Source of the DNA: Mytilus trossulus
Taxonomy: Eukaryota
Length of the DNA: 64,000 nt
Assembly: GCF_036588685.1 (NCBI RefSeq)
Contig: NW_026963333.1
Location: 1 to 64,000 of the forward strand
Direction of reading: 5' to 3'
Part shown: one piece after another, positions 1 to 64,000 of the stretch
Position numbering within the stretch: position 1 is the stretch's first letter
How the letters are laid out: every line of letters begins with the position of its first letter
Made by a program: the position numbers and the translations under genes
The notes under the pieces: model-generated
What the model was told of the DNA's origin: nothing
Databases searched by the model: none
The model's input: the letters and a program-made list of their open reading frames with translations, nothing else

Positions 1-203
1 TGCAATCAACTAATAACGTGCTCGTGACTTTGGAAAGGCGAATACAGACTATGGTGAAATCACATATGTGAGTGGCTAAAAAGTTAATTGAAATACAAAA
101 TACCGGTTTTTGCTAAGCAGCTTGATGAAAAGTGATGGGTCATTGATGTTAATGATACTGATGTTTTTTCAATGAAAGACTGTATTTATGTTGATATTTG
201 TAG

Positions 204-3200
204 GAGATGTTTGTGATCCTGATTTAGATGGTGATGGTATCAACAACTCTGATGATAATTGTCCGTACCTACATAACTCTCTACAGGCAGATATCAACGG
301 TATGTATAAACAACTCTGATGATAATTGTCCATACCTACATAACCCTCTACAGGCAGATGTCAATGGTATGTATATACAACTCTGATGATAATTGTCCAT
401 ACCTACATAACCCTCTACAGGCAGATGTCAATGGTATGTATAAACAACTCTGATGATAATTGTCCATACCTACATAACCCTCTACAGGCTTATATCAACG
501 GTATGTATATACAACTCTGATGATAATTGTCCATACCTACATAACTCTCTACAGGCAGATATCAACGGTATGTATAAACAACTCTGATGATAATTGTCCA
601 TACAAAAATGTACATACATAACCCTCTACAGGCAGATATCAATGGTATGTATAAACAAATCTGATGATAATTGTCCATACCTACATAACTCTCTACAGGC
701 AGATATCAATGGTATGTATAAACAACTCTGATGATAATTGTCCATACCTACATAACTCTCTACAGGCAGATATCAATGGTATGTATAAACAACTCTGATG
801 ATAATTGTCCATACCTACATAACTCTCTACAGGCTTATATCAACGGTATGTATAAACAACTCTGATGATAATTGTCCATACCTACATAACTCTCTACAGG
901 GAGATGTCAATGGTATGTATAAACAACTCTGATGATAATTGTCCATACCTACATAACCCTCTACAGGCTTATATCAACGGTATGTATAAACAACTCTGAT
1001 GATAATTGTCCGTACCTACATAACCCTCTACAGGCAGATGTCAATGGTATGTATAAACAACTCTGATGATAATTGTCCATACCTACATAACCCTCTACAG
1101 GCAGATGTCAACGGTATGTATAAACAACTCTGATGATAATTGTCCATACCTACATAACCCTCTACAGGCAGATGTCAACGGTATTTATAAACAATTCTGA
1201 TGATAATTGTCCATACCTACATAACCCTCTACAGGCAGATGTCAATGGTATGTATAAGCATGATAATTGTCCATACCTACATTACCCTCTACAGGCAGAT
1301 GTCAACGGTATGTATAAACAATTCTGATGATAATTGTCCATACCTACATAACCCTCTACAGGCAGATGTCAATGGTATGTATAAACAACTCTGATGATAA
1401 TTGTCCATATGTACATACCCCTCTACAGACAGATATCAACGGTATGTATATACAACTCTGATGATAATTGTCCATACCTACATAACCCTCTACAGACAGA
1501 TATCAACGGTATGTATATGATTGAAGCAGTAGGCACATCATAAGAAGGGTATTTTATGCAATAATTAGAAGTTCAGCAATTATCAATCAATCATACAACA
1601 CATCAAACATACATACAGTAATATTAGCGATAAATTTGAATATATATTTATTTATGACAATAAACATTGTTGTAAATTCATTTTTTCTATTTATATGGAA
1701 AAAAAGAAGTAAGAAAGTACAGAAGACAAATATTATTAGAGTTAAATGTTCATGTACCACTGTGTGGCACTTAAGAATTGTAAAAAAAGAAAAAAATATA
1801 AAAACTATCCCGTAAGATTTTCAGTACATAATAAATTGTGCTATTAGATACAGTAATATTTTATGTTTGTTTTGACAATAAATATAGATTGTAAAAACAA
1901 ATGACAAATTGAATTATAAAAATAATACTTTGAATGCATTCCACATGGTATCAAAGTGCTTTTGTCTCTTATTTTTAACTGCCATTATTTTTTCTAAATT
2001 GTACATATATTTGAACTTTTCTTTAATGGCACTGATTGAAAGATCTTTTGAAAAACATCTACTGTTGTATATAAATTGTTTCATGTATAGAAAAATCAAT
2101 TTATATGGGTCACCTTTTCGAACTTTTGTTATATCTCCAAAAATAAAATTCAACTTATTTAATGGCAGGCTTACCCCACCAGATAAGAACCAATAATCTA
2201 CATCTTGTAAAATTTTTTGGATAATCTCACAATTCCACAGAATATGTTCAATGGTTTCATCTTCTAATTTACAAAAAGTACATAGAGGGTTATCGATAAG
2301 TTTGATTTTACATAAAAAATTATTTGTGGCAAGAATTCTATGGTTGATTCTGTACTGAAGCCACTGTAGTTTAGTATTGACAGTGACTGTAAAAGGTAGT
2401 TTGAATATATGTTTCCAAATGAGATCTTCACCTAATATTTCACTCCACTTCAGTTGTCCTGTTGGAGTCACTTTATTACTTATGAGTATTTTGTACATAT
2501 CTTTAGTACCTTTTTTACTTTTAAAAAAGACACTTGTAAGCAAGCTGAAATAAATGGACAACATAACTTATATGAACCTTTTTTGTAATTTTTTGCTGCT
2601 TTTTTAATAGCAGAAATAACCCTCATGTAATTCAAAAAATTTACATTGACATCATAACATTGTTGTAACAATTCTAATGAAATAAAACATCCGAAATGTC
2701 AAATTGTTAACTGAACTGTTAAAAGTTTCTTTTTCAAACTGGAAATTTAAGTATATTGTATTATTCAGGAGACCAGGTTGGTGATGATTGTGTAGTTGAC
2801 TCTGATGGGGACGGTGCGAATGACAGTAATGATACCTGTCCATATAACAAATATATATCTACAACTTCCTTCTCTGATTATTTCTCTGTTGATCTGTATC
2901 CTGGTTACAGTATAGATCCTGAATGGAGAGTAAAGGCAGTAGGCAGGGAGATATACCAGTTAGCTGATACTATGAAACCAGTCATGGTAATAGGTCAGTT
3001 TGTTGGTTACAAAGTACCTGATACAGATTAGAATTGTGAAATAAATTAAGTGAAATCAGTGACATTTTACACACATACAACAGAAATTTATTCAAAATGT
3101 CTTCCAAGCAAGTCTGTATAGATGAATTCTGAATTAAGTTATATTTGATTAAAACCCACTCTTGACTTAATTTCATAACTTTAGAATAAATTGAGAATGG

Positions 3201-6200
3201 AAATGGGGAATGTGTCAAAGAGACAACAACCCGACCATAGAACAGACTACAGCAGAAGCTAGGTCACCAATGTTTCCTTTCTTTCTTGGCAAAAAACCTT
3301 ATAGTACACAGTTATATATCATTTTATAAATAGGTGAGCAGACATATGGGTCTATGAAATACAGTGGAACTGTTTATGTACCATCAGACAAGGGAGATAA
3401 CTACATTGGAATAGTGTTTGGTTATGTTAACAATAGGAAGTTTTATCTCTTGTCATGGAAACCAACTAATTACAATTTTGAAACTACAACTTTTCAGACT
3501 GGTCTTAAAGGACTCAACTTAAAGGTAATTCTGTAGAAACTATTTACATATGTGTGTATATTGCATTATTTTTAAGTTCTGCAGGATAATTTTTCTCCTT
3601 TATAAATTTGAATGTATTGAATTGGAGGGAAACTATTCTCTCTTGTCTTTCATTGCATTTGGGTTCCATGTTAATGCATGGTAATTTTCATTCCAAAACA
3701 AGGGTCTTTTGTTATTCTATGAATTGTACAAAGTTTATTTTAATATGAATATTTGAATAAGAATGAAGTTTGTTACAAAATTAATTCCATTGATAGTTCC
3801 ATCTTAAAAGCCTAAGGTTTCCAAGAAAAAATAGTTTTTATAGTCCAGTATAAGTAATGAACAGGTAATTGTATAATGTGTCTTACTATCCATTTTTTTT
3901 TTAAGTACTCATTTGTTATTATTCAGTTCAAAAGTCAGTTTAATACGCATGTAGGGGTCAAATTGTTGTGTATTTTTTCATCTGCATGATATGCAGTTTA
4001 TGACGTGTGGTTTCAACATGTTCAACTTATACTTTCGGATAACATATGTTTTTAAGTATTATTTATTGGACTTTTGTAATTTAATAAGTACTTTTTGAAA
4101 CTATGATTATTGTCCATATCATTTAATTTAAATGTGTCCATATTTCTTTACAAATAGGTAGTGAACTCCAATACTGGTCCTGGACAAACATTAGCTTATG
4201 CTCTATGGCACAGTAGTACAACAGTGAACCAGGTTACAGTACTATGGCAGGATGGTAACATGACAAGATGGAGTAATTACACATCATATAAATGGTTCCT
4301 ATGGCATTATACAGATTTAAATAAGATCAGGTAGATAACTAAAGTATAGATTTAAAACGGAACACCAAGACATCTACAGATATTTTTATATCTATAAAAT
4401 GGGATTGTTGAAATGATAGGTTCATTCTTTATGCAACTTCAATACTGACTACATTGTATGTCAGCACTTTCATCAGTATTTGATGGATATATATTTATGG
4501 GTATTTATATCACAAATTTATTTCTACAATATTTCATACCTTACTTAATGCATGTCACAGTTGGACTATACTTTGAATACTATATTGGCTGCAACCTCTT
4601 GTTATGCTTTATTGACACCACTGGAAGGAAAAAGAGGTAATAAATATCGATAAATATATCCAATTTGCCTGCTTAGTTGGGTTTAATTTTGGAGAACTAG
4701 AAGACGATTTTACTTTTATGCTTTAATTATTGTGGACAATTGATGTGCAACTTTTAGTACATTTAAATGAAATGTAAATTAAAAAAAATGATAACACTTG
4801 GGTGATTTCTTTCAAATGCAGGCTTCATTTACCTGTGTATAATATGACACAGGTTTTTTCAAAAGTGATGATTTTCAAAAAATTGTTAACATTTCACAGT
4901 GGTATCATACTTTTACTTTGTTTAAACCTGTTTTTTTTTTACTTTTGACCTTAATTATTTATCCCTTATAATTTGTATTTACCATGTATTTGCATTCAGG
5001 TATCACAGAACAAATTTATTGTCGTTCATTGTGTGTTAATTTACGTTTTTTGATTGAGTTAAGCTTTCCAATTGATAATTGATTACGTGTATTTTTATGT
5101 TGTGATGTTATATTATTGTTTCAGATAAGGGAGAAGGTTTGGTACCATTAAAACATTTAATCCCGCTGCAAAATGTTTGCACCTGTCCTTAGTCAGAAAT
5201 CTGATGTACAGTACATGTAGTTGTCGTCTGTTTATGTAGTTCATACTTGTTTCTCGTTTCTCGTTTTTATATAGATTAGACCGTTGGTTTTCCTGTTTGA
5301 ATGGTTTTACATTAGTAATTTTTGGGGCCCTTTATAGCTTGCTATTCCGTGTGAGCCAAGGCTCTGTGTTGAAGGCCATACCTTGTCCTATAATGGTTTA
5401 CTTTTATAAACTGTTACTTGGATGGAGAGTTGTCTCATTGGCACTCATACCCCATCTTCCTATATGTATCAAAACCCAGAACCAAACAGAGCAAAACGTT
5501 ATAATTTTTCATAATCATTTCAGATTCCAATTGTATGATGTAGATTCATTATTAGCTGACAGTGGTGACATCTATGACACCAGTATAACTGGAGGTCGTG
5601 TTGGAGTGTACCAGTTTGGCCAGGAATCAGTTTTATGGTCTGATCTGAAGGTCCAGTGCCTCCCCAGAGACAATAAAGCTTTGTATCTTGATGGAGTGGA
5701 TGATTATATTGTACTTACCAATATCACTCGTTTAGACATTTATCAAAGGTGAGAATAGATATAAAACCTTGTATTCAAATTATTGAATTTCATTTCCATG
5801 TCCTTATGGTTTTAGTGCATAATAACAAATAATGTCTTCTGTTGTAATTGACATGTGAAATATTTAATTCTTGAGGTATACAAACTGTCAGGATTTTCCC
5901 CAAAAAAATATATCTGAATTATAACTACTTTGTAACTTAATTTCTTTTAAACCCAAAATTCGCCTTTTAACAAAAAAATCAAAAATTTGGTATGTAGGAA
6001 ATTAGATTGAAAGATTAAAACATAAAATCAGTATTTAAAAAAATTGAAATCACATCAAGTGCTGATGGCAAAGGTTATATGACAGACACAGGATGCTTAT
6101 CAGTAGTTTCATCGCCTTTTTAACTTTGCATGCTTTTTAACTTAAATGTTCAGTCAACACTTTGAACTGGCTTGATTGTATACTACTGTGGAGTCAGTTA

Positions 6201-9200
6201 TTTTTTCATGGGTACCAATTTCCATGGATTAAGGACATAGTAAAATTTACTTGGATATTTGATTTCATGATTTTACAAAAGTCTTCAACAAGCCTATAGA
6301 AAATCTGTACTTCATTTAACATTTTATTGCATGGTTCACCCGTACCCACAAAATCAACAAAAGTGGTATCTCATGAATAATAATGAATCAACAGTGATAA
6401 AAATATTCACTGTTCCTTATTTTGTTTAAAACAATCGATGTATTAAAAAGCATTTATTGCTATTAACAGTTTTTCCGTTGGACTATGGATTAAGATAGAC
6501 TCATTGGCAGGGGGTGATATGCCATTATTTTGTACAGACACTAGAACTATATGTTTATGGTTAGATGGAGGTGTTGTACATGGATCTTACGGAAACAATG
6601 CAGTAACATCAACATCCACTATCAATACAAACCAATGGATCAGTTTATTGTACATATATGATGAATCAGGTGAGATTATACTAGAACGTTCAAATGAGAT
6701 TAAAAAAGAAATGTCAGGTGGTTGTTTGCTAGTAAAACAAATTATGTTTTTTATGCTTTTTTACTTAAAATCAATTGATTGAGCTACCTTGTCTTTCAGG
6801 CTTGCATTCAATATCGTAGCAGCTACATTAACATAGGGCTACATAGATTTTTGACAACTGAACAAGTAGCTTGCCTAGCTGCTTCAATATTTATGTAGCA
6901 GCTAGGCTAGCTACACATTCAATAGTCATAAATCTACGTAGCCCTATATAGCCGCTACGATATTGAACGCTACGCATGTAAGGTTGTTTTGCTGGTAACG
7001 CAAATTCTGTTCCTCATGGCTTACTACTTCAATTTTGAACCAATTGATTGAGCTAAAGGAAACAAGAATTGAAATTCAATCAAAATCTTAAACATGTTCA
7101 CAAAATGTGCACTTGCATTTGCATAAGGTCTATATCTATCGGACACAGCTCACATCTTAAATAAGGTTAAACAAAATGATTAAATTTTCCATTCCTGATA
7201 AAGTATAGAAATGCGTTACATTTGTCTCCTAGAAAATGGAGAGCTAAACTTTAGTAATAGGTTTTTATTACGTGTGGACATACCCATCCTTGATGATGAA
7301 AAACGTGCTGACCTTGATCGGTAATTTTTGTTTACTAATATCATGGAGATGCTATCTTTTTAAAGATTGAATAAAAAAATCTTTTTTTTTTCAAAAGGAG
7401 AACTATTAATACTGTTTCTTTTTAAAGATAAGATGGGACAAAAACTTTTCAAATATATTTCAAAAATATATTTTTTTAATTATATACATCAGGCGTATTT
7501 TTCGACTAAAGATTTTATGATTTTATTTTAAAATAGACTTGTTGTCTTAATTTTTTATAGAATACTTAATGACTTTGTATGTGAATGGAAACTCAGTTGG
7601 TGTAACTGGTGATGTTTCTCCTATTGACCTGGTGAGTTTAATGGATTTATACATTTAATATATTTTTAAAGACACAATTTATAAATCTGCACACGACAAG
7701 GTACATTGACTTTCTTCATCATTAGTTAAAAATTAAAAATATCTATCTACTCAAGATTTAGTTGATTTTATAGTCCTGAAAATGGAAAAGTTATATAACA
7801 TTCACAGTACTAATATCGTACTTGATTCTCTTTGCATCATCTATTGTTTGTCTGTATGTCTTCTTTCATTTTTTCATCTCTTTCAGTTTATTTTTCGATT
7901 TATGAGTTTGACTCTCCCTCTGGTATCTTTCGTTTATCATTTAATGACAAATTTAAAGGATCAATAACCTTGCTGTCATCAAATTATATATGCATGCAAG
8001 ATAGCCATCTTGAATTGAATATTATAATAATTATATTTTTTAGACACAATATACCACAGATGAAGACACTATATTTTACCTGGGGAAAAACACCAATAAC
8101 TTCTATAAAGGCAATGTTGATGAGGTAAGAACATTAATAAATCTCACTTTGAGTCATAATTCCTCTTTGCTCCTTAACTTAATACTTTAACCTTGATCAC
8201 TGATTTAGGTTCTGTTCAAGTCTGATCTGTAGCATAGAGTGTGGATTGAGGGTTCTTAATTTTTTTTTAATTGTTTTTTCAAAGCATTTTTCTATATTTA
8301 GTTTGCCCATTTTTCGGTTTTATTTCTGATTTGGAATCTGTTTATTATCTATTCCTTTTTTATTTTATTTTTTTGTCTATTCTTTTTTATCTATTCTTTA
8401 ATTTAAATTTTAGCCCTCTATTTTGCTCTTTGTGTCCATTATTCTCCATTTTATTAACCCAATATAGACCCTCTTTTATGGAATACATAAAGACAACAGT
8501 AGTAGACTGCTGTATATTAGTCATGTTACTGGATTAAAAAAATCAAGGTTTCAAACTGAAACCAAGTGAAACAATGGAAACACTGAATTGCAACAGAAAC
8601 AACCATGAACATACAAAGAACCAGACTATTTTATAACAACTGCCATACTTCTTACTTGGCTTGGGATTTAGGGTAGTTATTTGACTTGGTGAAGAAAAGA
8701 GTAAGTTTTTTTTCAAGAATAAGACTTTTAAAACTAAGAGAAATGTTCAGATTAGTAGTTGGGAACAGTTTATAAAGACTTTATATTTTAAGACCCTTTA
8801 TGTAAACCAAGGTTTGGTATTATTCCAGTTTGTGTTTTATAATGTGGCACTGCTAGGAACAGAAGTAAATGATCACATCCATTTACCTTCAATCACAAAA
8901 TACCCAACATACCACAGATATGGGCAGCTATACTATAAAATGGATCAGACTACTGGTGCCCTGTATCTGAAAGATAAAGGACTACTTGAGGTACCAGGTC
9001 AAATATATGGAAGTCCTATTTTTGAAGATGTAAGTTAAATGTTATTTATCTATTTTTGATGTTTTTACCTGTAAAATATTTGACATACATATTATTTGAT
9101 TTACTTGAAATATACTGAATCCTATGCAAAAAAACTGCACTACAAATGGTAAGAGCTTAATGCATATAGTCAAAAGCCAAAGATGAGTCAATATAATGAG

Positions 9201-9426
9201 AGCAAACTCCTATTTGCTGGTCCCTTTTTTAAATCAAAACAGTTGAAAAAAACAAAATGAAAAGCATTGAGGATCCCAAATGTAAGTACTAGTATGTATA
9301 TTGCTGTGAAATATACACTTGGGCAAACCTGTTAAATAACTGATGTAACTTAATTGGTATATTTTTATTTTCTTGCAGAGCCTCCAGGATTATAGCAGAT
9401 TTAATTTAGAATATCCAGATAATTAG
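204..9426 (+). CDS. Thrombospondin/COMP-superfamily protein, 3' part (TSP type-3 repeats, TSP C-terminal domain, LamG/ConA-like domain); 5' exons lie upstream of the window
   Basis: Ten exons with AG/GT borders and compatible phases: 204-299 (GDVCDPDLDGDGINNSDDNCPYLHNSLQADIN), 2769-2993 (GDQVGDDCVVDSDGDGANDSNDTCP...DPEWRV...GREIYQ), 3334-3524 (YSGTVYV...GDNYIGIVFGY...KFYLLSWK), 4158-4330 (VVNSNTGPGQTLAYALWHS...VLWQD...SYKWFL), 5524-5748 (ADSGDIYDTSITGGRVGVYQFGQESVLWSDL...ALYLDGVDDY), 6470-6669, 7561-7631 (MTLYVNG), 8044-8124 (FYKGNVDE), 8829-9029, 9379-9426 (TAG stop). DxDxDG/DNCP motifs mark TSP3 repeats; the middle exons match the TSP/COMP C-terminal domain; the later exons match LamG. Confidence 0.9.
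240..1516 (+). repeat. 67-bp minisatellite (~19 units) built from the 3' end of a TSP3 exon plus its splice donor
   Basis: Unit ~acaactctgatgataattgtccatacctacataaccctctacaggcagatgtcaacggtatgtataa repeated head to tail; the first unit overlaps coding exon 204-299. Variant units near 601 (insertion) and 1255 (deletion). Confidence 0.97.
1914..2700 (-). mobile_element. 5'-truncated non-LTR retrotransposon (LINE) ORF2 C-terminus
   Basis: ORF 1914-2564: W..IFKLPF....TKLQWLQYRINHRILATN..L.KIK......CTFC....ETIEHILWNC is the CCHC zinc-binding (zf-RVT-type) tail of LINE ORF2; it continues upstream through a frameshift (ORF 2480-2671). The 5' boundary is approximate. Confidence 0.85.
5085..5465. repeat. 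Dispersed short repeat (SINE/MITE-like), family A
   Basis: Core ggccctttatagcttg...gtgtgagccaaggctc...gttgaaggcc...ggagagttgtctc recurs at ~53380-53550 and more divergently at ~45215-45470 (inverted), ~50550-50730 and ~51500-51860, plus palindrome mirror copies. Confidence 0.75.
6827..6967. mobile_element. Small MITE-like element with ~19-bp terminal inverted repeats
   Basis: ttcaatatcgtagcagcta at the left end and tagccgctacgatattgaa at the right end (1 mismatch), with internal gctac/gtagc sub-repeats. Mirror copy at ~19943-20083 region. Confidence 0.6.
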
Positions 9427-10169
9427 CAAGGACATTGATTCACCTTACTTATAAGGAGAGAAATTCCAGAAGAAAATATTAAGATATTTGAGAGTGATGA
9501 TACTACTATGGGCCACAGCAATTTTACCTTGTTTGAAGAACTGTTATTAGATATATTGAATGAAATAAACTGAATCTGTGATATATTTTATATTTTTATG
9601 GTTATATTTTTAATAATGTTGATTGTTATACATTTTTATTTAGAACAAACATGTTATAAAAATACAATTTATTTTATAATAAAAATCATTTGTATAAAAT
9701 TATTACTTCATATCTTATTTTTAATTCACTTTTGTGATTAAATATAAAGAGGGGACTTGATATTATGAAATTACAGATTAATGAAGTGTAGGTGTAAGGA
9801 TTTTATTTTTAACTGGATAGAGGTCACAAACAGACCACCAAATTAATTCCTTGAAATTGGCTTGAATTAGCTTTTTTCGTAACTGTGAATTCAATAAGAA
9901 TGCTTCTTTCAATACTCTTAAACAATATTGGAAAACTATTAAAATTCAATCCAAATCTATTACTTGCTTTAAAATGGAATAGTTGGTGAGGATGTGAAGA
10001 CTTATCTGGAAAAATACTTGTGTAATTTTGTTTAAAAATTAATTACACAACACCATTTGTGTCTGAAAACAAGGTAAATGGATTGCTGTTTGCTTCTGTG
10101 GCTGAAATATTTCATGCATATCCATTCACTGGTTAAGCAAGATTAGAGGATGGCGGCTCACTAAGACGC

Positions 10170-10585
10170 TATTAAACCAACAGTTCCAAATGATGAAGTT
10201 GAAATCATCCCTTCGGATTTTACGGATGCCATCACGAGTTGGTTGACCGTTAGGGAATAACCGTTTCACAGATGATATCTGATATGTTCCTTATTTAGTC
10301 ACTACAATACCATTCCCTTTTCATGAATGTCACCTATCGAATAAGACTATTTACTGGAATTGTAATAACATAAGCAACACAACGGGTGCCACATGTGAGC
10401 AGGATCTGCTTACCCTTCCCGAGCACCTGAAATCACCCCCAGTTTTTGGTAGGATTCATGTTGCTTAGTCTTTAGTTTTTTATGTTGTGTCTTCTGTACT
10501 ATTATTTGTCTGTTTGTCTTTTTATTTGGTGTTGTCAGTTTATTTTCAATCTATGAGTTTGACTATCTTTTGTACCTCTTTTATT
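10170..10585. repeat. Dispersed repeat family B (probable retroelement 3' end)
   Basis: Core gggtgccacatgt..agcaggatctgcttacccttcc..agcacctga.atcacccc recurs at ~16326-16741 (mirror), ~37000-37230, ~42680-42910, ~57345-57660 and ~58556-58762. Some copies retain LRKFYGRHHELVDRYGITVSQMISD coding-like sequence. Confidence 0.8.
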
Positions 10586-11464
10586 GATGGTACTGCAACT
10601 CATTGTTATTGACAAATGACAAAGTTCAAAAGTTTGCAGTCTAAAATGAAGAAAAAAAATTGTCTTTGTTTTGAAATAAAAATGAGTATGAAAGTTTTAT
10701 AAAAAATGATTTAGTAATAACCTGTAATGAGGAATTCAACTAAGGAATTTAATTAATCATATTTAACCTGAATGAAGCATTGATAGCGTAATAAAGAAAG
10801 GCTTGAGTCTTTTTTATATATATAGAAACATTTGCATGCTTTCCATATGAAAAGATTTTAAAGGGGCACTAGTAACGAGATATAATAGGATTATTTTTTT
10901 CGCTCAATCATTAATAAAGGGAAATAATGAAATAATTATTAGTGTTTAGTAGCCAGTTTAGTTCAATGTTGTCAAAAAAAGCAAAGAAACAAATTTACAA
11001 GTATGAAATTCTCACTTTTTATCTGTACATTTGTAAAAAAAATCTGAACAGTACTTAATTGTTCTTGACAAAGAAATTGGCAATTTTCTAGCTCTTGCTA
11101 GCTATTGTTCCCACCTTCATTTCCTTAATTGGAGCATCACCCATTGTTACTGTTCACTGAGTTTATATTTGTGTGTCTTTCGTGGATCAGGAAGCCCTTC
11201 TTCCATCGTACACCATATGTAATTTACTCTTGGTTTTTGTGAGGTTCTTTTTGATCCGTTTTTTTCCATTGTAGAATATTTCTTTACTCTTTAATTGTTT
11301 GTCCTTTTTCTTTCTATCTTTGCTGGCCATGCTTTTGTCTCTCTCCCTCTCACTCTCTTTTATCTTCAACATTTATCAGTACAGCTTTCCAATATGAGTT
11401 GAATGAAGTTTTAAAAAAAAGACGTGTAAGAGGGATGAATTGATTCATCCAATATAACATAATT

Positions 11465-11660
11465 TGATTCGACTGTCATATAAGTGAGAGGTTTAGCGCT
11501 ATAAAACCAGGTTCAATCCACCATTTCCTACATTTGAGAATGCCTGTACCAAGCTAGTCAGGAATATGACAGTTGTTGTCAATTCGTTTGATGAGTTTTG
11601 TCATTTGATTAGGGAATTAATTTATGATTCAATTTTCAGTATTTTTGTGATTTTACATTT
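11465..11660. repeat. Dispersed repeat family C
   Basis: Motif gagaggtttagcgctataaaa..aggttcaatccacc...tgcctgtacca...gtgattttac also occurs at ~15251-15446 (mirror), ~29725-29930, ~40677-40870 and, degenerate, at ~46920, ~50870-51060 and ~54190. Confidence 0.75.
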
Positions 11661-11972
11661 TGTTTGAATACATTATGCGTACTGTTTAGTTATTCAAGAG
11701 AAATACTTTGAGGTGAACGATTCTGTTCTTAAATCAGGTATAGGAACTGGGTCATTAACATATTATTCTCTTTGAGTGAAGAGGTGTATGAAATGAAATC
11801 CATTACACACATATAACAAAAAAGTTTTAACTAATTGAATCAAACAACAAATCAATAAACTAAAACAACAAAAATAAGCAAAAGCATACGATGAACCAAA
11901 CAAACAAAATGAAATTGACAAGACACTCAAAATTGGGATCGGAACAAAAAACAGCTACATTCTTTTTATATC

Positions 11973-12208
11973 TTATTTTCTTTTAATCATCATGATAGAC
12001 TTTTTTAGTGGCTTTGTATTTTGTCTCCATCGATACCAGTAATTACCAGCACCCTTTGTGTCATTGTACCTCCCATTCAAATTAGCATAATCACAACTAT
12101 TAAACCACCAACCAGCATGCCTTTCAACAGCACAATTACCGCTGTTCCTATCGTTATCTGAATCTTTCGTGGTAAATTTCATGCCATTACCATTATGTAA
12201 TCCATCAC
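11973..12208 (-). CDS. Terminal exon of the fibrinogen-related (FReD) gene, left-arm copy, convergent with the thrombospondin-like gene
   Basis: Mirror of 14703-14938; GDGLHNGNGMKFTTKDSDND...CA....GWWFNSC..ANLNG.Y...W......LKKSIMMIK is the fibrinogen C-terminal signature. Confidence 0.85.
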
Positions 12209-13703
12209 CTAAAAAAAGAACGAAATAAGTGTATAATAGAACAAATAATATTGAAAGGATACAATAGATTTTAGATTTAACACCGTAATAATCGAAATCT
12301 GAGGTTTAAGATCAAGTTTTCCTGAGGGAAAAACAACCTCATTTATTACGAATAAATAATATATTATTTGAATCAACATATGGCAATGCAGTGCTTCGCA
12401 AATATATTTGCTGAACAAAGCTAGTATCCCTTGGCATTTTGTTTGGAAATGCAATTTTCTAAAAACGAGTTGAAAATGAAAATAGTTACGCATTATCGTA
12501 TTAATTTGAACTGATCTATATATAATAATCTGACAACTTGATGTAACGATTTCGAATTGAACCATTTAGTACTTTTCTTAAGTGGTATAATTCATTTTCA
12601 AAAATCAAATACTGCTTAAAATTGACTTTTGATGATGTATCGAACCAATGACTAAATGTCTTGCACTTAATTCATAATTGATATGACCGTCCTGGTTTAA
12701 ACGTTTTAAATTATTTTGTTTCTGTGTAAATTTTCAAATATTTAGATAAATTATGTATTCCATATGTCACTATTGAAACATCTTCGCCAAAAGCAACATG
12801 CGAGACAATAATTTCATTAATTTAGATCGTTCTAACGTGTTTGTCTTTTAAAGAATTCAGACTTGCAGATATAACCTATATATTACGAAAAATTGATGGA
12901 AAGCATTGAAATCGTCTCGTTTGTTATAGATTCAAATACTGAGATGATTGCTGTTGTGAAATTTGAGGTAAATGTCTGAAAAGAAACTGGAGAAACGGTA
13001 TCTGTGTTTTCTTCAATCTCTAGATCATGAGGATACATAGAATTTAGAATAATTAAGAAAAGTATGAATTGTTAATGGAAAGATAATCATCGAGTGAAAT
13101 CAAATTTTCAATCGTTATGAAACTTATAAGTATTTGTAGTTTCGTATGCATATAAATCCTCATACCACTACCAATAAAACACTACGTTAAAATTAAAATC
13201 GTCCAAAATACGGGGTAAACTTATGTTCTATATTAGGGTAAGCAGTTACAAACGACATGAGTTGCGTGCTCAGTCGTGAACCATTTGGATGTTATTTGCA
13301 TTGTGTGTTATTTGTAAATGCAGACCGTATGATAAAATGGAGAATTAAAAAATATACAGATCAATTAGCATATGTTGCATGAGAATTCAAATACACATTC
13401 AACCTCATAGTTTCTGCGATAATTTTGAAGAGATGTTTTCAAATTCACAATTAAGAGCTCAATATAGCTTCCGTTCTAGTAGCAATTTGTTAATAAGAAA
13501 ATCATGACATGAATCGCAAATCAGGAGAATAAATTAAAACCGATGGAAACACTTTAAGAAGAAAACAATAGAACAACTGTTAGACCAGGTGAGATAAAAT
13601 TTTAAAAAGGTATCTTACAAACAATGTATGATCATATTTTTTTATAATAAAATCTACATAGTTCCTTTAAAAAGTATACATATATGGTTGGTTTATGTTT
13701 CAG

Positions 13704-14938
13704 GAAATGATAATATACATTTGATTGCTGCTAATGGTGATCATGAACTAAGTGTGTATGTAGAAGACTTCAATGGCCTCCACGCTTATGCCAACTACTC
13801 ACACTTTACAATAGGTGACGAGAGTACGAAGTACCTGCTAGATATAACTGGATTTGTTGGTGATGCAGGTAACAAATTAAATGAACTACTGGGTGTCACA
13901 ATAAGAAATATATTTTGAGTTGAACCTTAAAAATTATGTATGAAGCCCGTCCATGTATACTCTTTTTACAGTATACATGTTTGCTTGGGATGACAATCAT
14001 ACATACTTTATAAATTGTTTTACATTTATATATAGGTTATATCTGCAAGTCTGAATTCTTTAAAAGACAAACACGTTAGAACGATCTAAATTAATGAAAT
14101 TATTGTCTCGCATGTTGCTTTTGGCGAAGATGTTTCAATAGTGACATATGGAATACATAATTTATCTAAATATTTGAAAATTTACACAGAAACAAAATAA
14201 TTTAAAACGTTTAAACCAGGACGGTCATATCAATTATGAATTAAGTGCAAGACATTTAGTCATTGGTTCGATACATCATCAAAAGTCAATTTTAAGCAGT
14301 ATTTGATTTTTGAAAATGAATTATACCACTTAAGAAAAGTACTAAATGGTTCAATTCGAAATCGTTACATCAAGTTGTCAGATTATTATATATAGATCAG
14401 TTCAAATTAATACGATAATGCGTAACTATTTTCATTTTCAACTCGTTTTTAGAAAATTGCATTTCCAAACAAAATGCCAAGGGATACTAGCTTTGTTCAG
14501 CAAATATATTTGCGAAGCACTGCATTGCCATATGTTGATTCAAATAATATATTATTTATTCGTAATAAATGAGGTTGTTTTTCCCTCAGGAAAACTTGAT
14601 CTTAAACCTCAGATTTCGATTATTACGGTGTTAAATCTAAAATCTATTGTATCCTTTCAATATTATTTGTTCTATTATACACTTATTTCGTTCTTTTTTT
14701 AGGTGATGGATTACATAATGGTAATGGCATGAAATTTACCACGAAAGATTCAGATAACGATAGGAACAGCGGTAATTGTGCTGTTGAAAGGCATGCTGGT
14801 TGGTGGTTTAATAGTTGTGATTATGCTAATTTGAATGGGAGGTACAATGACACAAAGGGTGCTGGTAATTACTGGTATCGATGGAGACAAAATACAAAGC
14901 CACTAAAAAAGTCTATCATGATGATTAAAAGAAAATAA
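13704..14938 (+). CDS. Last two exons of a fibrinogen C-terminal domain (FReD 3' half)
   Basis: Exon 13704-13868 (cag/ GNDNIHLIAANGDHELSVYVEDFNGLHAYANYSHFTIGDESTKYLLDITGFVGDA /gt; single copy, inside spacer 1) and exon 14703-14938 (TAA stop); the phase-1 junction is compatible. No upstream FReD exon on this strand precedes them. Confidence 0.9.
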
Positions 14939-17484
14939 GATATAAAAAGAATGTAGCTGTTTTTTGTTCCGATCCCAATTTTGAGTGTCTTGTCAATTTC
15001 ATTTTGTTTGTTTGGTTCATCGTATGCTTTTGCTTATTTTTGTTGTTTTAGTTTATTGATTTGTTGTTTGATTCAATTAGTTAAAACTTTTTTGTTATAT
15101 GTGTGTAATGGATTTCATTTCATACACCTCTTCACTCAAAGAGAATAATATGTTAATGACCCAGTTCCTATACCTGATTTAAGAACAGAATCGTTCACCT
15201 CAAAGTATTTCTCTTGAATAACTAAACAGTACGCATAATGTATTCAAACAAAATGTAAAATCACAAAAATACTGAAAATTGAATCATAAATTAATTCCCT
15301 AATCAAATGACAAAACTCATCAAACGAATTGACAACAACTGTCATATTCCTGACTAGCTTGGTACAGGCATTCTCAAATGTAGGAAATGGTGGATTGAAC
15401 CTGGTTTTATAGCGCTAAACCTCTCACTTATATGACAGTCGAATCAAATTATGTTATATTGGATGAATCAATTCATCCCTCTTACACGTCTTTTTTTTAA
15501 AACTTCATTCAACTCATATTGGAAAGCTGTACTGATAAATGTTGAAGATAAAAGAGAGTGAGAGGGAGAGAGACAAAAGCATGGCCAGCAAAGATAGAAA
15601 GAAAAAGGACAAACAATTAAAGAGTAAAGAAATATTCTACAATGGAAAAAAACGGATCAAAAAGAACCTCACAAAAACCAAGAGTAAATTACATATGGTG
15701 TACGATGGAAGAAGGGCTTCCTGATCCACGAAAGACACACAAATATAAACTCAGTGAACAGTAACAATGGGTGATGCTCCAATTAAGGAAATGAAGGTGG
15801 GAACAATAGCTAGCAAGAGCTAGAAAATTGCCAATTTCTTTGTCAAGAACAATTAAGTACTGTTCAGATTTTTTTTACAAATGTACAGATAAAAAGTGAG
15901 AATTTCATACTTGTAAATTTGTTTCTTTGCTTTTTTTGACAACATTGAACTAAACTGGCTACTAAACACTAATAATTATTTCATTATTTCCCTTTATTAA
16001 TGATTGAGCGAAAAAAATAATCCTATTATATCTCGTTACTAGTGCCCCTTTAAAATCTTTTCATATGGAAAGCATGCAAATGTTTCTATATATATAAAAA
16101 AGACTCAAGCCTTTCTTTATTACGCTATCAATGCTTCATTCAGGTTAAATATGATTAATTAAATTCCTTAGTTGAATTCCTCATTACAGGTTATTACTAA
16201 ATCATTTTTTATAAAACTTTCATACTCATTTTTATTTCAAAACAAAGACAATTTTTTTTCTTCATTTTAGACTGCAAACTTTTGAACTTTGTCATTTGTC
16301 AATAACAATGAGTTGCAGTACCATCAATAAAAGAGGTACAAAAGATAGTCAAACTCATAGATTGAAAATAAACTGACAACACCAAATAAAAAGACAAACA
16401 GACAAATAATAGTACAGAAGACACAACATAAAAAACTAAAGACTAAGCAACATGAATCCTACCAAAAACTGGGGGTGATTTCAGGTGCTCGGGAAGGGTA
16501 AGCAGATCCTGCTCACATGTGGCACCCGTTGTGTTGCTTATGTTATTACAATTCCAGTAAATAGTCTTATTCGATAGGTGACATTCATGAAAAGGGAATG
16601 GTATTGTAGTGACTAAATAAGGAACATATCAGATATCATCTGTGAAACGGTTATTCCCTAACGGTCAACCAACTCGTGATGGCATCCGTAAAATCCGAAG
16701 GGATGATTTCAACTTCATCATTTGGAACTGTTGGTTTAATAGCGTCTTAGTGAGCCGCCATCCTCTAATCTTGCTTAACCAGTGAATGGATATGCATGAA
16801 ATATTTCAGCCACAGAAGCAAACAGCAATCCATTTACCTTGTTTTCAGACACAAATGGTGTTGTGTAATTAATTTTTAAACAAAATTACACAAGTATTTT
16901 TCCAGATAAGTCTTCACATCCTCACCAACTATTCCATTTTAAAGCAAGTAATAGATTTGGATTGAATTTTAATAGTTTTCCAATATTGTTTAAGAGTATT
17001 GAAAGAAGCATTCTTATTGAATTCACAGTTACGAAAAAAGCTAATTCAAGCCAATTTCAAGGAATTAATTTGGTGGTCTGTTTGTGACCTCTATCCAGTT
17101 AAAAATAAAATCCTTACACCTACACTTCATTAATCTGTAATTTCATAATATCAAGTCCCCTCTTTATATTTAATCACAAAAGTGAATTAAAAATAAGATA
17201 TGAAGTAATAATTTTATACAAATGATTTTTATTATAAAATAAATTGTATTTTTATAACATGTTTGTTCTAAATAAAAATGTATAACAATCAACATTATTA
17301 AAAATATAACCATAAAAATATAAAATATATCACAGATTCAGTTTATTTCATTCAATATATCTAATAACAGTTCTTCAAACAAGGTAAAATTGCTGTGGCC
17401 CATAGTAGTATCATCACTCTCAAATATCTTAATATTTTCTTCTGGAATTTCTCTCCTTATAAGTAAGGTGAATCAATGTCCTTG

Positions 17485-20400
17485 CTAATTATCTGGATAT
17501 TCTAAATTAAATCTGCTATAATCCTGGAGGCTCTGCAAGAAAATAAAAATATACCAATTAAGTTACATCAGTTATTTAACAGGTTTGCCCAAGTGTATAT
17601 TTCACAGCAATATACATACTAGTACTTACATTTGGGATCCTCAATGCTTTTCATTTTGTTTTTTTCAACTGTTTTGATTTAAAAAAGGGACCAGCAAATA
17701 GGAGTTTGCTCTCATTATATTGACTCATCTTTGGCTTTTGACTATATGCATTAAGCTCTTACCATTTGTAGTGCAGTTTTTTTGCATAGGATTCGGTATA
17801 TTTCAAGTAAATCAAATAATATGTATGTCAAATATTTTACAGGTAAAAACATCAAAAATAGATAAATAACATTTAACTTACATCTTCAAAAATAGGACTT
17901 CCATATATTTGACCTGGTACCTCAAGTAGTCCCTCATCTTTCAGATACAGGGCACCAGTAGTCTGATCCATTTTATAGTATAGCTGCCCATATCTGTGGT
18001 ATGTTGGGTATTTTGTGATTGAAGGTAAATGGATGTGATCATTTACTTCTGTTCCTAGCAGTGCCACATTATAAAACACAAACTGGAATAATACCAAACC
18101 TTGGTTTACATAAAGGGTCTTAAAATATAAAGTCTTTATAAACTGTTCCCAACTACTAATCTGAACATTTCTCTTAGTTTTAAAAGTCTTATTCTTGAAA
18201 AAAAACTTACTCTTTTCTTCACCAAGTCAAATAACTACCCTAAATCCCAAGCCAAGTAAGAAGTATGGCAGTTGTTATAAAATAGTCTGGTTCTTTGTAT
18301 GTTCATGGTTGTTTCTGTTGCAATTCAGTGTTTCCATTGTTTCACTTGGTTTCAGTTTGAAACCTTGATTTTTTTAATCCAGTAACATGACTAATATACA
18401 GCAGTCTACTACTGTTGTCTTTATGTATTCCATAAAAGAGGGTCTATATTGGGTTAATAAAATGGAGAATAATGGACACAAAGAGCAAAATAGAGGGCTA
18501 AAATTTAAATTAAAGAATAGATAAAAAAGAATAGACAAAAAAATAAAATAAAAAAGGAATAGATAATAAACAGATTCCAAATCAGAAATAAAACCGAAAA
18601 ATGGGCAAACTAAATATAGAAAAATGCTTTGAAAAAACAATTAAAAAAAAATTAAGAACCCTCAATCCACACTCTATGCTACAGATCAGACTTGAACAGA
18701 ACCTAAATCAGTGATCAAGGTTAAAGTATTAAGTTAAGGAGCAAAGAGGAATTATGACTCAAAGTGAGATTTATTAATGTTCTTACCTCATCAACATTGC
18801 CTTTATAGAAGTTATTGGTGTTTTTCCCCAGGTAAAATATAGTGTCTTCATCTGTGGTATATTGTGTCTAAAAAATATAATTATTATAATATTCAATTCA
18901 AGATGGCTATCTTGCATGCATATATAATTTGATGACAGCAAGGTTATTGATCCTTTAAATTTGTCATTAAATGATAAACGAAAGATACCAGAGGGAGAGT
19001 CAAACTCATAAATCGAAAAATAAACTGAAAGAGATGAAAAAATGAAAGAAGACTACAGACAAACAATAGATGATGCAAAGAGAATCAAGTACGATATTAG
19101 TACTGTGAATGTTATATAACTTTTCCATTTTCAGGACTATAAAATCAACTAAATCTTGAGTAGATAGATATTTTTAATTTTTAACTAATGATGAAGAAAG
19201 TCAATGTACCTTGTCGTGTGCAGATTTATAAATTGTGTCTTTAAAAATATATTAAATGTATAAATCCATTAAACTCACCAGGTCAATAGGAGAAACATCA
19301 CCAGTTACACCAACTGAGTTTCCATTCACATACAAAGTCATTAAGTATTCTATAAAAAATTAAGACAACAAGTCTATTTTAAAATAAAATCATAAAATCT
19401 TTAGTCGAAAAATACGCCTGATGTATATAATTAAAAAAATATATTTTTGAAATATATTTGAAAAGTTTTTGTCCCATTTTATCTTTAAAAAGAAACAGTA
19501 TTAATAGTTCTCCTTTTGAAAAAAAAAAGATTTTTTTATTCAATCTTTAAAAAGATAGCATCTCCATGATATTAGTAAACAAAAATTACCGATCAAGGTC
19601 AGCACGTTTTTCATCATCAAGGATGGGTATGTCCACACGTAATAAAAACCTATTACTAAAGTTTAGCTCTCCATTTTCTAGGAGACAAATGTAACGCATT
19701 TCTATACTTTATCAGGAATGGAAAATTTAATCATTTTGTTTAACCTTATTTAAGATGTGAGCTGTGTCCGATAGATATAGACCTTATGCAAATGCAAGTG
19801 CACATTTTGTGAACATGTTTAAGATTTTGATTGAATTTCAATTCTTGTTTCCTTTAGCTCAATCAATTGGTTCAAAATTGAAGTAGTAAGCCATGAGGAA
19901 CAGAATTTGCGTTACCAGCAAAACAACCTTACATGCGTAGCGTTCAATATCGTAGCGGCTATATAGGGCTACGTAGATTTATGACTATTGAATGTGTAGC
20001 TAGCCTAGCTGCTACATAAATATTGAAGCAGCTAGGCAAGCTACTTGTTCAGTTGTCAAAAATCTATGTAGCCCTATGTTAATGTAGCTGCTACGATATT
20101 GAATGCAAGCCTGAAAGACAAGGTAGCTCAATCAATTGATTTTAAGTAAAAAAGCATAAAAAACATAATTTGTTTTACTAGCAAACAACCACCTGACATT
20201 TCTTTTTTAATCTCATTTGAACGTTCTAGTATAATCTCACCTGATTCATCATATATGTACAATAAACTGATCCATTGGTTTGTATTGATAGTGGATGTTG
20301 ATGTTACTGCATTGTTTCCGTAAGATCCATGTACAACACCTCCATCTAACCATAAACATATAGTTCTAGTGTCTGTACAAAATAATGGCATATCACCCCC

Positions 20401-22751
20401 TGCCAATGAGTCTATCTTAATCCATAGTCCAACGGAAAAACTGTTAATAGCAATAAATGCTTTTTAATACATCGATTGTTTTAAACAAAATAAGGAACAG
20501 TGAATATTTTTATCACTGTTGATTCATTATTATTCATGAGATACCACTTTTGTTGATTTTGTGGGTACGGGTGAACCATGCAATAAAATGTTAAATGAAG
20601 TACAGATTTTCTATAGGCTTGTTGAAGACTTTTGTAAAATCATGAAATCAAATATCCAAGTAAATTTTACTATGTCCTTAATCCATGGAAATTGGTACCC
20701 ATGAAAAAATAACTGACTCCACAGTAGTATACAATCAAGCCAGTTCAAAGTGTTGACTGAACATTTAAGTTAAAAAGCATGCAAAGTTAAAAAGGCGATG
20801 AAACTACTGATAAGCATCCTGTGTCTGTCATATAACCTTTGCCATCAGCACTTGATGTGATTTCAATTTTTTTAAATACTGATTTTATGTTTTAATCTTT
20901 CAATCTAATTTCCTACATACCAAATTTTTGATTTTTTTGTTAAAAGGCGAATTTTGGGTTTAAAAGAAATTAAGTTACAAAGTAGTTATAATTCAGATAT
21001 ATTTTTTTGGGGAAAATCCTGACAGTTTGTATACCTCAAGAATTAAATATTTCACATGTCAATTACAACAGAAGACATTATTTGTTATTATGCACTAAAA
21101 CCATAAGGACATGGAAATGAAATTCAATAATTTGAATACAAGGTTTTATATCTATTCTCACCTTTGATAAATGTCTAAACGAGTGATATTGGTAAGTACA
21201 ATATAATCATCCACTCCATCAAGATACAAAGCTTTATTGTCTCTGGGGAGGCACTGGACCTTCAGATCAGACCATAAAACTGATTCCTGGCCAAACTGGT
21301 ACACTCCAACACGACCTCCAGTTATACTGGTGTCATAGATGTCACCACTGTCAGCTAATAATGAATCTACATCATACAATTGGAATCTGAAATGATTATG
21401 AAAAATTATAACGTTTTGCTCTGTTTGGTTCTGGGTTTTGATACATATAGGAAGATGGGGTATGAGTGCCAATGAGACAACTCTCCATCCAAGTAACAGT
21501 TTATAAAAGTAAACCATTATAGGACAAGGTATGGCCTTCAACACAGAGCCTTGGCTCACACGGAATAGCAAGCTATAAAGGGCCCCAAAAATTACTAATG
21601 TAAAACCATTCAAACAGGAAAACCAACGGTCTAATCTATATAAAAACGAGAAACGAGAAACAAGTATGAACTACATAAACAGACGACAACTACATGTACT
21701 GTACATCAGATTTCTGACTAAGGACAGGTGCAAACATTTTGCAGCGGGATTAAATGTTTTAATGGTACCAAACCTTCTCCCTTATCTGAAACAATAATAT
21801 AACATCACAACATAAAAATACACGTAATCAATTATCAATTGGAAAGCTTAACTCAATCAAAAAACGTAAATTAACACACAATGAACGACAATAAATTTGT
21901 TCTGTGATACCTGAATGCAAATACATGGTAAATACAAATTATAAGGGATAAATAATTAAGGTCAAAAGTAAAAAAAAACAGGTTTAAACAAAGTAAAAGT
22001 ATGATACCACTGTGAAATGTTAACAATTTTTTGAAAATCATCACTTTTGAAAAAACCTGTGTCATATTATACACAGGTAAATGAAGCCTGCATTTGAAAG
22101 AAATCACCCAAGTGTTATCATTTTTTTTAATTTACATTTCATTTAAATGTACTAAAAGTTGCACATCAATTGTCCACAATAATTAAAGCATAAAAGTAAA
22201 ATCGTCTTCTAGTTCTCCAAAATTAAACCCAACTAAGCAGGCAAATTGGATATATTTATCGATATTTATTACCTCTTTTTCCTTCCAGTGGTGTCAATAA
22301 AGCATAACAAGAGGTTGCAGCCAATATAGTATTCAAAGTATAGTCCAACTGTGACATGCATTAAGTAAGGTATGAAATATTGTAGAAATAAATTTGTGAT
22401 ATAAATACCCATAAATATATATCCATCAAATACTGATGAAAGTGCTGACATACAATGTAGTCAGTATTGAAGTTGCATAAAGAATGAACCTATCATTTCA
22501 ACAATCCCATTTTATAGATATAAAAATATCTGTAGATGTCTTGGTGTTCCGTTTTAAATCTATACTTTAGTTATCTACCTGATCTTATTTAAATCTGTAT
22601 AATGCCATAGGAACCATTTATATGATGTGTAATTACTCCATCTTGTCATGTTACCATCCTGCCATAGTACTGTAACCTGGTTCACTGTTGTACTACTGTG
22701 CCATAGAGCATAAGCTAATGTTTGTCCAGGACCAGTATTGGAGTTCACTAC
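17485..22751 (-). pseudogene. Inverted partial duplicate of the last seven exons of the thrombospondin-like gene
   Basis: Mirror of 4158-9426. It lacks all upstream exons and carries a K->E change (LKDKG vs LKDEG). Confidence 0.85.
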
Positions 22752-22898
22752 CTATTTGTAAAGAAATATGGACACATTTAAATTAAATGATATGGACAAT
22801 AATCATAGTTTCAAAAAGTACTTATTAAATTACAAAAGTCCAATAAATAATACTTAAAAACATATGTTATCCGAAAGTATAAGTTGAACATGTTGAAA

Positions 22899-23830
22899 AA
22901 CCATTTTGAAAATGATGATTTTTTTTGGTAAATTGGGTATAATATATTAATATTGTTAAAATGTTTATTGTCATTAATAACAGAATATTCAAAAATTATC
23001 CAGCAGTTTCTCTAATAGTTATAAATGTCAAAACAATTGCAATCAAGTTTGAACTATTAACGTGATATGAGCCTTAGCTACATTCTAATAGGGCACATTT
23101 ATTTTAAATATATAACTGCTTGGAATGAGATATTAACAAATCGTTTAAATACCCAAATGACTTCCTTGATCCCATGAGATATTCGTACCGACATTTTGAG
23201 TGTTCCTGTGATATTTCAAATCACAATAACAAACAAGACCATCCATTCTTTAAGGTGGATTGGGGCTATTTGACTGCACATAATTTCACGCATGAATTAC
23301 AATGCACACGAGCAGTATGCTATAGCGTTTGTACAATTAGTACAAGTACAATGTTCCTTATGTACAAAAAGTTAAAATTTCAACAGAACAGAAGTCTCTT
23401 CAATAAATACATACAGAGTTATAATATTTTACAATTTTCTATGCATGGGGGTCTTTGAATGACATTATATGAACAACAAATGTTATTAAAAATGGATGGC
23501 CATTGAAAGGGATACAGAAATTACCAATAACCTTATTAAAAACGTTTTGTGTGATATCAGCACTGTTCCTTCTCTTTTAAAGTTCGTCAAACTAGGACGT
23601 TTATGAATAAATATTCGAACACATTTAAGGAGAAACAAAAAAAAAAGCACAGAGAGTGATTTCATTTTAAATAACTTACATTTGAGACAGTTGAGAAGTT
23701 AATCAAATACGCATTGTTCAATTAATACCAATTGGACAATAACTCATACTATCTAAGGTTACATATTGTTGTTTTTTATCGGTATTATATGGTTTCTGGA
23801 TGTTCGGAATTTTACTAACAATCATACAAA
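22899..23830 (-). pseudogene. Truncated paralogue (copy 0) of the secreted-precursor gene: upstream region and ATG only
   Basis: accattttgaaaatga...aaattg.gtataatatat at 22900-22950 matches the start-codon context at 28546, 36471 and 42276. Upstream homology continues (e.g. cttccttgatcccatg, gtgtgatatca, caatcataca). ATG at 22904-22902; the coding sequence is replaced by the palindrome arm. Confidence 0.8.
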
Positions 23831-24986
23831 ACATACCAATAAACAAAATCCTAACCGTTAAAAGTGTCAGACCACCATTTCCCTCCAATTTAGAACGTAT
23901 GTGAAAGTAGTCCTACTCTAACACAAAATAATGCTTTTGATGTCATTGTTTACTAACACTAGCCAACAAATATGCAGAAATGAAACTTTTGGTGAAAGGG
24001 AGATATGTTTAGACTCTTTTGAGCAAACATTCACTTGTCTTTGAGATTGCAATAAGAAATTAGGATTTATGCACTATATAGTCCACTAATTTAAGATTTC
24101 CAGAAAACCAGTTATTTTGGTAGTACCTGTATTTTCAAGATCAGAATTTTCTTATAAGACTTTAACCATTGGTTAAAAATTGGCATGTAGAAAGGTGATA
24201 CATGTACAATTTAAGATATACCTGATTTCTTTGAAGTTAAACTTAAGGTAAAATATTTAGAAAGCTGTGAAAATTGGCAAAATTTTATTGAATAGATAGG
24301 AATTTTCAATTGGTTGTCTGACACCTAACGCGAAATGAAACGACAATGCAAAAGGTATGTTATTCATTTCTATCATGTAAAGGTGACCCATTAGAACAGG
24401 CTAAACAATGTTGTGGCTAAATTTTATATTGAAAGTAAAGGTGGCTAGTTAAGAAAACTAATGTACAGCTTAATAGCTTGATGCTATCCTTATGTTTTTG
24501 ATGAACATAACTTTTTTGCAAAATGAAAACGCAATTATACCGTTCACTAAAAGTACTGATATAAATGGATTTTCGATTATATTTTGTAACAAAATAACAC
24601 AATAGTTTCCAATTTATTCAATCTAAATGGACAAATGTTTGTTCTTAAAAAAAATATTTAAATTACACCATTGGTTCATTTAAGATTACAAGGAGCTTAA
24701 GCTTACAACTATTTATTTAACAGTCAGTATATTGGTATGATTAACATACAATATTACATTTCTATGTCTAAATTTTAAATATCAAAACAATTAATTTAGT
24801 TAGCCATTAAATTCATTTATAACTATACATTATTTAACTTTAAGTTAGTTAGTTTCAACAGGACATATAGACACATGCGCTTTAAACTTTTTAAATTAAG
24901 AATTAGAATAAAACATTGACTGCAAAACACCACAAAAAGGTTATATATAGCATTTTTCAGTTAAATAAGTATAATTATACCTTTAC

Positions 24987-27900
24987 TTGTAATAACGGGT
25001 TGTCGGTGTATTTTTACTTTACGTTGTCTCCATGGATATGGTGAAGGCAGACCTAAATTGAAGAAACATAATATGAAAGATTTCAATGAACATTTTATTC
25101 TATAAAACTTTGCCACTATTTACAGTCCACTAACACAGATTCACTAATACAATATTTAAAGTATACAAACTCCTAGGTTTACAAAACTGAAGATGTGTTA
25201 AACCCTTACCTAAACTCTCATGTATATACAAATATTTGGTTTGTGTGTATGGTGGAACCTGTTAAAAACTTATTTCAATCGTGACAGCAAAGCACATTTT
25301 TTCTGAACCATACTTAACAGTCTGAATTTGTACTTATATATGGAAGTGTTTAACGACCTTGACTGGCTTTTCAGCCCTCGCATGGTCGGCTCGGTGCCCG
25401 AAGGCGTTTGGTGAGCTTTAAATATTCTGGTGCCATGGGTCAGGAACAAGTAGTGGAGGTCGCAGTATGGAGGCCGCCATCTTGGTTGTGGTGAGTAGGT
25501 TTTGGTTTGTTTACTATTTTGGTCTTTATTCTTCACAACGGCTGCTTTCAGGGCCAGTTTGGTCAGCTTGACAGTCCGCTAGCCTCGATGATGGAGTACT
25601 GGTAGATGAATATGTACTTGACAAGCTCTTAACCATTTTATACGAGTCTGAACCATGCTCGACCTAGTCTGAACCATACTCAGCCTAGTCTGAACCATAC
25701 TCAGCCTAGTCTGAACCATACTCAGCCTAGTCTGAACCATACTCGACCAAGTCTTAACCAACCTAGATATATTCTTTGTATCTATCAACTGAATTGTATC
25801 AATTTAGGAAATATTTTTAATAAAAATGAAAGTTTAACAACAACTTGATATTAAAAATGTATTCCTTTTTTGTGTAATCAGTAAATTATTACTACAAACC
25901 AGTAAAAGTCTGAAATGGCCTATATCTGTACAAGACTGTTGTCTTATTGGCAATCATACCACATCTTCTTTTTTATATCAATATAGTATTGAAATTAACG
26001 TTTTACAATAATTAATTATAATATAACTTCAACACAATATTATTCGTAACATAGTATGCTAGTGACCTAATACGGTATATATGGGGTCAGTAAATTCCAT
26101 ATGGGGTGAGAGGGATTACGTCACTAGCACACTATGTAACGAATTTATCTTACCGACTATCCTAACGTATAAAATTAAGACTAGTGACCTATCAAAATGA
26201 GCAAGTCTTCAATACATCTAGCATTAACATGATGCCAACAATGACAACTTGTTATATTTAAATGTGTTTTCTGAATTAATTTTACTTTATCGTCACTTTC
26301 TCCGTCTGTGGAAACCTTAAAGATTACTGTTTTGCTTTTCTAAAGGGATGTAACACCACTACTAACCGTGTATGAAATAAGCCCCGCCCCCTACTACCTT
26401 ATAAGGAATATAAAGGGACGTAATTACACTACTAACCGTGTATGGAATAAGCCCCGCCTCCCAACTAACCTAATATTGAATATACACGGTCTCCACGAGG
26501 GCGCTCTTTACCAATCAAATTCCTAGAAATGTATAGGAGGTAAGATAATTATCAATACTTACATAATAATATATATCAACTTTAAAATACAAGTAAAACA
26601 AGCTGATCAAATAATCTAAAAATTGAATTGACATATATTTTCAATATTATTCAAAATTTTATGAATATTTCTTAAGTATTTTATGCCAATTTGACTATTT
26701 TCACCATAAACTTAAGCCTAATAAAGATTAATGTTGTCAGTTGGCTTTAGATAATAATGCAGTGAATTTTATTCATAAATATTTATATAAAATAGTATAG
26801 AACACAACTTAATATATTTTTTTAAAATGAGACCTCAATTGTTTTGTTTTATCAAACCAAGAATTTAATATAATCATGATAATATAATTTCCATAGCGAT
26901 CCTTTATAACCTTTTTAAAAACGGAATTCTGTTCCAAAGTAACAGTAAAAATTTATTTCAATTGATTCAAGTATTTTTTGTCAAATTAGAGACATGGCAT
27001 TCATTAAGCACTTTAATATGGTCTAAATGTCTCAGTTCATGTGTGTTTTAGGTAAAAAAAAAAAGCCCTATTTTCTTAAATTCGTGTATTACTTATCTTG
27101 TATATTCGAAATGACTTGTATTTTCAGTTAAACAGGATATTGCAATTTTGAAGAAAAAAAATATTTAGAATTTAATACCTCTGACCAGGTGTGATCTTAT
27201 TTATGAGTTTGCCCCAAGCAGAGGTTATATTTTATATTTCACCACTACTCGAAAAACAATTTTATTTATTTATTTTATTTGATCCCTTTTTGATATAAAT
27301 TATATATAATATATTGTTTTTTTAATCCTAAATATAATAATAGATGTATTTCCAATATAAGGTAAAACAATTTATAAACTTTGTTACAAAGAATTTTATT
27401 TTAACAGTTAAGAAAGTTTTTGGTCGAGTATGGTTCAGACTGATCGAGTTCTGTTCAGACCTTTGGTTAAGTATGGGTTAGACTGGAAAAAGGTCGAGTA
27501 CAAATCAAGAATGAATTAAGACTGTTTCGGTCAAGTAATAGTTCAGACTATTTTCAACGGCAAAGATAAGGGTCAGGTACAAATCAGTAAAGCCAAGTAT
27601 GGTTCAGACTGGGGTCGAGTATTGTCAAGTAAAAGTCAGACCAATTCAGACTGGTTGAGTACAAATCAGTACAGTCGAGTAAAGATATAGGCAATTTCAG
27701 ACTTTAATGGATTGTAGTGTTTGTGTTATACATATTCATGTACACATTCACGGTTCAACAATAAATCCATACATGTATTGTGGCATGTCACAAGATCATA
27801 TTTTTCTTTAACTGTGAATGTTGTCTTCATATTACATCATTTGGATGTTCGATGTATACTGTTTTATATTTCAGTCTAAGACAAAAGATTAATATTATGT

Positions 27901-28546
27901 AATATAAATCCCCGTTACTTCCGCTTTGTTTTTTTATACTTGTTTTTCTCTGCTTCGTTTCGATTTGTTGAGTTTTGCCATTTTCAATTTATTTATAAAG
28001 TGTGTTGTAATATGACATCACTAGTATACTGTCGAAGGTAATAAAAGAGGGAAGGGCGACCGTTAATAGTTATCAAAGGTACCAGGATTATCATTTTTAC
28101 GCCAGACGCAAGTTTCTTCTTCACAAGACTCACCAGTTTCATGTTTAACCCCACAAAATAATGTATGTGCCGGTCCCAAGCCAAGAGTCAGAAATTAAGA
28201 AGTTGCCGTATGTTGCTGTTTATCATATTGTATTACTTTTTTTCGTTTGAATTGTTTTACATTTGTCATTTCAGGTTTTGCTCAATGTTGTAGGCCATAC
28301 AATGACTTTTATTTGATATCTTTTATGTGACTATATCATTTGGTTTATGGTTGAGATTTGCCTTATTTGTAATTGTAATGCATCTTCTTTTTCATAGCTA
28401 AGTGAAAAGTTTTGTGATATTGTTAGATCAATAAATGTCTTACCCGGAAATATTCTCTTAGATCTATCGTCATGTTTTACATCAGCTGCAAATAAGTTAT
28501 CTGAGAGTACGACTAAACAGATAGTCAGAGCTACCACTAAAACCAT
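24987..28546 (-). CDS. Small secreted precursor, copy 1 (exons 1-2; final exon unresolved)
   Basis: Exon 1 28546-28444 (103 nt, MVLVVALTICLVVLSDNLFAADVKHDDRSKRIFP, donor gtaag); exon 2 25052-24987 (66 nt, GLPSPYPWRQRKVKIHRQPVIT). Exon sizes and phases are conserved with copies 2 and 3. Confidence 0.75.
25645..25760. repeat. 21-bp tandem repeat (~5 units)
   Basis: gtctgaaccatactcagccta repeated; degenerate reverse-complement versions (gagtatggttcagact) are scattered over 27420-27700. Confidence 0.9.
26042..26550. mobile_element. Non-autonomous element with a hairpin end and internal direct repeats
   Basis: 24-bp inverted pair ttcgtaacatagtatgctagtgac (~26043) / gtcactagcacactatgtaacgaa (~26120); ttatcttacc (~26145) / ggtaagataa (~26539); direct repeat cactactaaccgtgtatg.aataagccccgcc at ~26358 and ~26428. 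Confidence 0.55.
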
Positions 28547-31500
28547 TTTGAAAATGATAAATGTTCTTGAAAAATTGTGTATAATATATTAATATTGTTA
28601 AAATGATATTTGTCACTAATAACAGTAAATTCAAAAATTATACAGCACTTACTCTAATAGTTATAAATTTAAAAAATTCTGAAATTAAGTTTGATTTATT
28701 GAACTAAATATAATCCTTTGTAACATTCTAAAAGGGCATACTTATTTTAATATTATACATATATATCACATTATATTTACTTATCGACATTTTGGATGTT
28801 CTTTTGGAATTTCAAATCCCGATAACAAACTGAATTGGGCAGGATACCCCAATTGCATAAGTGTCCATATAAAAAACACTTTATTGTCGGCTTCACGAAC
28901 TTTTTTTCTGTGAAACGAAATCTGACTACAAAGTTCCTGTGAAACATCACTGGTTGTTTGAAGAAGTTTTGGATAATAAAATATTCTTTAAGTACATTAA
29001 ATTTCCATCTTTTTGTGCAATAGTAAAATAAAATATCTCTTTAACCCTTACACTAGTACTTATTTCAAACTTTAACAGAAATCAAATGAATTATTCTATA
29101 AAGTTGTTTGATAAAAGATAATGTTTAAATCAAATTAGAAAAATGACGCTAATCAAACAACAATCAATCAGAAAGATATAAAGTTTTTAAGTAAGGGGTG
29201 ACACTTGCTTCGGAAGAGACATCCTGACGAACACTAAAAGTTCATAAACTGAATTCATTAAAATGTTTGATATTTTTTTATCAACATATTTTTATTTCTT
29301 TAAAAGGATATTTAAGTGCCGAATTTGTGGTGTTAATCTATCTTAATTTATACGATATTCCTGAGTTTGCATTTTATTTCATTGAGGGTTTCATTAAAGG
29401 TATAAATTGAAGGATTTTGATAGATACTGGTAGAAATTTTTGTTACAGTATTGGTTAATATTGTGATGTTTGCTTTTGATTAGTCTTCCCATATTCCAGA
29501 ATAAAGGGATTTGTCTTGTGAGTTTTTTTTTATAAACCCTATGTTTGTCCCTTCAGAGAGTTTTAAAAAGAGAAGGATTGAGATCTTTTATAAATCTCAT
29601 ACAAAGATATTTGTTAAACATTTGTTTGTTTTTATTCTGATCGAGATTGTGACACGACGATGATTGCTGACAATTTTACCTATTATGTCTTTTTTGTTCA
29701 CGCATAATTATTGATATATGGAATTTGATGCGACTGTCATACATATGAGAGGTTTAGCGCTATAAAAATAGGTTCAATCCACCGTTTATACATTTTAAAA
29801 TGCCTGTACCAATTCAGTAATATTACAGTTTTTGTCCATTCGTTTGATGTGTTTTGTCATTTGATTTTGCCATTTGACTTTCCGTTTTGAAATTTCCTCG
29901 GAGTTCATTTTTTGTGATTTTCCCTTTTAATTTTTTCCGACCGATAACATACTTATATTGTATATGTATACACCTCTTTAACTGATAAGCAAACCATAAG
30001 TGGAAGCAGAAAGGATACAACAAGGTTGACCAGTCAATACATAAAGCAATCAACGGAATACCGTATTCTTTGTAAATAACAAACTTTTTTTTATAGTGTT
30101 GATGCCTCGAAAATTTGAAGCTCCATTTTTCTATTTTCTTTTTTAGATTCGTCATGTGTTGCCATATGTTAATAATTGTCCAATTTTTTTTTCTTTACAT
30201 ATTTTTTTGGGTACTCGGATTATTAAAGCGTTTGTACAATAAGTACATGTACAAGTAAAATGTTCCTTGGTTACACAATGATAGGTTTAACTCGGGTGAA
30301 ATTACAACAGAACAGAAGTCCCTCATTTAAATACATACATAACTACGTTATTTTGCAAATTTAAATGCATTGGGGTCTTTGCACGAATTTGAATGGTAAA
30401 AATGTTATGAAATGTAGATGGCCATAGAAAAGGGAGCAGATATTACCAATGATCCCAATAAAACAGTTTTGTGTGATATCAACACTTTCCCAACACTTCT
30501 AACGTTTGTCAAACAAGAAACAAAGACAAAAATTGTTAAAGGAGAAACAAAAACTAATGCATAAAGTTTATGTCACATTAAATATATTATATTTGAGATA
30601 GGACGTTTATCAAATACTTATAAGTCAATTAATACCAACTGGTTAATTACTCATAGTATTGAAGGTTAGCTATTTATGTTTTCATTTTGCATTAGTTGGT
30701 CTCTGGAGGTTGGATAATTACTGACAACCATACAAAATCTACCCATTTCAATACATAAAATAATCAAGATTGTGCATGTATAGAGCGAGACACTCACCCG
30801 GTCGATCTGCCCTGCTTTGGAGTTCATTTTTCTCAGATTATGTTTGTTACCTTTATTTATATAGTCTCTATTTTAAAAATTGAACACCACTTTACTACCA
30901 AAGGTTTAATTTATTTGGCGCTAGTTATAAAGAAAGCACATTGTTCATTCTATATATGCAGTTATTAAAGACTAAAAAAATGAAAAACGCTAGATATAAT
31001 TTTTATTCTTAGGGCAAATATTTATATTAGTTAAATATAATGCGACAGAATATGCTTCAATCCTTATCTGACAATGAACATTTTGAATTCATATTTCAGT
31101 GTATAAAGTGTACTAGCTTCATTTTTTGGTATTTTTTCTATCGAACTGATTTTTAAAATTAATTGTAAGAAATAATAGGGTTGTCTGGGAGGGTAATCAA
31201 TTACGAATACATAGAATAAACGTGATAACAATAGGCAAATATGAATGTAGAAAGAACCAATTATAATGAGAGAAGTAAATGCTAGATCCTTTTCGACCGT
31301 TAATATTTTATTTACATACCAGTACAATTTTGTTCGTAAGACTGATCACCACAACCACAGTCACCGTATCCATCACATCTCCAATTAATTGCTATACATT
31401 TTCCAGTTTTCATACATTTTAATGTGTCGGTTGTGGATCAGTTAATATCTGAAAATGTAATTTCTTATTTCGTATTGTTTCTGGTCTGATGTTAATGACT

Positions 31501-33099
31501 AAAATCGTTGAAACGGGAGTAGAAGATTAAAGACCAGAAAGTCTTTTTCATTCTAAAAGTGTTTTTCTTATTAAAATTTTGTTTCAAAGTATTCCTGATT
31601 TTGGGAACAAAATATAATAAAAGAAATATGGGCCGTTACCTCGTTTTGTCGCTTTTGTAACTTCAATATTTCATGTTTTTCGCCTGATTGACGATTATTT
31701 TGTTATATCAAATAACGGTTATTTAGATAATTTCAAAGTCAGATTCAAATGTTTTTTTCTGACATAAAAAAAATATTCAAAATTATTTAATAATGACTCT
31801 ACAACATATTTTCTAATTTGGTTAATTTTGTGAATTGAGTTTCATCCTTTCTCGCCGAAAAATAATGCCAGAGTGAACTATTTTCATTGTTAAAAATATC
31901 TGCCAGTGATTTCTTTTAAACAGAATTACAAGTCAGAGGGGAATTTGCACACATTGAAATAAGACAAAAAAGTATACATCACCGACCTTTTAAAAGAATA
32001 CATTTACCAGTTATTTTAGGTGTATATTACTGTTAGTTTTTAAAAAATCCTTAGAACAATGGCTCTGACGTCAAAGTTATAAATTTTGATATTTAAAAGA
32101 GTTTCATAAATATCACATATAGGAAATTTGACACATAAAACAACTTGTTTTCAATAACAAAAAACACCCATTATCTGGACACTTAGTGAAGAAAAAGGGG
32201 AGTGTACATGTATCTTTGAATACATATTGCTTTTTCTGTAAATGAAGCTTGTACTGTTGTAACGTGTACATTTAACTTCGAACTTCAAATCGCTTGCAGT
32301 TATGTCCTTACAAAATCATAATTAGGAAAAGGAATATTGTGTAACCAGAACATAAAGTTTTAAAGAACTTGTTGTGGTAGACATGAGTTTACTCTTCGAA
32401 TGTTATAACATAAAAAGTGATAAGAAACTATGAAGCAGGTGACTTCTGACTTCTCACAAGTGCCCTTTTTCGTGACATTACGGTAGATTTTAGAAAGCGA
32501 CGAATTTTTCAACCCCGAGAAGAAAAATATGACCATTTTGAATGATCTGATGACCACATCAGTTACTTATATAAAGATTCAAGGATCAACAATCTATTTA
32601 CGGAAGGCACTCACCACAGAAATTTGTGGGTAGTGGTGTTAAACAAAAGCTGTACTTGTTTGAAATAACCCTTCCCTGGACAGAAACTGTCATTTCCTCG
32701 TGCTCATTAACAATTCCATATATCGGCAACCCGTCATGGCCCTAGGACGATAGATGTATCTGTCTAAGTCGGACTTCTTATTACTGTAATTTTAAAGAGG
32801 CGATACAAAGACACTACGGTTCATTCAGGTTGATCTGAACAGCAGAATCGTCAAGACTACGAACTGATGTCAAACCGGCAATGTTGTCGACACCTCTGAA
32901 GAAATGGAGGGGAGGGCGACGAATGTTCCGACACTGAAAGTATAACCTCAGATATAATATATGTAGATGACAAGGGGGATATAATAGTTTGTCTGTTTGT
33001 CTTTTTATTTTTAGCCATGGAGTTGTCAGTTTATTTTCAATCTATGAGTATGACTATCCCTCTGGTATCTTTCATCCCTCGTTTGTCGATATTGCGCAC

Positions 33100-33600
33100 T
33101 GGTCTTTGCACATCATCGAGGTTGAAAGGACTATAATTGCCAAACAAAATCGATTTGCTTACCAATTTATGGTAAGGCACTAGAGGGAATTTTGATGAGA
33201 ACACCGGCCACCGTTGTCTGTGCGGTTCACTTACCATCCTATGTGAGTGACAGACCTAACACTTTTGTAGTCAAAACAGATAAATGTAACCAGGAAAGAA
33301 CTCATTGGGTGTTCTTTCATTTTCCTATCTCAAAACAGCCTGAGTTTTATACTCCCAAGGAGGAACACCATAGACATACCAGCAACATTTTAGAAATGTT
33401 CTCATCGTAAATCGACCCCTGTACTGTTTTTCTCGCTGTCCATTTCAACCCAACTTTTCGGAAATATGTGGATTGTACTGCGCCTATTACGTGAAAATGA
33501 GATGTCAGAGTATCAGGATGACAGATGTACTGAATGACGTTTCATCGGATGGCCTCGATGTTAACAACAGAAAACTCATTTCGTTATTTTCATTGAGATA
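33100..33600 (+). pseudogene. Decayed adenain-like cysteine protease of Polinton/Maverick (adintovirus) type
   Basis: Frameshifted pieces: VVCAVHLPSYVSDRPNTFVVKTDKCNQERTHWVFFHFP....EFY, then RNVLIVNRPLYCFSRCPFQPNFSEICGLYCAYYVKMRC...MTDVLNDVSSD.LDVNNRKL. These recall the NTD..HW / Q...S..CG.YC catalytic motifs. Confidence 0.7.
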
Positions 33601-34024
33601 TTTTGGTAAACAATCTATCAGCATTCGTGTAATATAGATCAAAATAAAACTTTTGCTTATATCATGTTTTTTTTTTCATTTACTAGTATGTCGTGTATGA
33701 ACAAAAACAAAAACAACTGTGATTCAGACAAAAATTCTCATAGATCAAGTGACACCGGTGTCTGGAGTGTCACCAATGGTAGTTTACCAATCAATATTAA
33801 AATCAGAGAACGAATTAACATTGAATATAGAGACATGCAAAACATTTATTATCACCGTTGGTTTTTCTTTTTTGTCAGTCAGTGAAATAAGTGTTTTGTG
33901 GATTTTTATTGACAAAATTACGATTGAAATGAGGTTTGGTATTTTGTTTAATGAAAAATATACAGGTCATGATATTGGAATGTGAGTTTTGAGTCTCATG
34001 ATGAATAGCAAGTCAGTTGGTCTG

Positions 34025-36471
34025 TTATATAGATAAAGGGGGAGATGCTGCTGCTGCTGTTATTGCTGCTTGTGCGACTGTNNNNNNNNNNNNNNNNNNN
34101 NNNNNNNNNNNNNNNNNNNNNNNNNNNNNNNNNNNNNNNNNNNNNNNNNNNNNNNNNNNNNNNNNNNNNNNNNNNNNNNNNNNNNNNNNNNNNNNNNNNN
34201 NNNNNNNNNNNNNNNNNNNNNNNNNNNNNNNNNNNNNTTAATATGTCTTCCAAGAGCATGTGTATACAGTCTCCTCTTATTGGTTTGGGTTTCCGCTAAG
34301 GATCCTACATCTAACAAACATATAATAAACACCCAGTGTTTTTAAACAGTAAGTGTGTAAATAGTTTCAAAGGAATTTTGTGATTTTATCAACTTCAATG
34401 ATACATAGCAATGATAGAGTTGATTAACAAAGCGTTGACACTTTTATGATAAGCAGAATTCAATATTTCAAATATCTTTATGTATTGTTAAAGAGACCTT
34501 ATGAAATGACCATACAAAAGATATGTTATTCATTTGTATAATGTAAAAGGTGACCAATAAAAACAGGTTATTCCAATAAACATACAGTGTTGTGGCACAA
34601 CTTTATATTGAAAGTAAAGATGACCAGTTAAGAAAAGTATGGGCAGCTTAATAGCTTGATGATATCGTTATATTTTCAATGAATATAACTTTTTTTTTAT
34701 AATCGGAAAACTCAATTATACCGTCCACAAATAGTTTTCAAAGGTACCAGGATTATAATTTAGTACGCCAGATGCGCGTTTCGTCACATAAGACTTATCA
34801 GTGACGCTCATAACAAAATATTTATAAAGCCAAAGAAGTACAAAGTTGTAGAGCATTGAGGATCCAAAATTCAAAAAAAGTTGTTCCAGATAAGCCTAAG
34901 GTAATCTTTGCCTGGGATAAGAAAATCCTTAGTTTTTCGAAAATTTTTGTAAACAGGAAATTTATAAAAATGACCACATTATTGATATTCATGTCAACAC
35001 CGAAGTGTTGACTACTGGGTTGGTGATACCCTCAGGGACGAAACGTCCACCAGCAGTGGCATCGACCCACCAGTAGTTTAAATAGTTATCAAAGGTACCA
35101 GGATTATAATTTAGTACGCCAGACGCGCGTTTCGTCTACATAAGACTCATCAGTGACGATCATATCAAAATATTTATAAAGCCAGACGGTAAAGAAGTTG
35201 TAGAGCATTGAGGATCCAAAATTTACAAAAGTTGTGCCAAATATGCATAAGATAATCTACACTGTATGCCTGGGATAAGAAAATCCTTAGTTTTTTGAAA
35301 ATTCAAAGTTTTGTTAACAGGAAATTTATTAAAATACCACATTATCGATATTCAGGTCAACAGCGTAGTGTTGACTACTGGGCTGTTGATACCCTGGGGT
35401 ACGAGACGTCCACCAGCAGTATTGATATAATTGTTTTTTTTTCGATTTTATTTTGTAACAAAATAATGCAATAGCTTTTAATCTATTTAATCCAAAATGG
35501 ATAAAGGTTTGCATTTAAAATCTTATTCAAATTATGAAAGTTAATAAAAAAAAAAGGAATGGTTCATTTGAAATGACAAAGAGCTTAATCCTACACATAT
35601 TTATTTAACAGCCATTTTCATTCATTAAAAAGTTATCAAAGGTAAGATTAACATTTAAGATTAAATTTCTTAGTCTAAATTTTAAATATCAAAACGAATT
35701 ATTTGGTTAGCCATTAGATTGATTGATAACTATACCTTGATATAACTTAAAATTAGTTAGTTTTAACAGGATATGTATGCCCTTTTAATCATTAAATTAA
35801 GAATTAAAATAAAACATTTACTGCAAAACAACACAGATACAAATAAATGGTCTCATAATTATGTATTTCATTCGACAGTTATGTAAGCATATAATCTTAC
35901 TTGCAATACTGGGCTCTCTGTTTACATGTTGTCTCCATGCATATGGTGAAGGCATACCTAAATTGAACAAACATTATATGAGTGATACCAATGAATTTCA
36001 TTGTATTCTATACATTTTTTTTATTACCTTTCGTCTATTAAACCATATTAACTAGTACAACAGTTAAAGGTATACAAATTCCTCTGTAAACAACACTGAT
36101 TCTGGCATCAAACCTTTTCATAAACTCTTCTAAAGATACAAAGATCTGATTTGTATGCATTTAATCAGGCTATTAATTTTCTCGTTTGAATTGTTTTATA
36201 TTTGTCATTTCCGTTTTTTCAATGATAAAGACCGTACGATAACTTTTAGTTGTTTAACTCTTTGTGACTATTTCATTTGGTTTCTTGTGGAGAGTAGTCC
36301 TATCTGCAGTTTTTTTTCATAGCCAAGTGGAAAGTTTTGTGATATTGTTATATCAATAAATGTCTAACCCGAAAAAGATCTCTCATCTCTATCGTCATGT
36401 TTAACATCAGCTGCAAATAAAGTATCTGAGAGTAGGATTATACAGATAGTCACAGCTACCACTGAAACCAT
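34025..36471 (-). CDS. Small secreted precursor, copy 2 (3 exons; low-complexity C-terminus hidden by N run 34082-34237)
   Basis: Exon 1 36471-36369 (MVSVVAVTICIILLSDTLFAADVKHDDRDERSFS); exon 2 35957-35901 (GMPSPYAWRQHVNREPSIA); exon 3 from 34310 or 34304 (..SLAETQTNKRRLYTHALGRHI-gap). The stop depends on frame: 34060-34062 (Gln frame), 34025-34027 (Ala/Thr frame) or 33996-33998 (Ser frame). Confidence 0.75.
34738..35425. repeat. Dispersed repeat family D, two tandem ~350-bp units inside intron 2 of copy 2
   Basis: aaaggtaccaggattataatttagtacgccagacgcgcgtttcgtctacataagactcatcagtgacg occurs at 34740 and 35091; other copies at ~28070, ~36860, ~42515, and inverted at ~44100-44260, ~45880, ~48160, ~48640-48900 and ~49300-49740. 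Confidence 0.85.
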
Positions 36472-38974
36472 TTTGAAAATGACAATTTTACTTGGTAAAT
36501 TGTGTTTTATATATTTATGTTAAAATATTCGTCCCTATAAATGACAGTAAATTACCATATTATCAAGCTGTTACTATAAAAATTAGAAATGCAAAACAAT
36601 GTTTCCATTAGGTTTGAAATATTCATCATTTAAACTAGATACCTGTACTACGCAGCAAACATTTTAATAGGGCATTCTTATTTTTAATATATAACTGCAT
36701 GGAATGAGATATTAAAAATTCGTTTGAATACCCAAAATGCTTCCTTGATCCCATGGGATCTACTTACCGACAGTTTGACTGTTCCTTTGATATTTCAAGT
36801 AACGATAACAAACTGGACAATCTTTTCTCTCGACTATATACCACAATTGCGTAAATAGTTATCGAAGGTACCAGGCTTATAAATTGATACGCCAGACGCG
36901 CGTTTAGTCTACATAAGACTCATCTGCGACGTGTATACAGTATAGAGTTGAAGAGCATTGAGGACCCAAATTTCATAAAAGTTGTTTCAAATTAAGAGGG
37001 ACGAAAGATACCAGAGGGAGAGTAAACCTCATAGATAGAAATAAAATTGACAACGCCATGGCTAAAAATAAAAAGACAAATAGACAAATAATAGTACAGA
37101 AGACACAACATAGTAAACTAAAGACTAAGCAACACTAACCCCACCAAAAACTTGGGGTGATCTCAGGTGCACCGGAAGGGTAAGTAGATCCTGCTCCACA
37201 TGTGGCAGCCGTCGTGTTGCTTATGTTATTACAAATACAAACAAATTAAAATAAGTGTCTTTATAATTAAACAACACTATATTGGTAGGCATATGAGATG
37301 CTTTACGGAAATATTATTTCCAATATCTGAAAATGTATTTTCTTATTTCGTATTGTTTCTCGTCTGATGTTAATGACTGAAATAGTTGAAACGGGAGTAG
37401 AAGATTAAAGACCAGAAAGCCTTTTTCATTCTAAAAGTGTTTTTCTTATTAAAATTTTGTTTCAAAGTATTCCTGATTTTGGGAACAAAATATGATAAAA
37501 TAAATTATGGGCCGTTACCACGTTTTGTCTCTTTTGTAACTTCAATATTTCATGTTTTTCGCCTGATTGACGATTATTTTGTTATATCAAAAAACGATTA
37601 TTTAGATAATTTCAAAGTCAGAACCAAATGTTTTTTCTGACACCAAAAAAAATATTCAAAATTATTTAATAATGACTCTACAACATATTTTCTAATTTGG
37701 TTAATTTTGTGAATTGAGTTTCATCCTTTCTCGCCGAAAAAAAAAATGCCAGAGTGAACTATTTTAATTGTTAAAAATATCTGCCAGTGATTTCTTTTAA
37801 ACAGAATTGCAAGTCAGAGTGAAATTTGCACACATTGAAATAAGACAAAAAAGTATACATCACCGACCTTTTAAAAAAATACCAGTTATTTAAGGTGTAT
37901 ATTACTGTTAGTTTTTAAAAAATCCTTAGAACAATGGCTCTGACGTCATAGTGATAAATTTTAATATCTAAAAGAGTGTCATAAATATCACATATAGGAA
38001 ATTTGACACATAAAACAACTTGTTTTCAATAACAAAAAACACCCATTATCTGGAATCTTAGTGAAGAAAAAAGGGGAGTGTACATGTATCTTTGAATACA
38101 TATTGCTTTTTCTGTAAATGAAGCTTGTACTGTTGTAACGTGTACATTTAACTTCGAACTTCAAATCGCTTGCAGTTATGTCCTTACAAAATCATAATTA
38201 GGAAAAGGAATATTGTGTAACCAGAACATAAAGTTTTAAAGAACTTGTTGTGGTAGACATGAGTTTACTCTTCGAATGTTATAACATAAAAAGTGATAAG
38301 AAACTATGAAGCAGGTGACTTCTGACTTCTCACAAGTGCCCTTTTTCGTGACATTACGGTAGATTTTAGAAAGCGACGAATTTTTCAACCCCGAGAAGAA
38401 AAATATGACCATTTTGAATGATCTGATGACCACATCAGTTACTTATATAAAGATTCAAGGATCAACAATCTATTTACGGAAGGCACTCACCACAGAAATT
38501 TGTGGGTAGTGGTGTTAAACAAAAGCTGTACTTGTTTGAAATAACCCTTCCCTGGACAGAAACTGTCATTTCCTCGTGCTCATTAACAATTCCATATATC
38601 GACAACCCGTCATGGCCCTAGGACGATAGATGTATCTGTCTAAGTCGGACTTCTTATTACTGTAATTTTAAAGAGGCGATACAAAGACACTACGGTTCAT
38701 TCAGGTTGATCTGAACAGCAGAATCGTCAAGACTACGAACTGATGTCAAACCGGCAATGTTGTCGACACCTCTGAAGAAATGGAGGGGAGGGCGACGAAT
38801 GTTCCGACACTGAAAGTATAACCTCAGATATAATATATGTAGATGACAAGGGGGATATAATAGTTTGTCTGTTTGTCTTTTTATTTTTAGCCATGGAGTT
38901 GTCAGTTTATTTTCAATCTATGAGTATGACTATCCCTCTGGTATCTTTCATCCCTCGTTTGTCGATATTGCGCA

Positions 38975-39475
38975 CTGGTCTTTGCACATCATCGAGGTTG
39001 AGAGGACTATAATTGCCAAAAAAAAATCGATTTGCTTACCAATTTATGGTAAGGCACTAGAGGGAATTTTGATGAGAACATCGGCCACCGTTGTCTGTGC
39101 GGATCACTTACCATCCTATGTGAGTGACAGACCTAACACTTTTGTAGTCAAAACAGACAAATGTAACCAGGAAAGAACTCATTGGGTGTTCTTTCGTTTT
39201 CCTATCTCAAAACAGCATGAGTTTTATACTCCCAAGTAAGGAACACCATAGACATACCAGCAACATTTTAGAAATGTTCTCGTCGTAAATCGACCTCTGT
39301 ACTGTTTTTCACGCTGTCCATTTCAACCCAACTTTTCGGAAATATGTGGATTGTACTGCGCCTATTACGTGAAAATGAGATGTCAGAGTATCAGGATGAC
39401 AGATGTACTGAATGACTTTTCATCGGATGGCCTCGATGTTAACGACAGAAAACTCATTGCGTTATTTTCATTGTG
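38975..39475 (+). pseudogene. Second copy of the decayed Polinton-type protease
   Basis: Duplicate of 33100-33600 (ADHLPSYV...THWVFF...CGLYCAYY...NDFSSDGLDVNDRKL). Confidence 0.7.
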
Positions 39476-39903
39476 ATATTTTGGTAAACAATCGATCAGC
39501 ATTCGTGTAATATAGATCAAAATAAAACTTTTGCTTATATCATGTTTTTTTTTCATTTACTAGTATGTCATGTATGTAAACAAAAACAAAAACAACTGTG
39601 ATTCAGACAAAAATTCTCATAGATCAAGTGACACCGGTGTCGGGAGTGTCACCAATGGTAGTTTACCAATCGATATTAAAATCAGAGAACGAATTAACAT
39701 TGAATATAGAGACATGCAAAACATTTATTGTCACCGTTGGTTTTTCTTTTTTGTTATTCAGTGAACTAAGTGTTTTGTGGATTTTTATTGACAAAATTAC
39801 GATTGAAATGAGGTTTGGTATTTTGTTTAATGAAAAATATACAGGTCATGATATTGGAATATGAGTTTTGAGTCTCATGTTGAATAGCAAGTCAGTTGGT
39901 CTG

Positions 39904-42276
39904 TTATATAGATAAAGGGGGAGATGCTGCTGCTACTGCTGTTGCTGTTGCTGTTGCGGCTGTTACTCCTATTGCTGCTGTTGCGGCTGTTGCTGNNNNN
40001 NNNNNNNNNNNNNNNNNNNNNNNNNNNNNNNNNNNNNNNNNNNNNNNNNNNNNNNNNNNNNNNNNNNNNNNNNNNNNNNNNNNNNNNNNNNNNNNNNNNN
40101 NNNNNNNNNNNNNNNNNNNNNNNNNNNNNNNNNNNNNNNNNNNNNNNNNNNNNNTATATGTCTTCCAAGAGCATGTGTATACAGTCTCCTCTTATTGGTT
40201 TGGGTTTCCGCTAAGGATCCTATATTAAAAAAACATATAATAAACACCCAGTTTTATTAAACAGTAAGTGTGTAAAAACCTTCATAGGAATTTTGTTTTT
40301 TTCAACTTCAATGATACATACCAATGATAAAGATGCCTAACATAGCGTTGACATTTTTATGGTAGGCAGAATGTAATATTTCAAAAATCATTATGTATGG
40401 TTAAAGAGACCATATGAAATGATAACAAAAGATATGGTATTCATTTGTTTTATGTAAAAGGTGACCAATTAAAACAGGTTATTCCAATAAATATTTCATT
40501 CGAAAGTTATGTAAGCATATAATCTTACTTGCAATACTGGGCTCTCGGTGTATTTCTACTACACGTTTTCTCCGTGCATATGGTGACGGCATACCTAAAT
40601 TGAACAAGCATTATATGAGTGATTTAAATGCATTTTATTTTATTCTATACATTTGTTTATAACCTTTTGTCTACTAAAAAGTAAAATCACAAAAATACTG
40701 AACTCAGAGGAAAATCAATACGGAAAGTCCATTATCACATGGCAAAATCAAATAACAAAACGCATCAAAAACGAATAGACAAGAACTGTCATATTCCTGT
40801 CTTGGTACAGGCATTTTCAAATGTAGAAAATGGTGGATTAAACCTGGTTCTATAGCGCTAATCCTCTCTCTTTAATAACATTCTCATCATGATGCGTTAA
40901 ATAAACAGTCACAATTAATAAAATAGTCAAAATATGGGTACATCAGTCATCATTGCATAACAATTTTAAAAGGGACAATTTAACAGAACACAAAAACATC
41001 TATCTACGAACACATGGATTGACTTGAGTGTCTGACGTCATAAAATTTGTATACGTCACATACATTTGTCGTTCAATGTGCATACAAACAGTTTTAAAAT
41101 TTACATAGGTAATGTAAGCATACAGAGTTAAAAAATCAAAAGTATGTAAGAACAAATTACAGAAATAACCGAGATTTTAACTAGTCCAAAAGTTATAGGT
41201 AGAATATATGAGAATAAAAAAATAGTTAATTCCACTACGCGATTGAATGATTTTGACGTTTATGGTTCAACGTATATAGTAATTCATAATAGAAATATAT
41301 CATAATGACATATAATAGACTATATAATACTGACGGGATCTTTTAAAGTACAGAGTCACGTAATAAGAACAAAAGCAGTACAAAGAGTCGCATATACAAA
41401 ACAAACCATCAAAAAATGAAAGCCAATACACACACATTAACGAGATGTATAAGTACCGAGCCATGTCAAACGGATATCACATAAAACCATTCAACAGTAA
41501 AAGTAATATTGATAATAGAACAAAGACAAATAAAAGAACAGTAAAACATATTGTAAAGATGATAAACAACATCAGTACGCAGAATCTATACATCAAGACC
41601 ATCGTGTATTATTTGAGAAGTTGATACGGAATATTTATCAACAAGGTCTTGGTACCTTCCGATGAACTTTTTTAGAAAAAGGACGAGACGTTCTTTGACA
41701 TACCCCTGGTTCATCAACTTTCTACTCAGACACTGATGACGTTTTACAAAGTCTGAGTAGGAGCTGCAAGCTCTTGAATATCGAATAAGTTGGAAAATAT
41801 ATATCCCATATGCAGGTGAAGCTGGTATGTTGCTACTAAGGTGGGGGACTAAAACATATTCACTAGTACAACAGTTAAATTATACAAATTCCTCTGTAAA
41901 CAACATCGATTCTGGCATCAAACCTTTTCATAAACACTTCTAAAGATATAAAGATCTTGTTTGTATGTATTTAATCAGGCTATTTATTTTCTAGTTGGAT
42001 TTTTTATATTTGTCTTTCCGTGTTTTAATGATAAAGATCGTACGATAACTTTTAGTTGTTAAACTCTTTGTGACTATTTCATTTGGTTTCTTGTGGAGAG
42101 TAGTTATATCTCTAGTTTTTTTCATATCCAAGTGGAACGTTTTGTGATATTGTTATATCAATAAATGTCTTACCCGAAAATGATTTCTCAACTGTATCGT
42201 CATGTTTAACAACAGCTGCAGATAAAATATCCGAGAGTAGGACTAAACAGATAGATACAGCTACCACTGAAACCAT
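39904..42276 (-). CDS. Small secreted precursor, copy 3 (3 exons; C-terminus hidden by N run 39996-40154)
   Basis: Exon 1 42276-42174 (MVSVVAVSICLVLLSDILSAAVVKHDDTVEKSFS); exon 2 40594-40529 (GMPSPYARRKRVVEIHREPSIA); exon 3 from 40219 (RSLAETQTNKRRLYTHALGRHI-gap). Stop at 39969-39971 (Gln frame) or 39904-39906 (Ala/Thr frame). Confidence 0.75.
40677..41845 (-). mobile_element. ~1.17-kb composite repeat insertion in intron 1 of copy 3
   Basis: Absent from the homologous intron of copy 2 (gtctattaaaccatatt is continuous at ~36033) and flanked by a short direct repeat actaaaa. Starts with family C; the other end resembles the retroelement sequence at ~44340-44410. Confidence 0.6.
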
Positions 42277-44279
42277 TTTGAAAATGATTTTTCTTGGTAA
42301 ATTGTGTATAATATATTTATATTGTGAAAATAATATTCGTCACTAATGACAGAAATTTCCATATTATCCAGCTGTTACTGTCAAACTTATAAATGTCAAA
42401 CAGTTTGGCCATTAGGTTTGAATTATTCATAATTTAAACTAGATACATATACTACGCAGCAAACATTTTTTATAGGGCATACTTATTTTAGATATATAAC
42501 TGCATGGAATGATTGTAGTTATCAAAGGTTCCATAATTATTAGTACACCAGACGTGCGTTTCGTCTACATAAGACTCTTCAGTGACGCTCATATCAAAAT
42601 ATTTATATTGCCAAACAAGTACAAAGTTGAAGAGCATTGAGTATCCAAAATTCTAGAAAAAGTTGTTTCAAATTAAGATGGTCGAAAGATACCAGAGGGA
42701 GAGTCAAACTCATAGATGGAAAATGAATTGACAACGCCATGGCTAAGAATTAAAAAGACAAACAGACAAAATAATAGTACAGAAGACACAACATAGAAAA
42801 CTTAAAACTAAGCAACACGAACCCCACCAAAAACTTTGGGAGGTCTCAGGTGCTCGGAAGTGTAAGCAAATCCTGTTCCACATGTGCCATCCGTCGTGTT
42901 GCTTGTGTTATGACAAATACATACAAATTAAAAATAAGTGTCTTAATAATTAGTTAACCTTTATTGGTAGGCATATGAGAAGCTTTACGGAAATAGTATT
43001 TCCAATAAAATCACATAAAACTAATTTATTTTGCAAATTTAAATGGATGATTGCATGGGCCTGAAAGATTTAAATAATCATAAAATGTAAATGTCCATAG
43101 CAAAGGCGGCATACATTAAGAATTATCTCATTATAAAATGTTGTGTGTTATCAGCAGTGCCTCTACTCTTTTAACATTCGTCAAACAAGGAACGATTATA
43201 CTTTAGATAACAAGTCAAACAGATTTCAGCAGAAATGATAAAAGAGCACAAAGTTGATGTTACATTAAAAATAATACATTTGATATAGGACGTTTACCAA
43301 ATACTAATTGGTCAATTATTCATAGTATGAAAGGTTACCTATTGTTGTTTTCATCCGCATTGTTTGGTCTCTTCAAGTTAGATAATTTTCTGACAATCAT
43401 ACACAATCTACCCATTTCATACATTAACAAATCCTTATCGTTCAAATATGTGTGCAGACTTAATCTTTCTGCAGCAATTTTGTTAAGACATTGCCTAGTT
43501 TTCTCTTTTACTGAGTGAAAATTGGAATACTAGATTGTGCATGCATAGCGGGAGTCGTTCAACAAGTCGAGCTGTTCTACTTTGGAGTTTATTTTCCCAG
43601 TTTTTGTTTGTTACCTGTATATATTTGGTCCGATATTTGGGAATTGAAGATTAGTTTACTTTAGTCACCTGAATTCATTCGGAGCTAGTTTTAAAGCAAA
43701 CACATGGTTCATTCTACATATGTGCATTAATTATATATTTGTATAAGAAATAAGCGATTTGAAAAACGCCAAATATGTTAATATTATCAGGATGAAAATT
43801 ATAAATTTGTTATATGTAATGCGACATGGCTTGCTTCAATCTTTTACTGACAATACAAATTTTTAAATATTTCAGATGTGCATATATTAAGGATAGACGC
43901 GTTTTTTGTTATAAAGTTCTTTCCAAATGGTTCTTGAACTTAATTGTATGACATTATATGGTTGTCCATGGTGATCAATAACAATTACAAAAGAGAAACG
44001 TTATTACAATAGGCCGAAATGAATACGGCCAAACTAAGTATCATTTTCTTATGATTGACATAACAATTTCGAACATTACCGATACTAAGTAACAAGGCTT
44101 TTCTTCCTCAGAAATAGATTACTTACGCTGTATTTGGCAAATCGTTTAGGAATTTTTGGTCCTTAATGCTCAATTTTTGATTCGAGCGTCACTGATGAGT
44201 CTTTTGTAGACAAAACTCGCGTCTGGCGTTAATACGAAGTTTCAATTCTGGTATCTATCATGAGTTTAATTGGAACACT

Positions 44280-44930
44280 TGGTTCAAAAGCTTCCTTGAA
44301 AGCAGCAACCCTCTATAAAAAAAATTATTGTAGAAAATACAAGCCCGGGACGTTCGTATCAAATGGGAGATATCATCTCCGTATGCAGACGGTGTTAGAA
44401 TGTTACTTCATAGAGATTGAAAGTTCATAATTTGGAAGCTAAACTCATCTCTTTTGTCGTAAAGTTTTGTTTGCAACCGACCATCATTTTCAATTTATAT
44501 GTTGGTCAGAATAGGATGCACACTTAACTGTATCTAATGTATCCTTTATCTTTAGTACGATCGGATAGGTGCATTCAACAGTCACCAAATTTTGAATTAT
44601 TTAACGTGAGAACATCATTTATATAACGGAAAGTAAAGTAAAAGGATATTCCTAACGTCTTATCTTTCTTCCTAAGGAGTACCTGTATGAAGTCAGCCTC
44701 ATGATAACAAAGGAACAAGTCGGCGAGAAGAGGGACACAATTAGTTACTATGGAATTTCCAACATTCTGTGGATAAACACGTCCGTCACACGTAACAAAT
44801 ATGTTGTCAATCAAAAAATCACGCATCTTGATAATGTAATTTTAAAAGAACTTTTTGTTGGAGTGATTCTTTACAAAGTACGATTTATCACTCCCTAAGA
44901 CAACATACTTGTATCTGTGTTGATCATACT
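44280..44930 (-). mobile_element. Degenerate Penelope-like reverse transcriptase fragment
   Basis: FLIDNIFV...GRVYPQNVGNSIVTNCVPLLADLFL...EADF...SFYFTFRYINDVLTLNN corresponds to the Q..GIPMG...APLLADLFL / RYIDD RT motifs, with substitutions and stops. Confidence 0.8.
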
Positions 44931-46791
44931 TTTTTTTATATTATTTTGTTTTGTAAACTTCCAATTGGTAAACTATTCGATAAATCTGCAGACGTTCCCA
45001 ATCAGGTATATTCACTTTTGTAGTAAAATATACAGTATTGAAAGACGAACAAGGGTCTTAACACTTTGTATATATAAGATATGAATTCATGTTATATGTC
45101 AGTTTGGTATGGTTAAGACTTTTGGTAAATGAAACATGTTATTAAGAGAGTCCTCTTCCCTTAACCAGTTATTGTGCTACGCGTAATGTGGATTGAATAT
45201 AACAAATATACATGTATGTGGTATGGTTGCCAATGCGACAACTGTTCACAAGAGACCAAAATGACACAGACATTAACAACTATAGGTCACCATACGGTCT
45301 TCAACAATGAGCAAAGCCCATACCGTGTAGTCAGCTATAAACGGCCCCGACATGACAATGTAAAACAATTTAAACGAAAATGCTTACGGCCTTATTTGTA
45401 TAAAAAATTAACGAAAAAAAAATATGTAACACAAAAAAAAACGACAACCACTGAATTACAGGTTCCTGACTTGAAGTCCTTTTTAGGTTGATATTATAGT
45501 TTGTCAGTTAATTTGTACTCCTGATTTATTGTGACCATTACATATACATGCGTTTGAGAAATAGAACATTGTTGATTTGAACAGTTGTATGATCACAAAA
45601 GTACGGCATAACACCGAATTGAGTACTTAATCACTGTAATCAATACACACTGTTGTAAGGTAGTCGTGTCCACCAAGCCTAACGTGAAATTAATCGATAT
45701 GAAAAAAATGATAGAACGTAAAGATGATTAATAAACGAATAAGAAAAAAGTACTTTATTTCAATTGTGGAAACAATGCAGTGATAGATTAATTTAGTTAA
45801 TAATTTGCGTCTGACTTATCTTTTTCCTACAATGTTTGATACTCAATGTTATTTTACCTTATACTTGTTTGGCTTTCTATTATTGTTATCTGAGCGTCAT
45901 TAATGCGTATTATGAAGACGATACACGGGTCTGGTGTATTAAATGATAAGCATGGTACCTTTGATAAATTTTCCCTCAATGTTTGAAACAGATAAGCATA
46001 AAGATTAGAAATTCCTTTTAAAGACAATCAAGATAAGAGACAACAAAGTTTAATGGAAACTTTACGGTGTCATTGTAAGTTGAAATTTGTTCATGTGCCT
46101 TCTTTGATTACAATTTGAACTATAAAGATCTATAAAATTGCATTTTAAATTCAAGATATCGTGGATCATTAAAGGTTAGAAAAAGGTTAATCGTTCTATG
46201 TTTAACATAACGGTTTTCATTTTTTTTAAATTAGATAAAGATATATTTATTGAATTCCTTTCTGCACGGATTATTGCATTATATATCTTACCATATCATT
46301 AATATCCTGATACACATTTCAATATGCACCCACCATGCCATATAGCACCGTCCCTTGGTGCCTCCTGCAGTTCAGCTCGATATATTTAGCCTACTCACAG
46401 TATCCCTTTTTTTTACTTTGTAGAGGTGTGCCTGAGTCGAGTGTTTTATATATAAATTAATATGTGAAAACTGTTGTTTCTTATTTGTTTTTGTAACTAT
46501 ATATACTGTATTGTTTATTATATCACCAATACACATCATTAACTCAGGAAACATGATTGTTTCAAGTATTGTTTATTTTAAATAATAACATTTACTGGTA
46601 AATGTTCAGTTGATAAGTTATGTGATTGAAATTATAATAGAACGGAAAGTTCCTTTGGCAAATACGTGATTATTAATTTGTTTGTTATGTATAGTTTGTT
46701 ATTGGGTTTGAATAATACAGCTGTTTTTGATATGTTTGGATTATAAACTTTTTGTACTGGGTGTACTGAATGAAAGTTCATACAATTCTTT

Positions 46792-49700
46792 ATGCGCAGA
46801 ATAATCGGTAGCATACGTTTAGCTTACAAACAAACCAAGTTGGGTATTTATAGTATCTTTTATTCAAATCAGTAGCAAGAAGACTACCTATTTTACATTG
46901 CATGTACATAAAAAGTTTTAGTAAAAAGTTAAAACACAAAAATACTGAACTCCAAGGAAAATTCAAAAAGAAAGTCTCAAATCAAATGGCAAATCAAAAA
47001 ATTCAAACCCATCAAACGAATGAATAACAACTGTTTATAGGATGTATAATTTATAGGATGTTGATTTTGCATTGATATTAAGATTGACACCTGAAAACGA
47101 TGTATAGATATTTAATCTAATATCATTGGGCTGATGTTTAGATGAATTATATCTACAAAATGTATTTCAGCCTTATATCACCATCACTGTGGGTGATCCG
47201 ATGGAAAACATATGTTGTACAGTCGTCAATGGTTCAGACGTACTTATCTTACATTTATTTGTAAGATCCTTTGCAATAGATAATTCGGCTGATTTGTAAC
47301 AATTTCATCTGCATGCCTAATATAGTATGTACTGTGTTACGACGCCAGATTTAAACTGACGAGGAAAAGTAACACCCGGTCTGCGTAGTCGAGAGGTCTA
47401 TCGCGTTGGACACAGTGCAGGCGATTTGGTGTTATGACATCTTAGTAGCATAAGTTCGAATCCCGGCGAGGGAAGTACAAACAATTTCGAAATTCATTTG
47501 TGTGAATTTTCTTTAGAGATTCGTATTTTTGTTGATTTACTTCTTGAAAAAAAGGCTAAAGGAACCAACGTAAAAAAATCAACTTCACAAGTCCACAAGA
47601 CGGATAGATATAATAGATCTACAAAACGTTTTATGATTAACTAGGTGCAAACCAAACACTTCAACAAATAGTTGAACAGACGCATTAGACGATGAACTTT
47701 GTTTTTTGTTCACATGTGGCACTAATATTATTAACACGAAAAGTTCACATACTAATGTTAATCTGGGACATAGATATTTCATAAAAGTTAACAAATCACA
47801 AAGACGTCCATAAAGATTGCAAAAGGACAACTTTAACTTTACCACTAGGAATTATTGGTTCTATAGGTTCCTTGAAGCCACCTTTTCTCAAATTAATCAT
47901 GACAACAAAAATCCGCTCTTGAATATAGTTTCAACTGAGAAATACGTACATCATATGCATGACTAAATTCACCATAGTAGCCAATAATGAAGACCAGTCC
48001 GACTTTGTTTATATTTTGTCACGGTCAAGTTTCTGATCGGAAACAAAATGTTGTATATGATAAATCATATAATTTAAATGTATTCGGCAAAACCTTTCGA
48101 AAGGTTTGGTTCTCAATACTCTTCGAATTCGTTTTTGATTTGACCTTTTTAACTTTGTATTTATTCGAGTGTCATTGATGAGTATTTCGTAGACGAAACT
48201 CGTGTCCGGCGCAAACAATTGTATTCCTAAAATCTATAATTAGTTCAACTATATATCACGTATAGACTGAAACCCCGCGTTCACATGTTTTCCTATTGCA
48301 ATCTTGATAATAATAATGCATGAGCAAACATTCTGGTTGGAGTATTGTATTGTTAAGACAGTTAGACTGAAGTAATGAAACATTTAGGAATTTAGGAACA
48401 TTTCAAGGATTTGGCTATACTTTTTGGACCTTTTGTATTATAGCTCTTCATCTTTTATATATGCTTTGGATTTCAAATATTTTGGCCACGAGCATCACTG
48501 AAGAGACATGTATTGTCGAAATGCGCATCTGGTGCAAGAAAATTGGTACCGTTAATTTTATTAGATTATCACAATGTTTACTTTTTGTTTCAGTCTTTAT
48601 TCTGTTAGCACTGTTCAGCAAATCTACTTTTGGTAAGATATATATTCAATTTTACAATTTTTCTGTTTACAAAACTTTGAATTTTTCGAAAAACTAAGGA
48701 TTTTCTTACTCCCAGGAGTAGATTACCTTTGCCGTATTTGGCACAACTTTTTGGAATTGTGGGTCCTCAATGCTCTTTAACTTTTTATTTGTTTGGCTTT
48801 TTAACTGTTTTGATCTGAGCGTCATTGATGAGTCTTATGTAGACGAAACGCGCGTCTGCCGCATTAAATTACAATCCTGGTACCTTTGATAACTATTAGA
48901 AGACAGCTCAAAATATTTGTAGTATCTCAATGAGATGATGTAAGGTGAAGTAAGAAAACAGTGAATTATGACTGTAAAAATGTATTTTGGCGAGGAATCT
49001 TTTGTGGTGCTATTTTGACAACAAGGTTACCAAGCGTCTTGCCTCTTGATATTAAATTGAAAAGGTAACATGAAATGTTAACAGAAAAACTTGGATTTAT
49101 CTGTTAGGAACACTTTGTCACATACAAGGATGGAAAATAGAACATACAATGTATATATGCAATAATGATTTTCTAAAATTCCAGACTTTAACTAGCGAAT
49201 TACATTAATCTTTATTGAAGTTAAAGGTTAACACACTTACTTTATGATTCACCTGCTACAACAATGTATGGATAATAATGGTAATGACAGTTTAACCAAT
49301 ATATTTGGGTCATCAATGCTCTGCAACTTTGTACTTTGGTTTCATAACTAGTTTGATCTGAGCGTCACTGATTTATGAGACGAAACGCGCGTCGGGCGTA
49401 TTAAATGACAATCCTGGTACCTTTTATAACTATTTACATCACTAGGTCGATGCCACTGCTGGTTGACGTTTTGTCTCCGAGGGTATCACCAGCCCAGTAG
49501 TCAGCACTTTAGTGTTGACATGAATATCAATTATATGGTCTATTTTATAAATTTCCTGTTTACAAATCTGTGTATTTTACAAAAAACTAAGGATGTTCTT
49601 ATACCAGGAACAGATTACCTTAAGCCGTTCTTTTTTGGTTTTATAATTATTTTGATCTAAGCGTTACTGATGAATCTTATGTAGACCAAACGCGCGTCTG

Positions 49701-52700
49701 GTGTATTAGATTATAATCCTGGTATCTTTGATTACTATTATCTTATTAGGTATTTTTTTAAGATTGATAAAAGTATAATTGATCCTAACAAACTCTCTAT
49801 ATTTATCTCTATGGTATATATTGATATGCTGTATGTGTTTTTTAATAATCACATGTACAGGAGTAATTTTCAATTTTCCTATTTTTAAACAGCATTAACA
49901 TGTTTTGACTGTCAAAACATTAGTCATCCTCGATTCTGCGAACAGGTCAGAAAATGTAAAGACAATCAGGTAAATACTGTAAAACATATCTTCAGATTTG
50001 TTCAACTTCTCGGTTTTTTTTACGATTAATAGCTTAAACTTTCATCATACAGTTTACCAAAAAACAAAAAAACAACAGCGTGCAGAGAGAAGGTTCTATT
50101 TAGGAACATATATTATATATGTGTTATCACACCATTGATTTTCCCCTATTAGTCTTTGTTAAATTTGCACTTTCCAAAAAAAAATGTGTAGACTTTATCT
50201 TTGTTTTAAATAAAGAAATTTGGCATGAGTAAAGTTGTATCCTGTCAAGTACTATAGAAAAAAAATTCACATAACATTTTATTGCATATAAGAAAATAAC
50301 CATCACTGGAACCAATCAAATTTCTTCACATATTTTATCTGTGTACAAGGCTTAGTCACCATTTAATCTTAAGATTACAAAATATTCCATAGAAATCCCA
50401 AATAAAAAAATAATGGTGCTTTGAAATACCCAAGACATATAATCATGGCACTGAAAACTTTAAATGCAATAAAATGTAGGATTAATTACCTACAACTGTC
50501 AAATTCAAGGGAATTCAAGGGAATATTTTTTTCGACCTATTTGTATAAATAAGCCGTTCTCGTTTGAATTGTTTTACATTGTAATTTCGGGGCCTTGCTG
50601 ACTATGGGTGAATGGGTATGCGCTTTGCTCATTGCTGAAAACCGTACGGTGGCCTATAGTTGTAAGTTTCTGTGTCATTTTGGTCTCTTGTGGACAGTTT
50701 TCTCATTGGCAATCATAACGCATCTTCTTTTTTTATAACATATGACAAACAATAAAAGTTTGGTAACACACACAAAAAAAAATGAAGAACTTGTTTTACA
50801 CGTAAACAGTTAGATGCATGTTTTTGCGATGTAACAAGATGTGAACAACTCATAATATTTATGATAAAAAGTGACAAAAACAAAAAAATCGAACTCCAAG
50901 GAAATTTCAAATCGAAAAGTTCCTTATCAAATTTCATAATCACAAGTTCAAATACACCAAACAAATAGAACACAACTGTCAATCTTGATTTGGTAAAAGC
51001 GTTTCCTTATATATAAAATTATGTATTTAACTTTTTTTAACTAGCTGAACCTCTCACTTGAATGTATGTTTTGTTTGAGGAATTAAAAAAATATTGATTT
51101 TCAACAGATTTGCGGGTTGGAACGAGAAGCAAAGTCAAACGGGGACATTATATACAATGTTGGATGTATGACACCGCAGGTAAATATCATATTCCATTTA
51201 GATATTTAAAAGCCATCTAAAATGACGTATTCACTTACCATTGTCGCTGAGAAATATTGATCACAATATTTTAAATAGATAATCATTGTCATCATAAATC
51301 AAAACTGATTGGTAATTAATTCTTAGATTTATGATTTTTTTATAAGTTGTCAGTGGCTTTGAACTATCTGTCAATAACTGCAAGTACTCTAAGATCAGTA
51401 ATTAGTGTCTTTTTGTTATTGGAATGTACATGTATCCGGTCACGTGTTTTGTAAGATGAATTTGAATTTGCATTCTTCAAATAAGTTAAGCCTTATTTTT
51501 CATATGTTGTTCTTATGTTGTACTGATACTAGACTGTCTCAGGCTAGAGGAGAGTAGCTTGTATGTTAATCCCATCCACATTCCGTGTGTACCTGTCTCA
51601 GGCCAGGAGCATGTTAATCGGGTGGTTGTTTCTATGTACATATTTGGTTTACATTATTATGTTCATAAATTAGGCTGTTTATTGCCTCGATTAATTTGTT
51701 TTGAACATGTCATTTCGAGGTCTTATATAGCTTACTCTGAGGGATGAGCTCTGCTCATTGTTGAAGGCCATACAATGACCTATAATTGTCAACTTCTGTG
51801 TCGTCTGGTCTTATGTGAAGAGTTGTCTCATTAGTAAACATTTCACATCTTCTTTTTATATTGTCTTCAATTATAATTGCAGCTTCTCATTTTGTCATGA
51901 TAATGTTGTCAGACCCGATAAAATATTTATTGGGTATATTCTTTCCAAAGATAAGTTATAATGAACTAAAAACGTCAGACAATACCTGCAAAAACTTTGT
52001 TGAGTTGCTTTGGAAAGGTAAGTAGATATTGCTCCGAAAGTAAGATCTGATTATTTAGCATGATCAATAGGCATTACAAGGAATTCATCTTCACGACGTT
52101 TATGTTAAACAGACTACATATATTTGAAATACTTATAAATTGGTTTACTTAATATTTGAAAGAAAGTTACTTTAATGTTGAACTTGAATTGTATGTTTTA
52201 CACTTCAAGACACATTTAATTCCAGACGTTAATTGAACATAAAACTCAGTTTCTCGCTCAAGTAATTTTATTCAATAAACTTAACTCTACTATTCTGGTA
52301 TCTGAGTTACTAGACTAGTAACTGATTAATGTATGGTACTATCAAACAATTGTTTCAGGTATGCGACACCAGCAGTGTAGGAGTGGGTACAAATCAGCCT
52401 TGTCTGAGTTGCTGTTCGACAGATCTCTGTAACACCAATGGATGTGGTGAACAAGGTAATCTTATCGCCTAAATTTTACGTTTGTCTTTTTGTGTTTGTG
52501 CTTCTTTTTATGTTTTATTTGGAATTGAGATAGTTCATTCTTGTTTAGTTGATTTTGCTGCTTTAGTTTTGTTTTGGGATTTTACATTTATGTAAGGGGT
52601 TTGGTTTATTTTTTTTTGTTTTGCTGTATTGAATTTATGCTCAATTATTATTTTGATTTAGTATTCGTTACATTATATTGATCACAATCATTTCTATTGG

Positions 52701-55700
52701 TTCCACTTCTGAAATTCAAATAACCGCGCAGTTTGAGTCAAATTACAGGTTAAAATTGCAATTAACCATGTATTTTCGTAAACGTGTATATGAAATTATA
52801 AGGGAATACTGTAATTTGTGTCTACATAAGTCAGTACACACACAGTTTATCATCGGAAATTATAGGTTTTGTATTACAGTAAACTTAAATGTCGAAGTAT
52901 GCATTTGAAACACATTTGTATGTCAAACTTCGTCTGGAACATTCTATTTATAGCTAGAACGTATGCTTATGAAGCCGAAGATCTTTCGTATCAGTAACAA
53001 TATAAAAGAAAAACCTCACGCAACAATTAAAAATCAAATACAAAAAATAAAATGTTATCTAAGAAATTGAACTCTTTGGGTTCTTAATAAAATTAAAATA
53101 TGTGTTGTGATACCATGTACTTTGAAATCTTTGGGTTCCTAATAAAAATTTTAAAAAATGGGTTGGAATACTTATGTTTAATAATAAAGAGTGACTGCTT
53201 CAGTTATACTTTGCGGATGTTAAATTTCAGAAGCAGTACAAGTAAAAAGTGTATATTTGAAATTTAAAAAACAACAGCGTCAAACTAATAAATTCGTTAC
53301 TACAACAATTATTTTGAAAATAAGTTGAATTTTGATTTAGATTGGAATTGTTATTGTGTTTTAAATATAAACTTATATCCCGTTTGAATGGTTTTACACT
53401 AGTAATTTTGGGGCCCTTTATAGCTTGTTGTTCGGTGTGAGCCAAGGCTCCGTGTTGAAGGCCGTACTTTAACCTATAATAGTTTAATTTTTAAATTGTT
53501 ATTTGGATGGAGAGTTGTCTCTTTGGCACTCACACCACATCTTCCTATATCTATTATATGCATCTTTATTTGACTCCTCTAGATGATACGAAGAATGGAA
53601 CTTTATGTTACGCTTGTTCTGGTCAGCAGAGACCTGAATCCTGCCATACTGTATCTTTCTGTGAAAGTTTTGAGGTAAGATCAGTTTTGTTGGCTCTTAT
53701 TTACATTTTTTCATTCAAGGACTGCAGTTTATTTTTATTATTATTATCTACTAGCACTTCGTCGATACTAATACTGGTTGATTAGTAATCATGCAACATT
53801 TTCTTATCTTATATTAAGTGTTATCTTAATTTGGACTTCGTTTTAATTGGACTTCGTTTTGATTAAATTACAAAAAGAAGAAATTCAAATTTTCTTCTCC
53901 TTGTAATTTTGTTACTTTTCGATTATTTATTTCAAGCATTCAATATAAGAAAATGAAAACAACACTATAAATTGAACGCGTTCGAAAGATTTGTTTTATT
54001 TACATTCATCAGGAACGTTCAAAAGCGAACATTTGAAAGCCAACGATGTTTTTGAATCGGTAAAAAGATGATTATTTGTAATAAGATCAACTATTCCATT
54101 ACTAACGATCACCACATTTTAATAGTAAAGTTAAGATGGTTGACTGTAGGGAAACTTATCTGTTATCAATGTTATGAATTTAATGTATATAAAAAAAGTT
54201 AAAATAAAAAAGAACTCCCAGGAAAATTCAAAAAAGAAAGTCCCTGACCAAATGGCTAAATCAAACATTTCAGAAGCTCGAAAAAATGAAACTCGTCGAC
54301 TGGATAAAAACTGTCATATGCCTTTCTCTGTTGACACATTTGTTTGATTTTGTATTTTAACTGGTGAGGTCAGAAATCAAGACAAAGTTCAAGAGAAACA
54401 TCAAAGAAATTTTCAAACCCTTTAAGTCATAAAAAGATTGACTATCCTATGGGGAAAAAAAAACGGCGCACACCATAAAAGCCAAAGATTGAGCAACACG
54501 AACCCTACTAAAGTTTTTGACATAAGTCCCTTGTGAATTGAATTGAGAAATATAGAAATTGTAACAGATGAGTTGGGAACTGAAACAATGAAACGATGAG
54601 CCAATTGCAGTATTGTTTATTTATCTTTTTAGATGTGCTATTTAGAAGAAAAGTCTTATTTTGGAGAAAAGTTTTACAATAGTGGATGTAAAGTTAAGCA
54701 TGTAAGTTCATCTTGTACATTGCACTAAATTATAAAACTATGGCATACATGGATTAGCAGATAAACCGATTATAAAGATGTGAATGAGGTCGGATCTACT
54801 ATAGCCCTGAAAATTTGAGATTAATCTGTAAATAAAAATAAGAATAAATTTGATGTTAAAAGTAAAATCTTTGTAAGCCTTTGAGAAAATTAATCTCCCA
54901 AAACAACACCTCGATGGTCTCGTATAACGTTCATGTATTGACAAAATGAGTCGATATATACATCCTCCCAAATCCATTTAGCGATCCCCTGAAGCATTAC
55001 AAAGAACAGCATATACATGACACGTTATCTTTAATGATTTCCAAAACCAAAATATTTATATATCTTGGACTATTTGTTTTTGTTTTGTTTATAAAAGCTC
55101 ATTTCAAACAAGTAGTTCATTTATTTCACAGATTTGCGATGTCCAGTTTAATAAACCTATCGTTGGACGCCGATCTATTAAGCAATCCAGGTCAACATCA
55201 CAGCTATCATGCTGCGACAATAATCTTTGTAACGACATTGACCGTCTGCATGGACAAGTCCAATCGACTATTCAAACAACACCTGTTCACGTCTCTAATA
55301 GTACTCAAACAACACCTGTTCACGTCTCTGAAAGTACCACTAGAACTACAACAATGTCTTCAGGTATTTAAAGTACTATATTACTTACATTGGGATACTT
55401 TGTGTAATTAAAATCTGCAACACATGTCTTGATTTTCATACACAATATACAAATAAAACTACAACTTAAGAACAGATTATAAGTTAATGATTATCTGCAG
55501 ATTTTGTTTTATTCAAATAATCAATTTGAGGAAATTGTATATGCATTGTACCGGGGACTTAAAACTTTTATGAATTTTTACATGTAAAAAAAGACTCCAA
55601 AATTGCCATTTTTGATGAAGGATTTAACACCAACACTATACCTTATAAAGACGTTTGATTTAAAAATACAGCACATGTGCAAAGCACATAACTTTTAGAC

Positions 55701-58139
55701 GGAGTTGATACATCTCTATACTTTCTTTCTTTTTGTTCCAGAAGTGTCTTTGCTTTAAATGTCTAATAGTAAGTTTCAATAAATGTCGAATTATCAACTT
55801 TAAAATACTCAAACGAATATACGATTCAAGATATGGTGTTCTCCTGCATATGATCGATATTATGCATAAGTGAACCGTATTTTACGCTTTGTTGTGAGAA
55901 AAAAAAGAAATAACCAGAAAACTAGAGTTTAAAACCCAATGTATACGGATATTTGCTGAAAATATGTTATTAAAAATAATTTCATGTCAAACGTGTATAG
56001 CTTCTTTCATAATAACTTTAATGGCAAGAAATCACAAGCTGAATACACCACAAAGGTTTAAGATAAATGACTATGAAGTCATAATGAGTCATAATGGACT
56101 GCTGACTGAGGAACTGAATAATAAACAGAGACGAACAGACTTCAAACATAAGATCTTTTTGACTTGATTATAAGTAAAAATTGTCCGTCATCTGTCTTAT
56201 CTAACCGAAATGTATCATTATCAACTATTTGTTTTTTTGGAATTCAGCTGATGTTTGTTTTATTGTTAATTGATTTTCATTATAATTCAATAAAAAGGAA
56301 ACATCCATTTATATGAAAGTTTAATCATTAACAGCAAAATTTTTCCTCATCATACAGCTACCTCAATAATTTACTACGGCTGCTATATTTTGCATAAAAT
56401 GTTTGTTACGCAATGCTCTTCGACAACGGACTTTAAATTGATTGGCCATACAAGTTTTATTCGGGCGATTCTGTTCGTATATAAAGACGAAACAAGTATC
56501 TGGTAAACAAAATTATGATACAGGTATCTTCGATGACTTTTCCGTACAATTTACACAATTATGATTTGTTTTCAAAGGACCGCCTACAGAATGTGCTGAT
56601 ATAGCCTCAGATAAAGATGGAGTGTACACTATCATTCCAAAAGGAAGTTCTCAGGAAATATCAGTGTTCTGTATAATGAGAGGAGGAAACAAATGGACGG
56701 TAAACTTACAATATGTTTTTAGAGCGTTTACATTTTATGTGGTTTGCCTTCAACTGACTTTAATATCTTCCAAGTGCTGCTGTTACATTACATTATTCAT
56801 TTTGAGTTGCATGAAACCCGGTTTGCACTTTGACCTTGATAATATGGTAAATAAGAAGCAATCGTAGTATAAAGATGTTAATTAATTGTAAATCAATTTT
56901 AAATATACAAGTCATGAAAAAAACGAGAAAAATTCTGACCCCAGTAATAATCGAGACCGTGTGTGGCCAAAGAGTAAGTGCATGCAAATTCTAACTCCAT
57001 CAAACTGTTGCAATAGAGATTTCAAGACACATTCAATAAATTTACTGATTAAACGACTATCCAGTTATTTAACGAACCAAGACAAGTAACACATGTTTCT
57101 CGTGATTTTAAACACAGATAGCTAGTATTGGTAACAGGTTAACAAGAATATATATCGAAATCAAATCAATCCTATTATTTTGGTTGATCAAAATGTGTAT
57201 TTCATGTTTCGTTTAATGTAATACGAAAAAAAATCAATTCTTACGATTCTATTTCGCATTGTTTAATTAATATCTGTACTGTATCCTGTAGAAATATAGT
57301 GTTTACATTTTTGTCCTTTGTGTCTTGTTTATTTTGTGTAAAAATTAAAAGACAAACAGACAAACAATAGTACACATGACACAACAAAGAAAACTAAAGA
57401 TTAGCAACACGAACCCCACCAAAACTTGGGGTGATCTCAGCTATGTGCTCCGGAAGGGTAAGCAGATCCTGCTCCACATGTGGCACCCGTCGTGTTGGTC
57501 ATGTTATATCAAATCCGGTAAGTAGTCTAATTCGGTAGGTCACTTTCATGGAAGGGAAGGGGATTGTAGTTGCGACATAAGGAACATATCCGATATCATC
57601 TGTGAAACGGTTATTCCATAACGGTCAACCAACTCGTGATGGCGTCCGTAAAATTTACGAAGTGATGATAAATATATTTGCTTAAATTTACTAGTAATAT
57701 AAACATTATAACAAAGAGTTGTTTTGAACTTGCCAAGGAGGGACACTACCAACAATAACAAAACTGACTAGACTTTAAACAAGTACATGTCAGCGTTAGC
57801 GAATTTCTAATCCCAATTAAAATAAAGATCCAACGGAGGAGAAAAAAGTTATATAACATATGTAATGTAAGGAGCACTTCAGTGCTGCATAAAAATCCCG
57901 AATCATTACTTTCACTCATTTCAATACAGTGTGTCCTCGTCGTTACATACTAATAAATACATAAACAAGTAAATAACATCTAATTGGTAGAATACTAAAT
58001 GTCATTCAGTAGATAAATAACATAGGAGAGGAATAATTTTAGGTTATACAGAGAAGGATAAATGGAACAGAAGATTTTTATAGAACTTGTTCGGAGTATA
58101 AAACTGGGTTTGGTACTGTTCAGACAGAGTATTGGCTAG
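46792..58139 (+). CDS. 5' part of a secreted protein: signal peptide, 2x Ly6/uPAR (three-finger)-like domains, Thr/Ser linker, N-terminal half of a fibrinogen domain
   Basis: Phase-compatible exons: 46792-46807 (MRRII; tentative, weak donor), 48594-48632 (VFILLALFSKSTF), 49893-49969 (ALTCFDCQNISHPRFCEQVRKCKDNQ), 51108-51179 (ICGLERE...NVGCMTPQ), 52359-52455 (VCD...CLSCCSTDLCNTNGC), 53583-53674 (TLCYACSGQQRPESCHTVSFCESFE), 54633-54701 (MCYLEE...NSGCKVKH), 55132-55363 (ICD...SCCDNNLCN + T/S linker), 56578-56699 (GPPTECADI...GVYTI.P......VFC.M....WT), 58043-58139 (VIQRRINGTEDFYRTCSEYKTGFGTVQTEYWL). No downstream exon on this strand. Confidence 0.85.
47378..47472 (+). repeat. Degenerate tRNA-like sequence (tRNA-derived SINE head or pseudo-tRNA)
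   Basis: A-box-like tagtcgagaggtcta and B-box gttcgaatcc about 70 bp apart; no clean cloverleaf seen. Confidence 0.5.
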
Positions 58140-61100
58140 GTAATAAAACACTATAATAGTATTTTTATAGATTCTGACTTAATTTAATATCTCAAAATAA
58201 GTAAAGGTTATGGCATGTTATCTATTTCTCGTACGAAGAGGTATAATTGTTCGTGTCTCAATGCAAAAAGTAACGACGAGGACACACTGTATTGAAATGA
58301 GTGAAAGTAATGATTCGGAATTTTTATGCAGCACTGAAGTGCTCCTTACATTACATATGTTATATAACTTTTTTCTCCTCCGTTGGATCTTTATTTTAAT
58401 TGGGATTAGAAATTCGCTAACGCTGACATGTACTTGTTTAAAGTCTAGTCAGTTTTGTTATTGTTGGTAGTGTCCCTCCTTGGCAAGTTCAAAACAACTC
58501 TTTGTTATAATGTTTATATTACTAGTAAATTTAAGCAAATATATTTATCATCACTTCGTAAATTTTACGGACGCCATCACGAGTTGGTTGACCGTTATGG
58601 AATAACCGTTTCACAGATGATATCGGATATGTTCCTTATGTCGCAACTACAATCCCCTTCCCTTCCATGAAAGTGACCTACCGAATTAGACTACTTACCG
58701 GATTTGATATAACATGACCAACACGACGGGTGCCACATGTGGAGCAGGATCTGCTTACCCTTTACAATGCGAAATAGAATCGTAAGAATTGATTTTTTTT
58801 CGTATTACATTAAACGAAACATGAAATACACATTTTGATCAACCAAAATAATAGGATTGATTTGATTTCGATATATATTCTTGTTAACCTGTTACCAATA
58901 CTAGCTATCTGTGTTTAAAATCACGAGAAACATGTGTTACTTGTCTTGGTTCGTTAAATAACTGGATAGTCGTTTAATCAGTAAATTTATTGAATGTGTC
59001 TTGAAATCTCTATTGCAACAGTTTGATGGAGTTAGAATTTGCATGCACTTACTCTTTGGCCACACACGGTCTCGATTATTACTGGGGTCAGAATTTTTCT
59101 CGTTTTTTTCATGACTTGTATATTTAAAATTGATTTACAATTAATTAACATCTTTATACTACGATTGCTTCTTATTTACCATATTATCAAGGTCAAAGTG
59201 CAAACCGGGTTTCATGCAACTCAAAATGAATAATGTAATGTAACAGCAGCACTTGGAAGATATTAAAGTCAGTTGAAGGCAAACCACATAAAATGTAAAC
59301 GCTCTAAAAACATATTGTAAGTTTACCGTCCATTTGTTTCCTCCTCTCATTATACAGAACACTGATATTTCCTGAGAACTTCCTTTTGGAATGATAGTGT
59401 ACACTCCATCTTTATCTGAGGCTATATCAGCACATTCTGTAGGCGGTCCTTTGAAAACAAATCATAATTGTGTAAATTGTACGGAAAAGTCATCGAAGAT
59501 ACCTGTATCATAATTTTGTTTACCAGATACTTGTTTCGTCTTTATATACGAACAGAATCGCCCGAATAAAACTTGTATGGCCAATCAATTTAAAGTCCGT
59601 TGTCGAAGAGCATTGCGTAACAAACATTTTATGCAAAATATAGCAGCCGTAGTAAATTATTGAGGTAGCTGTATGATGAGGAAAAATTTTGCTGTTAATG
59701 ATTAAACTTTCATATAAATGGATGTTTCCTTTTTATTGAATTATAATGAAAATCAATTAACAATAAAACAAACATCAGCTGAATTCCAAAAAAACAAATA
59801 GTTGATAATGATACATTTCGGTTAGATAAGACAGATGACGGACAATTTTTACTTATAATCAAGTCAAAAAGATCTTATGTTTGAAGTCTGTTCGTCTCTG
59901 TTTATTATTCAGTTCCTCAGTCAGCAGTCCATTATGACTCATTATGACTTCATAGTCATTTATCTTAAACCTTTGTGGTGTATTCAGCTTGTGATTTCTT
60001 GCCATTAAAGTTATTATGAAAGAAGCTATACACGTTTGACATGAAATTATTTTTAATAACATATTTTCAGCAAATATCCGTATACATTGGGTTTTAAACT
60101 CTAGTTTTCTGGTTATTTCTTTTTTTTCTCACAACAAAGCGTAAAATACGGTTCACTTATGCATAATATCGATCATATGCAGGAGAACACCATATCTTGA
60201 ATCGTATATTCGTTTGAGTATTTTAAAGTTGATAATTCGACATTTATTGAAACTTACTATTAGACATTTAAAGCAAAGACACTTCTGGAACAAAAAGAAA
60301 GAAAGTATAGAGATGTATCAACTCCGTCTAAAAGTTATGTGCTTTGCACATGTGCTGTATTTTTAAATCAAACGTCTTTATAAGGTATAGTGTTGGTGTT
60401 AAATCCTTCATCAAAAATGGCAATTTTGGAGTCTTTTTTTACATGTAAAAATTCATAAAAGTTTTAAGTCCCCGGTACAATGCATATACAATTTCCTCAA
60501 ATTGATTATTTGAATAAAACAAAATCTGCAGATAATCATTAACTTATAATCTGTTCTTAAGTTGTAGTTTTATTTGTATATTGTGTATGAAAATCAAGAC
60601 ATGTGTTGCAGATTTTAATTACACAAAGTATCCCAATGTAAGTAATATAGTACTTTAAATACCTGAAGACATTGTTGTAGTTCTAGTGGTACTTTCAGAG
60701 ACGTGAACAGGTGTTGTTTGAGTACTATTAGAGACGTGAACAGGTGTTGTTTGAATAGTCGATTGGACTTGTCCATGCAGACGGTCAATGTCGTTACAAA
60801 GATTATTGTCGCAGCATGATAGCTGTGATGTTGACCTGGATTGCTTAATAGATCGGCGTCCAACGATAGGTTTATTAAACTGGACATCGCAAATCTGTGA
60901 AATAAATGAACTACTTGTTTGAAATGAGCTTTTATAAACAAAACAAAAACAAATAGTCCAAGATATATAAATATTTTGGTTTTGGAAATCATTAAAGATA
61001 ACGTGTCATGTATATGCTGTTCTTTGTAATGCTTCAGGGGATCGCTAAATGGATTTGGGAGGATGTATATATCGACTCATTTTGTCAATACATGAACGTT

Positions 61101-64000
61101 ATACGAGACCATCGAGGTGTTGTTTTGGGAGATTAATTTTCTCAAAGGCTTACAAAGATTTTACTTTTAACATCAAATTTATTCTTATTTTTATTTACAG
61201 ATTAATCTCAAATTTTCAGGGCTATAGTAGATCCGACCTCATTCACATCTTTATAATCGGTTTATCTGCTAATCCATGTATGCCATAGTTTTATAATTTA
61301 GTGCAATGTACAAGATGAACTTACATGCTTAACTTTACATCCACTATTGTAAAACTTTTCTCCAAAATAAGACTTTTCTTCTAAATAGCACATCTAAAAA
61401 GATAAATAAACAATACTGCAATTGGCTCATCGTTTCATTGTTTCAGTTCCCAACTCATCTGTTACAATTTCTATATTTCTCAATTCAATTCACAAGGGAC
61501 TTATGTCAAAAACTTTAGTAGGGTTCGTGTTGCTCAATCTTTGGCTTTTATGGTGTGCGCCGTTTTTTTTTCCCCATAGGATAGTCAATCTGTTTATGAC
61601 TTAAAGGGTTTGAAAATTTCTTTGATGTTTCTCTTGAACTTTGTCTTGATTTCTGACCTCACCAGTTAAAATACAAAATCAAACAAATGTGTCAACAGAG
61701 AAAGGCATATGACAGTTTTTATCCAGTCGACGAGTTTCATTTTTTCGAGCTTCTGAAATGTTTGATTTAGCCATTTGGTCAGGGACTTTCTTTTTTGAAT
61801 TTTCCTGGGAGTTCTTTTTTATTTTAACTTTTTTTATATACATTAAATTCATAACATTGATAACAGATAAGTTTCCCTACAGTCAACCATCTTAACTTTA
61901 CTATTAAAATGTGGTGATCGTTAGTAATGGAATAGTTGATCTTATTACAAATAATCATCTTTTTACCGATTCAAAAACATCGTTGGCTTTCAAATGTTCG
62001 CTTTTGAACGTTCCTGATGAATGTAAATAAAACAAATCTTTCGAACGCGTTCAATTTATAGTGTTGTTTTCATTTTCTTATATTGAATGCTTGAAATAAA
62101 TAATCGAAAAGTAACAAAATTACAAGGAGAAGAAAATTTGAATTTCTTCTTTTTGTAATTTAATCAAAACGAAGTCCAATTAAAACGAAGTCCAAATTAA
62201 GATAACACTTAATATAAGATAAGAAAATGTTGCATGATTACTAATCAACCAGTATTAGTATCGACGAAGTGCTAGTAGATAATAATAATAAAAATAAACT
62301 GCAGTCCTTGAATGAAAAAATGTAAATAAGAGCCAACAAAACTGATCTTACCTCAAAACTTTCACAGAAAGATACAGTATGGCAGGATTCAGGTCTCTGC
62401 TGACCAGAACAAGCGTAACATAAAGTTCCATTCTTCGTATCATCTAGAGGAGTCAAATAAAGATGCATATAATAGATATAGGAAGATGTGGTGTGAGTGC
62501 CAAAGAGACAACTCTCCATCCAAATAACAATTTAAAAATTAAACTATTATAGGTTAAAGTACGGCCTTCAACACGGAGCCTTGGCTCACACCGAACAACA
62601 AGCTATAAAGGGCCCCAAAATTACTAGTGTAAAACCATTCAAACGGGATATAAGTTTATATTTAAAACACAATAACAATTCCAATCTAAATCAAAATTCA
62701 ACTTATTTTCAAAATAATTGTTGTAGTAACGAATTTATTAGTTTGACGCTGTTGTTTTTTAAATTTCAAATATACACTTTTTACTTGTACTGCTTCTGAA
62801 ATTTAACATCCGCAAAGTATAACTGAAGCAGTCACTCTTTATTATTAAACATAAGTATTCCAACCCATTTTTTAAAATTTTTATTAGGAACCCAAAGATT
62901 TCAAAGTACATGGTATCACAACACATATTTTAATTTTATTAAGAACCCAAAGAGTTCAATTTCTTAGATAACATTTTATTTTTTGTATTTGATTTTTAAT
63001 TGTTGCGTGAGGTTTTTCTTTTATATTGTTACTGATACGAAAGATCTTCGGCTTCATAAGCATACGTTCTAGCTATAAATAGAATGTTCCAGACGAAGTT
63101 TGACATACAAATGTGTTTCAAATGCATACTTCGACATTTAAGTTTACTGTAATACAAAACCTATAATTTCCGATGATAAACTGTGTGTGTACTGACTTAT
63201 GTAGACACAAATTACAGTATTCCCTTATAATTTCATATACACGTTTACGAAAATACATGGTTAATTGCAATTTTAACCTGTAATTTGACTCAAACTGCGC
63301 GGTTATTTGAATTTCAGAAGTGGAACCAATAGAAATGATTGTGATCAATATAATGTAACGAATACTAAATCAAAATAATAATTGAGCATAAATTCAATAC
63401 AGCAAAACAAAAAAAAATAAACCAAACCCCTTACATAAATGTAAAATCCCAAAACAAAACTAAAGCAGCAAAATCAACTAAACAAGAATGAACTATCTCA
63501 ATTCCAAATAAAACATAAAAAGAAGCACAAACACAAAAAGACAAACGTAAAATTTAGGCGATAAGATTACCTTGTTCACCACATCCATTGGTGTTACAGA
63601 GATCTGTCGAACAGCAACTCAGACAAGGCTGATTTGTACCCACTCCTACACTGCTGGTGTCGCATACCTGAAACAATTGTTTGATAGTACCATACATTAA
63701 TCAGTTACTAGTCTAGTAACTCAGATACCAGAATAGTAGAGTTAAGTTTATTGAATAAAATTACTTGAGCGAGAAACTGAGTTTTATGTTCAATTAACGT
63801 CTGGAATTAAATGTGTCTTGAAGTGTAAAACATACAATTCAAGTTCAACATTAAAGTAACTTTCTTTCAAATATTAAGTAAACCAATTTATAAGTATTTC
63901 AAATATATGTAGTCTGTTTAACATAAACGTCGTGAAGATGAATTCCTTGTAATGCCTATTGATCATGCTAAATAATCAGATCTTACTTTCGGAGCAATAT
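52026..64000. repeat. Palindrome 2: arms <=52026-57946 and 58270->=64000, spacer 57947-58269 (323 bp); the outer boundary lies outside the window
   Basis: Mirror ORF coordinate sums are 116026 (outer) and 116216 (inner). The difference is a ~190-bp segment (57263-57453) missing from the right arm; there are rare substitutions (~54434, ~57897). Confidence 0.98.
59327..63667 (-). CDS. Minus-strand copy of the Ly6-Ly6-fibrinogen gene exons (continues beyond the window)
   Basis: Mirror exons 63667-63571, 62443-62352, 61393-61325, 60894-60663 and 59448-59327. Confidence 0.8.

What the first reader, a model, noticed from the sequence alone, without database searches (positions are those of the whole stretch)
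11973..64000. One fibrinogen-domain gene split across two palindromes, each spacer holding a single-copy exon; flipping both spacers restores it
Seen: spacer 2 holds the exon VIQRR...EYWL-G (58043-58139, phase-1 donor). Spacer 1 holds the next exon of a fibrinogen domain, G-NDNIH...GDA (13704-13868, phase-1 acceptor); together they give the canonical EYWLGNDNIH. The flanking exons are duplicated in the arms. As assembled, the + strand has the 3' half 44 kb upstream of the 5' half, and the - strand has the correct exon order but lacks these two exons, so no intact gene exists. Inference: inverting both spacers yields a complete minus-strand gene (…59448-59327, spacer-2 exon, ~44-kb intron, spacer-1 exon, 12208-11973). 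Established: recombination between long inverted arms flips the spacer, and assemblers can mis-orient such spacers. The locus is therefore (a) a double mis-orientation, (b) a fixed rearrangement that killed the gene, or (c) a two-switch invertible immune-lectin locus in which only 1 of 4 isomers is coding. Caveat: the long intron would contain same-sense exons and poly(A) sites of other genes.
Basis: partly seen in the sequence, partly recalled or inferred. Interest (0 to 1): 0.9.

Follow-up and report, generated by a model that had tools for sequence, protein, structure and literature searches.

The report
Lectin gene split by paired fold-backs
On a spare, unplaced copy of a mussel chromosome-9 region, one immune-lectin gene is cut at a single point inside an intron and each cut end is capped by a mirror copy of its own flank; this looks like a botched DNA-break repair on one haplotype, not a gene switch, and the other copy of the region keeps the gene whole.

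Summary
Four exons cover one fibrinogen domain without gap or overlap. The two middle exons lie single-copy in the spacers of two near-perfect palindromes, and the two outer exons are duplicated in the arms.

Three things change the reading:
- Palindrome 2 is far larger than the window. Its arms run 22899-57946 and 58270 to about 104900 of the scaffold, and its left arm starts exactly where palindrome 1's right arm ends.
- The genome is Mytilus trossulus. The scaffold is colinear with chromosome 9 at 16.885-16.960 Mb, where the intact orthologue (XP_063400797.1, 439 aa) is annotated.
- On chromosome 9 the two "spacers" are adjacent, 10-12 nt apart, inside one intron of about 0.95 kb. Both palindromes therefore share one breakpoint.

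Best reading (0.55): one break in intron 9, with both ends repaired by fold-back copying (35.0 kb and 8.9 kb) and rejoined. This leaves about 44 kb of inverted flank copies in the intron.

The arms differ by a retroelement insertion, a 190-nt deletion and scattered substitutions. They are therefore distinct copies, not one sequence used twice.

A programmed two-switch locus has no support.

The parts
1..4010 (-). Outer flank T. Read in reverse, it continues the locus downstream exactly as on chromosome 9. It includes a 67-nt satellite at 237-1517.
   Evidence: Window 1500-4900 is 100% identical to C9:16955365-16958766 on the minus strand.
4011..12883 (-). Palindrome 1, left arm (A'). It carries the mirror copy of the last fibrinogen exon, including its stop, at 12208-11973.
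12884..14027 (+). Spacer 1. This is the 3' part of the broken intron 9 (12884-13703), then exon 10 (13704-13868), then the start of intron 10. Junction J3 is at 12883|12884 and is blunt.
   Evidence: Spacer 1 is single copy in the genome. Its first base aligns to C9:16925792, 12 nt after the end of the spacer-2 match. The exon hits Fibrinogen_C positions 79-132.
14028..22898 (+). Palindrome 1, right arm (A), with the last exon at 14703-14938. It ends at junction J2 (22898|22899).
   Evidence: The last exon hits Fibrinogen_C positions 144-219.
22899..57946 (+). Palindrome 2, left arm (M+B). It holds a tandem array of small secreted-peptide genes with the two N runs. It also holds exons 1-8 of the lectin gene (about 48596-56699: signal peptide, two three-finger Ly6/uPAR-like domains, a Thr-rich linker, and the first fibrinogen exon at 56578-56699).
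   Evidence: The arm is colinear with C9:16886910-16925459. Exons were mapped with P0153 and P0003.
57947..58269 (+). Spacer 2. This is the end of intron 8, then exon 9 (58043-58139), then the first 130 nt of the broken intron 9. Junction J1 is at 58269|58270, with a 4-nt AAAA filler at 58266-58269.
   Evidence: Spacer 2 is single copy. It matches C9:16925460-16925779. The exon hits Fibrinogen_C positions 45-77.
58270..64000 (-). Palindrome 2, right arm (B'M'). It runs on to about 104900 of the scaffold and then continues colinear with chromosome 9 upstream of the locus. It carries mirror copies of exons 1-8 (exon 8 at 59448-59327). Relative to the left arm it has a 190-nt deletion and a 7.4-kb retroelement insertion.

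Best explanation
**What the scaffold is.** C58 is an alternative haplotype of Mytilus trossulus chromosome 9 at about 16.885-16.960 Mb. In it, a lectin gene with two three-finger (LU) domains and a fibrinogen domain (orthologue of MgFREP12) was broken once, inside intron 9.

**What happened at the break.**
- 10-12 nt were lost at the break.
- Each broken end is now joined to an inverted copy of its own flank. The left end carries 35,048 nt of inverted upstream sequence after a 323-nt loop (spacer 2). The right end carries 8,871 nt of inverted downstream sequence after a 1,144-nt loop (spacer 1).
- The two inverted copies are joined to each other at 22898|22899.
- The net result is the ancestral colinear locus with about 44 kb of inverted flank copies sitting in intron 9.

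**Inferred mechanism.** Fold-back repair acted at both ends of one double-strand break. Either the 3' ends self-primed and copied before the extended ends annealed, or hairpin-capped ends were replicated, broken and rejoined.

**Consequences.**
- The second route can give any of the four spacer orientations directly.
- Later homologous exchange between the arms can also flip the spacers.
- As assembled, both middle exons face away from the outer exons, so this haplotype's copy is non-coding. The chromosome-9 allele is intact.

**Shown versus inferred.** Shown: the anatomy, the shared breakpoint, the colinear flanks and the distinct arms. Inferred: the mechanism, and that the junctions exist in the animal's DNA.
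For: **(1) Shared breakpoint.**
- Spacer 2 maps to C9:16925460-16925779 and spacer 1 starts at C9:16925792.
- The same adjacency holds in the second chromosome-9 paralogue.
- The split intron sums to 949 nt, against 941 nt in chromosome-9 gene 2.
- My estimate of the chance that two independent palindromes share an edge within about 12 nt in a 45-kb locus is about 5e-4.

**(2) Colinear outer flanks.**
- Window 1500-4900 matches C9:16955365-16958766 at 100%.
- The reverse complement of C58:104901-106400 matches C9 upstream of 16886910 at 95.7%.
- The chromosome-9 50 kb has no inverted repeat of 300 nt or more.

**(3) Abutting arms.**
- Palindrome 1's right arm ends where palindrome 2's left arm begins.
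- This joins the C9 equivalents 16956255|16886910 with 2-nt microhomology and no shared repeat.

**(4) The arms are distinct copies.**
- A C/T difference lies 50 nt from spacer 2.
- The right arm has a 190-nt deletion; the ancestral state is kept in the left arm and in C9.
- The right arm has a 7,376-nt retroelement insertion.
- Derived substitutions occur on both arms of both palindromes.
- A read folded back on itself would give identical arms.

**(5) Similar arm divergence.** It is 4.5e-4 in palindrome 1 and about 3e-4 in inner palindrome 2. This fits one event.

**(6) Precedent.**
- Single-copy spacers of kilobase scale, small insertions or short microhomology at junctions are the described marks of fold-back inverted duplications. 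Reported spacers are 766-70,466 bp, with 2-8 bp microhomology or insertions (PMC3907307).
- Fold-back templated inverted insertions at breaks are known in yeast at 5-34 bp scale (PMC11724301).
Against:
- The scaffold is unplaced and sits in a 'hap1' assembly beside its own allele.
- Arm identity jumps from 99.3% to 99.96% exactly at the second N run. If that run is a true scaffold gap, the outer left arm is linked to the inner one only by scaffolding.
- At the outer end, the left arm, the right arm and C9 are about equidistant (97.2, 98.2 and 98.15%). A single recent copying event alone does not predict this. It needs later recombination, a template switch to the homologue, or conversion limited to the inner arms.
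- J3 is blunt and J1 has a filler, so the classic inverted microhomology of fold-back priming is not seen.
- A fold-back at both ends of one break, rejoined inside one chromosome at this size, has no described germline precedent that I found.
Confidence: 0.55

Rival explanations
1. Assembly or scaffolding error. The real haplotype is a plain or tandemly duplicated colinear locus with intact gene copy or copies. The two inverted junctions (58269|58270 and 12883|12884) are false joins.
For: - The scaffold is unplaced and lies next to its own allele in a haplotype-1 assembly.
- The N runs sit inside the left arm, and an identity step falls exactly at one of them.
- The inner 3.77 kb of each palindrome-1 arm are identical, so only reads longer than 8.7 kb can orient spacer 1.
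- The join at 22898|22899 has the form of a tandem-duplication junction.
- No reads were checked.
Against: - A tandem or plain locus would give many reads across the spacer-2 to spacer-1 junction. An assembler would have to drop them in favour of two false joins.
- Those two false joins would have to fall within 12 nt of the same ancestral point.
- Read-through fold-back artefacts give palindromes with no spacer and identical arms. Here the spacers are 323 and 1,144 nt, and the arms differ 50 nt and 500 nt from spacer 2.
- The junctions carry a 10-12-nt loss and a 4-nt filler, which is typical of cellular repair.
Confidence: 0.25
2. The palindromes are real, and the spacers toggle passively by homologous exchange between the long arms. 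All four isomers, including the coding-competent one, then segregate in the population or occur somatically. The gene is sometimes expressed from this haplotype through a 44-kb intron.
For: - The inner arms are 8.9 kb and at least 17.8 kb long at 99.93-99.96% identity.
- Recurrent flipping between such inverted repeats is documented in humans, in primate X palindromes and in yeast (10.1101/2021.12.20.472354, PMC8327919, PMC9731477).
- The geometry of the both-flipped isomer is correct.
Against: - There is no evidence for any other isomer.
- The long intron would hold antisense copies of the gene's own exons 1-8 and 11, which would pair with the pre-mRNA.
- No transcript data were obtained.
Confidence: 0.1
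3. A programmed two-switch invertible immune-lectin locus.
For: Only the formal fact that one of the four isomers is coding.
Against: - The arms are ordinary genic and intergenic DNA colinear with chromosome 9.
- I noticed no recombinase gene or short recombination sites, but I ran no systematic search for either.
- The chromosome-9 allele and the orthologues in three Mytilus species have a plain 0.9-2.4-kb intron at this point.
- The structure is explained by a single break.
Confidence: 0.02
4. The scaffold comes from a minor cell population with a rearranged genome (somatic mosaic or transmissible neoplasia cells) and is not a germline haplotype.
For: - Fold-back inversions are typical of unstable somatic genomes.
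- Three allele-like versions of the outer arm exist in an assembly of one diploid.
Against: - A minor population would rarely reach assembly depth.
- The arms carry a later retroelement insertion and substitutions on both copies, which implies many generations since the event.
- A duplication on one haplotype explains the three versions.
Confidence: 0.03

Closest known systems
Fold-back inverted duplications with a single-copy spacer (human constitutional inv-dup; fold-back inversions of breakage-fusion-bridge cycles), PMC3907307
   Same: - Inverted arms around a short non-duplicated spacer that ends at the original break.
- Spacer sizes of 0.3 and 1.1 kb lie near the reported range (766 bp and up).
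- The junctions show short microhomology or a small insertion.
   Different: - Known cases are one-sided and go with a terminal deletion, translocation or ring.
- Here both ends of one break carry a fold-back and are rejoined to each other, so nothing but 10-12 nt is lost.
- No inverted microhomology is seen at the two fold-back junctions.
Templated inverted insertions at double-strand breaks by fold-back priming (yeast), PMC11724301
   Same: An inverted copy of sequence next to the break is inserted at the break.
   Different: The described insertions are about 5-34 bp. Here they are 35.0 and 8.9 kb, come from both sides, and lie in an animal haplotype.
Large near-identical palindromes with invertible spacers (primate X/Y palindromes; recurrent inversions between inverted repeats), PMC8327919 and 10.1101/2021.12.20.472354
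   Same: Kilobase arms above 99.9% identity around a unique spacer. Spacer orientation is expected to be unstable over evolutionary time.
   Different: - Those palindromes carry whole genes in the arms and are conserved.
- Here the palindromes cut through one gene and are absent from the allelic chromosome-9 copy.
Mussel gene presence/absence variation and hemizygosity, PMC7653742
   Same: An immune-type lectin gene is functional on one haplotype and not on the other in a Mytilus individual.
   Different: The loss is by a complex inverted duplication inside the gene, not by absence of the segment.
MgFREP12 / fibrinogen-like protein 1 of Mytilus (A0A0C5PW19, XP_063400797.1, XP_052067220.1)
   Same: Same architecture and exon order. 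The exon peptides are 84-97% identical and tile residues 224-428 of MgFREP12.
   Different: The C58 copy is interrupted between exons 9 and 10.

Membership tests
Fibrinogen_C domain (PF00147) lectin gene | One complete domain covered once by the exons | tested here: met
   Profile positions 5-43, 45-77, 79-132 and 144-219. The first exon's hit alone is below the cut-off (12.8 bits). The exons tile orthologues without gap or overlap.
LU-LU-FReD architecture (MgFREP12 type) | Two three-finger (Ly6/uPAR-like) domains upstream of the fibrinogen domain in the same gene | tested here: met
   Exons matching residues 9-221 of P0153 lie at 48596-55326 on the same strand. There are weak PF00087 hits. 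The orthologues carry PF00087, PF01064 and PF00147.
Fold-back inverted duplication | Inverted arms separated by a single-copy spacer that ends at the break | tested here: met
   The spacers are single copy in the genome. Their outer edges meet at one ancestral point.
Fold-back inverted duplication | Inverted microhomology of 2 bp or more, or an insertion, at the spacer-inversion junction | tested here: inconclusive
   J1 has a 4-nt filler. J3 is blunt. J2 has 2 nt. The ancestral sequence is known only from 80-86% identical paralogues.
Fold-back inverted duplication | The junctions are present in the organism's DNA, with arm depth twice spacer depth | not testable with these tools
Site-specific invertible switch | Short defined recombination sites and a dedicated recombinase | not tested
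   I ran no systematic search for a recombinase gene or recombination sites. Indirectly, the arms are 9-45 kb of ordinary locus DNA colinear with chromosome 9, which does not look like a switch.
Read-through (hairpin) assembly artefact | Identical arms, no spacer, symmetry centre at a molecule end | tested here: not met
   The spacers are 323 and 1,144 nt. The arms differ by a single-base substitution 50 nt from the spacer, a 190-nt indel, a 7.4-kb insertion and further substitutions.

The most novel reading that the evidence does not exclude
The structure is a heritable four-isomer locus made in one step by fold-back repair at both ends of a single break. Ordinary exchange between the arms flips either spacer. 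In the population, or in somatic cells, the lectin gene on this haplotype would then toggle between a broken form and a coding form with a 44-kb self-complementary intron.
Probability: 0.07. Interest if true: 0.75.

Novelty: new variant of a known kind. Interest (0 to 1): 0.4.

Why it matters
If the junctions are real, this is a clean, base-resolved natural example of both ends of one chromosome break being repaired by fold-back copying over tens of kilobases and then rejoined.

- This outcome is known only at the scale of a few bases in yeast, and only one-sided in human disease and cancer.
- It would also show one concrete route by which mussel immune-lectin genes become present on one haplotype and dead on the other.

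If it is an assembly error, the case is a useful warning. Unplaced scaffolds of haplotype-resolved mussel assemblies can mimic spectacular gene "switches".

Tried and rejected

- A protein search with the spacer-1 open frame found only one 77-aa fragment at 88% identity on a 902-nt contig, which is of no use for the junction.
- Earlier scan notes list many other palindromes in this genome, but none was checked with reads.

**Joined coding sequence**
- I did not search, fold or print a joined coding sequence. Exons were searched one by one by reference, and frame continuity was checked by exon-length arithmetic.
- One in-script joined translation used wrong exon borders and told nothing. Nothing from it was saved.

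**Readings rejected**
- A foldback transposon: the arms are unique genic DNA colinear with chromosome 9.
- dupINVdup: the order of the inverted blocks does not fit.
- Re-insertion of a circular copy: it needs more breaks and a roughly 3% coincidence.
- A microsatellite-caused contig break at the shared point: no repeat lies at the spacer edges.

The N runs were not filled or looked up.
Full report
**What is in the window.** A self-comparison finds two near-perfect palindromes.
- Palindrome 1 has arms 4011-12883 and 14028-22898. They are 8,873 nt long and differ at six columns: four transitions and two one-base indels. The nearest difference is 3.77 kb from the centre.
- Its spacer S1 is 12884-14027.
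- Palindrome 2 has spacer S2 at 57947-58269.
- The window has two N runs, at 34082-34237 and 39996-40154, and 31% G+C.

**The exons.**
- Exon 9 (58043-58139, VIQRR...EYWL, phase-1 donor) lies in S2.
- Exon 10 (13704-13868, NDNIH...GDA, phase-1 acceptor and donor) lies in S1.
- Exon 8 (56578-56699) and the last exon (14703-14938, with stop) lie in the arms. Their mirror copies are at 59448-59327 and 12208-11973.
- The four peptides hit Pfam Fibrinogen_C at profile positions 5-43, 45-77, 79-132 and 144-219.
- The exon lengths 120+97+165+236 = 618 nt keep one frame to the stop.

**Which genome, and which gene.**
- The window is the first 64 kb of scaffold C58 of a 1.30-Gb assembly in 541 pieces.
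- A search with the last exon found a 419-aa Mytilus californianus protein. Its 90% cluster holds XP_063400797.1 of Mytilus trossulus, encoded on a contig of 82,295,107 nt. That is exactly the length of piece C9 here.
- Size and scaffold number match PNRI_Mtr1.1.1.hap1 (PMC11304980).
- The gene is the orthologue of M. galloprovincialis FREP12. It has a signal peptide, two three-finger (Ly6/uPAR-like) domains, a Thr-rich linker and a fibrinogen domain.
- Its exons 1-8 lie at about 48596-56699 on the plus strand of the left arm of palindrome 2. They are mirrored in the right arm.
- The C58 exon peptides tile residues 224-428 of FREP12 without gap or overlap. The "one gene" part of the reading therefore stands.
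- I searched exons one by one. I did not search a joined model.

**Palindrome 2 is much larger than the window.** With the next 42 kb of the scaffold:
- The left arm runs 22899-57946 and the right arm runs from 58270 to about 104900.
- The inner 17.8 kb are 99.96% identical.
- Beyond the second N run identity drops to 99.3%, and further out to about 97%.
- The right arm has a derived 190-nt deletion about 500 nt from S2.
- There is a C/T difference 50 nt from S2.
- The right arm has a 7,376-nt insertion made of 2.19 identical copies of a 3,370-nt element with a reverse-transcriptase ORF.
- Derived substitutions sit on both arms of both palindromes.
- The arms are therefore two physically distinct copies, not one stretch used twice.

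**The key result.** Chromosome piece C9 at 16.885-16.960 Mb is colinear with C58 at 78-100% identity, depending on the block.
- There, S2 matches 16925460-16925779 and S1 begins at 16925792, on the same strand.
- The same adjacency is seen in a second tandem paralogue on C9.
- The C58 intron pieces, 130 nt after exon 9 and 819 nt before exon 10, sum to 949 nt. The intron of the second C9 gene is 941 nt.
- The two "spacers" are therefore the two halves of one ordinary intron, and both palindromes share one breakpoint.
- About 10-12 nt are missing at that point, and four A's look like filler.
- My estimate of the chance that two unrelated palindromes share an edge that closely is about 5e-4.

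**The rest of the anatomy.**
- Read in reverse, window 1500-4900 is 100% identical to C9:16955365-16958766. This is the sequence that follows the locus on chromosome 9.
- Read in reverse, C58:104901-106400 continues upstream of the locus as on chromosome 9, at 95.7%.
- The right arm of palindrome 1 ends at 22898 and the left arm of palindrome 2 starts at 22899. This joins the equivalents of C9:16956255 and 16886910 with 2-nt microhomology and no shared repeat.
- In reverse complement the scaffold therefore reads: upstream flank, M B | S2' B' M' | A' S1' | A, downstream flank.
- That is the normal locus with inverted copies of both flanks placed between its two halves.
- The allelic 50 kb of C9 has no inverted repeat of 300 nt or more. 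It encodes the intact annotated protein.

**How it most likely arose (inference).**
- One double-strand break in intron 9 explains everything.
- Each end folded back 0.3 or 1.1 kb inward and copied its own flank, 35,048 nt on one side and 8,871 nt on the other. The two extended ends were then joined.
- Alternatively, hairpin-capped ends were replicated into two palindromic molecules that broke and rejoined. That route gives any of the four spacer orientations with equal ease, so no later flip is required.
- Kilobase single-copy spacers and junctions with short microhomology or small insertions are the described marks of fold-back inverted duplication in humans (PMC3907307).
- Fold-back templated inverted insertions at breaks are known at base scale in yeast (PMC11724301).
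- Arm divergence is similar in the two palindromes (4.5e-4 and about 3e-4), which fits one event.
- As assembled, the gene on this haplotype is broken.

**What does not fit neatly.**
- At the outer end of palindrome 2 the two arms are no closer to each other than to C9 (97.2, 98.2 and 98.15%).
- The step from 99.3% to 99.96% falls exactly at the second N run.
- Possible explanations are later meiotic exchange with another haplotype, a template switch to the homologue, arm-to-arm conversion that stops at the triplet repeat, or a scaffold join between contigs of different origin.
- Both N runs follow CTG-type repeats, are multiples of three (156 and 159), and sit at the same place in successive 5.85-kb units. 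I could not tell whether they are true gaps or masked letters.
- Their flanks are colinear with the other arm and with C9.

**Artefact or real.**
- I could not lay reads.
- Arguments against an artefact: the arms differ close to the centre; the spacers are not zero; two false joins would have to hit the same 12 nt; and a true colinear or tandem locus would supply many reads across the S2-S1 junction, which the assembly lacks.
- Arguments for caution: the scaffold is unplaced, it lies beside its allele in a haplotype-1 assembly, and there is the identity step at an N run.
- My odds: a real fold-back rearrangement at about 0.55, or about 0.65 including the passive-toggling variant. Mis-assembly about 0.25. 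Somatic origin about 0.03. A programmed switch about 0.02.

**Verdict.**
- The single-gene inference is supported.
- The "two-switch invertible locus" is not supported.
- The locus is best seen as a heterozygous, gene-breaking complex inverted duplication born from one break. It is a new variant of a known kind of rearrangement, of moderate interest until reads confirm the three junctions.

Noticed in passing
L011:686-8061 (scaffold C58:64686-72061): A 7,376-nt insertion is present only in the right arm. It consists of 2.19 perfectly identical tandem copies of a 3,370-nt element with a 1000-aa wrap-around ORF (weak RVT_1 hit). It lies in intron 3 of the right-arm gene copy and is probably a very young Penelope-like retroelement.
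   Followed up: partly
window 34082-34237 and 39996-40154: Both N runs follow CTG/CTGTTG triplet repeats, are multiples of three (156 and 159), and sit at the same position of successive 5.85-kb tandem units. Arm-to-arm identity jumps from 99.3% to 99.96% exactly at the second one.
   Followed up: partly
window 22899-25200 versus C58:102599-104900 versus C9:16886910-16889211: The three copies are about equidistant (97.2, 98.2 and 98.15%). This gives three allele-like versions in one diploid assembly.
   Followed up: partly
window 237-1517: A 67-nt satellite, 19 copies at 92% match, lies in the flank that is 100% identical to chromosome 9.
   Followed up: no
C9:16938853-16942653 (L037): A second tandem paralogue lies on chromosome 9. 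For it I found only the four fibrinogen exons and no three-finger exons upstream. The C58 haplotype has a single gene whose 3' flank resembles this second copy, so gene number differs between haplotypes.
   Followed up: partly
window 57454-57946 and 58270-58762: The innermost 0.5 kb of both arms of palindrome 2 is a fragment of the same retroelement family as the 3,370-nt insertion (92% to C58:64923-65252). The fold-back point therefore lies at the edge of an old repeat fragment.
   Followed up: no
window 12905-13091: Positions 22-208 of spacer 1 are a high-copy repeat of about 190 nt (74-77% identical to dozens of loci on all chromosomes). It starts about 20 nt from the shared breakpoint.
   Followed up: no

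Follow-up and report, generated by a model that had tools for sequence, protein, structure and literature searches.

A tandem array in Mytilus trossulus probably derived from the front end of a gene for a secreted LDL-A protein

Described systems closest to the array

Tandem arrays that include pseudogenes are common among mussel defence genes. Myticalin genes, which lie in tandem clusters with many pseudogenes and encode Pro/Arg/Trp-rich cationic stretches and dibasic sites, resemble the array described here, which occupies part of a 64,000-nt stretch of M. trossulus contig NW_026963333.1 (the window). The myticalin order, however, is signal peptide, mature peptide, dibasic site and anionic tail; a single exon encodes the signal together with the whole mature peptide, and the signal consensus differs from that seen here (PMC5577615). 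In the window the basic site, RSKR, precedes the cationic segment, exons for LDL-receptor class A (LDL-A) modules follow, and an anionic tail was not found. The myticalin signal consensus and gene structure were likewise absent, the comparison having been made with both as printed in PMC5577615. The CRP-I genes share a signal peptide, a short pro-region ending in KR, a multi-exon structure and the presence of duplicated genes and pseudogenes; membership was rejected, since the C-C-CC-C-C mature peptide, the 17-codon first coding exon and the phase-2 last intron that mark this group are all absent here.

Prohormone-4 (IDLSRF-type) precursors, as outlined in PMC8398477 and PMC6891753, open with a signal peptide, go on to short peptides set at basic sites and then reach an LDL-A module, and the same layout is found in the annotated M. 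trossulus protein XP_063399693.1 and in the window unit. Prohormone-4 itself has a single module, a long cysteine-free tail and a conserved IDLSRFYGHFNT / MSVDFSRL-type peptide; in contrast, XP_063399693.1 has four modules, and on inspection an IDLSRF/VDFSRL-type motif was absent from both this protein and the window exons. A transposable element was rejected, as no Pfam family was found for the three exon-1 copies, exon 2 of copy 1 or candidate exon 3 of copy 2, and self-BLAST confines the exons to the array. Support was not found for an adenovirus-protease look of the open reading frames at 33126-33634.

Array layout and the annotated relative

All four repeat units lie side by side on the minus strand and are named here by their ATG, copy 0 at 22904, copy 1 at 28546, copy 2 at 36471 and copy 3 at 42276 (Table 1), these being the paralogue starts that a sequence-only reading had proposed. 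Likeness between copies is far above chance (self-BLAST E 1e-35 to 0). The 103-nt first coding exon claimed in that reading was confirmed in the three longer copies, where it has a phase-1 end followed by GT (donor GTAAGA in copies 1 and 3), and the 57- or 66-nt second exons all lie between an AG and a GT. The data also support a precursor that is secreted and carries a basic cleavage site: the N-terminus is hydrophobic (best 11-residue Kyte-Doolittle mean, 3.3-3.4), and RSKR is common to the M. trossulus relative. The basic motifs do vary, as had been stated, with RSKR in exon 1 of copy 1, RRKR in exon 2 of copy 3 and KRR...G-R in candidate exon 3 of copies 2 and 3.

Table 1. Positions of the array features within the window
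Feature	Position	Strand	Remarks
Copy 0, start codon and one codon (6 nt)	22899..22904	-	remainder replaced by right arm of 8.87-kb inverted duplicate
Copy 0, upstream block	22905..23872	-	homologous to other copies' upstream blocks; putative promoter or 5' UTR region
Copy 1-only sequence	23873..24334	-	homology to other copies' intron 2 stops at 24335
Copy 1, coding exon 2 (66 nt)	24987..25052	-	Pro/Trp/basic spacer
Copy 1, coding exon 1 (103 nt)	28444..28546	-	predicted signal peptide, propeptide, RSKR; 28/34 residues identical to XP_063399693.1
Copy 2, LDL-A exon (129 nt)	31320..31448	-	phase 1-1, AG/GT ends
Copy 2, intron-3 segment	31444..34081		97% identity to copy 3 37322-39963
Copy 2, candidate exon 3	34238..34304	-	KRR...G-R motif; enters N gap 34082-34237, CAG/GCA repeats past gap
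Copy 2, coding exon 2 (57 nt)	35901..35957	-	
Copy 2, coding exon 1 (103 nt)	36369..36471	-	RSKR lost; weak GTTAGA donor
Copy 3, LDL-A exon stub	37322..37326	-	acceptor and 5 nt only
Copy 3, candidate exon 3	40155..40219	-	enters N gap 39996-40154
Copy 3, coding exon 2 (66 nt)	40529..40594	-	RRKR inside
Copy 3, coding exon 1 (103 nt)	42174..42276	-	RSKR lost
Copy 3, upstream block	42995..44044	-	homologous to 30328-31267 and 23393-23872

The family had been regarded as an orphan one, but exon 1 matches XP_063399693.1, which was the sole protein matched by the exon-1 profile (E 1e-16; 772 candidates of 71-2000 aa). This 262-aa protein, automatically annotated as 'LRP4-like', comprises a signal peptide, an RSKR propeptide, four LDL-A modules and a basic tail. 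Pfam returned four PF00057 modules and no second family over cut-off, and on inspection all four modules keep the six Cys and the calcium cage, while no C-terminal hydrophobic helix was seen. Assignment to the LDLR/LRP receptors was rejected in the absence of a YWTD propeller, EGF repeats and a transmembrane helix, PF00057 alone being over cut-off; the RefSeq name is misleading, as neither a propeller nor an EGF family was found.

Searched with tblastn against the window, XP_063399693.1 matched exon 1 in all three longer copies, together with an LDL-A exon (31437-31324), which lies downstream of exon 1 on the same strand, in the order seen in the protein. This exon scores 27.4 bits against a PF00057 gathering cut-off of 24.1 bits, matches 30 PDB sequences at E<=0.001, every one an LDL-A-bearing receptor, and is closest to module 1 of XP_063399693.1 (25/38 identical, with 0/2000 shuffles as good, versus 15/36, 19/36 and 16/27 for modules 2 to 4). 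It belongs to the repeated unit, because the equivalent place in the copy-3 unit has the same acceptor. A six-frame profile scan of the window gave one convincing LDL-A match and no other LDL-A exon; short tblastn matches at 20571-20551, 21228-21211 and 56458-56432 were set aside as chance, exon context being absent and one of them falling inside another gene's exon. The sequence-only reading had reported neither the LDL-A exon (31448-31320) nor the 5-nt stub (37326-37322).

Between the cleavage site and the module, IHRQPV in exon 2 of copy 1 pairs with IHRRPV of XP_063399693.1 (13/2000 shuffles score equally high); for candidate exon 3 the protein offers no counterpart (1983/2000 shuffles equally high). 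That its exon 2 is a frameshifted form of the window exon 2 was rejected, as 213/300 and 170/300 shuffles scored equally well. Its 14-residue propeptide repeat corresponds to the 42-nt 3' part of exon 1. Shared by the relative and the window unit are the RSKR site, the IHRxPV spacer motif, the order of parts, a first LDL-A module with 66% identity, and a leader of signal peptide plus propeptide in which copy 1 reaches 82% identity. In XP_063399693.1 the propeptide repeat occurs twice, all four modules are intact and the tail is basic; the window carries a single dead module and a stub, together with a Pro/Trp-rich exon-2 start and candidate exon 3, both absent from the protein. As a query, residues 1-120 of XP_063399693.1 matched the protein itself alone among 29 candidates; in a protein atlas, residues 1-80 gave no usable match and the whole protein led to generic LDL-A clusters. 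Against the reading preferred below, the LDL-A link depends on this single automatically annotated protein, possibly a joined model.

At the domain level (LDL-A), the array matches a known family, an outcome that the sequence-only reading had itself named as telling against it. That reading's antimicrobial or signalling orphan family is not supported, the sole protein match being an LDL-A repeat protein and the array holding a broken exon of the matching kind; the Pro/Trp peptide it proposed corresponds to what would be the spacer from the cleavage site to the first LDL-A module.

Lesions and selection across the copies

The four units are probably partial tandem 5' duplicates, now decaying, of a gene for a secreted and likely furin-processed LDL-A protein. 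Each unit would have begun as an upstream block followed by exon 1 (signal peptide and propeptide), the basic spacer of exon 2, candidate exon 3 and an exon for the first LDL-A module, with phase-1 joins; the sequence shows that deletions and point changes then broke every unit, each at its own site. The parent protein would be secreted and then cut after RSKR by a furin-type convertase. From the established chemistry of the domain, it may be soluble and bind its ligand in a calcium-dependent way, with Lys/Arg patches of the ligand held in the acidic LDL-A pockets, and it may serve as a scavenger or decoy. Because they look like broken copies of the front end of an LDL-A gene, the units are likely decaying duplicates and not a new antimicrobial-peptide family.

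None of the four copies, as assembled, can encode a protein of the XP_063399693.1 type, and the copies described earlier as intact carry stops, truncations or missing exons, as does the fourth. The lesions of the longer copies are as follows: (i) copy 1 has nothing homologous beyond intron 2 and lacks exon 3 and the LDL-A exon, because the intron-2 homology breaks off; (ii) in the LDL-A exon of copy 2, a TGA at 31440-31438 replaces Cys1, so that an open frame with six Cys is absent, no AG occurs from this stop to mid-module, one additional Cys is present, and the third calcium-cage Asp is changed to Tyr (SDE to SYE), which leaves the Asp, Asp, Asp, Glu cage incomplete; (iii) in copy 3, the LDL-A exon is cut after 5 nt, a 4-nt microhomology joins the stub to the upstream region of copy 2, and the deletion also took copy 2's equivalent of the 43006-44044 upstream block. 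Changes of the kind seen in copy 2 disable LDL-A modules, according to bioRxiv 2023.02.27.524103. RSKR is kept in exon 1 of copy 1 alone among the longer copies.

The description of the copies as fast-evolving was not borne out. Exon identity (80-90%) equals flank identity (76-93%; Fisher p 0.12, 0.43, 0.54), and dN/dS, a check which the sequence-only reading had suggested, was 1.48, 1.57 and 0.85, none differing from 1 (p 0.62, 0.38, 0.78) in tests of low power (53-56 codons, 5-6 synonymous differences). By the same measures and on these few sites, purifying selection was not detected in the exons between copies. The earlier observation of frame-preserving indels holds for exons 1 and 2, in which no frameshift was found, and the fact that each longer copy still has its reading frame and splice sites in these exons speaks against decay. 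At the flank indel rate, the probability of zero frameshifts is 0.27, 0.03 and 0.08 for three non-independent pairs, and frame preservation across copies is weak evidence. Also against decay, candidate exon 3 is 64/65 identical between copies 2 and 3 versus 128/148 in the preceding intron (p 0.0009); this identity equals that of the post-gap region (298/306, p 0.49). A stop past the N gap may be the end of this candidate exon.

A possible assembly break, a possible short peptide and the meaning of the array

Alternatively, the locus may work in the animal. Copy 0 would then be a complete LDL-A gene that is interrupted solely in the assembly, with the 8.87-kb inverted duplicate as the artefact, and the upstream units would add alternative 5' exons or extra propeptide repeats. 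Copy 0 is the most downstream, the place to expect a full 3' end once the 5' part has been duplicated in tandem; the arm that cuts it exactly is identical to 4011-12883 at 8867/8873 positions, and a second palindrome at 52026-64000 is identical at 5236/5237. Two such palindromes in one window suggest an artefact, but 6 positions differ between the arms and there is short microhomology at the junction, so a real rearrangement fits too. Every exon is in phase 1, an internal AG in exon 1 would give a 42-nt exon equivalent to the 14-residue repeat of XP_063399693.1, and a second M. trossulus protein, XP_063419022.1, has reshuffled LDL-A blocks. However, the AG retained ~20 nt before the ATG in the other copies is missing from copy 0, and no additional LDL-A exon was found in the window; we consider this explanation unlikely.

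A refined form of the earlier idea, that one or more copies, chiefly copy 1, are expressed as short precursors of linear cationic or amidated peptides with an antimicrobial or signalling role, appears quite improbable. In copy 1 the signal peptide, the RSKR site and splice sites of consensus type are all retained; read-through of exon 2 would yield a product of 64 residues, use of the three pyrimidine-rich acceptors farther down would add 14, 22 or 2 codons, and the segment after RSKR has a net charge of +5. Past the signal peptide, dN/dS between copies 1 and 3 is 2.4, in the direction of positive selection, significance not being established, and Pro/Arg/Trp-rich linear peptides are made by mussels, according to PMC12294457. 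In 24 public runs from 13 studies, 23 of them guessed to be RNA, a fraction of 0.05-0.06 of the words sampled from 24900-28600 is present; as matches of unaligned words, these values are no evidence of expression. Exons alone would give ~0.03 and exons with read-through 0.053-0.059, but dispersed repeats also occur in the stretch. Against the short-peptide idea, the exons sit in a unit carrying an LDL-A exon, the cleavage sites vary among copies and are not conserved, the precursor layout is that of myticalins reversed, candidate exon 3 is interrupted by N gaps, and the literature search found no papers on the five motifs queried. The exon-1 profile had 0 matches of any length among 1.84 billion cluster representatives, a weak blank because that library also missed XP_063399693.1. 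It seems very unlikely that copy 1, devoid of LDL-A exons, was recruited as a new gene, in which the signal peptide and furin site were kept and the former spacer of the LDL-A protein became a short cationic Pro/Trp-rich antimicrobial peptide, born by 3' truncation of a tandem duplicate.

To conclude, on the preferred reading of decaying partial duplicates, this work chiefly corrects a false lead, in that a seeming peptide family is probably the leader of a larger protein. The parent, predicted to be a soluble protein made of LDL-A modules alone behind a cleavable pro-region, has so far been annotated only automatically and under a misleading name, and no paper describing it was found in the literature searched. 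If copy 1 were expressed, it would show a truncated duplicate as an origin of mussel linear cationic peptides.

Homology of the array to an LDL-A protein

The array is collinear in its homology with a protein carrying LDL-receptor class A (LDL-A) modules, and its copies, named here by the positions of their ATGs, carry lesions; they are probably decaying copies of the gene for a secreted LDL-A protein that is so far uncharacterised. When an exon 1 profile was run against proteins 71-2000 aa long, one of 772 candidates matched, Mytilus trossulus XP_063399693.1, which suggests that the window comes from a Mytilus-type mussel. In this protein a signal peptide is followed by two 14-residue propeptide units bearing RSKR, then a spacer, four LDL-A modules, which by inspection all keep their six cysteines and calcium cage, and a basic tail. 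Its RefSeq name, LRP4-like, mirrors the LDL-A modules only. Used as a tblastn query on the window, this protein recovered three copies of exon 1 (identities 28/34, 20/33 and 19/33) together with an LDL-A exon at 31448-31320, which the sequence-only reading had overlooked. The exon scores above the Pfam cut-off, matches solved LDL-A modules and is nearest to module 1 of XP_063399693.1 (25/38, with 0/2000 shuffles as high), against 15/36, 19/36 and 16/27 for modules 2-4. The LDL-A exon is part of the repeated unit, since its acceptor is found again at the equivalent position in the copy 42276 unit. A six-residue motif is common to exon 2 of copy 28546 and the spacer of XP_063399693.1 (13/2000 shuffles); neither exon 2 of the other two longer copies (96/2000 and 761/2000) nor candidate exon 3 (1983/2000) matched XP_063399693.1 significantly. 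A second M. trossulus protein, XP_063419022.1, contains the same modules reshuffled, with the leader absent, and the remaining 7/9 matches in the search that found it are generic LDL-A proteins with 33-43% identity. The proposed link from window to LDL-A proteins rests on one automatic gene model and on the window's own exon order.

The first coding exon is 103 nt long in the three longer copies (28546, 36471 and 42276) and the second 66, 57 and 66 nt, respectively, with AG/GT ends and phase-1 junctions throughout; the N-terminus of exon 1 is hydrophobic (best 11-residue mean, 3.3-3.4), suggesting that array products would be secreted. Within exon 1 an internal AG would mark off 42 nt as an exon, the same size as the 14-residue propeptide unit repeated in XP_063399693.1; this hints that M. 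trossulus, too, has tandem copies. The inverted arms inside intron 1 of copy 28546 are likely a non-autonomous DNA transposon, which would help to account for the length of this intron.

Features of the window
Feature	Position	Strand	Remark
Unit ATGs	22904, 28546, 36471, 42276	minus	
Internal AG, exon 1	28485, 36410, 42215	minus	
Candidate exon 3, copy 36471	from 34304	minus	contains KRR...G-R; runs into N gap 34082-34237
Candidate exon 3, copy 42276	from 40219	minus	contains KRR...G-R; runs into N gap 39996-40154
CAG/GCA-type triplet repeats	34046-34081, 39925-39995		adjoin both N gaps; on minus strand, open in Ser/Asn-rich and Ala/Thr-rich frames
Inverted arms	25687-27718		~1.7 kb apart, copy 28546 intron 1
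Inverted duplicate 1	4011-12883 / 14028-22898		8867/8873 identical; short spacer; cuts copy 22904
Inverted duplicate 2	52026-57262 / 58764-64000		5236/5237 identical; short spacer
Inverted duplicate 2, inner arms	57454-57946 / 58270-58762		492/493 identical
Thrombospondin type 3, TSP_C, laminin G-like domain gene exons	2723-6779	plus	part mirrored at 20128-21670 (minus)
Fibrinogen_C exons	13598-14935	plus	mirrored at 11973-12305 (minus)
Further Fibrinogen_C exons	53495-56864	plus	
Weak Ly6/uPAR- or activin-receptor-like exon	55021-55368		second palindrome; under cut-off
Broken ORFs	33126-33634, 38847-39473	plus	
67-bp tandem array and retroelement fragment with zf-RVT	237-1518, 1917-2567	minus	

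Lesions, inverted duplicates and divergence

Each copy is damaged in its own way: (i) copy 22904 breaks off where it meets an 8.87-kb inverted duplicate, 6 nt from the first base of its ATG; (ii) copy 28546, whose homology to the other copies ends at 24335, has neither exon 3 nor the LDL-A exon; (iii) copy 36471 has a weak donor and has lost RSKR and part of the upstream block, and in its LDL-A exon TGA replaces Cys1, a calcium-cage Asp has become Tyr and there is one extra Cys, changes that, according to bioRxiv 2023.02.27.524103, inactivate LDL-A modules in LDL-receptor-family proteins; and (iv) in copy 42276, RSKR is lost as well and the LDL-A exon is reduced to 5 nt, the cut lying at a 4-nt microhomology. 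A six-frame profile scan of the window found no other convincing LDL-A exon.

The two large inverted duplicates arose either very recently by rearrangement or as fold-back artefacts of assembly. Two near-perfect palindromes inside one window make an artefact plausible, and the locus could be functional in the animal and broken only by assembly, to which we assign a low but appreciable chance. Elsewhere in the window, broken ORFs at two places may resemble an adenovirus-type cysteine protease of Polinton elements; searches of Pfam, PDB and viral contigs did not support this likeness.

Identity between copies is 80-90% in exons and 76-93% in flanks, exons being not higher (Fisher p 0.12-0.54), and dN/dS values of 1.48, 1.57 and 0.85 do not differ from 1 (p 0.38-0.78). 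These data fit neutral decay; they are also compatible with positive selection in the exons, because they comprise only 53-56 codons. Candidate exon 3 is identical at 64/65 positions between copies 36471 and 42276, which exceeds the preceding intron and equals the 97% block after the exon. The intact frame counts against decay: exons 1-2 contain no frameshift, the probability of none at the flank rate being 0.27, 0.03 and 0.08. That short peptides from the array are functional seems quite improbable, and so does the idea that copy 28546 has turned into a short cationic peptide gene.

Known families and the parent protein

The duplications and basic motifs of the sequence-only reading are real; its interpretation of them as orphan precursors of antimicrobial or signalling peptides was wrong in its main point, the array being tied to an LDL-A protein gene. 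At the level of published precursor and gene structure, the array is unlike the myticalins, whose precursors are ordered differently and which have another signal consensus and another exon layout (PMC12294457; PMC5577615), and CRP-I differs in its cysteine array and exons (PMC4558851). Prohormone-4 has a signal peptide, basic sites and an LDL-A module in common with the array, whereas its conserved peptide and single module are unmatched here (PMC8398477, PMC6891753). No description of a family of the XP_063399693.1 type was found in the literature covered, which takes in few subscription papers.

We infer that the 5' part of the gene was duplicated in tandem and then suffered deletions, so that the resulting units would be pseudogenes. 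The parent protein would be secreted, cleaved after RSKR and may bind basic ligands via calcium-stabilised acidic pockets, the general LDL-A binding mode (PMC7609443). Since putative scallop byssus proteins include LDL-A proteins (PMC9168380), a matrix role of the parent protein would, by analogy, be possible.

Follow-up and report, generated by a model that had tools for sequence, protein, structure and literature searches.

Results

Gene structure at the locus

The window analysed here is the first 64,000 nucleotides of Mytilus trossulus contig NW_026963333.1 (assembly GCF_036588685.1). Its forward strand carries a gene of 12 coding exons for a protein of 439 amino acids, with AG/GT ends, compatible phases throughout and a single stop-free frame. 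The coding part of exon 1 (46053..46074) supplies the ATG and the first seven residues of the signal peptide, ends at a GTAAGT donor and fits the N-termini of P0007 and P0012, the latter with an 11-residue hydropathy peak of 2.2; exon 2 (48594..48632, phase 1-1) encodes the hydrophobic core. Two Ly6/uPAR (LU) domains follow. LU1 is encoded by exons 3 (49893..49969, phase 1-0), 4 (51108..51179, phase 0-0) and 5 (52359..52455, phase 0-1), the last carrying the CxxCC, the CN and the tail Cys, and LU2 by exons 6 (53583..53674, phase 1-0), 7 (54633..54701, phase 0-0) and 8 (55132..55363, phase 0-1), the last with a long loop III and then a Thr/Ser linker. Each LU domain is thus a cassette of three exons running from phase 1 to phase 1. 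The fibrinogen domain starts in exon 9 (56578..56699, phase 1-0) and continues through exon 10 (58043..58139, phase 0-1), exon 11 (13704..13868, phase 1-1) and exon 12 (14703..14938), which holds the P-region with its Ca site and disulfide, and the stop codon. The translation of exons 1-10 equals residues 1-306 of the public model P0007 letter for letter, and exons 11-12 are identical to public model P0009 from its residue 6 on.

The initial annotation, which covered 46792..58139, had described a signal peptide followed by two Cys-rich units of three exons each, and the exons at 48594-48632, 49893-52455 and 53583-55363, with compatible phases, bear this out. Its proposed splice to 13704-13868 and 14703-14938 yields the stop-free 439-residue frame. 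The core anatomy of that region stands, but the first exon (46053-46074) lies outside it and the fibrinogen domain only partly inside. An in-frame ATG also exists at 46792, but no orthologue has the N-terminus that it would give, and 46053-46074 was taken as the start instead.

The linker is 39% Ser/Thr and, in a predicted model, disordered (pLDDT<50 at 196-232). The duplicated motif reported there earlier is a 33-bp (11 aa) forward-strand tandem repeat at 55272..55337 (two copies, 93%), a minor feature found only in the M. trossulus rows among nine aligned proteins. The only computed hydrophobic stretch is N-terminal, with neither a transmembrane segment nor a C-terminal hydrophobic tail. Since full-length orthologues share 85-93% identity with the spliced protein, the LU units and the fibrinogen domain belong to one protein. 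The gene is real, and its order of signal peptide, two LU domains, Thr/Ser linker and fibrinogen domain is almost certain.

We also compared the locus with contigs from three sequencing runs (X1-X3, whose kind is a guess; 5-7% of words). Contigs of X1 and X2 cover 55132-55364. One X1 contig of 1302 nt extends 579 and 490 bases beyond this interval, not far from the 620 and 468 coding bases expected; these flank lengths are a hint, not proof, of splicing of exon 8, and no exon-exon joint was found among the matches listed. In exon 10, TGT at 58088-58090 encodes Cys where relatives have Trp (188/200 motif matches); position 58090 is a G in the contigs of all three runs, and is covered by a single contig with the depth of the 1302-nt one (7.99).

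Fold-backs in the assembly

The window folds back on itself at about 58 kb and about 13.5 kb. A reverse-strand mirror copy of 52026-57262 (exons 5-9) occupies 58764..64000, with 99.98% identity and one mismatch in 5237 bases, and a reverse-strand arm at 4011..12883 mirrors 14028-22898, second copy of exon 12 included (99.93% over 8873 bases). Both arms are probably assembly artefacts, and fold-back artefacts most likely displaced exons 11-12 to 13.7-14.9 kb. The alternative is a truly broken copy, in which an inversion-duplication split the gene, the exons at 13.7-14.9 kb derive from a different paralogue and the Cys in place of Trp is a sign of decay. It could draw on the placement of exons 11-12 upstream of exon 1, on the separate pieces represented by public models P0007, P0009 and P0010, on the two fold-back loops, which no overlap joins, and on the loss of a near-invariant Trp. 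We regard it as improbable, because the arms are 99.93-99.98% identical with introns included, the gene pieces complete each other exactly, in phase as in sequence, and four Mytilus species have intact single genes on contigs of 82-120 Mb. The family-level conclusions below stand whether or not this copy is broken.

The LU domains

LU1 has 79 residues and 12 Cys (spacing 2,8,5,5,17,5,12,2,0,4,4) and LU2 83 residues and 10 Cys (2,8,5,5,16,5,24,0,4), both within the 60-90 residues given for LU domains in PMC11595613. They align with 31% identity (E 4e-14). The CC-x4-C-N ending that had been noted is present in both, but the L.C..C start that had been proposed for each unit fails for LU2, which opens L-C-x-x-C. 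Across four Mytilus orthologues the two LU domains are 94-98% identical, against 78-89% for the fibrinogen P-region. Both Cys of the extra pair seen in LU1 occur in 44/51 bivalve LU units, and neither in the other seven.

The Pfam profile Toxin_TOLIP (PF00087) matched the LU pair of the window with E 4.9e-9 (37.2 bits, cut-off 21.2); given this value and a Fibrinogen_C match of E 9e-58 in orthologue P0001, the LU and fibrinogen calls are not due to chance. PF00021 scored 21.0 bits, under its own cut-off of 24.8. At E<=0.1 the two profiles matched 14/16 and 13/16 family members, respectively, and profile searches also matched PSCA (E 4.8e-5) and GPIHBP1 (2.4e-4). An AlphaFold2 model of the pair (pLDDT 82.9) shows the beta-strand pattern twice, and its top Foldseek matches were uPAR (E 1.1e-5), C4.4A and PSCA. 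With VIA-align, unit 1 matched GPIHBP1 (Z 9.7) and unit 2 CD59 (Z 7.9) and PSCA (Z 7.8), and the first 39 ranks held nothing but folds of LU domains, three-finger toxins or TGF-beta receptors (for the best, Z 9.7 with 75 residues aligned at rmsd 3.2). Pfam, predicted model and fold searches thus agree in supporting the earlier assignment of both Cys-rich units as Ly6/uPAR three-finger domains.

The two-finger toxin/Argos fold, as outlined in PMC12236594, was also considered; the fold lists contained no such match. An ESM Atlas search gave best scores of 0.87 and 0.83, which are leads only.

A conserved Gly-basic-Arg site in loop III

Loop III of LU2 contains Ile166-Val-Gly-Arg-Arg170 (55159..55173, forward strand), a predicted convertase and amidation signal of which the initial annotation made no mention. 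In both models this flexible loop stays below pLDDT 50, and Gly168 is, apart from Cys, the one residue of LU2 that never varies among 16 sequences. We surveyed 51 non-redundant bivalve LU units (<60% identity to each other). Gly followed by basic residues was present in 33 and missing from 18, the window's LU1 included. In a separate count, the hydrophobic-Gly-basic motif occurred in 23/24 last LU units as against 5/19 earlier ones, while shuffled loops gave a mean of 1.8 and a maximum of 7. The basic run ended in Arg at all 33 sites, compared with 428/885 other basic runs; for multi-basic runs the figures were 27/27 at sites and 56/89 elsewhere. Gly lay 8-11 residues after Cys7 in 31/33 sites, whereas the stretch beyond the site varied from 2 to 24. 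The two residues before Gly are conserved as hydrophobic, the nearer being F/I/V/L in 31/33, and the residue following the site is mostly S, D or A. Six of the 33 sites are monobasic, one site (P0073 unit 1) is probably due to chance, and a second basic site appears in 16/33 under a loose pattern without a control. Nominal P values for the motif overstate independence, because LU units share descent.

Conservation and exposure suggest that the site acts as a prohormone convertase and amidation signal. Furin prefers Arg at P4; as the LU2 site has no P4 Arg, granule-type convertases would be needed. LU domains are not known to mature through convertase cutting and amidation within a finger, and the open-access literature searched contained no report of a convertase-cut or amidated LU domain. 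PMC11595613 makes no mention of cleavage, furin or amidation. In mussel myticalins, Gly plus a dibasic pair has been interpreted as a convertase/PAM signal, itself a prediction there (PMC12294457).

The fibrinogen domain

The fibrinogen domain (PF00147 Fibrinogen_C, E 9.4e-58 in P0001) has four Cys (Cys239, 265, 387 and 400) and is C-terminal in a secreted protein, which makes it a fibrinogen-related domain (FReD). Asp379, Asp381 and Cys387-Cys400 align in register with Asp393, Asp395 and Cys401-Cys414 of FIBCD1, so the Ca site is kept. The acetyl-binding S1 pocket, formed in ficolins and tachylectins by Tyr, His, Tyr-Ala and an aromatic residue, is replaced: Arg391 stands for Tyr405 of FIBCD1 and Asp401 for His415, and where MFAP4 has the Tyr-Ala pair, P0012 has Gln-Gly. 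His follows the pocket Cys in 2/16 LU-fibrinogen proteins compared with 23/75 other fibrinogen matches, and the residue at this position varies widely among the 16. The best solved-structure matches were MFAP4 and angiopoietin-2 (E 2e-43 to 3e-43), then ficolin-2 (4e-41) and techylectin-5A (4e-31). The 439-aa sequence contains no collagen-like stalk, and no Ig family matched before the FReD at E<=10.

Distribution and earlier records

A search for the same architecture, as had been recommended, found relatives across bivalves. LU plus fibrinogen occurred in 32 of 161 proteins examined, 23 of them outside orthologue clusters, with named examples in Mytilus, Ostrea, Crassostrea, Mercenaria, Ruditapes and Dreissena, and the LU cassette is also joined to IgGFc-binding, EGF, Ig, EB and ShK domains. 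In a tree of 139 fibrinogen domains, rooted at its midpoint and weakly supported at its deep nodes, the 29 LU-bearing ones fell into 11 groups.

The M. galloprovincialis 'fibrinogen-related protein 12' (AJQ21508.1, A0A0C5PW19) is an orthologue, 89% identical, and 'protein 10' (AJQ21506.1) has the same layout and the loop III motif. Both are named for the fibrinogen domain only but have the LU layout in common with the window protein. We take their accessions to stem from a 2015 review of mussel immunity; a look-up of the orthologue's accession and name in the open-access literature returned no paper. One sentence and Fig. 2B(5) of Paramonov, Shenkarev and Lyukmanova (2026, PMC13719153) present, from an HMM search and without functional assays, molluscan LU plus a fibrinogen-like domain. 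That protein combines LU domain(s) and a FReD as the mussel protein does, and main text and legends contain no family analysis and no cleavage or amidation site. The architecture, suspected to be a novel class in the initial annotation, is therefore not new, being on record in the GenBank orthologue, in bivalve relatives and in that paper.

Discussion

That LU and fibrinogen domains are paired is of limited novelty, given one printed sentence and the databases; the new element that we infer is the processing site in loop III of LU2. We propose a secreted, soluble Mytilus protein, a member of a bivalve-wide LU-LU-fibrinogen family, that would be cut after Arg170 in secretory granules by a PC1/3- or PC2-type prohormone convertase. 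A carboxypeptidase would then remove the two Arg, and PAM would convert Gly168 to an amide on Val167. The predicted N-chain, LU1 and most of LU2, would have about 16 kDa, 19 Cys and a hydrophobic amide end; the C-chain, with the last LU2 strand, the linker and the fibrinogen domain, about 30 kDa and 7 Cys. Because both Cys counts are odd, one interchain disulfide is expected, putatively Cys158-Cys183 from the spacing and the standard LU pattern. Insulin-type proteins also have two chains. The LU pair, conserved and carrying the amidated tail, might attach to a partner in the host, and the fibrinogen domain, which changes faster, might serve as recognition cargo for something other than N-acetyl sugars, with mucosal or haemolymph defence as the most likely role. 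We consider two-chain, amidated processing fairly probable on these sequence patterns, and lean slightly towards the defence role. The reading as a whole, a secreted LU-LU-fibrinogen protein processed in granules to two amidated, disulfide-linked chains for defence recognition, is likewise only somewhat favoured.

The protein may instead remain uncut, the hydrophobic-Gly-basic-Arg element at the tip of finger III binding a receptor, an anionic glycan or a membrane. Finger tips serve as binding elements in other LU proteins and disordered loops often carry linear binding motifs; the conserved hydrophobic residues ahead of Gly and the monobasic sites would suit such a use, and cleavage is itself a prediction. 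A charge patch, however, accounts less well than convertase and PAM rules for the strict final Arg, the invariant Gly, the fixed length on the N-side with a free C-side and the small or acidic next residue, and we think an uncut binding element rather unlikely.

Cut or uncut, the protein might also be a signalling or matrix protein like angiopoietins or MFAP4, its fibrinogen domain binding a receptor or matrix and its LU pair a growth factor. This has slightly more to commend it, though it is still unlikely: MFAP4 and angiopoietin-2 rank ahead of ficolin-2 and techylectin-5A, the acetyl pocket is gone, and LU domains form the ligand-binding ectodomains of TGF-beta family receptors (PMC13719153). 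Yet the score gaps are small, and a family expanded and divergent within species, with the P-region changing fastest and the residue after the pocket Cys variable, is what recognition molecules would be expected to show; PMC8878817 describes expansion, inducibility and agglutinating activity for bivalve FReDs. As for a classical ficolin- or tachylectin-type lectin that binds acetyl groups and has LU domains where the collagen stalk would be, the FIBCD1-like Ca ligands and Cys pair and automatic names such as 'techylectin-5B-like' speak for it, but the replaced pocket residues and the scarcity of His after the Cys make it very improbable. The 'lectin' label attached earlier is unproven, since these residues are replaced although the Ca site is kept.

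More widely, the chances are about even that bivalves have a mobile, prohormone-like LU class, cut in finger III and amidated, that would present, on its disulfide scaffold, a hydrophobic amide resembling a neuropeptide and would carry interchangeable cargo (fibrinogen, IgGFc-binding, EGF, Ig) on a single reducible disulfide. A receptor could then recognise the amide as a tethered ligand, and the disulfide could work as a redox switch for release. Processing of this kind would link a large family of secreted bivalve proteins without assigned function to the machinery that processes neuropeptides, and recombinant protein left uncut may lack activity. As regards annotation, many bivalve models named 'angiopoietin-like', 'techylectin-like' or 'MFAP4-like' hide LU domains and have no acetyl pocket.

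Several known systems share parts of this design. Prohormones and mussel myticalins (PMC12294457) also combine a signal peptide with a Gly-dibasic site, but the mussel LU site is enclosed in a folded domain that disulfides hold shut, and its products would therefore remain linked; the likeness is inferred and does not imply family membership. Ficolins, tachylectin 5A, FIBCD1 and gastropod FREPs (strictly, proteins whose FReD follows one or two IgSF domains; PMC8878817) all have an N-terminal module, a linker and a C-terminal fibrinogen domain with a Ca site. The mussel protein differs in having no collagen, coiled coil or IgSF, nor the oligomerisation domain of ficolins, and in its replaced acetyl pocket side chains. 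With uPAR, C4.4A, CD59, GPIHBP1, PSCA and SLURP the mussel units have the fold, the Cys spacing and the CC-x4-CN ending in common. Unlike the rest of the LU superfamily, the mussel protein is secreted and fused to a cargo domain; each of its units is spread over three exons, LU1 has an additional Cys pair, and LU2 has a long loop III bearing the Gly-basic-Arg site, which is found in 0/5 units of a fish multi-LU protein.

Gene structure and assembly of the locus

The exon chain was built by coordinates from window 46000-64000 and 10500-17500. With the first exon corrected to 46053-46074, 12 exons gave 1320 nt and 439 aa without internal stops, and internal exons had AG/GT ends and matching phases throughout. 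The spliced protein proposed in the initial annotation, displaced exons included, could be assembled as one open frame of 439 aa. Exons 1-10 translate to residues 1-306 of the public M. trossulus protein model P0007, and exons 11-12 to model P0009 from residue 6 onward, which marks the window as DNA of Mytilus, closest to M. trossulus. The gene is real and belongs to the LU and FReD families. Its product has an N-terminal signal peptide, LU1 (residues 22-101, 12 Cys), LU2 (109-190, 10 Cys), a linker in which Ser/Thr make up 39% and, from about 234 to 439, a fibrinogen domain. No hydrophobic stretch lies downstream of the signal peptide, the best 19-residue mean there being 0.86. Each LU spans three exons (phases 1-0-0-1) and so forms a symmetric cassette open to shuffling.

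The window contains two fold-backs: 4011-12883 mirrors 22898-14028 (99.93%), and 52026-57262 mirrors 64000-58764 (1 mismatch in 5237). Exon 10 lies in the loop of one and exon 11 in that of the other. Because the mirrors are near-perfect, introns included, they are most simply explained as assembly artefacts. M. trossulus, M. edulis, M. galloprovincialis and M. californianus all have an intact single gene on contigs of 82-120 Mb, and its products are 86-93% identical to the window protein. Residue 290 is Cys in the window and Trp in 188/200 motif matches; a Trp codon was read at this position in contigs from three sequencing runs, and Cys290 is an error or a private allele. The loop of the fold-back at 58 kb itself contains a second, inner inverted repeat (57454-57946 v 58762-58270; 493 bases, 99.8%), and the mirror arm of this fold-back lacks 57263-57453.

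Elsewhere in the window, exons of one protein with thrombospondin type 3, TSP C-terminal and laminin G domains (PF02412, PF05735, PF13385) lie at 2723-9038 (+), inside the first fold-back, with a mirror at 17873-21670 (-). A reverse-transcriptase zinc-binding fragment (PF13966) at 1914-2567 (-) is a retroelement remnant within an intron, and 237-1517 holds 19 tandem copies (92% matches) of a 67-bp unit, a length not divisible by three. Direct duplication relates 31444-34068 to 37322-39947 (2.6 kb, 97% identity), an N gap directly following each copy. Three alike signal-peptide-like exons (about 28440-28550, 36360-36470 and 42190-42300, all (-)), one followed by Lys-Arg, and a six-Cys exon at about 31320-31440 (-), resembling an LDL-receptor class A repeat on reading, may represent small secreted proteins encoded in a tandem array; Pfam gave no match in the two signal-peptide-like frames searched.

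The Cys-rich units adopt a three-finger fold

The proposal that the Cys-rich units are Ly6/uPAR domains was borne out by Pfam, modelling and fold searches. The LU pair scored 37.2 bits against PF00087 (cut-off 21.2) and 21.0 against PF00021, under its cut-off of 24.8. A profile from 16 family members matched solved structures of PSCA, GPIHBP1, SLURP-1, LYPD6 and BMP receptor ectodomains, and AlphaFold2 run on that alignment gave one strand pattern, seen twice (pLDDT 82.9, pTM 0.75). Foldseek placed uPAR and C4.4A at the top. In VIA-align, unit 1 matched GPIHBP1 (Z 9.7, rmsd 3.2, 75 aligned) and unit 2 CD59 (Z 7.9) and PSCA (Z 7.8); a single Z near 8 is middling by itself, and ranks 1-39 were all of the three-finger class. 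We consider the fold settled because three methods agree. The model of P0012, a full-length Mytilus orthologue (pLDDT 78.4, pTM 0.52), has a disordered linker (196-232) separating the LU pair from the fibrinogen domain.

The LU-fibrinogen pairing is already known in molluscs

The orthologue carries the GenBank name 'fibrinogen-related protein 12' (AJQ21508.1). Among 161 proteins examined after a whole-library search that listed the best 150 matches, at least 34 had LU units and at least 32 combined LU with fibrinogen. Of these 32, 23 did not belong to the orthologue clusters, and 15 of the 23 had two or three LU units. Twenty representatives included proteins from Mytilus, Ostrea edulis, Crassostrea virginica, Mercenaria, Ruditapes and Dreissena. 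An LU-only alignment search found at least 27 proteins among the matches listed (26 bivalve, one fish), with the cassette also upstream of IgGFc-binding, EGF, Ig, EB and ShK domains. The architecture had been thought possibly unseen, a novelty that did not hold: in its accessible part, PMC13719153, a survey of 387 invertebrate genomes, reports a mollusc three-finger protein gene with a fibrinogen-like domain, as well as fusions with C1q, Ig and MAM, so the pairing is already known.

Three further models (P0104, P0186, P0187) represent a gene in which an LDL-receptor-like portion is joined to a related fibrinogen domain. This gene is probably a neighbour of the orthologue, since the accession numbers of P0186 and P0187 adjoin those of orthologues P0006 and P0012.

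A Gly-basic site is conserved in loop III

LU2 has a 24-residue loop from Cys7 to Cys8 containing Ile-Val-Gly-Arg-Arg at residues 166-170 (window 55159-55173). A first scoring covered 43 units with the CC motif, from representatives of the best-150 search, units without CC being left out. Hydrophobic-Gly-basic occurred in 23/24 last units v 5/19 earlier units, and Gly with two basic residues in 19/24 last units; shuffled loops (2000 trials) gave means of 1.8 and 1.0 and maxima of 7 and 5, respectively. In 21 further bivalve proteins, several of them isoforms of one Dreissena gene, the site was present in 17/19 last and 15/28 earlier units (five partial units dropped). A fish multi-LU protein had it in 0/5 units. 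Gly-dibasic sites elsewhere in LU-bearing proteins numbered 5 in 22,474 residues. Nominal P-values for the pattern are inflated, as LU units share descent.

Once redundancy was cut to below 60% identity, 51 of the 135 complete units remained, 33 with Gly plus basic and 18 without. Basic runs after Gly were Arg-terminal in 33/33 sites (KR 12, RR 11, R 6, longer 4) v 428/885 other basic runs. Gly lay 8-11 residues past Cys7 in 31/33 and was preceded by F, I, V or L in 31/33; S, D or A followed the run in 22/33, and the stretch after it was 2-24 residues long. One of the 33 matches is probably due to chance. Loop III had pLDDT <50 in both the LU alignment and P0012 models. In the same 51 units, the CxxCC Cys and the tail Cys were jointly present in 44 and jointly absent in seven, a pairing that implies a predicted extra disulfide in LU1.

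In sequence, the loop III site fits a signal for cleavage by a convertase, trimming by a carboxypeptidase and amidation by PAM. Against processing, six of the 33 sites are monobasic. The accessible part of PMC12294457 reads the same motif in mussel myticalins as a processing signal, there too without experiment. Cleavage is not mentioned in the accessible text of PMC13719153, and that of PMC11595613 gave no match for cleavage, furin or amidation. Among the papers listed in searches of the open-access literature, none dealt with this protein or the loop III motif.

In P0189, a 926-aa M. galloprovincialis protein with four LU units and Ig domains, units 1 and 3 have a Gly-Lys-Arg site and units 2 and 4 do not, the reverse of the order in the window gene. 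In the first LU unit of protein model P0125, a cut and amidated loop III would end Pro-Ala-Phe-Val-amide, which we take to resemble the PxFV-amide Mytilus inhibitory peptides.

The putative signal makes a sharp, testable prediction: a two-chain amidated form. For P0012, the computed masses are 16.3 kDa for the N-chain (22-167; 19 Cys) and 30.3 kDa for the C-chain (171-439; seven Cys); these odd Cys counts predict one interchain bond, presumably Cys158-Cys183 from standard LU pairing. If cut, the protein would retain the last LU2 strand on the cargo chain.

The fibrinogen domain and comparison with known lectins

According to the accessible part of PMC3908420, FIBCD1 has Ca ligands Asp393 and Asp395, a Cys401-Cys414 disulfide and an acetyl pocket of Tyr405, His415, Tyr431, Ala432 and Trp443. 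In register, the window protein keeps Asp379, Asp381, Cys387 and Cys400 and shows Arg391 and Asp401 in the pocket, and Gln-Gly of P0012 aligns to Tyr-Ala of MFAP4. These residues make Ca binding likely and ficolin-type acetyl binding unlikely. His directly follows Cys in 2/16 LU-fibrinogen proteins v 23/75 others among pattern-matched sequences. Identity across four orthologues was 94-98% in LU1 and LU2, 89-91% in the fibrinogen A/B part and 78-89% in the P-region, which would fit a conserved LU docking module bearing a variable recognition domain.

The 'lectin' label of the initial annotation is thus not supported for the ficolin type, as Arg391 and Asp401, and Gln-Gly in P0012, replace pocket residues. 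Mollusc FReDs are described in the accessible part of PMC8878817 as IgSF-linked, coiled-coil or single-domain. The window protein is neither a ficolin-type lectin nor, in the strict sense, a gastropod FREP; what is new in this LU and FReD protein is a conserved putative processing signal inside finger III.
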